The position numbers were made by a program, and so were the translations under genes. The notes beneath the pieces were generated by a model. It had not been told where the DNA came from. It saw nothing but the letters and a program-made list of their open reading frames with translations, and searched no databases. Of a stretch of 23,172 nucleotides of DNA, positions 1 through 23,172 are shown piece by piece. The stretch is taken from assembly GCA_041747305.1 (NCBI GenBank), contig JBGTFK010000070.1, positions 1 through 23,172 on the forward strand. Reading direction: 5' to 3'. How positions within the stretch are numbered: position 1 is the stretch's first letter; the number at the start of each line of letters is the position of its first letter. Origin of the DNA: Candidatus Nitrosocosmicus sp. (GTDB taxonomy: Archaea > Thermoproteota > Nitrososphaeria > Nitrososphaerales > Nitrososphaeraceae).

Positions 1-96
1 AAACCTCATTGGATGGTAAGAGCATTAACTGTTGCTCTATCGGTTATCATGATTTCTTTAATGTTGATTAGTTTGTGGCCTTCACGGTTCTTCTAA
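1..96 (+). CDS. 3' end of an ORF that starts left of the window (C-terminal hydrophobic helix)
   Basis: Frame 1 is open from base 1 to TAA at 94-96. It translates KPHWMVRALTVALSVIMISLMLISLWPSRFF*, a TM-like segment. No other support. Confidence 0.3.
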   Translation, partial: KPHWMVRALTVALSVIMISLMLISLWPSRFF

Positions 97-216
97 AGAA
101 TTATTTAGAAATAAAAATGAAATTAAGTACAATGAATTGAATGTAGATTATGACAAGATTTACTTTAAAAAAATATATCATTATATGATTATCCAAGTCT
201 CTGAGTTGAAACTTTA

Positions 217-270
217 GGTCAAATTTGTTTCACATACCACCGAACCAGCTACCTATATGTAGTAACTAAC
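217..270 (+). repeat. Cassette-boundary repeat, subfamily A, copy A1 (GGTCAAATTTGTTTCACATACCACCGAACC...TAGTAAC)
   Basis: Near-identical to 2179-2230 over the first ~30 nt. Shares the core CCACCGAACC (237-246) and the downstream TAGTAAC with the B copies. Contains the 8-bp palindrome CAAATTTG. Confidence 0.85.
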
Positions 271-373
271 TTGCTCAAAATAACTTACCCCACTAAAAGA
301 ATTATTTAGATAAATATTAGCCTATTACAAGGCCTTTCATGATTTCAGTAGATAATAATATGTAGAAATAGGA

Positions 374-1305
374 TTGGAAAGGGTGGCTGCGATACTATCG
401 GATGTTGATGGAACTCTATGTCCTACATCTAGTATAAACTATAATTACAAGAGTTCCGATTTTATTCCACGCTCAATCGAAGATATACTCTATGAGATTT
501 CTTTAACTATCCCAATAGTTATTATAACAAGCAAAGACTTTGATTTCATTTATCCAAAAACTAAAAAATTTGCAAAAATATTGTCTTGTATTTTAGGTTT
601 AGAAATGTTTGTTTTAGATGATAGACAACAAATTAATTATAATAAAAACATTTTAAATGAAAATAAAAAAATATCTACAGCAGATGTCGCTATCAAAGAT
701 AGGATTTCACGTTTTGACCATGAAATGCTATCAATCAACTCTTATATGTTAAATGAAATTACCGCCTATCTTGAAAAAAACTATCACACAATGAATGTTG
801 AAAAAAAGTTTCTAAAGTGAGAAGAAAATCTCCTAGGCGGAATTACGCTGGATTGGAGACATAATTCTAATTGGATGGTTAATAAAGAGAAATAAAAAGA
901 GATTGTCAAAGAATCAGTATATAATATATTAAATAGTTCAACAAAAAGAAGAATGCAGTATATCCAAAGAAAATCAAGTTTTCATACTCAGCATCTTTTT
1001 ATCCAAGAATATTCTACTCATCCTTTCATTGATGTTTGTGTTACCAAATTAAATAATGGTGGTGCATTTGACTCTGTTGTTTCCAAACCCTATGAAATAA
1101 TGGATATCAAAGACAAATAACATACCTGGGTGATTCTGAAACCGATGACCCTGCCTTTAGAAAAGCGTCTATTTCAATTGGAGTAAATTCAGATAATAGA
1201 CTAAACCTTACCTTGGATTGCACCCATTCCATAAAGTTTGAGAATTTGACTATTTTTTTAAGAAGACTGTTGATAATGACTTTGATTTCTCAGAATCATT
1301 GTTAA
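374..1305 (+). pseudogene. HAD-IIB-type phosphatase (trehalose/sugar-phosphate phosphatase-like), fragmented
   Basis: ORF 374-820 (TTG start) begins MERVAAILSDVDGTL, which is HAD motif I (DxDGT). After its stop, homology continues in other frames: ...HPFIDVCVTKLNNGGAFDSV... and ...TYLGDSETDDPAF... (HAD motif IV, GDxxxD), ending at TAA 1303-1305. At least two frame breaks or stops. Confidence 0.6.
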
Positions 1306-1362
1306 ATTTTTGAATTCCAGATATAAGAAAAGATAAGTAGAATATGAAATCTATTAACAGTC

Positions 1363-1740
1363 GTGAAAGGAATAGAGTTTGTTTTATTGGCAGCCGGAGC
1401 AATTTTAGGTGCTTATGTCAGATATAAAATCAACTCTTTTCCTTTGATATTAGGAATAATAGGTTCAAACGTATTGATTGTAAATATAATAGGTAGTTTT
1501 ATTCTGGGTATTTTCTCTGTTTTATTGGTTAACTGGAACCTAGATCAAAGATATTCTTTTCTAATCGCTATTGGATTCTGCGGTTCCTTAACCACGATGT
1601 CTTCATTTGCTCTAGAAAACATAGTAATGATAGAAAATAAACAAATTCTAAGTATGATGATTAATACAATAGCCAATGTGGGCTTATCCTTTTTGGCGCT
1701 ATATGGTGGCAGAATCTTAATAATTCAATTATTACAGTAA
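1363..1740 (+). CDS. crcB: Fluoride ion channel CrcB/FluC
   Basis: 125 aa, GTG start, four hydrophobic helices. Carries the CrcB signatures GAILGAYVRY, NIIGSFILG and GFCGSLTTMSSF. Confidence 0.9.
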   Translation: MKGIEFVLLAAGAILGAYVRYKINSFPLILGIIGSNVLIVNIIGSFILGIFSVLLVNWNLDQRYSFLIAIGFCGSLTTMSSFALENIVMIENKQILSMMINTIANVGLSFLALYGGRILIIQLLQ

Positions 1741-1752
1741 TAATTTTAGAAT

Positions 1753-2067
1753 ATGATCCTGAAACAAATGATCTGCTTAAACATTCGCATAAAGAAAAAT
1801 GACAATGTAAATGGAAAAAGACTGGAGAAAACTATTATTGAATTTTTGATGAAGGCAAAGGTATTGGGCGCTATAGTATGGCTAGGTGTTGACGGATTTG
1901 GAAGAAGAGGCAAGTCAACAGTTCATTTGGAGGGTTTAATGATAAATCAACCTATGATGATAGAAACAATAGATGAGGAAGAAAAAATACAACCATTGTT
2001 ATTACCGTTAAAACAAATGATAGGCAATAACGGCTTTATTACTATTCATAGGGTGCAGGGTGTCTAA
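1753..2067 (+). CDS. DUF190 (PII-like) protein, the usual partner of crcB
   Basis: 104 aa, starts 13 nt after crcB. Pattern ...GAIVWLGVDGFGRRGKSTVH...QPMMIETIDEEEKIQPLL... fits the DUF190 family, which commonly neighbours crcB. Confidence 0.75.
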   Translation: MILKQMICLNIRIKKNDNVNGKRLEKTIIEFLMKAKVLGAIVWLGVDGFGRRGKSTVHLEGLMINQPMMIETIDEEEKIQPLLLPLKQMIGNNGFITIHRVQGV

Positions 2068-2178
2068 TTGTTATTCTTCGTGGTCAAAATTGAAGGCAAA
2101 TTCTAAACAAATAAAACTAATATAAACCCGTCAATTTGAAATTGCCTTCCTTAATATATCATTTGGGTATCAATAAGA

Positions 2179-2230
2179 GGTCAAATTTGTTTCACATGCC
2201 ACCGAAATCGATGATGATTTTAGTAACGCC
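2179..2230 (+). repeat. Cassette-boundary repeat, subfamily A, copy A2
   Basis: GGTCAAATTTGTTTCACATGCCACCGAAATCGATGATGATTTTAGTAACGCC. Core at 2199-2207. Same orientation as all other copies. Confidence 0.85.
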
Positions 2231-2486
2231 TTTAGTACACATTTAGAGATAATGTATTATTTATTATTCAAGTCTTTATTAAAATAATATGGGTATACAT
2301 CTTAATTTGACCTTATAGCGCATATTATGTTATCTGTCTATACAGGCAATAATCTCTTAAACAAGTTAAAATCGGTGATACTAGCGAGAATAATGATGAC
2401 AATAAAATAGAAATCGTCACAAATTATATGATGTTAATCTCAAGTAATGTATATCTCATTAAAAGATAATCCGAATAATAAAACGA

Positions 2487-2891
2487 TCATTTTGACATAA
2501 CAACCAGGAAATTTGTGGATGGAACATTACTTGAAAACCCTATTGTTTCAAATGTAATAACATCATCTATTTCGTAACCATCTTTCTTTACCTCATCTAC
2601 GGCCATCCACACTAAATCAGTAAATTGAGAACTAAGAGCCACAGTTTTAGGACTTTCAAACAGTACATCAATAGCATTCACACAAGTAGTTCCTAAACCA
2701 TAACATTGTTCAAAATCCTTATTTTCAAGAAAAAAAGTTGTGAAATTGATCGGATTGTTTAATATGTTCATTGCTGAGGTTGTATTTTTTGTAGTGCTTT
2801 CTCTAAGGTAGGAGTAAGAAGATGAGAAGGTCGAACTTACTAAAATAAATCCTACTCCTAGAATTACAAATACCAAGAATGTTTTTACCAT
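2487..2891 (-). CDS. Hypothetical secreted or membrane-anchored protein
   Basis: 134-aa ORF with N-terminal hydrophobic signal/anchor MVKTFLVFVILGVGFILVSS. No family recognised. Confidence 0.6.
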   Translation of the reverse strand: MVKTFLVFVILGVGFILVSSTFSSSYSYLRESTTKNTTSAMNILNNPINFTTFFLENKDFEQCYGLGTTCVNAIDVLFESPKTVALSSQFTDLVWMAVDEVKKDGYEIDDVITFETIGFSSNVPSTNFLVVMSK

Positions 2892-3195
2892 ATTTGTTTA
2901 TTAAAAGTAAAAGTATATTAAATATTCATAAAATTAATTTGTCTCGAGAGGAAAATAATATTACTATTTAATTATCATCCTTTGTGTATTTACTTAAATC
3001 TAACAGTAAATGATGTGGACCATAAAAATTGCAACTTCACAAGATAAAGTTTGAGTAATGGTAGATTTGACAACCAAATCACGGATACCGTAACTAATAA
3101 CATACATGAGGAAATATTAAATTAAAGTTATCGAAACAATGTGCTATATAGGTGATTATGCGATGAAAATAGATCAGGTTTATGTCTAACCTCTT

Positions 3196-3247
3196 CCACA
3201 GGGAGAATATCCACACCTCGTTTTTCACGTAAATTTTTCATAGTGAG
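3196..3247 (+). repeat. Degenerate B-like copy of the cassette-boundary repeat
   Basis: GAGAATATCCACACCTCGTTTTTCACGTAAATTTTTCATAGTGAG aligns by eye with GAGGATATCCACATCATTTCCACCAAACACGATAGTATTAATGGTAACG (copy B2). Same orientation. Clearly more diverged than the other copies. Confidence 0.45.
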
Positions 3248-3651
3248 TGATGAGGGTATATCTGATCAAAATGTAATAGATTAAAACTTCCAATGGGACC
3301 TAATTATTATCGTATATAGAAGATGCGTAAAAAAATAAAGTAAGTGCCGTTACAAAAGATAAGACAGTAAGTAAAAGATTATTCTATGGTATAGACCGGT
3401 AGAATTAGAAAAGGATTTTTTTGAAATAAAAGTCATCTAGTAGATACAAGAAGAATTGAAACGATATACAAAGTTTAACTTAAATAGAGATTATAATCAT
3501 AAACGACAGAAAATGACTACTTGCGTGTTGAATTTGTATAGTTAGAAATCCAAAAATAAATAAAATAGTGGACTGATAGGGAGTTAAATCATTAAAAAAT
3601 ATAATTGTATTTAATATTTCTAGAGTCCGTCTAAACTAAATCAAAATAAGT

Positions 3652-4134
3652 TTACATAGAAGAATCGATCTCCGACTTGTTGGACATAACGCCACAATCA
3701 TCAATATTACTAGTGTTTGATACAGTGTTGTTATTATTGGTTGAATTTAATAAGGTCGACAATTGGCTGTTAATTGGTGGCAATTCTGGTTCAAATTGAT
3801 TAGTTGTAGATGGTTCTGCTGGCAGTGGTGGCAATTCTGAAGATTCATGATAGACACTAGGCGAGGTCTGTTTCTGTTTCTCAAATATAATGATATCTAG
3901 GATTTTATTAATGATTGTTTTATGATATTGTACTTAGAAACAATATTACTAATTGATTTAACTATAGAATTAGTCTCTTGTTGTAATGTATTAGCCTGAT
4001 CTTGAGATTCGAATACCATTGTTGCTCTAACATTGCCATCAATACCAGGTGATGAAACAAATCACATCGCGCTAATCGCAAAAATTGCAAATTTTATCCT
4101 TCGTTATAAGATTGATAAAAACAACAATTATCAT
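3652..4134 (-). pseudogene. Decayed small secreted protein gene (Pro/Asn/Thr-rich tail)
   Basis: The minus strand reads in three successive frames: MIIVVFINL... then ...KFAIFAISAM*FVSSPGIDGNVRATMVFESQDQANTLQQ... then ...EKQKQTSPSVYHESSELPPLPAEPSTTNQFEPELPPINSQ...NNNNTVSN... Only the last 60 codons form an intact ORF (3652-3834). Confidence 0.3.
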
Positions 4135-4267
4135 CAATACATCAGATAAATAAAGTTTCCTCCACGATAAAGAACTTTATGAAATAAAACTTTAGAATCT
4201 AAGAAAATAATATTATTGGCATATCTTATCTCGAATACCTCTGCTTAAGGAAAGACATGTATATTAT

Positions 4268-4452
4268 GGCTCTGTTACCTTAAGGAATTTTTAAAAATGA
4301 TTTCCAAAATCTCATGTCCAGCCAGATAACCTCTTTTGGAACAAAAGTTCGTAAATTATGCTAAAAATACAAGAAATCTCCTTGTAATTGATCTATATAA
4401 TATAAAATCGGTTTGGATTTATACTGGGTTAAACGCTTAAGTTAACAGAACT
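4268..4452. mobile_element. MITE-like non-autonomous derivative of the local IS6-family element
   Basis: Left end GGCTCTGTTACCTTAAGG (4268-4285) against the reverse complement of the right end, AGTTCTGTTAACTTAAGCG (4434-4452): 14/18 by hand. Both resemble the IS6 terminal repeat GGCTCTGTTCACTTAACGG at 8464. No ORF inside and no clear target duplication. Confidence 0.45.
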
Positions 4453-4839
4453 TAGAAATATGTCAGTGACACAAATAAAGGGCGAAATTTTTTCCCTTAA
4501 CTTTACAGAATCTTTATTTGGTATATTATATTAGTTGAGATCATCCGCCTATTCGAATATCGTATCAAATATCGATCTTACTTTCAATTTCATTAGTAAT
4601 GATATCAATGATTTTTCCACATTTCCAGAGTGCTAAATAATTTATCTTATCTTTAGGAGGACTAGTGAGTTGTTTTTCAAATTATTTTCCAATATAGTTC
4701 AAAATATTTTAACTACTATCACCAAATGATCCGTATATCTTAGAAATTACTTAACAAAAAAATAACTGTTTTTTTACATAAACTTACAACAGATCATAGA
4801 ATAAAAACTGGATTGAAGTAATCGTAAAACAAAATCTTC

Positions 4840-5565
4840 TCAAGTCATTGGTATGGATGGAGTAGTAATTGTGTTGTTAAGCTGTATGTTTTCATCCGTG
4901 TTCGTATTATTTGGAACCTGAGGAAGTTTGGTATCATTAATCGTTGGAGGAACCTGAGGAAGGTCGGATTGAATATCACTACCTAGTCCAGAGTTTAGTA
5001 TTGAATTTATTTTATTCGAGTCTATACTCACCGATTTAATAATGTAATCACCTACTGGCAGGAACTGATCAAATATGTTACTTGATGTAATAAATAACAT
5101 TCCTGTCTGGATCCCATCGGAATTAACAGATATAACAGTTAACACATTTCGTTGGTCTTCACCTTCTAGTTTAAAAGTCGATATATATGAACATGCTAGA
5201 GCATCATTCAAAGTATATGTACCGCATTCAATTGGTTGTAATAACTCATAGTTATCAAAATTCTCATACGAAGGTAATTGAGATGCTGCTGCGTCATTTG
5301 AATTAAAATGAAGTGAATTATCTATTAACAATTCCGTCCATGCAAAAGATGTTCCTCTGTCAGCATATCGAAATATGTAATCTATAGGAGCTAATTTTTC
5401 ATTCTCTGGCATTCTCTCTGGAAACCAGTTCGAGGGTATTTGAATCGAGAACAAACCATCCCCCTCATCAAAAGTCTTCCAAGTAATCTGAGCATATGAT
5501 TGAGTTGGTAGTATACAAATGATCAATGCTGTAATAATGATAAAAATCAGAGATTTAAATAACAT
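4840..5565 (-). CDS. Secreted protein, paralog of 7246-8415 (possible PsbP-like fold; family not certain)
   Basis: 241 aa. Signal peptide MLFKSLIFIIITALIICILPTQSYAQ. The following ~165 aa align throughout with the N-terminal half of the 392-aa protein (ITWKTFDEGDGLFSIQIPSNWFPE vs VTWKTFSEEKGLFSIEIPSNWYPE, and so on). Pro/Asn/Thr-rich tail. Confidence 0.85.
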   Translation of the reverse strand: MLFKSLIFIIITALIICILPTQSYAQITWKTFDEGDGLFSIQIPSNWFPERMPENEKLAPIDYIFRYADRGTSFAWTELLIDNSLHFNSNDAAASQLPSYENFDNYELLQPIECGTYTLNDALACSYISTFKLEGEDQRNVLTVISVNSDGIQTGMLFITSSNIFDQFLPVGDYIIKSVSIDSNKINSILNSGLGSDIQSDLPQVPPTINDTKLPQVPNNTNTDENIQLNNTITTPSIPMT

Positions 5566-5586
5566 TAAACAGAATATAGTGATTTA

Positions 5587-5596
5587 CTATATAAAC
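5587..5596 (-). promoter_or_regulatory. TATA box for the 241-aa gene (leaderless or very short leader)
   Basis: The minus strand reads GTTTATATAG, centred about 26 nt upstream of the ATG at 5565. Confidence 0.5.
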
Positions 5597-5656
5597 TAAT
5601 TGAGCATGAGTAAATTATCACTACAAATAAATCTATTCCATTAGCATTTCATTTTT

Positions 5657-5698
5657 GGTAAAAACGGATGCTACCCACAAAACCAGCAAGTTATAGTT
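5657..5698 (+). repeat. Degenerate subfamily-A copy (A3) of the cassette-boundary repeat
   Basis: GGTAAAAACGGATGCTACCCACAAAACCAGCAAGTTATAGTT against A1 GGTCAAATTTGTTTCACATACCACCGAACCAGCTACCTATATGTAGT. Shared GGT.AAA...ACC.AC..AACCAGC...TATA.GT. Same orientation. Confidence 0.5.
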
Positions 5699-6253
5699 CC
5701 TCATCCATTTTAATTTGTATTTTGTACTTGATTGGATTAATTGATTCACCATTAAATTCTATCAGAAAACACATGCACCTGATAAAGGTAGACCGTATAT
5801 TTATCTAACACTACAATCTTGAAATGCTTAACAGTCAGAATTTGGTTTAGCCTGGCTTGATTCAAACAGGTCATCGAATTACTTTCTGACCTGCCAATTA
5901 ACAGAAAGGTAGCGAGAGCTTGTGGACTGTCATTATCATACTTACTAATCAGAAGGACATTGGCAGGAGGTTAAACCCAATAAGATGCAAGTATGCTATA
6001 ACGAAGATAATCGGCACGTTTTAGATAATATTTTTTTTATAATGTTGGATGAATTTGATGATATAAACAGAATATTATTTGATATTCCTGAAATCGCAGA
6101 TTTGTATTTTTTTCAGACAAGAAAAATATCTGTATCCAAAATCAATCTTATAAATGGAGCAATTTTTTAATTCGTATCATCGCAAAAATTTGCATTGATT
6201 TTCATATAATTGAAAAAAAATTTTGGAAGATACTTAACCGATTAACATATTAA

Positions 6254-7212
6254 GAGCCTATCCCCAAATTCGATAGTATTATAGCTGGTTTTCGCTAATC
6301 CTGAACCGTGACCTGCATCCATAAGATGGATAAAGTAAATGGTAGAAAGAATAATCGTACCATCATAACCATTCCAGATAAATTATGCCGTGAAATTAGG
6401 AATGTCTTATCCAAAGAGAAACCATTTAAAACTTTGGGTCGACCGGTTATACCCTACAGAAAAGTACTTGATAGTTTTCTCTACGTTCTTCGAACGGGAT
6501 GTCAGTGGAAAATGCTTCCCAAAGATTGTGGTTCAGGTTCCACCTCTGTCAGAGAAGATTCTAAGAATGGGTCAGTTTGGATGACTTTAAAAAGATATGG
6601 GTTATATTATTAAAAATATATGATATCAACTGGACTTGGCGATCGCTTGACTCCATATCCATAAGGTCGCCTTTAGAGGGGGAGATGACTGGAAATAATA
6701 CTCCGAACAGGAGAAAACTAGTCACAAAAAGACATATTCTGACAGATAAGAAAGGCATTCCACTATCGATTGTCATACCGTCTGCCAGTACTCATGAAGT
6801 TAAACTGGTAATAGAAGTGGTAGATAATTCAGTCATCAAACAACCACTATCATCATATAAGCCTAAACAAGAAAGAACGAAAAGAAAACTGCAACACCTG
6901 TGTCTTGATAAAGCACATAATTCCAAACAAGAAGAATAGGAACTAATCAAACGAGGATATGTCCAGTATATTCCTTATAGGGGAAGAAAAAGTAAAAAAT
7001 ATGAGGATGAGGAGATCAAGAGTAAAACAAAATCCAACCTAAACCGAAAAAAATGTTCTGCAAAAAGATGAGTTGTAGAAAGGACAAACTCTTGGCATAA
7101 CCGATTCCGAAAATTTTTATCTGATACGAGAAGAAGATGGAGAACTATTTTGGAATGGTACCGTTCTCCTGTTGTATAATAATTTGTAGAAGAATAATGT
7201 TGGGATAGGCTC
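6254..7212 (+). mobile_element. IS5-family insertion sequence, decayed
   Basis: Terminal inverted repeats GAGCCTATCCCCAA (6254-6267) and the reverse complement of 7199-7212, GAGCCTATCCCAAC. Flanked by direct TAA (6251-6253 and 7213-7215). Encodes an IS5-type DDE transposase. Confidence 0.85.
6308..7208 (+). pseudogene. IS5-family (DDE_Tnp_1-like) transposase, disrupted
   Basis: ORF A carries ...GRPVIPYRKVLDSFLYVLRTGCQWKMLPKDCGSGST.... A frame change follows to ...FKKIWVILLKIYD...TGNNTPNRRKLVTKRHILTDKKGIPLSIVIPSASTHEVKL...HLCLDKAHNSKQEE. Then stops and shifts through ...R*VVERTNSWHNRFRK... (TGA where W is expected) and ...YEKKMENYFGMVPFSCCIIICRRI. Confidence 0.85.
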
Positions 7213-7245
7213 TAAGCATAAAATGATATAGAGAAAAAAATAAGA

Positions 7246-8415
7246 TTACTGTATTGCAGTTGTTATTCTAAATGAATTGACCATGTTGTGAAAAACTGGT
7301 AAAGAGTCATTAAATTCATCCAGTGTTCCGCCATATGTTATTACATAAACCATGTCATTCACTATTGTCCATACTTGCATGTTTTTTAACTCCACTCCAT
7401 TTACAAAGTACGTATAAATTATTTGGTTTGCAGGATAAGCAGATAACGTGGAATTGGATGTTTCAAGTAAATTCATACTTGGAAATTGAGTGCGCAATAC
7501 ATTCAGTGCAGAATTGCTATATTCTTTTAAACTAGTATCTGATGAAACTACTTCGGTTGTTATAGCCATGGATTCTGGAGCTTCATCGGTAGCCGAGAGT
7601 CTTGGTGAATATAATAAAAGAGACGGAGGTGAAAGACTTTCCTCCTTGGTCCAATTAGATGGATATTCTAATGAAAATCCAAGGTTTGGGTTTTCATAAA
7701 CTATGGTTTCAGATCCATTTGCTTCATTTGGTGACTGTAGTATCTGGGGAATGTCCAAACCACTGGAATCGTTTGATCCCTTTTGGACAGATGTTAGCGG
7801 AATCTGAGGAATTTCAGACTGCATGTCTAATGTAGATTGGTCATTCAACATTTCATTGACGTTATTTGAGTCTATTTTTATTGAATTAATAGCATACTCA
7901 CCCACGGGTAGAAAGGAGTCATAAATATCACTTGAGGTTATGAAACTCACATAGGTTTGAATTCCGTTTGGAGAGGTAGATATAATATCTAGTATGTTTC
8001 TTCTTTCTTCACCTTCCAACTGTTGGCTTGATAAAAAGGAACAGGCGGGTGAGTCATTTAATATATATGTATTACAATCTATTGGTTTCAATAAAATAAA
8101 ATCATCAAATTGTTGATATTCTGATATATAAGATTCCGCAACAGCTCGAGCATCTGAATATATCGATTTGCTAATCAGCAATTCAATCCAAGCGAATGAA
8201 TTACCTCTGTCAGCATAACGGAATAAATAGTCTATCGGTGTCAATTTCTGGGATTCGGGTACCACTTCAGGATACCAGTTTGAAGGTATTTCTATAGAGA
8301 ACAAACCCTTCTCTTCACTAAAGGTTTTCCACGTTACCTGTCCAAATGATTGATTAACAACCGCCATCGAAACAATCAATACAGAAAGCATAAAAAGAAA
8401 GAATTTAAATAACAT
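7246..8415 (-). CDS. Secreted two-domain protein, paralog of 4840-5565 with an extra C-terminal domain
   Basis: The ORF track starts at TTG 8424. ATG 8415 instead gives MLFKFFLFML..., matching the paralog's MLFKSLIFII, and places the TATA box at the usual distance. The C-terminal ~170 aa (YENPNLGFSLEYPSNWTKEE...) are absent from the paralog. Confidence 0.85.
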   Translation of the reverse strand: MLFKFFLFMLSVLIVSMAVVNQSFGQVTWKTFSEEKGLFSIEIPSNWYPEVVPESQKLTPIDYLFRYADRGNSFAWIELLISKSIYSDARAVAESYISEYQQFDDFILLKPIDCNTYILNDSPACSFLSSQQLEGEERRNILDIISTSPNGIQTYVSFITSSDIYDSFLPVGEYAINSIKIDSNNVNEMLNDQSTLDMQSEIPQIPLTSVQKGSNDSSGLDIPQILQSPNEANGSETIVYENPNLGFSLEYPSNWTKEESLSPPSLLLYSPRLSATDEAPESMAITTEVVSSDTSLKEYSNSALNVLRTQFPSMNLLETSNSTLSAYPANQIIYTYFVNGVELKNMQVWTIVNDMVYVITYGGTLDEFNDSLPVFHNMVNSFRITTAIQ

Positions 8416-8436
8416 CAATTTCAAAAATACTTCTTT

Positions 8437-8446
8437 CTATATAAAT
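8437..8446 (-). promoter_or_regulatory. TATA box for the 392-aa-family gene
   Basis: The minus strand reads ATTTATATAG, centred about 26 nt upstream of ATG 8415. Confidence 0.5.
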
Positions 8447-8471
8447 ATTGCCAGATTTTTTATGGCTCTGT

Positions 8472-8783
8472 TCACTTAACGGCTTCTAACTCCTTGTTAT
8501 GATGATCTACAAATAGATTCAGCCAATTTCTTATATGCTGTAGTTTACAATTCTTAATCTTACATGGAAAGTAATCGTCGAAACTTTCAGTCCGGTCCTT
8601 GATGTACTACATTGTCCTCTCTATAATGCTTTTCTCCAAAGAGGAATGCATGTGATGATCTAGTTTCAGAAATCTACATGCTTGTGGATACCAGGTTCCA
8701 CCATCCGTTGATACAGGGTGTTTCCTATGATTTCTGACTAAATCGGCAATGAATCGTTCTGCTATTAACATGTTTCTTTCTTT
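8472..8783 (-). pseudogene. C-terminal half of the host IS6 transposase
   Basis: The minus strand reads ...KERNMLIAERFIADLVRNHRKHPVSTDGGTWYPQACRFLKLDHHMHSSLEKSIIERTM*YIKDRTESFDDYFPCKIKNCKLQHIRNWLNLFVDHHNKELEAVK*, with an in-frame TAG. Confidence 0.8.
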
Positions 8784-8898
8784 GGTTCTGTCAAGTTCCC
8801 GTCATATATTTTACTTTTCTAAGGCTGTAAAAAAGCGTCAGATGAAATCCAACCCTCCAATAATTTTTAATAGTATTTTTTCGAATCATCTATTGTAA

Positions 8899-9354
8899 TT
8901 GCTTACGCGGGAAGAAATTAAACAAAAAATCGTCACATGGATAAATGAAAATAATTGGTCACATACTGAATTTAGTACCCCAACAGTATATTTTCATTGT
9001 ATTATTAACCTCAAAGATGGAAGGAAATACAATATAGTAATAGAAAAAATTATTGACCGGATTGATTTCATTTCTACGATTGATGTCCCTGAAGATTATC
9101 AATCCAGTTATAAACTATCCAAGGACAAATACAAATTTTGGACTGACCTTAAGGTAAACCTTATGCTAATGGATATTAGTACAATGGTATATCCAAATTT
9201 GGAAGAACTTAAAACCTTGGAAATTAGTGCAGTGTTGTATTTTGATGCTTTTTCTCAGGATAGATTTATGCAATTGACAAATAAATTTGCTGACGCGATT
9301 GGGTTATGCAATATAATGTGGAAAAAATTTATCGATAGTCAGGTAAAAACCTAA
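8899..9354 (+). CDS. Hypothetical protein (passenger ORF 1)
   Basis: 151-aa ORF with TTG start, soluble-looking. No family recognised with confidence. Confidence 0.5.
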   Translation: MLTREEIKQKIVTWINENNWSHTEFSTPTVYFHCIINLKDGRKYNIVIEKIIDRIDFISTIDVPEDYQSSYKLSKDKYKFWTDLKVNLMLMDISTMVYPNLEELKTLEISAVLYFDAFSQDRFMQLTNKFADAIGLCNIMWKKFIDSQVKT

Positions 9355-9691
9355 TTATCGAGTTTTGGGAAATTATGGTTATGATTTAACCAAATTATAA
9401 ATAATTTGTCTAAATCGTGGTCATTTTTTGTTTTACTATCCATACCCATATTCAATAGTATATTGTCAAAAACTATTTAAATCAATTTTTTTGGCATTGT
9501 ATCAAGAAAACTTTTTCTATGCTATTATCTCAGCTTTTCTAACAATTACCCATGAGAAGAGGTTCGGTAACTTCTCACAGGTGAAAGATACTGGCTGAAA
9601 TTACTCAAATAAAGCAATGTTGATTTAGAATTTAAGCTTTAAGGGAATTAAGTTCTAATATAAATAGCTATTAAGGAGGAGAACGTATATT

Positions 9692-9868
9692 TCACTTGGA
9701 ATCTTTGGAAGGATTAGTTCCAAAGATTCTAAGGGCGACATACAGTCCAATGCCAGCACCTAAAAACAAAGCACCTTTGAAAATTAGCACGTTGGCTAAT
9801 TTCTCTAGGGGAAAGATGTTTGGTGATTGACTCCTATGTCCTTTATGGTTTGATGTTAAAAACATCAT
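9692..9868 (-). CDS. Possible small single-pass membrane protein (below the ORF-track length cutoff)
   Basis: The minus strand reads MMFLTSNHKGHRSQSPNIFPLEKLANVLIFKGALFLGAGIGLYVALRIFGTNPSKDSK*, with one clear TM helix. AAGGAAGG lies just upstream of the ATGATG. Confidence 0.3.
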   Translation of the reverse strand: MMFLTSNHKGHRSQSPNIFPLEKLANVLIFKGALFLGAGIGLYVALRIFGTNPSKDSK

Positions 9869-9928
9869 CCTTCCTTAACTGGAAGGATATATTATTCTTT
9901 TGATTAGTAACGAAATCTATTTATTGGG

Positions 9929-10108
9929 CTACTTATAAATTGGTTCTACTATTATATTATTATCCTTTACAATAAATTTAATAGAACTTGGATTTCCAAG
10001 TATCTCGATAACTGGTTTAGGAATAGAACTTGAATACCCTCTGCCCTCTACATAGTTTACACCAACTTCAAATTCTTTGGTATCTTTTTTCCACTTTGGC
10101 ACATTCAT
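9929..10108 (-). CDS. AbrB/SpoVT-like small DNA-binding protein (putative regulator of the IS)
   Basis: The track ORF extends to 10192, but the first 28 codons overlap the promoter and repeat region. ATG 10108 gives the 59-aa MNVPKWKKDTKEFEVGVNYVEGRGYSSSIPKPVIEILGNPSSIKFIVKDNNIIVEPIYK. The IPKxVIExLG...I.....I pattern is typical of swapped-hairpin AbrB/MazE-type domains. Confidence 0.5.
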   Translation of the reverse strand: MNVPKWKKDTKEFEVGVNYVEGRGYSSSIPKPVIEILGNPSSIKFIVKDNNIIVEPIYK

Positions 10109-10116
10109 ATAATTGA

Positions 10117-10175
10117 TATCTACGTATATAACAATATCTTTATATCTACGTAGTTTGTATTTATCTACGTAGATA
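10117..10175. promoter_or_regulatory. Divergent control region with three TATCTACGTA repeats
   Basis: TATCTACGTA occurs at 10117-10126, 10143-10152 and 10162-10171. The third copy is part of the perfect 14-bp palindrome TATCTACGTAGATA (10162-10175), which overlaps the A of the transposase ATG. TATA-like CTTTATATC lies at 10138-10146 (+). The minus-strand TTATATAC around 10124-10131 faces the AbrB-like gene. Confidence 0.6.
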
Positions 10176-11287
10176 TGAGCAAATACCAACAAGTAAACTG
10201 TGAAAAATCTGGTAAGTTATTACAAAACAATGTGAGAAGGATTGACGATAAAAACTATAAAGTTAAATCCTCTAGCGGAAGCATAACCTACTCTATCCTT
10301 GCCACAACAATTGGTTGGATTTGTTCATGTCCTGACCAAATGTTTAGGGGTGTCAAATGCAAGCACGTCTATGCTGTCGAGTTTAGCCTTGAACTTCGAA
10401 AGGCCGTTGAGATAAGGTATATAACTGAAGTTGTTATTAGCGGTTGCAAATACTGTAGTTCTGATTTAGTTGTAAAATGTGGTTTAAGGAAAAATAAGCA
10501 TGGTGATTTACAAAAGTTCCTCTGTAAGGACTGTAACCGATGCTTTACTATCAATCTGGGCTTTGAGAGAATGAAACACAATTCCCACGGGATTACAACT
10601 GCAATACAACTCTATTTTAGCGGTGAATCTTTGAGAAATACTGCTCATTCTCTCAAGTTGTTGGGAGTAGACGTTAGCCATCAAACAATCTACAATTGGA
10701 TTGAAAAGTACACTAAATTAATGGACAAATATCTTGAGAAAATCACCCCCAAGGTTTCAACTGCTTGGAGAACGGATGAGCTCTACTTGAAGGTAAAGGG
10801 CAACAAGATATATCTTTATGCTCTCATGGACGATGAGACAAGGTTCTGGATAGCCCAACAGGTAGCAGAGACAAAATATGATGCTGACATAAAGCCCATG
10901 TTCAAGAGAGGAAAGGAACTAGCAGGCATAAAACCGCTTACTCTGATTAGCGATGGTGCTCCTAACTTTCATACAGCCTATAAAAAAGAATTTCAAACTC
11001 ATATACTACCAAGAACAAAACATATCCGACACATACGAGTACAGGGCGACCATAATAACAACAAGATGGAAAGAATGAATGGTGAAATCAGGGACAGGGA
11101 GAAAACCATGAGGGGATTAAAGAAGTCTGACACGCCAATCCTTAGAGGCCTGCAAATCTACCACAACTATATTCGAGAGCATGAAGCCCTGAAAGGACAG
11201 ACACCAGCCGAGAAATGCGGTATTAAGGTAGGAGGTAAGAACAAGTGGAAGACGTTGATTGAAAATGCTTCTGATTCTCAGCTATAA
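10175..11287 (+). CDS. IS6-family DDE transposase with N-terminal SWIM-type and zinc-ribbon fingers
   Basis: 370 aa, intact. SWIM-like CSCPDQMFRGVKCKHVYAV. Ribbon CKYCSS...CKDCNRCF. DDE region WRTDELYLKVKGNKIYLYALMDD ... LISDGAPNFHTAY ... NNNKMERMNGEIRDREKTMRGLK ... HEALKGQTPAEKCGI. Confidence 0.9.
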   Translation: MSKYQQVNCEKSGKLLQNNVRRIDDKNYKVKSSSGSITYSILATTIGWICSCPDQMFRGVKCKHVYAVEFSLELRKAVEIRYITEVVISGCKYCSSDLVVKCGLRKNKHGDLQKFLCKDCNRCFTINLGFERMKHNSHGITTAIQLYFSGESLRNTAHSLKLLGVDVSHQTIYNWIEKYTKLMDKYLEKITPKVSTAWRTDELYLKVKGNKIYLYALMDDETRFWIAQQVAETKYDADIKPMFKRGKELAGIKPLTLISDGAPNFHTAYKKEFQTHILPRTKHIRHIRVQGDHNNNKMERMNGEIRDREKTMRGLKKSDTPILRGLQIYHNYIREHEALKGQTPAEKCGIKVGGKNKWKTLIENASDSQL

Positions 11288-11313
11288 GGAAAAAGATTTA
11301 ATATGATGTTGTA

Positions 11314-11688
11314 TTGTCAAAATTAAAAAAAGCATTAATAAAGATTAGAGAGCATATATCTTTTCATCTTCCGATGAGACTTTATACTGTATGTAAAACT
11401 TGTAATCATAAGTTTTATGTAGCTAGTAATATAAAAATTCGTTCACAATTACCTAATTCATTTTATTTGACTTGTCCATATCATCATACTAATTCTTACA
11501 GTCCACAAGAAATTTTTGCAGAAACATCCGAAGGTAATATTACTATAGGTGGGGCATTGGTTGGTGGTATAATAGGATTAATTGCAGGGGGTATTGGCGC
11601 AATCGCCGGTGCGATTTTGGGAGGTGTACTTGGAGGAGGAAGAGAAAAATCGGATTCTGATGCTGTTACAAGGTTTAATGCAAGTTGA
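11314..11688 (+). CDS. Zinc-ribbon plus glycine-zipper membrane protein (passenger)
   Basis: 124 aa (TTG start). CKTC...x23...CPYHH followed by GGALVGGIIGLIAGGIGAIAGAILGGVLGGG, a glycine-zipper TM segment. Confidence 0.55.
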   Translation: MSKLKKALIKIREHISFHLPMRLYTVCKTCNHKFYVASNIKIRSQLPNSFYLTCPYHHTNSYSPQEIFAETSEGNITIGGALVGGIIGLIAGGIGAIAGAILGGVLGGGREKSDSDAVTRFNAS

Positions 11689-12050
11689 ATGATGTATTAC
11701 CATTCTTAAATTATATCATAATGGCTCTTGTATTTATGATAACAATATTGTATGTTTTCTTTAAAATTCATAGAAAAAATCCAAGCTTATTAAAACCTGC
11801 TTTAATTAAAGACGAAAATATAGACAATAGTGAAACAACTTATGAATGGAATCTAATTGCAAACATATTCATAATATGTCTTACATTTGCTGTGGGAATA
11901 GGGATAGTATCCAATCTTATAATATTCATGTTTACCGATAAATGGTATATTAATTCTGAAAGTACCTTTGTAATCATTATTATATTTATTATTTTTACAT
12001 TAAGAGAATTTGATAAATTTGTAACTAAGTTATTTAAAAATAGTCATTGA
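11685..12050 (+). CDS. Small polytopic membrane protein (passenger)
   Basis: 121 aa with three hydrophobic helices. Overlaps the previous stop by 4 nt (TTGA). The alternative start is ATG 11721. Confidence 0.5.
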   Translation: MNDVLPFLNYIIMALVFMITILYVFFKIHRKNPSLLKPALIKDENIDNSETTYEWNLIANIFIICLTFAVGIGIVSNLIIFMFTDKWYINSESTFVIIIIFIIFTLREFDKFVTKLFKNSH

Positions 12051-12149
12051 TACTATATGGGTAGAAATAAAAAATTTAATCCTTTTTTCATCTGACGGTT
12101 TTTTACAATCTCAAATTAGGTGTTGATATGACTACAAGTTGACAGAACC

Positions 12150-12424
12150 CTTTCTTTGGATTTATTATCTAAAAAAGTGCGAGAATTTGTCTGTTTTCAG
12201 GCTCAATTGCAACCCAAAGCCAGATAGATTCAGAACCAACTTTGATTAGTGTCTCATCAACAACATACTCTGTTATCTTCCTCCTACGATATAACAACTT
12301 TTGTGGATGGTACTTTTGAATCCAGTTCCAAATCGATACATGGCTTCGTTTGATAAAGAAAGCAAGTCTCTGGGAGGTTTATCTTAAGGATAAGCCTGAA
12401 AAATACAAATACAGACCATAGCAT
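12150..12424 (-). pseudogene. N-terminal half of the host IS6 transposase
   Basis: The minus strand reads MLWSVFVFFRLILKINSQRLAFFIKRSHVSIWNWIQKYHPQKLLYRRRKITEYVVDETLIKVGSESIWLWVAIEPENRQILAL..., carrying the first D of the DDE motif (VDETLIKV). Confidence 0.8.
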
Positions 12425-12618
12425 ACATACTTTGAAGGTATTCTGTTTCTGTTAATCATAAAAGAGATAGAGCATCTTCAAGCTATAGGCTTATCGTTAA
12501 GTGACCAGAGCCTTTTTTATATTATCACGACATAGTATTATTTTCGGTTAAAAACCCCAATTTTGGAGGTGCAAAAAAAGAATTTCCTTTGATTGATTTA
12601 ATTGATGGCCGAGAAGGA

Positions 12619-13988
12619 TTAGTAAAGTAATTTCCATATCAAATATGCTAGACCTTCTTTATGCAACAAACCAATATTTGCAACATCAATATCTTTGTGG
12701 TCCGCACTGGAGAGCAAAACAATACCTTTGTGAGTAGAGGGATTAAATGCAATTATGGAATTGTATCCGTCAGCGGTTATACCATTATGCCATACTACTT
12801 CGCTACCATAATTAGTATTTATCATCCATCCTAATCCGACATAAAATCCCTCGCCGCTATTGTTATCAGATACTTGGACATTGTTTGGTCCTAGGAATCC
12901 ATTATAGTGTCGAATTAAATGCGATTCTTGCATTGCTGTATCTAATTTTGTCTTAATCAATCCAATATTTGCGGAGACAAATTTTAGCATATCATTAACA
13001 GTAGAATATATTCCTCCACTAGGGGTAATTACAGGAGCTAGATTCCACAGAGGGAGTTCATCTCCATTAATATGTCCCACCGCCACATTAGATTTTTGTT
13101 CCTCTGACAAAGTGATGCTGGTATTTACCATACCTAGCACTGACAAAATCCTCCTTTCCAAGAGATCGTCATATGACATATTCGACTTTAAGGCTAAAAT
13201 GTTACCTAATAGTCCCGTACCAAAAGATGAATATCCAAATTTGGAACCAAATTCTGTTGAAATTGTAGTATTAGAAAGACTCTCGTATAGTTCGGAAGGC
13301 GAATACTCTTGAGAACACTCTATGATTTCCATTCGATATTCTGTGGTACGGTTGGCATCAAAGTTGTTCCAATAATCTTTACAAAAATTATCTGGGAATT
13401 CGGGCAATCCAGCAGTGTGGGTAGCTAGATTTTCCAAGGTCATATTTTGTGCACCATATTGCGGTACCGTCACATTGGTAGGCAAATACTTTTTTAAAGG
13501 ATCATCAAGTTTAATCAGTCCATCATCCATCATATCTGCAAGTAAGATTGTAGTGAATACTTTTGTGATAGAACCGATACCAAAAATTGTATTTTGGTCT
13601 GCTGTGGCGTTTGTTGATCCTGATTTATTACCGTAACCATAAAACTGGATTCCATTTGGATCTACATAACCTAAAACAACTGCAGTGTTTGTACTGTTGC
13701 TATTGGAGACAAGGCTTTTGACGCCATCCCTTATCTCGCCCGATATTCCGTTATTTGCTGATGAATTACCTACATTGTTTTGTGGTGTGGAATCTTTTTT
13801 GGTGGATTTGTTATATTTGGAAATGAACCATACCCAGAATTTGTAATACTAGTAGTTAATAATACAATTGAAATTATCCCTACGAAAAATAACATAAACA
13901 ATTTTGTTGAAAAAGGAATCGAAATCAAGATACAATTTGCTAATAGCAATGGTATATATGCATTTGTGATTTGTGGTCCACCAATCAT
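12619..13988 (-). pseudogene. Beta-lactamase-fold serine hydrolase (class C / esterase-like, PF00144-type), frameshifted
   Basis: The 304-aa ORF is a C-terminal part only. The same frame stays open upstream to ~13850 and encodes ...FGIGSITKVFTTILLADMMDDG, with the SxxK nucleophile motif, but has no start codon. The signal/anchor ORF 13770-13988 (...MLFFVGIISIVLLTTS...) is in another frame. The frames meet at a T6 run (13795-13800). Confidence 0.75.
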
Positions 13989-14258
13989 AAAGAAAAATTT
14001 GAACCGGATATTTTTGAGGCCTACTTATTTTTCCAGATTAATATCTAACTTTACTATCGAGTTAATCTATTAGAATAATTATTATTTTATTGATTATGTT
14101 GCAGAAAGGATTTTCCAATTAAAAAACTTGGAAAAGTAATCTCCTGAGACGAAAAGTAAATTATTTGTAATAGAAGAAAATGTCATTAAAGATATCTACA
14201 AAAGAAATACAGTATCGAGTGAACTAACTTGGATATAGTCTATTAGACTTAATAAAAT

Positions 14259-14540
14259 GTGAATAATAAACACATTAGCAAAACCATGGTCTATGCTATT
14301 GTCACTGCCTTCATGTTAAGTTCGTTTGTCCTTTCAGATAGCAATAAAGTCTTTGCTTTCCTTGGTTTCAATTTCTTTGGATCGGGTGAAGAAGATCAAA
14401 CCTCTACAACGACTTCACAAAGCTCCACCTCTTTACAAGATGCACGGTGTTACTCTCCCACTGGTAGTATTATAGATTCTTGTAACTCTGGTGATCTGTC
14501 AGCTAGTGAAAACACAGGCTATAATTCATTAGGTCAATAA
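14259..14540 (+). CDS. Small secreted Ser/Thr-rich protein
   Basis: 93 aa (GTG start; alternative ATG at codon 10). Signal peptide MVYAIVTAFMLSSFVLSDSNKVFA. Low-complexity STTTSQSSTS segment and two Cys. Confidence 0.5.
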   Translation: MNNKHISKTMVYAIVTAFMLSSFVLSDSNKVFAFLGFNFFGSGEEDQTSTTTSQSSTSLQDARCYSPTGSIIDSCNSGDLSASENTGYNSLGQ

Positions 14541-14552
14541 CAATAGACTACA

Positions 14553-14565
14553 TTTTTCTTTTTTT
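14553..14565 (+). terminator. Oligo-T tract (archaeal-type terminator candidate)
   Basis: TTTTTCTTTTTTT lies 13 nt after the stop at 14540. Confidence 0.35.
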
Positions 14566-14916
14566 AAGTTTCTAATCTTGAAAACAAAATATTTTGTTCT
14601 AAACCATAAGCAAGGATCTGTCATTAAATTAAGTTTTTAAACAAATCTAATTGAAATCAAGATTCTAATATAGATCCCACAAATTCTACTTTAACGATCC
14701 ATCACTTGTCTAAATCCCAACTATACTTCTTTTTTTAAAACTGGTCATTCTGTATACTATTTAAATTAACATCAATAAAATTCACTAAGAGACGTAATAG
14801 AATTGGAATTTGTTTTATTCACAATCTCTTTCTTTCCTAGCCCATCAGACAACCCTATAACAGGGCATTAATAATTAGACAATCTCTTCAAAATCTTTTA
14901 AGAACTACGATAAACT

Positions 14917-14934
14917 AGTATGAAATTTCATACT
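14917..14934. repeat. Perfect 18-bp palindrome AGTATGAAATTTCATACT
   Basis: Self-complementary with no loop. Lies in intergenic DNA about 90 nt downstream of the minus-strand gene ending at 15025. Confidence 0.7.
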
Positions 14935-15024
14935 CATTCCACTGACTCATTCCACATATGAAAGATAATCCGGAAGAACCAGAATTAAAATATTCTATTC
15001 AAAGAATGATTCTAAATATCTGTT

Positions 15025-15285
15025 TTAATTAATGGTATTTGTAGTAGTAGATGTAGAATTATCGTCTGCAGGACTATTGGTATTTGTAGTGGTCGTTGTA
15101 GTGAATTCGCTACCATTGCCTACTTGACCATTATTTGTACTGTTTGACATATCAGTTGCAGAGTCAAAGGTATTTTCTATTTGGTCATTTACTGATTCAT
15201 TTATTATATCAAAAGGGCTCTGTGCATAAGCTGTCTGTAGTAAAAATACAAACAACATGGGCAAAAGTATTAAAATAATATTCAT
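15025..15285 (-). CDS. Small secreted Thr/Asn-rich protein
   Basis: 86 aa. Signal peptide MNIILILLPMLFVFLLQTAYAQ, acidic middle, TTTTTNTNS...STSTTTN tail. Confidence 0.6.
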   Translation of the reverse strand: MNIILILLPMLFVFLLQTAYAQSPFDIINESVNDQIENTFDSATDMSNSTNNGQVGNGSEFTTTTTTNTNSPADDNSTSTTTNTIN

Positions 15286-15356
15286 AGTATATTATAGATT
15301 TTATTGCTTATATAGATGATTAACCAGTTATTGCCTAATACTTTTATCTTCAAGCC

Positions 15357-15521
15357 TTATCCTGTATAAAAGGATTCTAATGCTAATTCAATAGATTCTT
15401 TCATATTTGCTTCAAGTTCTTCAACTGTTTCACCATCGCTTATTGCAGCAGGTATTTCAAGGCATTGGACACTATATCCTCCTTCCGGTGCTTTCTGTAT
15501 TAAATTGTAAATTATGTCAAT
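15357..15521 (-). pseudogene. HicB-like (UPF0150) antitoxin-type domain without a canonical start codon
   Basis: The minus strand reads IDIIYNLIQKAPEGGYSVQCLEIPAAISDGETVEELEANMKESIELALESFYTG*. This resembles the HicB N-domain pattern (..GGY.....lPg....G.T.EEa..n.keai.l.le). The frame opens right after a TAG and contains no ATG, GTG or TTG. No HicA partner was seen. Confidence 0.35.
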
Positions 15522-15671
15522 CTACTTTATGTATATAAACAGCTCAGTATTTTTAATCTATTCTAAATTAATAGTTTGAACACAATTAGATTAAATTTTT
15601 TATTTTCTAATCAGATCATTCAGTATAGTTTGTTATCTTTGTAGATAGATTTATTCTTCTTTTTTATGTGA

Positions 15672-15728
15672 ACCCATGTGGATATCCAAACGATTTCCAC
15701 CGAACCAGATATCTATTTTAGTAACGAC
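15672..15728 (+). repeat. Cassette-boundary repeat, subfamily B, copy B1
   Basis: CCCATGTGGATATCCAAACGATTTCCACCGAACCAGATATCTATTTTAGTAACGAC. 10-bp palindrome TGGATATCCA at 15679-15688. Core CCACCGAACC at 15697-15706. Confidence 0.9.
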
Positions 15729-16001
15729 ATTAATATCAATCAGGATATCTTGTGTATTAAATTTCTAAGTTATTAAAAAGAAAATTAGGTCGGTTTGCGT
15801 TCTGATAATTTGGCATACTTGAACCTGATGCATGTTTTATTCGTATTTCAACAACGGTTATCCTCAGGATAATACACTGCTGTCCTGTTCTGTAGATTGT
15901 TCTTAAGGGATTGAAGAGTAAAAGTACATATTTCCTTTATCTGATTGTCCTACGTTACTACGAGTTTTCACGAACCTGGATGTATATATTGTTATTAAGA
16001 C

Positions 16002-16300
16002 CTAATGATGATTCTGCGGTTCGACAAAATTGACAAGCAGTTCTAGTTAAATTCTACTTGAACTCTTTTTTAGATCAGGGGAAAAAATAGATATCGCAAG
16101 TGATACTGTTTAGAGGCAAAGTATTGTCATATATATCAAATCCCATGCACGCTTGTGGCTGGCTCTTGGTGAAATATTTCTTGTTTTAATGTCCTGATAG
16201 TATCGGCTATAAATCTGGGATTTTCCTCCATTTTCAGTTCATAATTCGAATGCACTTTTGTATTTTGTATCTATGGTCAAAAATTTGCAAAAATAACACA
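16002..16300 (-). pseudogene. Heavily decayed IS6-family transposase relic
   Basis: Minus-strand fragments in shifting frames are EENPRFIADTIRTLKQ, PQACMGFDIYDN...CDIYFFP and LLVNFVEPQNHH*. They parallel ERNMLIAERFIADLVRN, PQACRFLKLDHH...FDDYFPC and NWLNLFVDHHNK of the 8472-8783 copy. Confidence 0.45.
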
Positions 16301-16441
16301 AACGTTAAATACTCATTACTATAATTGCGTATTACTAATGAGACAGATTAAAAAAACCTACTTTATTTATAAACAGAACGATGTAGGAACTGAACATAAA
16401 GAAATTATTAGGAGAGATCAAAACAAGGTGGATTTAATTAA

Positions 16442-17899
16442 ATGATTCACAGAATAAGATCCTCCATTAATACCTATGGATTATTATCCGCTTTTTCCAT
16501 CCCGATGTTTGTTTTGATGATGATGTTTGCGTTTGAATCTTCAGACCATGACGCCCTTGCCCAAAATCAATCCTCTCCTTTGGCTGGGATGAACTTTTCA
16601 AAGCCTATAGATGTATATAGTAAGGATGGAGTTTTGAAAATTACACTCGTTGCAGAATACAAGATAGGTAAAGTTGATAACGAGACAATTACTGCAATGG
16701 TCTATAATGGTTCGCTTCCAGGGCCCGCTTACCATGTTTATCCCGGAGATAGAGTTGAAATTGATTTAGTAAATAATCTCAATGAATCTACCAACCTCCA
16801 TTTTCATGGACTCCATGTATCTCCTGGAAATAACTCGGACAACGTACTTCTTGATGTTGAGCCAGGTATGACACAGCATTATGTTCTCGATATTCCGAAA
16901 GATCACGAACCAGGTACGGATTGGTATCATTCACATTTGCATAAACTTTCTTATGGACAAGTTTCGGCAGGTCTGTCTGGTATATTTATTGTTGAAGGGT
17001 TAGAAAAGTTATTACCAGAATCCTTACAGAATATCACACAACATACCATTGCCATGAGAGATTTTCCATTTGACAATCTATTCGTTACTACAGGTGATTT
17101 GAGTAATACGATGACAATGCATGAACGCCTAACTGTTAACGGAGAAGTCAATCCAGTTATCAACATTAAATCAGGTGAGACTCAGCTTTGGCGTCTTGCA
17201 AATATTGGTCCTGAGAATGAATTCATAGTCCAACTGCCTGGCAATACATTCCATGTTATAGCAGAAGATGGAAGCCCAGTTTGGAACGTGTGGAATAATG
17301 ATACTCTTTTCATGCCTTCTGGAAAACGTTTTGACGTATTGGTGACTGCCAACGGTAGCGGGTCTATTCCATTAGGAGCTGGTAATAGCTCATTTGTTGC
17401 ACCATATGATTTACACATTGCGACTGTAAATATACAAGGTAACCAAACAGATGTAAAACCTGCAGATATCCTTCCAACAAGCTTAATCCCAGAGAGAGAC
17501 CTCAATCTTGCAAACGTCACTAATTATAGAGTCCTCAATTTTTCATCAAATGATAGGGATTGGATATACTCGATAAATAACACGACCTTTGATCATAACA
17601 GAGTAGATATAACGGCAAAGCTTGGAACTGTAGAGGAGTGGAAATTAGTAAACCTTGATAAAGTCTCATCTGGCAATATTCATCCATTCCATATTCATGT
17701 AAATGATTTTCAGGTAATGTCAGTTAACGGAAAACCTTATGATGCTCACGGATACCAAGATACCGTTATTATACCCACGGGAGGTGAAGTAGTTATTAGA
17801 ATACCATTTGATGATTTTGTGGGAAAAACTGTCTATCACTGCCACTTGATGTTTCACGGGGACTTTGGAATGATGGGTATCCTTGAGATCGTTAAATAG
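16442..17899 (+). CDS. Multicopper oxidase (laccase-like), secreted or membrane-anchored
   Basis: 485 aa. All four copper-ligand motifs are present: HFHGLH, WYHSHLH, HPFHIHVNDF and HCHLMFHGDFGMMG. N-terminal hydrophobic signal. Confidence 0.95.
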   Translation: MIHRIRSSINTYGLLSAFSIPMFVLMMMFAFESSDHDALAQNQSSPLAGMNFSKPIDVYSKDGVLKITLVAEYKIGKVDNETITAMVYNGSLPGPAYHVYPGDRVEIDLVNNLNESTNLHFHGLHVSPGNNSDNVLLDVEPGMTQHYVLDIPKDHEPGTDWYHSHLHKLSYGQVSAGLSGIFIVEGLEKLLPESLQNITQHTIAMRDFPFDNLFVTTGDLSNTMTMHERLTVNGEVNPVINIKSGETQLWRLANIGPENEFIVQLPGNTFHVIAEDGSPVWNVWNNDTLFMPSGKRFDVLVTANGSGSIPLGAGNSSFVAPYDLHIATVNIQGNQTDVKPADILPTSLIPERDLNLANVTNYRVLNFSSNDRDWIYSINNTTFDHNRVDITAKLGTVEEWKLVNLDKVSSGNIHPFHIHVNDFQVMSVNGKPYDAHGYQDTVIIPTGGEVVIRIPFDDFVGKTVYHCHLMFHGDFGMMGILEIVK

Positions 17900-17912
17900 G
17901 TGATGATGTGAA

Positions 17913-18485
17913 TTGGAGATTAGTAAAATGTTTAATACAAATATATCCCCAAAAGGAAAAGCAATGACTTTGTTTGTTGTATTAACCTTTGCCGTAGCCG
18001 GACTTACAGCAGTAACTTTCATTTCAGAGCCATTTGCGGTAGCGCAAAGCCCAGGAATTGACCCAAATGATTGTTTTAGGTCAAACGTTACAATAGATAC
18101 TTGTCCTTCACGCTCAAATATACAAAGCCTCAATGACACAATGGATTGTTTTAAGAAAATTGAAGAAACCAAGGTAGGCACTAGCGAAATTCAGAATTAT
18201 ACAAAAAGTGTGCAGAACTTTATTTCCTTAATACCTACTGACAACAAAATAACAGTAATAAATGAAAATATAGCAGGAGGTCGCGGTCCAGTAACTGATA
18301 TGGAGGGCGTATGGGATTTAATAAAAAATGAAAATATGACTCGACACGATAGACAATTGGTATTGGACGAAGTTAATATTCTCTTGGCCAACGCCAAACC
18401 CGGGTTTACCAAAATACAAAACGATGAGCTAAGTTTGTGTATAACTACTGAACTCAATTCTTTAGGCCCTACACTTAACTATTAG
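17913..18485 (+). CDS. Hypothetical secreted Cys-containing protein, probably co-transcribed with the MCO
   Basis: 190 aa (TTG start; ATG at codon 6), starting 13 nt after the MCO stop. Signal/anchor MTLFVVLTFAVAGLTAVTFISEPFAVAQS. Four Cys. Confidence 0.6.
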   Translation: MEISKMFNTNISPKGKAMTLFVVLTFAVAGLTAVTFISEPFAVAQSPGIDPNDCFRSNVTIDTCPSRSNIQSLNDTMDCFKKIEETKVGTSEIQNYTKSVQNFISLIPTDNKITVINENIAGGRGPVTDMEGVWDLIKNENMTRHDRQLVLDEVNILLANAKPGFTKIQNDELSLCITTELNSLGPTLNY

Positions 18486-18493
18486 GTCCATCA

Positions 18494-18504
18494 TTTTTTC
18501 TTTT
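18494..18504 (+). terminator. Oligo-T tract after the MCO operon
   Basis: TTTTTTCTTTT begins 9 nt after the stop at 18485. Confidence 0.35.
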
Positions 18505-18812
18505 GTCAAGACAATAGTCTACAAAGTTTTCCCTTTTTCATTTATTCATTTTTGCCGCAAATCTCTTGATTCAAACCACATATTGATTAATTGACATGTA
18601 ATAGGAAATAATCCCGGTTCGCTTACCTAAATGGATTCCAAGGCTTGTTGTAGGATTACGGCTTGATAGTTTGGAAAGATTGTTTTTAATTATTCTGTCT
18701 CCTAGAGTATAAAGTATTATCTAATTAGCGAAAAAAGAAAAGAAAACTAGCTGATTTGAACAAAGCCACTCTAAACATTTTTGATCAAAAGTGCCCATCT
18801 TATACTTTCCTT

Positions 18813-18873
18813 TAATAGACTCATGAGGATATCCACATCATTTCCACCAAACACGATAGTATTAATGGTAACG
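18813..18873 (+). repeat. Cassette-boundary repeat, subfamily B, copy B2 (diverged)
   Basis: TAATAGACTCATGAGGATATCCACATCATTTCCACCAAACACGATAGTATTAATGGTAACG. GGATATCC at 18827-18834. Core CCACCAAAC at 18844-18852. The upstream AATAG(A/G)CTCAT is shared with B4. Confidence 0.8.
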
Positions 18874-18944
18874 TTAGTATTGAAGATTTGTGGATAAATA
18901 ATTTATACTAAAATTATGTATTTTTATCTCAAAGATAACTCTAA

Positions 18945-19583
18945 CTAGGGTCCTTCCCAGCTAAATGGTATATGCTTGCTAGACCTGCCCTTTCTCTTCC
19001 ACTTAAAACTCATTGTATCTACCTCATCATTCAAAGATATTCCCCATGTAGCAACGGCACCTGGACCAACCTCACTTCCAGGCGGATTTATTGTTTGAAC
19101 TCTTTTTCCTGGTGGAGTCATTGGGCCTCCTAATGCTACTGCTTTCGCAAGAACTTTTCCCGGAATCTCGGCACTCCACTGGCTCAAATCCTCAGAAATT
19201 TCAAATCTTATGGGGGCAAAATCAATTCCCTTGATTTCCCCTATCAACTTGGCAAATTCTGACATAAATCCGCCGGCCTTCCCGCTAAAAATCATCTGAA
19301 GCGCATCTCTCTGTTTTTCTTCAGCGCGCTCATCGAAAAATAAACCCAGATTTACCTTTGTATTTCCTGCCCAAATATTTCCTTCAAACGCTCCTATAGC
19401 TAATGCATTCAATCCATCCAATGATGTATCACCGTAATGTCCTTTGTTGATATGATACGCCAATATGCCCTCGCAATCTCCAAAGGTAGGTTCTTGAGCA
19501 AATTCACAAGGACATGGTATTTTACATTTACATACATCAAACCAATCTCCAGAAGCTTTCCAAGAGGGAATGCTATCCGTCAT
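18945..19583 (-). CDS. DUF1326 family protein (copy 2)
   Basis: 212 aa. N-terminal Cys cluster DVCKCKIPCPCEF and the motif GHYGDTSLDGL match the DUF1326 pattern (CNCD.GCPCQF ... G.FGD..LDG). Confidence 0.85.
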   Translation of the reverse strand: MTDSIPSWKASGDWFDVCKCKIPCPCEFAQEPTFGDCEGILAYHINKGHYGDTSLDGLNALAIGAFEGNIWAGNTKVNLGLFFDERAEEKQRDALQMIFSGKAGGFMSEFAKLIGEIKGIDFAPIRFEISEDLSQWSAEIPGKVLAKAVALGGPMTPPGKRVQTINPPGSEVGPGAVATWGISLNDEVDTMSFKWKRKGRSSKHIPFSWEGP

Positions 19584-19698
19584 GCAATTAGATAAATATA
19601 CTAAAATATAAAATTACCTTACTTTATAGGAAATTTTCCAGTATTCAAATATGATTATGAAAATAATGCAAATATTCTTTATTTAATTACTATTCTGG

Positions 19699-20670
19699 TT
19701 AACTCATATCCATATCCATATCCATATCCATATTGTTATCGCTAATTTTATCCTCGTCCTTATCTTGGTTAGAATCTTCCATCACCATACTGTTCATCTC
19801 ATTGGGAGAATTATGCATTCCGCCTTCTTCTATTATAATTGGTATTATTCCTGTTATTGAAAGAAAACCTGCAATTACAAACACAATACCTGCTCCTCTT
19901 GCAATCCAGATTCCTTTAGACCAGACTTTCTCTGCAAAAATAATTGCTGCAAACATTCCCATCCATAATATGTTCATCCATCCTAAAGCAATCATGAGTA
20001 AAAAATAAGGCCAACAACATCCAAGACAGTACATACCGTGATACAGACCCATCTTTAACCCGTCTTTCATTTGGTTTCCTTTCCATCTTTTTATAAAAAA
20101 TGATAAGGGAGATTCGCAATAACCCAAACATCTTTCCTTCAATGGGCTAAATTGGTAAATTCCAGACACAATGAGCAAAATTCCAGACACAATCGCAAAA
20201 TCTTTTACGCTATATCCTATAAACAGATTATTCATAATTATAGACCAAAACACTAGCAGCATAACACCTGTTAATGCCCAGACCAAAAGGTATGTTCCTA
20301 CAAATCCTAATGTTTTAATAGCTCTTTTAGAAAGAAGTGCGAATGATCTGGAATGTTGTCTATTATCTCTTTCTTCTAAATTATCTGTATGCTGATTGAA
20401 TTTACTTACTAGAGATAAATTATCCTTTTTGTTATTATTATTATTTTGATCGCTAGAGATAATGCGATTGTATAATAACACCATTGGAATCATTGCTGGA
20501 AACATCATGGCTGCCATCCCGACGGTCCAACTTATTGTAAATATAGTAACTGCTATTGGATTTAGTGTCATCATGGCCTCCATCATGTCTGGCTGTTCTA
20601 TGGAAAAAAGCCATGTAATGACTGAGATAGAAAGCAAGGATAAGAGTATTATCTTTTGAGATTTATCCAA
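19699..20670 (-). CDS. DUF2182 family predicted metal-binding integral membrane protein
   Basis: 323 aa, polytopic. Family motifs WTVGMAAMMFPAMIPMV, KERCLGYCESPLSFF and GMYCLGCCWPYFLLM. The Met/Asp-rich C-terminus ends NNMDMDMDMDMS. Confidence 0.85.
   Translation of the reverse strand: MDKSQKIILLSLLSISVITWLFSIEQPDMMEAMMTLNPIAVTIFTISWTVGMAAMMFPAMIPMVLLYNRIISSDQNNNNNKKDNLSLVSKFNQHTDNLEERDNRQHSRSFALLSKRAIKTLGFVGTYLLVWALTGVMLLVFWSIIMNNLFIGYSVKDFAIVSGILLIVSGIYQFSPLKERCLGYCESPLSFFIKRWKGNQMKDGLKMGLYHGMYCLGCCWPYFLLMIALGWMNILWMGMFAAIIFAEKVWSKGIWIARGAGIVFVIAGFLSITGIIPIIIEEGGMHNSPNEMNSMVMEDSNQDKDEDKISDNNMDMDMDMDMS
19705..19733. repeat. Hexanucleotide tandem repeat (CATATC)x4.8 encoding the (MD)n tail
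   Basis: CATATCCATATCCATATCCATATCCATAT lies at the 3' end of the DUF2182 gene. Confidence 0.9.
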
Positions 20671-20724
20671 TGAAATAACGCTCTTAAACGGCTAGTGGAT
20701 TTTTATGGTAAAATAGGGTTAACT

Positions 20725-21363
20725 TTAAGGTCCCTTGTATTCTATTACAGAGTAAAGCGCATTCTTACCCGAATGGTCATAATTGAGGTGGGGAGTTGTA
20801 ATTCTCATTACTTTGGTTTTTGCCGCTTCTGCTAGTTTCCAGATAAAACCTTTGGGTAATTGTATCTTTGTATCTTGTTCTTCGCCTGTAACCGGGTTAA
20901 CAAAGCTTTCTGACTGCACATCTATGATGCCCGGAACGGTAAAGCCACTTTTTTTGCCGTCTATATTTACTTGGATGTCTACAAACTGTGGTTCTAGAAA
21001 AAACTTTATTGTTCCTGCAAATAAGGTAAATGGACCTTCACCTTTAGCTTGACCTGAAAAAATAGATATGATGGAGTTTCTTTGTTCATTACTTGTATTT
21101 TTTGATATGAATAATTGGGCAGTGCCATTTCCTTCATGAATTGCTTTGGGCCAAGAGAAAGCACAAATTACATCAATTCCGTCAAGACTTGTATCGCCAT
21201 AGTTTCCTGAGCGAATGTGAAACAATACTAATGCTCTGCAGAAACCGTTGGATGGAAATCCATTGAAATTACACGGACATCCATAATCACAATTACAGGT
21301 TTCAACATAGTCTGCTTTAAAGGTCCAAGCAGGAATTTGATTTAAAGTAGAAGTCATATACAC
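20725..21363 (-). CDS. DUF1326 family protein (copy 1)
   Basis: 212 aa (GTG 21363; ATG 21357 gives MTSTLNQIPAW, which parallels the paralog's MTDSIPSW). Motifs CNCDYGCPCNFNGFPSNGFCRA and GNYGDTSLDGI. Confidence 0.85.
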   Translation of the reverse strand: MYMTSTLNQIPAWTFKADYVETCNCDYGCPCNFNGFPSNGFCRALVLFHIRSGNYGDTSLDGIDVICAFSWPKAIHEGNGTAQLFISKNTSNEQRNSIISIFSGQAKGEGPFTLFAGTIKFFLEPQFVDIQVNIDGKKSGFTVPGIIDVQSESFVNPVTGEEQDTKIQLPKGFIWKLAEAAKTKVMRITTPHLNYDHSGKNALYSVIEYKGP

Positions 21364-21380
21364 TTACTCTAATCGAAATA

Positions 21381-21392
21381 TATTAATTTTTA
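21381..21392 (-). promoter_or_regulatory. TATA-like box for the DUF1326-DUF2182-DUF1326 operon
   Basis: The minus strand reads ATTAATATATTT about 25-30 nt upstream of the start codon. Confidence 0.4.
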
Positions 21393-21490
21393 CAGTACTA
21401 TCATATACATTTGATTTTCGGTAAATAAGATTGTCTGAACTATTTTAAATGACAGTTATTTTAACATCAACCATTTGTTTTTGATACCGA

Positions 21491-21540
21491 CCTCTGTGGA
21501 TATCCAAACGATTTCCACCGAACCCGCTAAATAGAAGAGT
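21491..21540 (+). repeat. Cassette-boundary repeat, subfamily B, copy B3
   Basis: CCTCTGTGGATATCCAAACGATTTCCACCGAACCCGCTAAATAGAAGAGT. The 30-nt stretch GTGGATATCCAAACGATTTCCACCGAACC is identical to B1. Palindrome at 21497-21506 and core at 21515-21524. Confidence 0.9.
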
Positions 21541-21660
21541 CTGACCATGAGAATAATTATTTTTTATTTGTTACCATCGGACTTATCTTCCGGTTGATCT
21601 ATTAAAGCGCAGTTAGATTTACTCAGATATTTGATAATCGTAATTCGGTTACAAAGAAAA

Positions 21661-21671
21661 TTTAATTAATA
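21661..21671 (+). promoter_or_regulatory. TATA-like box for the 153-aa gene
   Basis: TTTAATTAATA is centred about 26 nt upstream of ATG 21692. Confidence 0.4.
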
Positions 21672-21691
21672 TCCTCTAATTAGAGAGGACA

Positions 21692-22153
21692 ATGAAAGAA
21701 ATCCTTTCCGGTGTATTCACTATTCTTGTTTTCATACTAGCAGTACCTTTTGCTTATGGACAACCATTTGACACTGCCACAAATCTTGATACAACTACAA
21801 ATCAAACCACGATGACTACTACTACTCCTGAAGCTACTATAGGTAAAAGTGAAAATCTTACAATAACCGATCTTAGATTCCGTGCAGAATCAAATCAAAT
21901 AACAGGAACAGTCACAAATAATTCTACAAATGAGCAATCTTCTATATCCATATATGCAGTCCTTTTTGACAAAGATGATTCTTTTCTTGGAATTGCTCAA
22001 GGAAGACCGTTAGTTGAATCACTTCCCCCAGCTGATAATTCTCCATTCTCAATAGATATGTTCTCAGGATTTGAACTATATACAATGCCTGAGGAAGTAA
22101 AGGGTATTGACCACTATACAATCTATGTAAGAGGATATGAGCCGCTTTTCTAA
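21692..22153 (+). CDS. Secreted protein with Thr-rich linker and a small beta-sandwich-like domain (FxLYD-like pattern; uncertain)
   Basis: 153 aa. Signal peptide MKEILSGVFTILVFILAVPFAYGQ, TTTNQTTMTTTTPE linker, then ITGTVTNNSTNEQSSISIYAVLFDKDDSFLG. Confidence 0.65.
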   Translation: MKEILSGVFTILVFILAVPFAYGQPFDTATNLDTTTNQTTMTTTTPEATIGKSENLTITDLRFRAESNQITGTVTNNSTNEQSSISIYAVLFDKDDSFLGIAQGRPLVESLPPADNSPFSIDMFSGFELYTMPEEVKGIDHYTIYVRGYEPLF

Positions 22154-22301
22154 TGTAGTATAAGTTTACAAATAAGAAAAATACTTGGTATATCCGACCG
22201 AGTGTCAAGTCTATATTATTTTTTGCTGCAAGTACATTGCAATACCATATTGTATTTTAATCTGTTCGGCGAAAATTGATTATAGTTTCAAATCTTGTCT
22301 T

Positions 22302-22360
22302 AAATAGGCTCATTTGGATATCCAAACGATTTCGACCGAACGAGATCTTATTTGTAATGA
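22302..22360 (+). repeat. Cassette-boundary repeat, subfamily B, copy B4
   Basis: AAATAGGCTCATTTGGATATCCAAACGATTTCGACCGAACGAGATCTTATTTGTAATGA. Perfect 12-bp palindrome TTGGATATCCAA at 22314-22325. Core CGACCGAAC at 22333-22341. Confidence 0.85.
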
Positions 22361-22526
22361 TATGAAAATATAAAAATGATGGTAAATAGTCAATATAATT
22401 TTAATAATGATCCATCGTTGATAAGGCATAAATCTCCAGCTATATATCAATATGTTATAACCATCACGCAGTTTTTTGATTCTATTTTGTCAATATTTGG
22501 TATTAAAAACCGTTTGATACCTGTCC

Positions 22527-22533
22527 TTATATA
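22527..22533 (+). promoter_or_regulatory. TATA box for the 205-aa gene
   Basis: TTATATA is centred 25 nt upstream of ATG 22555. Confidence 0.45.
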
Positions 22534-22554
22534 GTATGATATCTAATAGATAGT

Positions 22555-23172
22555 ATGTCAAAGAAAATAGAAACTAAAGAAAATTATTCAAATAATACCA
22601 ATCAACAAAATAACAATAATTACAATGATTTCCAAGATACAGTTAACCAATCATTTGATGAAACTAAAGATAATATCAAAAAATCAATAGATGAATCAAG
22701 AAAACAAATTCCAAGAATTAATGACACTGTAAATAGCTATCAAGAAGAATCACTACAAACTGCAAAAGAGATTTCAGAAGAATATATTGATTCTCAAAAA
22801 GAAGTGGTCAATTCTCTCCAATCAGCATGGAGGCCATACAATGAGATATACAACGGATTAGTTACCAACTTCTATTCTCCTGATGCAGCAGTTAAAGCAT
22901 ATACAACATTTGTAAGTAATGTTGCAGACAACACAGTATCAGCTATGAGAATGTCAAACAACGTCATTTTCTCAACTCTTGATGCATGGAAACCAGCACT
23001 ACAACAAACAAAAGATATTTCAAGACACATATCCAACACGGGAGTAAACACTGCAAGAGTGTTTGAACAAAATTCAAGACAATTAGCAGCAAATGTTAAA
23101 GATGCAGCAGCCAATTCAAACATAAACGCATCTACTACTTCCACTACTACCACAAAGTCCACAAATCATTAA
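22555..23172 (+). CDS. Hypothetical Asn/Gln-rich, probably helical protein (phasin-like composition; family not established)
   Basis: 205-aa ORF ending at TAA 23170-23172. No signal peptide. N-terminal NQQNNNNYN segment, then a long helical-looking region and a TSTTTTKST tail. Confidence 0.6.
   Translation: MSKKIETKENYSNNTNQQNNNNYNDFQDTVNQSFDETKDNIKKSIDESRKQIPRINDTVNSYQEESLQTAKEISEEYIDSQKEVVNSLQSAWRPYNEIYNGLVTNFYSPDAAVKAYTTFVSNVADNTVSAMRMSNNVIFSTLDAWKPALQQTKDISRHISNTGVNTARVFEQNSRQLAANVKDAAANSNINASTTSTTTTKSTNH

Follow-up and report, generated by a model that had tools for sequence, protein, structure and literature searches.

The 23,172-nt stretch of Candidatus Nitrosocosmicus DNA analysed here, which we call the window, is punctuated by short repeats that all point the same way, and this raises the question of whether the repeats are recombination junctions or elements of some other kind. 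The original prediction took them for junctions dividing the region into cassettes and listed eight copies, all on one strand and outside coding sequences. The core TTTCCACCGAAC occurs eight times in the window at up to two mismatches, against 1.14 occurrences expected from shuffles (0 of 100 shuffles reach eight), and the 26-mer GGATATCCAAACGATTTCCACCGAAC occurs three times against an expectation of 0. Scanning with profiles built from related copies strongly supported six copies, listed here together with a decayed one:

210-272, plus strand, repeat copy 1: left part GGTCAAATTTGTTTCACATA, core CCACCGAAC at 237-245, right part CAGCTACCTATATGTAGTAAC; profile E 1e-13 (left part and core) and 4e-10 (core and right part)
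2176-2235, plus strand, repeat copy 2: left part as in copy 1, decayed core CCACCGAAA at 2199-2207; profile E 6e-10
14911-14950, plus strand, decayed copy: AAACTAGTATGAAATTTCATACTCATT plus core-like CCACTGACT at 14939-14947; profile E 0.22
15669-15734, plus strand, repeat copy 3: palindromic left part, core at 15697-15705, right part CAGATATCTATTTTAGTAACGAC; profile E 2e-13 and 5e-11
18816-18880, plus strand, repeat copy 4: core CCACCAAAC at 18844-18852; profile E 7.5e-8
21488-21541, plus strand, repeat copy 5: core at 21515-21523; profile E 1e-11
22305-22360, plus strand, repeat copy 6: core CGACCGAAC at 22333-22341; profile E 3e-7

The six supported copies are all intergenic according to the ORF map, so that strand and placement are as first described for them, and the shared elements named earlier (core, AT-rich stretch and AGTAAC) are correct. 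The remaining two of the eight do not stand: the best piece of the copy placed at ~3196 (3203-3216, E about 1-5 in the profile scan) is not above chance and the scan found nothing at ~5657, while the decayed copy at 14911-14950 had been overlooked. Copies 1 and 2 share the 'GGTCAAATTTGTTTCACAT' left part and are 97% identical over 29 nt (family D16), with copy 1 also 90-96% identical to copies in four related loci (L135, L089, L090 and L123), whereas copies 3-6 have the palindromic left part. The decayed copy matches L090 at 87% over 30 nt by BLAST and, by eye, a AAACTAGTGTGAAATTTCACACTCGTC-CCACCGAAC variant at about 82% over 38 nt; this is a third variant of the left part, found in L146, L174 and L189.

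The anatomy of the repeat points to a tRNA gene. Its core, CCACCGAACC(CGC), is invariant and coincides with the final 13 bases of tRNA-Lys(CTT), a gene that ARAGORN finds ending in ...GTGGGTCCGAATCCCACCGAACCCGC in five related contigs (L207, L208, L009, L210 and L211), and the core CCACCGAACCCGC is identical to the 3' end of this tRNA. In the tRNA the core spans the 3' strands of two stems, first that of the T-stem and then that of the acceptor stem, and the left part GGTCAAATTTGT... is similar to the stretch GAGGTTAAAATGT that immediately precedes the T-arm. On its left side the core is flanked by 25-30 nt conserved in either a palindrome-bearing or a tRNA-like form, the repeat consensus carrying the 18-bp palindrome CATGTGGATATCCACATG; to the right, about 25 nt are conserved, usually CGCTACCTATTTATAGTAACGAT. 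Both flanks are conserved among cassettes with unrelated cargo. In L009 an intact tRNA stands at the array end, co-oriented with the repeats and directly followed by an array of five co-oriented copies, and in the other four of the five tRNA-bearing contigs an integrase element adjoins the tRNA, with no array seen within 11 kb.

In these four contigs (L207, L208, L210 and L211), CCGCATAGTATACGGGTCTATATAC comes directly after the tRNA end and leads into a tyrosine recombinase gene, given as 446 aa and ranging over 396-449 aa, behind which lie MCM and PolB, with PriX additionally present in the L208 and L210 elements. The same leader and recombinase gene, often truncated, also follow ordinary repeat copies in L169, L172, L150, L163, L196 and L209, and a recombinase adjoins the attachment site in L207, L208, L210, L211, L209 and L169; integrase remnants were found by tblastn in only 6 loci. 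The protein weakly matches Pfam Phage_integrase (E 5e-5) and the NCBIfam archaeal XerA family (E 1.7e-5) at scores below the curated cut-offs (24.5 bits against 220 for the XerA/integron-integrase model), and its best fold matches are XerA (4a8e) and XerH, with a best Foldseek E-value of 0.036 for a model of mean pLDDT 70.6. Residues R181, K209, R300, H301, W322 and Y332 are invariant across 26 homologues. A divergent tyrosine recombinase, encoded beside tRNA-Lys(CTT) in relatives, is the likely enzyme. A recombinase, which the original prediction proposed to look for at an array end, is found next to the tRNA in relatives and not within the window, in keeping with its own statement that the window holds no integrase. 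Since the window contains no tRNA either, its link to the tRNA-Lys site is drawn by analogy with relatives, and in its genome of origin tRNA-Lys(CTT) presumably anchors the array.

Related Nitrososphaerales contigs show how such arrays are built in Nitrosocosmicus-like ammonia-oxidising archaea of soils. Repeats are co-oriented in all 34 multi-copy loci and in 60/60 non-redundant adjacent pairs, which bears out the uniform orientation seen in the window, and the median spacing over these pairs is 1455 nt. Most units measure 0.8-3 kb and hold one to three genes without an integrase; the size distribution is tight, and a single gene is present in 35 of 59 units. It is not the case that every unit encodes, or once encoded, an integrase of its own, most units consisting of one non-integrase gene. 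Genes lie in the same direction as the repeat in 57 cases and opposite to it in 47, at variable distances, and the cargo comprises 116 Pfam families in 91 proteins, none of them in more than two. The repeat is absent from the examined loci of N. franklandus (L212-L214) and of more distant Nitrososphaeraceae (L202-L206), and the system is therefore restricted to a clade.

Comparison of homologous cassettes shows that they are shuffled between strains, as the neighbour across the repeat differs in 46 of 92 comparisons, and that they keep their polarity with respect to the repeat (103 pairs against 6); the fraction of homologous segments inverted with respect to it is about 5%. Where only the upstream cassette is shared, identity is 0.73 in the 40 nt to the left of the core and 0.58 in the 40 nt to the right, and with the downstream cassette alone in common the corresponding values are 0.60 and 0.73, against a background beside the core of 0.61 on the left and 0.59 on the right. 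The point at which sequence similarity changes is thus exactly the core. The synteny breaks between related strains fall exactly on the repeat, which is a positive outcome of the strain comparison that the original prediction had proposed and fits its reading of the repeats as junctions between cassettes. Given the supported repeats, their co-orientation, the shuffling and the breakpoints at the core, we conclude that the window is part of an attachment-site-delimited cassette array, which is composed as follows:

273-2175, cassette 1: HAD-like ORF 374-820, crcB 1363-1740 and DUF190 1753-2067 (Pfam)
2236-14910, large composite segment: secreted-protein genes, insertion sequences and a truncated beta-lactamase-family gene (Pfam)
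2487-2891, 4840-5565 and 7246-8424, within the composite segment: secreted-protein genes
6308-6939, within the composite segment: IS4/5-type transposase fragments
8783-12175, within the composite segment: 3.4-kb insertion sequence with terminal inverted repeats at 8784-8847 and 12086-12149 (pair I1)
12619-13533, within the composite segment: truncated beta-lactamase-family gene
14951-15668, small cassette between the decayed copy and copy 3: 86-aa secreted-protein ORF 15025-15285, minus strand (ORF list)
15735-18815, cassette: multicopper oxidase 16442-17899 (Pfam Cu-oxidase domains) and 190-aa partner ORF 17913-18485
18881-21487, copper-chaperone cassette: DUF1326 18945-19583, PpoB2/DUF2182 19699-20670 and DUF1326 20725-21363, all minus strand (Pfam)
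21542-22304, cassette: single 153-aa secreted-protein gene 21692-22153
22361-23172, cassette reaching the window end: 205-aa gene 22555-23172

Several of these units have homologues in other company. The HAD-like region, at 289-909 in the window, has a homologue that comes after a different cassette in L157 and L160, the DUF1326-PpoB2-DUF1326 cassette recurs with other neighbours in five loci (L159, L123, L144, L108 and L162), and the homologues of the terminal cassette in L105 and L184 lie downstream of other neighbours. The 21542-22304 cassette is followed by a different cassette in L157 and L160 and preceded by different sequence in L157, and its similarity to relatives begins about 4 nt past the core. 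The middle of the window had been taken for a coherent unit, a description that does not hold: its roughly 13 kb contain insertion sequences and at least one decayed junction and are not one clean unit. The profile scan found no supported copy within 2236-14910. The uninterrupted site of the 3.4-kb insertion sequence is present in L118 and L083.

We believe that each repeat is probably a site-specific recombination junction, formed where a tyrosine integrase directed at the 3' end of tRNA-Lys(CTT) has its attachment site. Strand exchange would take place inside the tRNA-derived core, and the left part would represent the conserved 3' end of the upstream cassette and the right part the conserved 5' end of the downstream cassette. 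A circle carrying one site would insert into the tRNA site or into any existing junction and thereby generate two co-oriented junctions, which would explain why every copy of an array points as the tRNA does, whatever the direction of its cargo. Most units lack an integrase and would therefore have to be moved in trans by the integrase of the larger element (integrase, MCM, PolB and sometimes PriX) found at the same tRNA site; the tRNA-adjacent integrase would thus act on these junctions, including those of other units, and the cassettes are presumably still mobile. A wider proposal, which we put forward tentatively and rate at somewhat under an even chance, is that Nitrosocosmicus-type ammonia oxidisers possess an independently evolved, integron-like gene-capture platform in which one recombinase moves integrase-less single-gene cassettes in trans. 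A self-replicating element residing at tRNA-Lys(CTT) would supply this recombinase, and cassettes would be excised and inserted at a double-stranded composite site made of a cassette-end palindrome, the 13-nt tRNA-derived core and a conserved cassette-start motif. If this is true, a large part of the flexible genome, copper-handling genes among it, would reside in arrays of more than 20 kb.

The most serious competitor, although we consider it rather unlikely, is that the repeats are inert scars: full-size integrase-bearing elements would have integrated serially at the tRNA and decayed by deletion to single genes, leaving junctions that are no longer substrates, and the shuffling between strains would stem from homologous recombination between these scars. 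Truncated integrase pseudogenes in the arrays, the decayed cores in copies 2, 4 and 6 and in the copy at 14911, and the insertion sequences in the window all fit such a history, as do the tandem-integration islands with scattered partial tRNAs described for tycheposons and archaeal integrated elements, and homologous recombination between 70-nt repeats could indeed also shuffle cassettes. However, unrelated elements with a common tRNA target should share the tRNA-derived core alone, whereas 25-30 nt are conserved here on each side of it; breakpoints keep to the core, even though homologous recombination could use the flanks just as well; and unit sizes are tight (median 1.46 kb), with one gene in 35/59.

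Far less probable are explanations in which the repeat is not a recombination site of this type. If the repeat served a copper or metal regulon as its operator or promoter, the dyad part would bind a dimeric factor and shuffling would be a by-product, a view to which the 18-bp palindrome lends itself and which is favoured by the four strongest window copies flanking the multicopper oxidase and the DUF1326-PpoB2 copper-chaperone operon, and by the promoter motif for copper limitation, TTCSGSMTTTGWACYANT, published for Nitrososphaera viennensis. We regard this as very improbable, given that the published motif does not match the repeat, that cargo over the loci is not copper-specific (116 families), that genes lie in both directions (57 versus 47) at variable distances, that copy 2 and copy 4 are at the 3' ends of convergent genes (copy 4 between the two, by the ORF map), and that the core is a tRNA end with an integrase gene after it. 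Nor do the copies stand at one position and in one orientation with respect to gene starts, beside targets of related function, as the sites of a transcription-factor operator would. We give almost no credence to a canonical integron or an integrase-less attC cluster, despite the co-oriented array (60/60 pairs), the short and mostly single-gene cassettes with diverse cargo, and the occurrence of canonical integrons in archaeal metagenome-assembled genomes: folded as single-stranded DNA, none of the six copies does better than shuffled sequence on either strand (z-scores -1.6 to +1.4), there is no inverted RYYYAAC...GTTRRRY pair, the sites are conserved in sequence and not in structure, genes are not co-oriented with the sites (57 versus 47), and the recombinase is weakly XerA-like with no IntI found. 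The original prediction was right to doubt a canonical integron and to suspect a different recombination system. That the repeat is a gene for a small structured RNA, or a motif within transcripts, is just as hard to credit; the hairpin-capable palindrome beside a conserved single-stranded stretch and the left-part variants, each with its own palindrome, would suit it, but the repeat has no Rfam match, fold energies do not exceed those of shuffles, palindrome covariation is not significant (79.6% of cells pair versus 78.6% when shuffled, and 89 of 500 shuffles equal it), and synteny breaks within the element.

As a junction-delimited system, the cassette array works like an integron and is closest to the tandem integrative-element islands at tRNA genes. 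Tandem tyrosine-recombinase integrative elements at archaeal tRNA genes (PMC6563490; reviewed in PMC8371274) likewise target the tRNA 3' end through a short attachment site (median 17 bp in thaumarchaeal elements), carry the integrase gene beside the tRNA, re-use one site to give co-oriented direct repeats and, as in ThaMY3-E2, encode MCM and PolB (Krupovic et al., 2019, PMC6563490). In contrast to these, each array here holds many units, most of them 1-2 kb long and devoid of integrase and replication genes, and the units have flanks that are conserved beyond the tRNA-derived core; the catalogued Nitrosocosmicus elements moreover occupy tRNA-Lys(TTT) and tRNA-Arg(TCG), with other attachment sequences. 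The tycheposon islands of Prochlorococcus (Hackl et al., bioRxiv 10.1101/2020.12.28.424599) are similar flexible islands that are anchored at tRNAs, arise by repeated integration, contain scattered partial tRNAs and fragmented integrases, and combine recombination and replication modules with niche cargo. This resemblance is architectural only. Tycheposons are bacterial, probably use another recombinase lineage and have their own integrase in each mobile member, unlike the integrase-less mini-cassettes with conserved ends found here.

With integrons, which also occur in archaea (Ghaly et al., 2022, PMC9668308), the array shares small integrase-less cassettes, co-oriented sites, diverse cargo that is often of unknown function, a cassette order that varies among strains and, presumably, the use of one recombinase for many cassettes. 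Unlike them, it has neither an attC single-strand fold nor IntI, and lacks an attI beside an integrase promoter; its genes lie in either direction and presumably have their own promoters, and its sites are sequence-conserved and tRNA-derived. In the pdif modules of Acinetobacter plasmids, short recombinase sites likewise delimit discrete sets of genes, and a given module can be found in different contexts; their 28-bp Xer sites alternate in orientation, however, whereas all sites here are direct and tRNA-derived.

The window has a G+C content of ~32% and is most closely related to soil Nitrososphaerales, above all to Nitrosocosmicus. A repeat search revealed four ~55-nt copies with GGATATCCAAACGATTTCCACCGAAC in common and two further copies sharing AGGTCAAATTTGTTTCACATRCCACCGAA, and the counts of shared repeat sequences in the window greatly exceeded the shuffled expectation. 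The original prediction was of eight co-oriented copies outside coding sequences; scoring with profiles built from relatives' copies supported six of these, all intergenic and on the plus strand, whereas the two proposed at ~3196 and ~5657 were no better than chance. One decayed copy had been overlooked.

210-272, plus strand, repeat copy (profile, intergenic)
2176-2235, plus strand, repeat copy (profile, intergenic)
15669-15734, plus strand, repeat copy (profile, intergenic)
18816-18880, plus strand, repeat copy (profile, intergenic)
21488-21541, plus strand, repeat copy (profile, intergenic)
22305-22360, plus strand, repeat copy (profile, intergenic)
14911-14950, decayed repeat copy

An exact protein look-up to extend the window gave no match for crcB and led to a single 2.4-kb contig for the 153-aa protein.

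Alignment of 133 repeat instances on their core yielded a modular site, in which an invariant core, CCACCGAAC(C), is flanked by a left part that takes a few conserved forms, most with a palindrome, and by a right part that takes form A, B or C or a rarer form; the conserved right part holds a TATA-like TATTTATAG.

Left part: CATGTGGATATCC(T/A)CATGATTT, with variants such as GTGAAAATTCAC
Left part: AGTGTGAAATTTCACACTCGTC
Left part: CTCACAGATCTGTGAG
Left part: GGTCAAATTTGTTTCACATA
Right part A: CGCTACCTATTTATAGTAACGATAT
Right part B: CCGCATAGTATACGGAACTTAATC, then a second core, with ~24 nt between the two cores
Right part C: CCGCATAGTATACGGGTCTATATAC...

The arrangement in right part B amounts to an empty cassette and recurs in the related loci (L-numbers) L105 (5634-5601), L184 (1166-1199), L161 (6233), L157 (267-310) and ~20 others. 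Its first half is the start of the integrase leader and its second half a T-arm-like partial tRNA, and it resembles what would minimally remain of the integrase element described below, or a miniature version of that element. In the decayed copy, AGTATGAAATTTCATACT stands where the variant has AGTGTGAAATTTCACACT, a G-to-A change in the left arm being matched by C-to-T in the right, with the palindrome kept. Compensatory changes in the palindrome were at first thought visible, but were not significant on a formal count. No copy folded better as single-stranded DNA than shuffled sequence, and an Rfam scan of the window gave no matches.

The 3' end of tRNA-Lys(CTT) reads ...GTGGGTCCGAATCCCACCGAACCCGC, so that the repeat core corresponds to the 3' strands of the T-stem and the acceptor stem together; in addition, the GGTCAAATTTGT... 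left part is similar to the part of the tRNA immediately 5' of the T-arm. A tRNA scan of the window found none, and in L009 tRNA-Lys(CTT) is directly followed by five co-oriented repeat copies. Right part C proved to be the leader of a gene that lies 3' of repeat copies in L169, L172, L150, L163 and L196, is often truncated, and has full-length homologues of 396-449 aa. Matches to Pfam Phage_integrase (E 5e-5) and NCBIfam archaeal XerA (E 1.7e-5), XerA and XerH as the best fold matches of a mediocre structural model, and the invariant residues R181, K209, R300, H301, W322 and Y332, which precede a C-terminal zinc ribbon, are evidence that these genes encode tyrosine recombinases; sequence searches of solved structures with the integrase, alone or as a profile, returned no recombinase. 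In four contigs, N. agrestis included, the order is tRNA-Lys(CTT), right part C, integrase, then MCM and PolB, with PriX present in two of the four (L208 and L210). The original prediction called for a search for a recombinase at an end of the array: there is no integrase in the window, and in relatives one follows the cassettes in L209 and adjoins tRNA-Lys(CTT) in those four contigs.

The integrase element (L207 10001-18822; L208 10001-18605; also L209, L210 and L211) encodes its own MCM helicase and family-B DNA polymerase; PriX, a primase subunit, lies upstream of the integrase on the opposite strand in L209. The N. agrestis sample holds two tRNA-Lys(CTT)-integrase loci on separate contigs. 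Integrase genes adjoining an intact tRNA are full length, and those in arrays are frequently cut short (L150, L163, L172 and L196 truncated, L169 with one frameshift), at differing points (after 64, 75 or 134 codons).

Other origins of the repeat were also considered. It matches the Sulfolobus mini-ORB at 11/14 positions, and a reading as an origin recognition box was dropped when the core was traced to the tRNA. For the same reason, and for lack of a nearby Y1 transposase, a reading as the ends of IS200/IS605 or REP-type single-strand transposons was dropped too, and the copper-limitation motif of N. viennensis gave no real match to the repeat.

A degenerate pattern gave single matches in Nitrosocosmicus agrestis and four Nitrososphaerales metagenome-assembled genomes, and a profile search recovered more co-oriented copies on those same contigs. 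True copies were present on 74 of 120 contigs from a metagenome scan, mostly of low G+C. The uniform orientation extends to relatives, where copies are co-oriented in 34/34 multi-copy contigs and 60/60 non-redundant adjacent pairs; over all loci the median spacing is 1455 nt, mostly 0.75 to 3.7 kb. Among viral contigs, the 72 matches to the 15-nt core were all due to chance, with no true copy at a profile E <= 1e-3. The repeat is absent from the long contigs of DUF1326 homologues in more distant Nitrososphaeraceae (L202-L206), and the loci fetched for the N. franklandus homologue are short contigs only, without repeats.

BLAST comparison of the loci with the window showed that the order of cassettes, the segments between neighbouring repeat copies, is rearranged. 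In L157, a homologue of the window's HAD-like cassette comes ~1.2 kb after the 153-aa-gene cassette (window 21515-22364); in the window these two lie 21 kb apart. The original prediction called for a test of whether synteny breaks at the repeat, and junction alignments gave a positive answer, with the core as the point where similarity begins or ends. The neighbour across the repeat was non-homologous in 46 of 92 neighbour comparisons of homologous cassettes, and cassette polarity relative to the repeat was kept in 103 pairs versus 6. The side with raised flank identity changes at the core, which assigns the left part to the upstream cassette, the right part to the downstream one, and the exchange to the core itself.

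Flank identity over 40 nt on each side of the core
Upstream cassette only shared: left of core 0.73, right of core 0.58
Downstream cassette only shared: left of core 0.60, right of core 0.73
Background: left of core 0.61, right of core 0.59

A single gene is carried by 35 of 59 cassettes, gene direction relative to the repeat is divided 57 versus 47, and the cargo is extremely diverse (116 Pfam families, 91 proteins).

The window is most probably part of a cassette array delimited by attachment sites and, by analogy with relatives, generated by a tyrosine recombinase system that targets tRNA-Lys(CTT). Circles with one polar site would insert into the array, with integrase cleavage positions expected inside CCACCGAACC; the single polar site would account for the co-orientation of copies, and the independence of site orientation from gene direction would arise because cassettes presumably have their own promoters. 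We infer that the cassettes are still mobile and that the integrase acts on them in trans. The array works like integrons, from which attC structure, IntI and gene orientation set it apart. It falls within the broad class of integrative-element arrays at tRNA sites (PMC6563490; PMC8371274) and resembles tycheposon islands (bioRxiv 10.1101/2020.12.28.424599), although, compared with both, it repeats a 1-2 kb cassette that has no integrase, and its conserved site flanks reach beyond tRNA identity. No catalogued thaumarchaeal element occupies this tRNA-Lys(CTT) site; the 98-kb element ThaMY3-E2 has a similar replication set, but the integrase element here sits at another tRNA.

Ammonia-oxidising archaea are key soil nitrifiers whose gain and exchange of accessory genes is poorly understood. 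The array indicates a concrete route of gene exchange, in which single-gene cassettes are swapped at a tRNA-derived site, and among the cargo of such cassettes are a multicopper oxidase and the DUF1326-PpoB2 operon, both relevant to copper handling. Should cassettes be mobilised in trans, the array would represent a second system of cassette capture that evolved independently of integrons, and the repeat would be a simple sequence tag for mining metagenomes for the flexible genes of these archaea. Moreover, the repeat explains why assemblies of these genomes are fragmented in this region.

The window also contains the following features:

8783-12175, 3.4-kb insertion sequence bounded by imperfect terminal inverted repeats of 64 nt (8784-8847 and 12086-12149)
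10175-11287, DDE (IS240-type) transposase with SWIM zinc finger, within the 3.4-kb insertion sequence
8899-9354, DUF2299 protein, within the 3.4-kb insertion sequence
8463-8782 and 12176-12353, ~500-nt segment split by the insertion sequence
6308-6939, IS4/IS5-type transposase in two overlapping frames (DUF4096, then DDE_Tnp_1)
4840-5565 and 7246-8424, paralogous secreted-protein genes at a constant 2850-nt offset
12619-13533, minus strand, beta-lactamase-family (serine hydrolase) gene, Pfam model matched from position 68 onward only
19699-20670, minus strand, PpoB2/DUF2182 copper-chaperone homologue with an Asn-rich insert and, at its C-terminus, a tail of Met-Asp repeats (MDMDMDMDMS)

The 3.4-kb insertion sequence also holds three or four small ORFs, and L118 and L083 preserve the uninterrupted site, in which window position 8782 joins 12176. 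The ~500-nt segment that it splits may represent all or one end of a small mobile element, and lies opposite to the repeat in L118 and L093 and in the same orientation in L083. The split IS4/IS5-type transposase either uses a programmed frameshift or is a pseudogene. Its homologous DNA is reversed relative to the repeat in L130 and L116, as expected of an insertion sequence that moves independently. The N-terminal halves of the secreted-protein paralogues share 72-76% nucleotide identity, and the longer of the two has a PsbP-like domain at its end. The beta-lactamase-family gene, apparently missing its N-terminus and signal peptide, is probably truncated. Finally, the PpoB2/DUF2182 gene, whose Met-Asp tail may be a metal-binding extension, has a DUF1326 gene on each side, and all three move together as a single cassette.

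Follow-up and report, generated by a model that had tools for sequence, protein, structure and literature searches.

A PpoB2-family membrane protein and two DUF1326 proteins as a candidate copper-acquisition module of soil AOA

A three-gene operon of Candidatus Nitrosocosmicus sp., located in a contig of 23,172 nucleotides (the window, meaning the whole stretch of DNA that was analysed), encodes a polytopic membrane protein of the PpoB2 family between two DUF1326 proteins, DUF1326-A and DUF1326-B. The operon is most likely a lineage-specific variant of a partly characterised family and not an unknown system. The reading that we prefer, to which we give about an even chance, is that it is a copper-acquisition (or copper-supply) module of soil ammonia-oxidising archaea (AOA), in which Cu(I) would be taken up in a Ctr1-like manner and handed on. 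Copper enzymes carry both the ammonia oxidation and the electron transport of AOA, and the current candidates for their copper uptake are CopC/D and MCO1 with a permease. The operon provides a further, testable candidate, belonging to a family with a copper precedent, having a strongly induced homologue in Nitrososphaera viennensis and carrying an AOA-specific Met-rich tail that may serve in capture.

Architecture and borders of the operon

The three genes, DUF1326-A, the PF09948 gene and DUF1326-B, are all intact, are encoded on the minus strand and are separated by 54 and 115 nt, and these ORF coordinates agree with the initial annotation, which had described three co-directional genes with gaps of 54–115 nt. 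DUF1326-A (20725 to 21363, minus strand) is 212 aa long when read from a GTG codon and matches Pfam PF07040 with an E-value of 4.6e-52. Because the gene calls in the related loci L002 and L003 are of 210 aa, the true start is probably the ATG at 21357 rather than the GTG. The PpoB2-family membrane protein (PF09948, formerly DUF2182/COG5486; 19699 to 20670, minus strand) has 323 aa with a TTG start and matches its family with an E-value of 2.1e-50 and 171.7 bits against a curated cut-off of 28.7. DUF1326-B, of the "SSKH" subtype (18945 to 19583, minus strand; 212 aa), matches PF07040 with an E-value of 2e-55. The two DUF1326 paralogues score 188.1 and 177.2 bits at a cut-off of 25 and are 26% identical to each other, and the Pfam E-values of all three genes are far beyond chance. 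A TATA-like, A/T-rich archaeal element (AAAAATTAATATATTT; 21376 to 21391, minus strand), found by eye, has its centre about 26 nt upstream of the ATG at 21357, which suggests a leaderless transcript of the operon. Another TATA-like element (TTTTATATTTT; 19603 to 19613, minus strand), also found by eye, has its centre about 25 nt before the start codon (ATG) of gene B and is a possible internal promoter for this gene. The copper-limitation promoter motif of N. viennensis does not occur beyond chance at the operon, and its absence is counted against copper acquisition. The window gave no match in scans for Rfam families and tRNAs, and a defence-system reading was dropped because PADLOC gave no match.

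To the left of the operon lies a multicopper oxidase (MCO) gene identified by Pfam (16442 to 17899, plus strand). The initial annotation had linked the operon to this MCO unit as its neighbour on the left, upstream on the plus strand. Relative to the operon, which is read from the minus strand, the MCO unit lies downstream and is convergent, forming a separate transcription unit. The link so implied, that the operon serves specifically to mature the adjacent MCO, draws on the short distance between them, the MCO and its 190-aa partner ending 460 nt from gene B, on the service of PpoB2 to one specific oxidase and on locus L033, where a B-type DUF1326 gene has an MCO-like gene at a distance of 1.1 kb. 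However, apart from the convergent arrangement, the same operon is present in nine other Nitrosocosmicus loci that all lack an MCO within 8–10 kb, and homology between genomes at the DNA level does not extend beyond the borders of the operon. An MCO is found near the module in only two of about 95 related loci, the window and L033, and two of about 60 AOA loci is near chance by a rough, uncomputed estimate, given several MCO genes per AOA genome. These synteny data largely refute the maturation reading, which we hold to be very improbable, and the adjacency of the MCO looks coincidental. The lack of a conserved MCO link is also counted against copper acquisition.

A census of the neighbourhoods of 91 loci took in, in three batches, 423 ORFs that lie no more than 3 kb from the genes. 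Such a neighbourhood survey for metal genes had been the initial annotation's own test, and the Pfam census gives no enrichment: in each batch, the 25 commonest Pfam families include none for metal or copper, and this is counted against copper acquisition. The top neighbour families are methyltransferases, alpha/beta hydrolases, luciferase-like oxidoreductases and SDRs, and redox genes are likewise not enriched. In the same census, copA, copZ and cus genes have no linkage to the module. CopC/CopD are found neither in the window nor near the module in any locus surveyed.

The operon is flanked by two copies of an intergenic repeat of family D1. The upstream copy (21475 to 21529, plus strand; core TGGATATCCAAACGATTTCCACCGAAC) lies about 110–165 nt upstream of the operon on the opposite strand and has the same relative position in L001, L002, L003 and L015. 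The downstream copy (18804 to 18858, plus strand), which is degenerate and 67% identical to the reference copy, lies about 90 nt downstream of the last stop of the operon and is likewise placed in L003 and L015. Inside the upstream repeat, homology with L001 and L002 breaks off, and homology with L002, L003 and L015 stops inside the downstream one. Of the earlier proposal that the repeat-bracketed operon travels as a unit, the bracket is real, in that synteny between genomes ends at the repeats, but the element is a generic intergenic repeat rather than a demonstrated end of a mobile element. The flanking copies are direct repeats, no recombinase adjoins the operon and no target-site duplication was found at the repeat-bounded cassette. 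Folding z-scores of the repeat range from -0.95 to +0.78 and give no sign of a hairpin-forming recombination site, and an attC-like site was rejected because the repeat has no secondary structure. A copper-regulon operator was also rejected: the repeat is found at both 3' and 5' ends, its neighbours are unrelated accessory genes, and it has no orientation bias, its orientation relative to genes following no rule across 41 metagenome contigs.

Conserved motifs, gene linkage and predicted topology

Hydropathy and positive-inside analysis predicts seven hydrophobic helices in the membrane protein, which would start at a cytoplasmic N-terminus and lead to an external C-terminus. The parts predicted to be external are a Met/Asp-rich tail of 42 aa and the loop QPDMMEAMMTLNP, and TM2 carries M52/M55/M56/P58. 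The predicted cytoplasmic face carries C181-x3-C185 and H211-G-x2-C215-x2-C218-C219, together with E247-K248, so that the Cys/His motifs on this K/R-rich side would be on the same side as the signal-less DUF1326 proteins. The helices of an AF2 model agree with the hydropathy analysis, but the model is of low confidence (pLDDT 54.6). Because the model is poor, which is counted against copper acquisition, the topology is taken from hydropathy alone. PDB sequence and profile searches found no solved structure of PF09948 or DUF1326.

The motifs of both families are highly conserved. Residues M55, M56, P58, Q173 and K178 are present in all 278 DUF2182 sequences, and C185, H211, C215, C218 and C219 in 277 of them. 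The PF09948 motifs MM.P, YQF..LK..C...C.(S)P and HG..C.GCC ... EK are all found in the window protein, are invariant in 9 diverse sequences and are kept in at least 273 of the 278. Each of the five Cys residues of the DUF1326 cluster is kept in at least 267 of 279 sequences. The motifs quoted in the initial annotation (CLGYC, YCLGCCW, PDMMEAMM, AAMMFPAMIPM, the MDMDMDMDMS tail, C.C...CPC and G.YGDTSLDG) all occur in the translations, and its expectation that the Cys/Met motifs are conserved in homologues is borne out, the Cys/His/Met motifs being near-invariant in about 280 homologues per family.

The terminal (Met-Asp)n of the tail is encoded by an (ATGGAT)4.8 hexanucleotide microsatellite detected by TRF (19705 to 19733, minus strand), and the same array in Ca. 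N. agrestis (L014, 7792–7885) has 15.7 perfect copies. An M-x-M-rich tail is present in every Nitrososphaeraceae homologue inspected; in 59 Nitrosocosmicus-like proteins, the median is 9 Met per 41 residues. A Met-rich tail is absent from most bacterial homologues; short Gly/Met-containing ends were found in three and short His-rich tails in two.

DUF1326-A, which has neither a signal peptide nor a TM segment, is predicted to be cytoplasmic and contains the C-x-C-x3-C-P-C...C cluster. The C-terminal sequence is ...SGKNALYSVIEYKGP, and A-type orthologues with the same C-terminal motif are found in 12 other Nitrososphaeraceae loci. DUF1326-B, also predicted to be cytoplasmic, has the same five-Cys cluster and a conserved C-terminal SSKHIPFxWxGP, and it is 58–64% identical to the bacterial orthologues of the genome scan. 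Its AF2 model (pLDDT 92.4, pTM 0.89) has a fold that resembles acetoacetate-decarboxylase-like proteins (Foldseek E 1e-5, TM 0.4–0.5), and a polar motif consisting of R161, Q163, E171 and S201-S202-K203-H204 is conserved. Judged from this model, the beta fold and the polar motif look more like those of an enzyme than those of a classical metallochaperone, and the enzyme-like fold is counted against copper acquisition.

Gene A, gene B and the membrane gene are linked in several gene orders across Nitrososphaeraceae, and a DUF1326 gene adjoins the membrane gene in all 10 AOA loci anchored on the membrane gene. A DUF1326-DUF2182-B triple is also present in a Vicinamibacteraceae genome (L093), and three DUF1326 genes and two DUF2182 genes form one cluster in an Actinobacteria genome (L089). 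Bacterial dmdE and dmdF are described as "always adjacent" (PMC12992908). B-type DUF1326 genes often stand alone, which is counted against copper acquisition; the genome survey used a B-subtype alignment, because diverse DUF1326 alignments had no stretch conserved enough, and is biased towards this subtype.

The nature of the predicted ligands bears on the identity of the metal. M-x-M repeats typically bind Cu(I)/Ag(I) rather than Zn or Fe. A five-Cys cluster can bind Zn or Fe-S, the JGI annotation reads only "predicted metal-binding membrane protein", and on a Rhodococcus plasmid the pair lies between an aliphatic amidase and an iron-chelate-type ABC transporter, all of which would suit another thiophilic or transition metal (Zn, Co, Ni or Fe), or an Fe-S cluster or structural zinc in DUF1326. 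We consider this improbable, since the M-x-M repeats of the tail are of the Cu(I)/Ag(I) type, the precedent in the family is copper and the induction in N. viennensis described below was obtained with a Cu2+-selective chelator.

Copper limitation and the proposed Cu(I) hand-off

In N. viennensis, copper limitation imposed with the Cu2+-selective chelator TETA changes the expression of the DUF2182 gene NVIE_016320 by a log2FC of +2.60 (padj 2.8e-27) and that of the adjacent NVIE_016330 by +2.64 (padj 2.6e-35) (PMC7785015 Dataset S1). Both genes are thus up about 6-fold, matching copC/D (+2.68, +2.20), and the induction of the DUF2182 gene sits unremarked in the supplementary table. The two N. 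viennensis genes annotated as DUF1326 are highly expressed and barely copper-responsive (+0.65, +0.40). This weak response and the origin of the induction data in another genus than Nitrosocosmicus are both counted against copper acquisition. The earlier guess that the operon handles copper fits this induction, as it fits the near-invariant motifs, the Met-rich tail and the present name of PF09948, "PpoB2, copper chaperone".

In the proposed mechanism, the PpoB2-family protein would capture Cu(I) outside the cell via the Met-rich loop QPDMMEAMM and the long, disordered tail rich in Met and Asp. Cu(I) would then pass through the Met-lined helix (M52, M55, M56, M60) and be presented at the invariant thiolate/imidazole cluster (CxxxC and HGxxCxGCC) on the predicted cytoplasmic face. 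From there, it may be handed to the N-terminal five-Cys cluster (CxCx3CPC...C) of both cytoplasmic DUF1326 proteins, which would be acceptors, buffers or distributors of Cu(I). The data establish the family assignments, the conservation of the motifs, the tail specific to AOA, the linkage of the three genes and the response of the N. viennensis homologue to copper limitation; the topology, the copper binding by DUF1326, the hand-off and the inward direction of transport are inferred. The logic of such a module would be like that of eukaryotic Ctr1 and cytosolic chaperones, to which it is not homologous.

The same motifs and topology would work in either direction, and there is an outward alternative in which cytoplasmic DUF1326 delivers Cu(I) to a membrane exporter, either for metallating AMO, MCOs or plastocyanins or for detoxification. 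Met-rich segments are also found in copper-resistance proteins, AOA cuproenzymes are mostly outside the cytoplasm, and the exporter gene copA2 is also up under copper limitation in N. viennensis. Detoxification, however, is at odds with induction under limitation, the membrane protein has no energy-coupling domain, PpoB2 has been described as supplying an enzyme and not as conferring resistance, and the absence of copA, copZ or cus linkage points away from export as well. An outward route is therefore quite unlikely, and Cu(I) uptake remains the preferred direction.

Relation to known systems

The initial annotation had held that neither family has an experimentally defined function, a statement that is out of date in view of the 2007 work on PpoB2 (reviewed in PMC2855505) and of the work on DmdE/DmdF (PMC12992908). 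PpoB2 is needed specifically for copper transfer to the tyrosinase PpoB1 in Marinomonas mediterranea (PMC2855505). It belongs to the same Pfam family as the window protein and is a polytopic membrane protein with metal-binding motifs. As in PpoB2, a link to copper supply is indicated for the window module, in this case by the copper-limitation induction in a related archaeon. PpoB2 sits in an operon with its client tyrosinase, for which it is specific, whereas the window operon has no client enzyme and contains two DUF1326 genes in its place. The AOA proteins also add a cytoplasmic insert of about 50 aa and the Met-rich tail, which are nearly absent from bacterial members.

The DmdE/DmdF pair (DUF2182/DUF1326) of Ruegeria lacuscaerulensis is required for DMSP demethylation (EMBO J 2026, PMC12992908). 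The same two families are adjacent and share the same conserved Cys motifs (Leisingera locus L012), but the DUF1326 of Roseobacter belongs to a distant subtype (E 6e-32 versus 1e-89 for B in a profile search), and Roseobacter has one DUF1326 gene and no Met-rich tail, in contrast to the two DUF1326 genes and the Met-rich tail of the window. The dmdEF genes sit with dmdR, dmdA, acuI and dinB, none of which is near the window operon; domains of the dmdR/dmdA/acuI/dinB type are absent among the window ORFs scanned and the top neighbour families. Homologues outside Rhodobacterales are phylogenetically distinct and unlinked to DMSP genes (PMC12992908).

Purified DmdF, the sole DUF1326 protein with direct biochemistry, consumed H2O2 ("peroxidase" activity) and the dmdF mutant had raised ROS, with copper unmentioned (PMC12992908); this biochemistry and the genetic link to DMSP demethylation are counted against copper acquisition. 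The H2O2 consumption and the raised ROS favour a thiol/peroxide stress system, in which DUF1326 would be a Cys- or metal-dependent peroxidase-like enzyme, DUF2182 its membrane redox partner and copper an indirect trigger. The enzyme-like fold of DUF1326 and the rise of dsbD under copper limitation in N. viennensis are in line with such a system, and so are some neighbours in bacteria, namely DinB, the MsrA and MsrPQ-like genes that adjoin the homologues in Microvirga, and thioredoxin and TlpA near the homologues on a Bacillus plasmid. However, the DmdF assays are weak evidence for a physiological peroxidase because they used very large protein amounts and 1.76 M H2O2, and a bound redox metal would give the same result. 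A stress system would also leave the AOA-specific extracytoplasmic Met-rich tail and the copper phenotype of PpoB2 unexplained, and it is not matched by the census, where redox genes are not enriched. We regard it as unlikely, and copper acquisition remains the preferred reading.

A copper-based reading could connect the tyrosinase and DMSP work on both families, which together comprise thousands of sequence clusters. In its broadest form, it would make DUF2182/PpoB2 and DUF1326 a widespread, unrecognised prokaryotic Cu(I) import and hand-off pathway and a copper-limitation-induced entry route of soil AOA. This broad form is possible but rather doubtful; if true, it would reconcile the PpoB2-tyrosinase and DmdEF-DMSP threads in bacteria. 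Methanethiol, the product of DMSP demethylation, is removed by a copper-dependent methanethiol oxidase (PMC5739008), and the dmdE mutant is partly rescued by deleting dmdA (PMC12992908). The copper dependence of this oxidase would fit the partial rescue.

Three further systems resemble parts of the module. The CopC/CopD fusion proteins of N. viennensis, by which soil AOA are at present proposed to take up copper, respond to copper limitation just as strongly as the DUF2182 homologue does and belong to unrelated families. Copper regulators of the CopY and Ace1 types have CxCx4CxC Cu(I)/Zn sites. The CxCx3CxC of DUF1326 with its fifth Cys is likewise a closely spaced thiolate cluster of the kind that binds Cu(I)/Zn, but its spacing is one residue shorter, and DUF1326 has an acetoacetate-decarboxylase-like fold and no DNA-binding domain. 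Ctr1 has extracellular Met motifs, Met in a TM helix and a cytoplasmic Cys/His hand-off site. The window membrane protein has seven predicted helices rather than the three of Ctr1/COPT and shares no sequence homology with it, the Ctr family giving no Pfam match at E <= 0.01. Nevertheless, the membrane protein is like Ctr1/COPT in its predicted extracellular Met motifs, in the Met residues of a TM helix (M56-x3-M60) and in a predicted cytoplasmic Cys/His hand-off site that would face a soluble acceptor.

Conserved candidate ligands of the three gene products

The window, from a Candidatus Nitrosocosmicus ammonia oxidiser, has a low G+C content (about 30-38%), and its closest named proteins and loci are those of Nitrosocosmicus species, with Ca. 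N. agrestis as the best genome match (92% protein identity). The operon consists of three co-directional ORFs on the minus strand separated by gaps of 54 and 115 nt, exactly where the initial annotation placed them: DUF1326 paralogue A (21363..20725; Pfam PF07040), a polytopic PpoB2-family protein of 323 aa (20670..19699; PF09948, formerly DUF2182; E 2.1e-50) and DUF1326 paralogue B (19583..18945; PF07040). The PF07040 matches of the two paralogues have E values of 4.6e-52 and 2e-55 in the Pfam scan, and A and B are 26% identical. All the motifs quoted in that annotation are found in the translations. Conservation was assessed in 278 membrane-protein and 279 DUF1326 sequences, samples that are skewed to archaeal and B-subtype sequences, with proteins of Bacillus, Rhodococcus, Polaromonas, Leisingera and Ralstonia among them.

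M55, M56, P58, Q173 and K178 of the membrane protein are present in 278/278 sequences, C185, H211, C215, C218 and C219 in 277/278, E247 and K248 in 276/278 and C181 in 273/278. Hydropathy and the positive-inside rule predict seven helices with the N-terminus inside, so that the K/R-rich loops, including residues 176-210 bearing C181 and C185, are predicted to be cytoplasmic, as is the side on which TM5 starts with H211, C215, C218 and C219. The conserved acidic loop QPDMMEAMMTLNP and the C-terminal tail, which contains 9 Met, 13 Asp/Glu and 2 Lys/Arg residues, are predicted to lie outside. The AF2 model is of low confidence (pLDDT 54.6); its helices agree with hydropathy, and its tail is disordered.

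A Met-rich tail with repeats of the MNMN, MDMD or MTMSMDMP type is found in all complete Nitrososphaeraceae homologues inspected and is specific to ammonia-oxidising archaea (AOA). Its character is kept but its sequence is not, with a median of 9 Met in 41 residues among 59 Nitrosocosmicus-like orthologues. Most bacterial homologues stop directly after the last helix. Three of the exceptions have short ends containing Gly and Met, and those of Bacillus and Rhodococcus have short His-rich tails. Archaeal membrane proteins also have about 50 extra residues in the cytoplasmic loop behind TM2. At the extreme end of the tail, (Met-Asp)n is encoded by a perfect (ATGGAT)n hexanucleotide microsatellite of 4.8 copies (19705-19733), which reaches 15.7 copies in Ca. 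N. agrestis (locus L014, 7792-7885), and so the tail length varies by slippage among close relatives.

The DUF1326 cluster C18-x-C20-x3-C24-P-C26...C37 is nearly invariant in 20 diverse cluster representatives, each Cys being present in at least 267 of the 279 full-length sequences. Since neither A nor B has a signal peptide or TM segment, both are expected on the same side of the membrane as the conserved ligands of the membrane protein. A confident model of B (pLDDT 92.4, pTM 0.89; 70-sequence alignment) is mostly beta, with the Cys cluster in the link joining strands 1 and 2. In the PDB it matches acetoacetate-decarboxylase-like proteins best (E ~1e-5, TM 0.4-0.5), suggesting a moderate resemblance to these and not a classical metallochaperone fold; sequence and profile searches of the PDB found no solved structure for PF09948 or DUF1326. 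B belongs to the highly conserved 'SSKH' subtype, in which archaeal proteins are 44-64% identical to those of Bacillus, Streptomyces, Rhodococcus, Microvirga, Binatia and others, and its further conserved polar residues are R161, Q163, E171 and S201-S202-K203-H204. A forms a separate orthologous group with the C-terminus ...SGKNA(L/F)YSV(I/V)EY(K/R)GP, seen only in Nitrososphaeraceae in the sample examined.

Archaeal B shares 58-67% identity with the B-type DUF1326 proteins of soil bacteria (L055, L059, L068-L081 and L083-L093, from Acidimicrobiales, Gemmatimonadaceae, Binatia, Rubrobacteraceae, Microvirga and others). This exceeds the expectation for vertical descent and suggests gene transfer across domains among soil organisms.

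Gene linkage, neighbours and intergenic repeats

The A-PpoB2-B order is kept in nine other Nitrosocosmicus loci, some members being frameshifted, and the three-gene arrangement also occurs at one Vicinamibacteraceae locus. Other Nitrososphaeraceae have the orders A-B-PpoB2, B-PpoB2 or B facing a PpoB2-A pair, and many have a lone B gene. Bacterial loci mostly have B-PpoB2, and one Actinobacteria locus carries three DUF1326 and two DUF2182 genes. An adjacent DUF1326 gene is present in 10/10 archaeal loci reached via the membrane protein.

A multicopper oxidase (MCO; 16442..17899, plus strand), to which the initial annotation linked the module, adjoins the operon with a 190-aa partner ORF. The operon runs on the minus strand, so this unit is convergent with it; the two are separate units 460 nt apart. 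A search with the MCO across the related loci finds a relative only in the window itself and in L033. As the neighbourhood check suggested in the initial annotation, ORFs were called in 91 related loci, and the 423 lying no more than 3 kb from the DUF genes were compared with Pfam. The commonest neighbour families are methyltransferases, alpha/beta hydrolases, luciferase-like oxidoreductases, SDRs, SnoaL and Zn-dependent dehydrogenases. Metal genes are not enriched: no copper or other metal family is in the top 25 of any batch, bar two fragments of one MCO-like gene of L033, although rare copper genes could escape a survey reporting the 25 commonest families per batch. The adjacency of the MCO is best taken as coincidental, and its link to the module is unsupported. 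Annotated plasmid contexts are heterogeneous, with thioredoxin, TlpA and a four-helix-bundle copper-binding protein in Bacillus and an amidase and an iron-chelate-type ABC transporter in Rhodococcus; the Microvirga context has LysR, MsrA and MsrPQ-like genes, and the remaining ones are unrelated.

The core GACCCATGTGGATATCCACACGATTTCCACCGAACCC of a clade-specific repeat occurs in four plus-strand copies (15657-15711, 18804-18858, 21475-21529 and 22293-22347) separating successive gene units, namely the MCO with its partner ORF, the DUF operon, ORF153 and ORF205, in what looks like a cassette array; related CCACCGAA pieces lie at 216-244 and 2178-2237. The copies at 18804-18858 and 21475-21529 bracket the operon. 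L001, L002, L003 and L015 have the repeat upstream of the operon, and two of them, L003 and L015, have it downstream as well, always on the strand opposite to that of the operon. The window's DNA homology to eight other Nitrosocosmicus loci covers only the operon and about 50-200 nt per side and frequently stops within a repeat, and the flanking genes are different in every genome, so the three genes behave as a unit sitting in different places. The bracketing and the unit behaviour thus hold, but the repeat as a mobile-element end is unsupported, as folding analysis gives no hairpin or secondary structure and no recombinase lies beside it. The exact core is found in 41 soil-metagenome contigs, intergenic in all and with no orientation rule, adjoining ordinary accessory genes (SDRs, TIR-domain proteins, methyltransferases and hydrolases). 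Within the clade's flexible genome it is a generic intergenic repeat, and on these grounds a copper-regulon operator was rejected.

In L014 of Ca. N. agrestis, a second, partial B 3' end with the downstream repeat (15068-15478) is 74% identical to window 18819-19235, which suggests an earlier duplication or recombination at the repeat. In the Nitrososphaeraceae contig L094 (3757-8224), a DUF1326-PpoB2 pair has a phage-type integrase on one side and a DDE transposase on the other, again placing the module in a mobile, flexible genome region.

Elsewhere in the window, a 3.4-kb element (8784-12149) is bounded by 64-nt inverted repeats (8784-8847 and 12086-12149) and carries a DDE_Tnp_IS240+SWIM transposase (10175..11287) and small ORFs (8899..9354, DUF2299; 11314..11688; 11685..12050). 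The sequences on either side of it (8463-8783 and 12176-12515) adjoin each other in L002 (13843-13522 and 13511-13173) within an IS240-like gene fragment, and therefore the element looks like a nested insertion. An IS4/IS5-family transposase at 6308-6939 spans two overlapping frames (DUF4096 N-terminal, DDE_Tnp_1 C-terminal), reflecting either a programmed frameshift or a pseudogene. The ORFs at 4840-5565 and 7246-8424 encode paralogous secreted proteins with a common N-terminal domain, seen in the DNA as repeats D2/D5 at a spacing of 2850 nt; a PsbP-like C-terminal domain is present in the longer protein. A beta-lactamase-family ORF of 304 aa (12619-13533) is shorter than its 409-aa relatives in L003, L014 and L015 and matches Pfam from profile position 68, so the gene is probably 5'-truncated or decaying; this family is seen again beside the operon in further Nitrosocosmicus genomes. 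At 1363-2067, a gene for a CrcB-like fluoride channel precedes a DUF190 gene, an ordinary pairing.

Copper response and a proposed uptake route

The view that neither family has an experimentally defined function is out of date, since PpoB2 and DmdE/DmdF have experimental roles (PMC2855505, PMC12992908). Pfam now lists PF09948 as 'PpoB2, copper chaperone'. Marinomonas mediterranea PpoB2, encoded together with the tyrosinase PpoB1, is specifically needed for copper transfer to this enzyme and was the first COG5486 member assigned a role (PMC2855505). The module is a lineage-specific variant, with dual DUF1326 genes, a Met-rich tail and a cytoplasmic insert, of a known, mechanistically obscure family.

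Functional evidence for a copper role, and specifically for one under scarcity, is strongest in a sister genus. In Nitrososphaera viennensis, the DUF2182 gene NVIE_016320 and its neighbour NVIE_016330 are induced about 6-fold under copper limitation; the former has a log2FC of +2.60 (padj 2.8e-27), the latter, annotated as a hypothetical protein, shows +2.64 (padj 2.6e-35), and the author-highlighted copC/D genes show +2.68 and +2.20 (PMC7785015 Dataset S1). Two DUF1326-annotated genes, NVIE_008000 and NVIE_018060, are highly expressed and rise slightly (+0.65 and +0.40; PMC7785015 Dataset S1). Neither NVIE_016320 nor NVIE_016330 appears in the main text of that study (PMC7785015), and the N. 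viennensis copper-limitation motif is absent here.

One main rival to the copper-uptake reading, a thiol/peroxide stress system, rests on the DmdF result; the others are an outward copper-delivery route and a module for a different metal. Ruegeria lacuscaerulensis was shown in 2026 to require DmdE/DmdF, an adjacent DUF2182/DUF1326 pair, for DMSP demethylation, and purified DmdF consumed H2O2 (PMC12992908). According to the authors, the two genes are adjacent in all cases; homologues outside Rhodobacterales are phylogenetically distinct and unlinked to DMSP genes, and a copper role was not considered (PMC12992908). A copper-dependent methanethiol oxidase disposes of methanethiol, the product of the DMSP demethylation pathway (PMC5739008), and therefore demethylation could turn toxic if a copper supply route were lost. 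Such toxicity would agree with the partial rescue seen when dmdA is deleted (PMC12992908), and a copper-starved methanethiol oxidase might, speculatively, reconcile the DMSP and copper results.

The copper-handling reading is thus partly supported, on better grounds than those first put forward, and the best-supported form of it is a copper-acquisition module working like Ctr1 with its chaperones. Cu(I) would be captured outside the cell by the Met motifs, pass along a path lined by the conserved TM2 residues M52, M55, M56 and M60, be received at the cytoplasmic face by the invariant CxxxC and HGxxCxGCC ligands and be accepted by the five-Cys clusters of the DUF1326 proteins. The data show family membership, conservation, linkage, the AOA-specific tail and the expression response; we infer the direction of transport, the metal binding by DUF1326 and the hand-off. 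The module is of moderate interest as a testable copper-uptake candidate in soil ammonia oxidisers. The proposed likeness to Ctr1 and its chaperones would lie in the working logic, with capture outside and hand-off inside.
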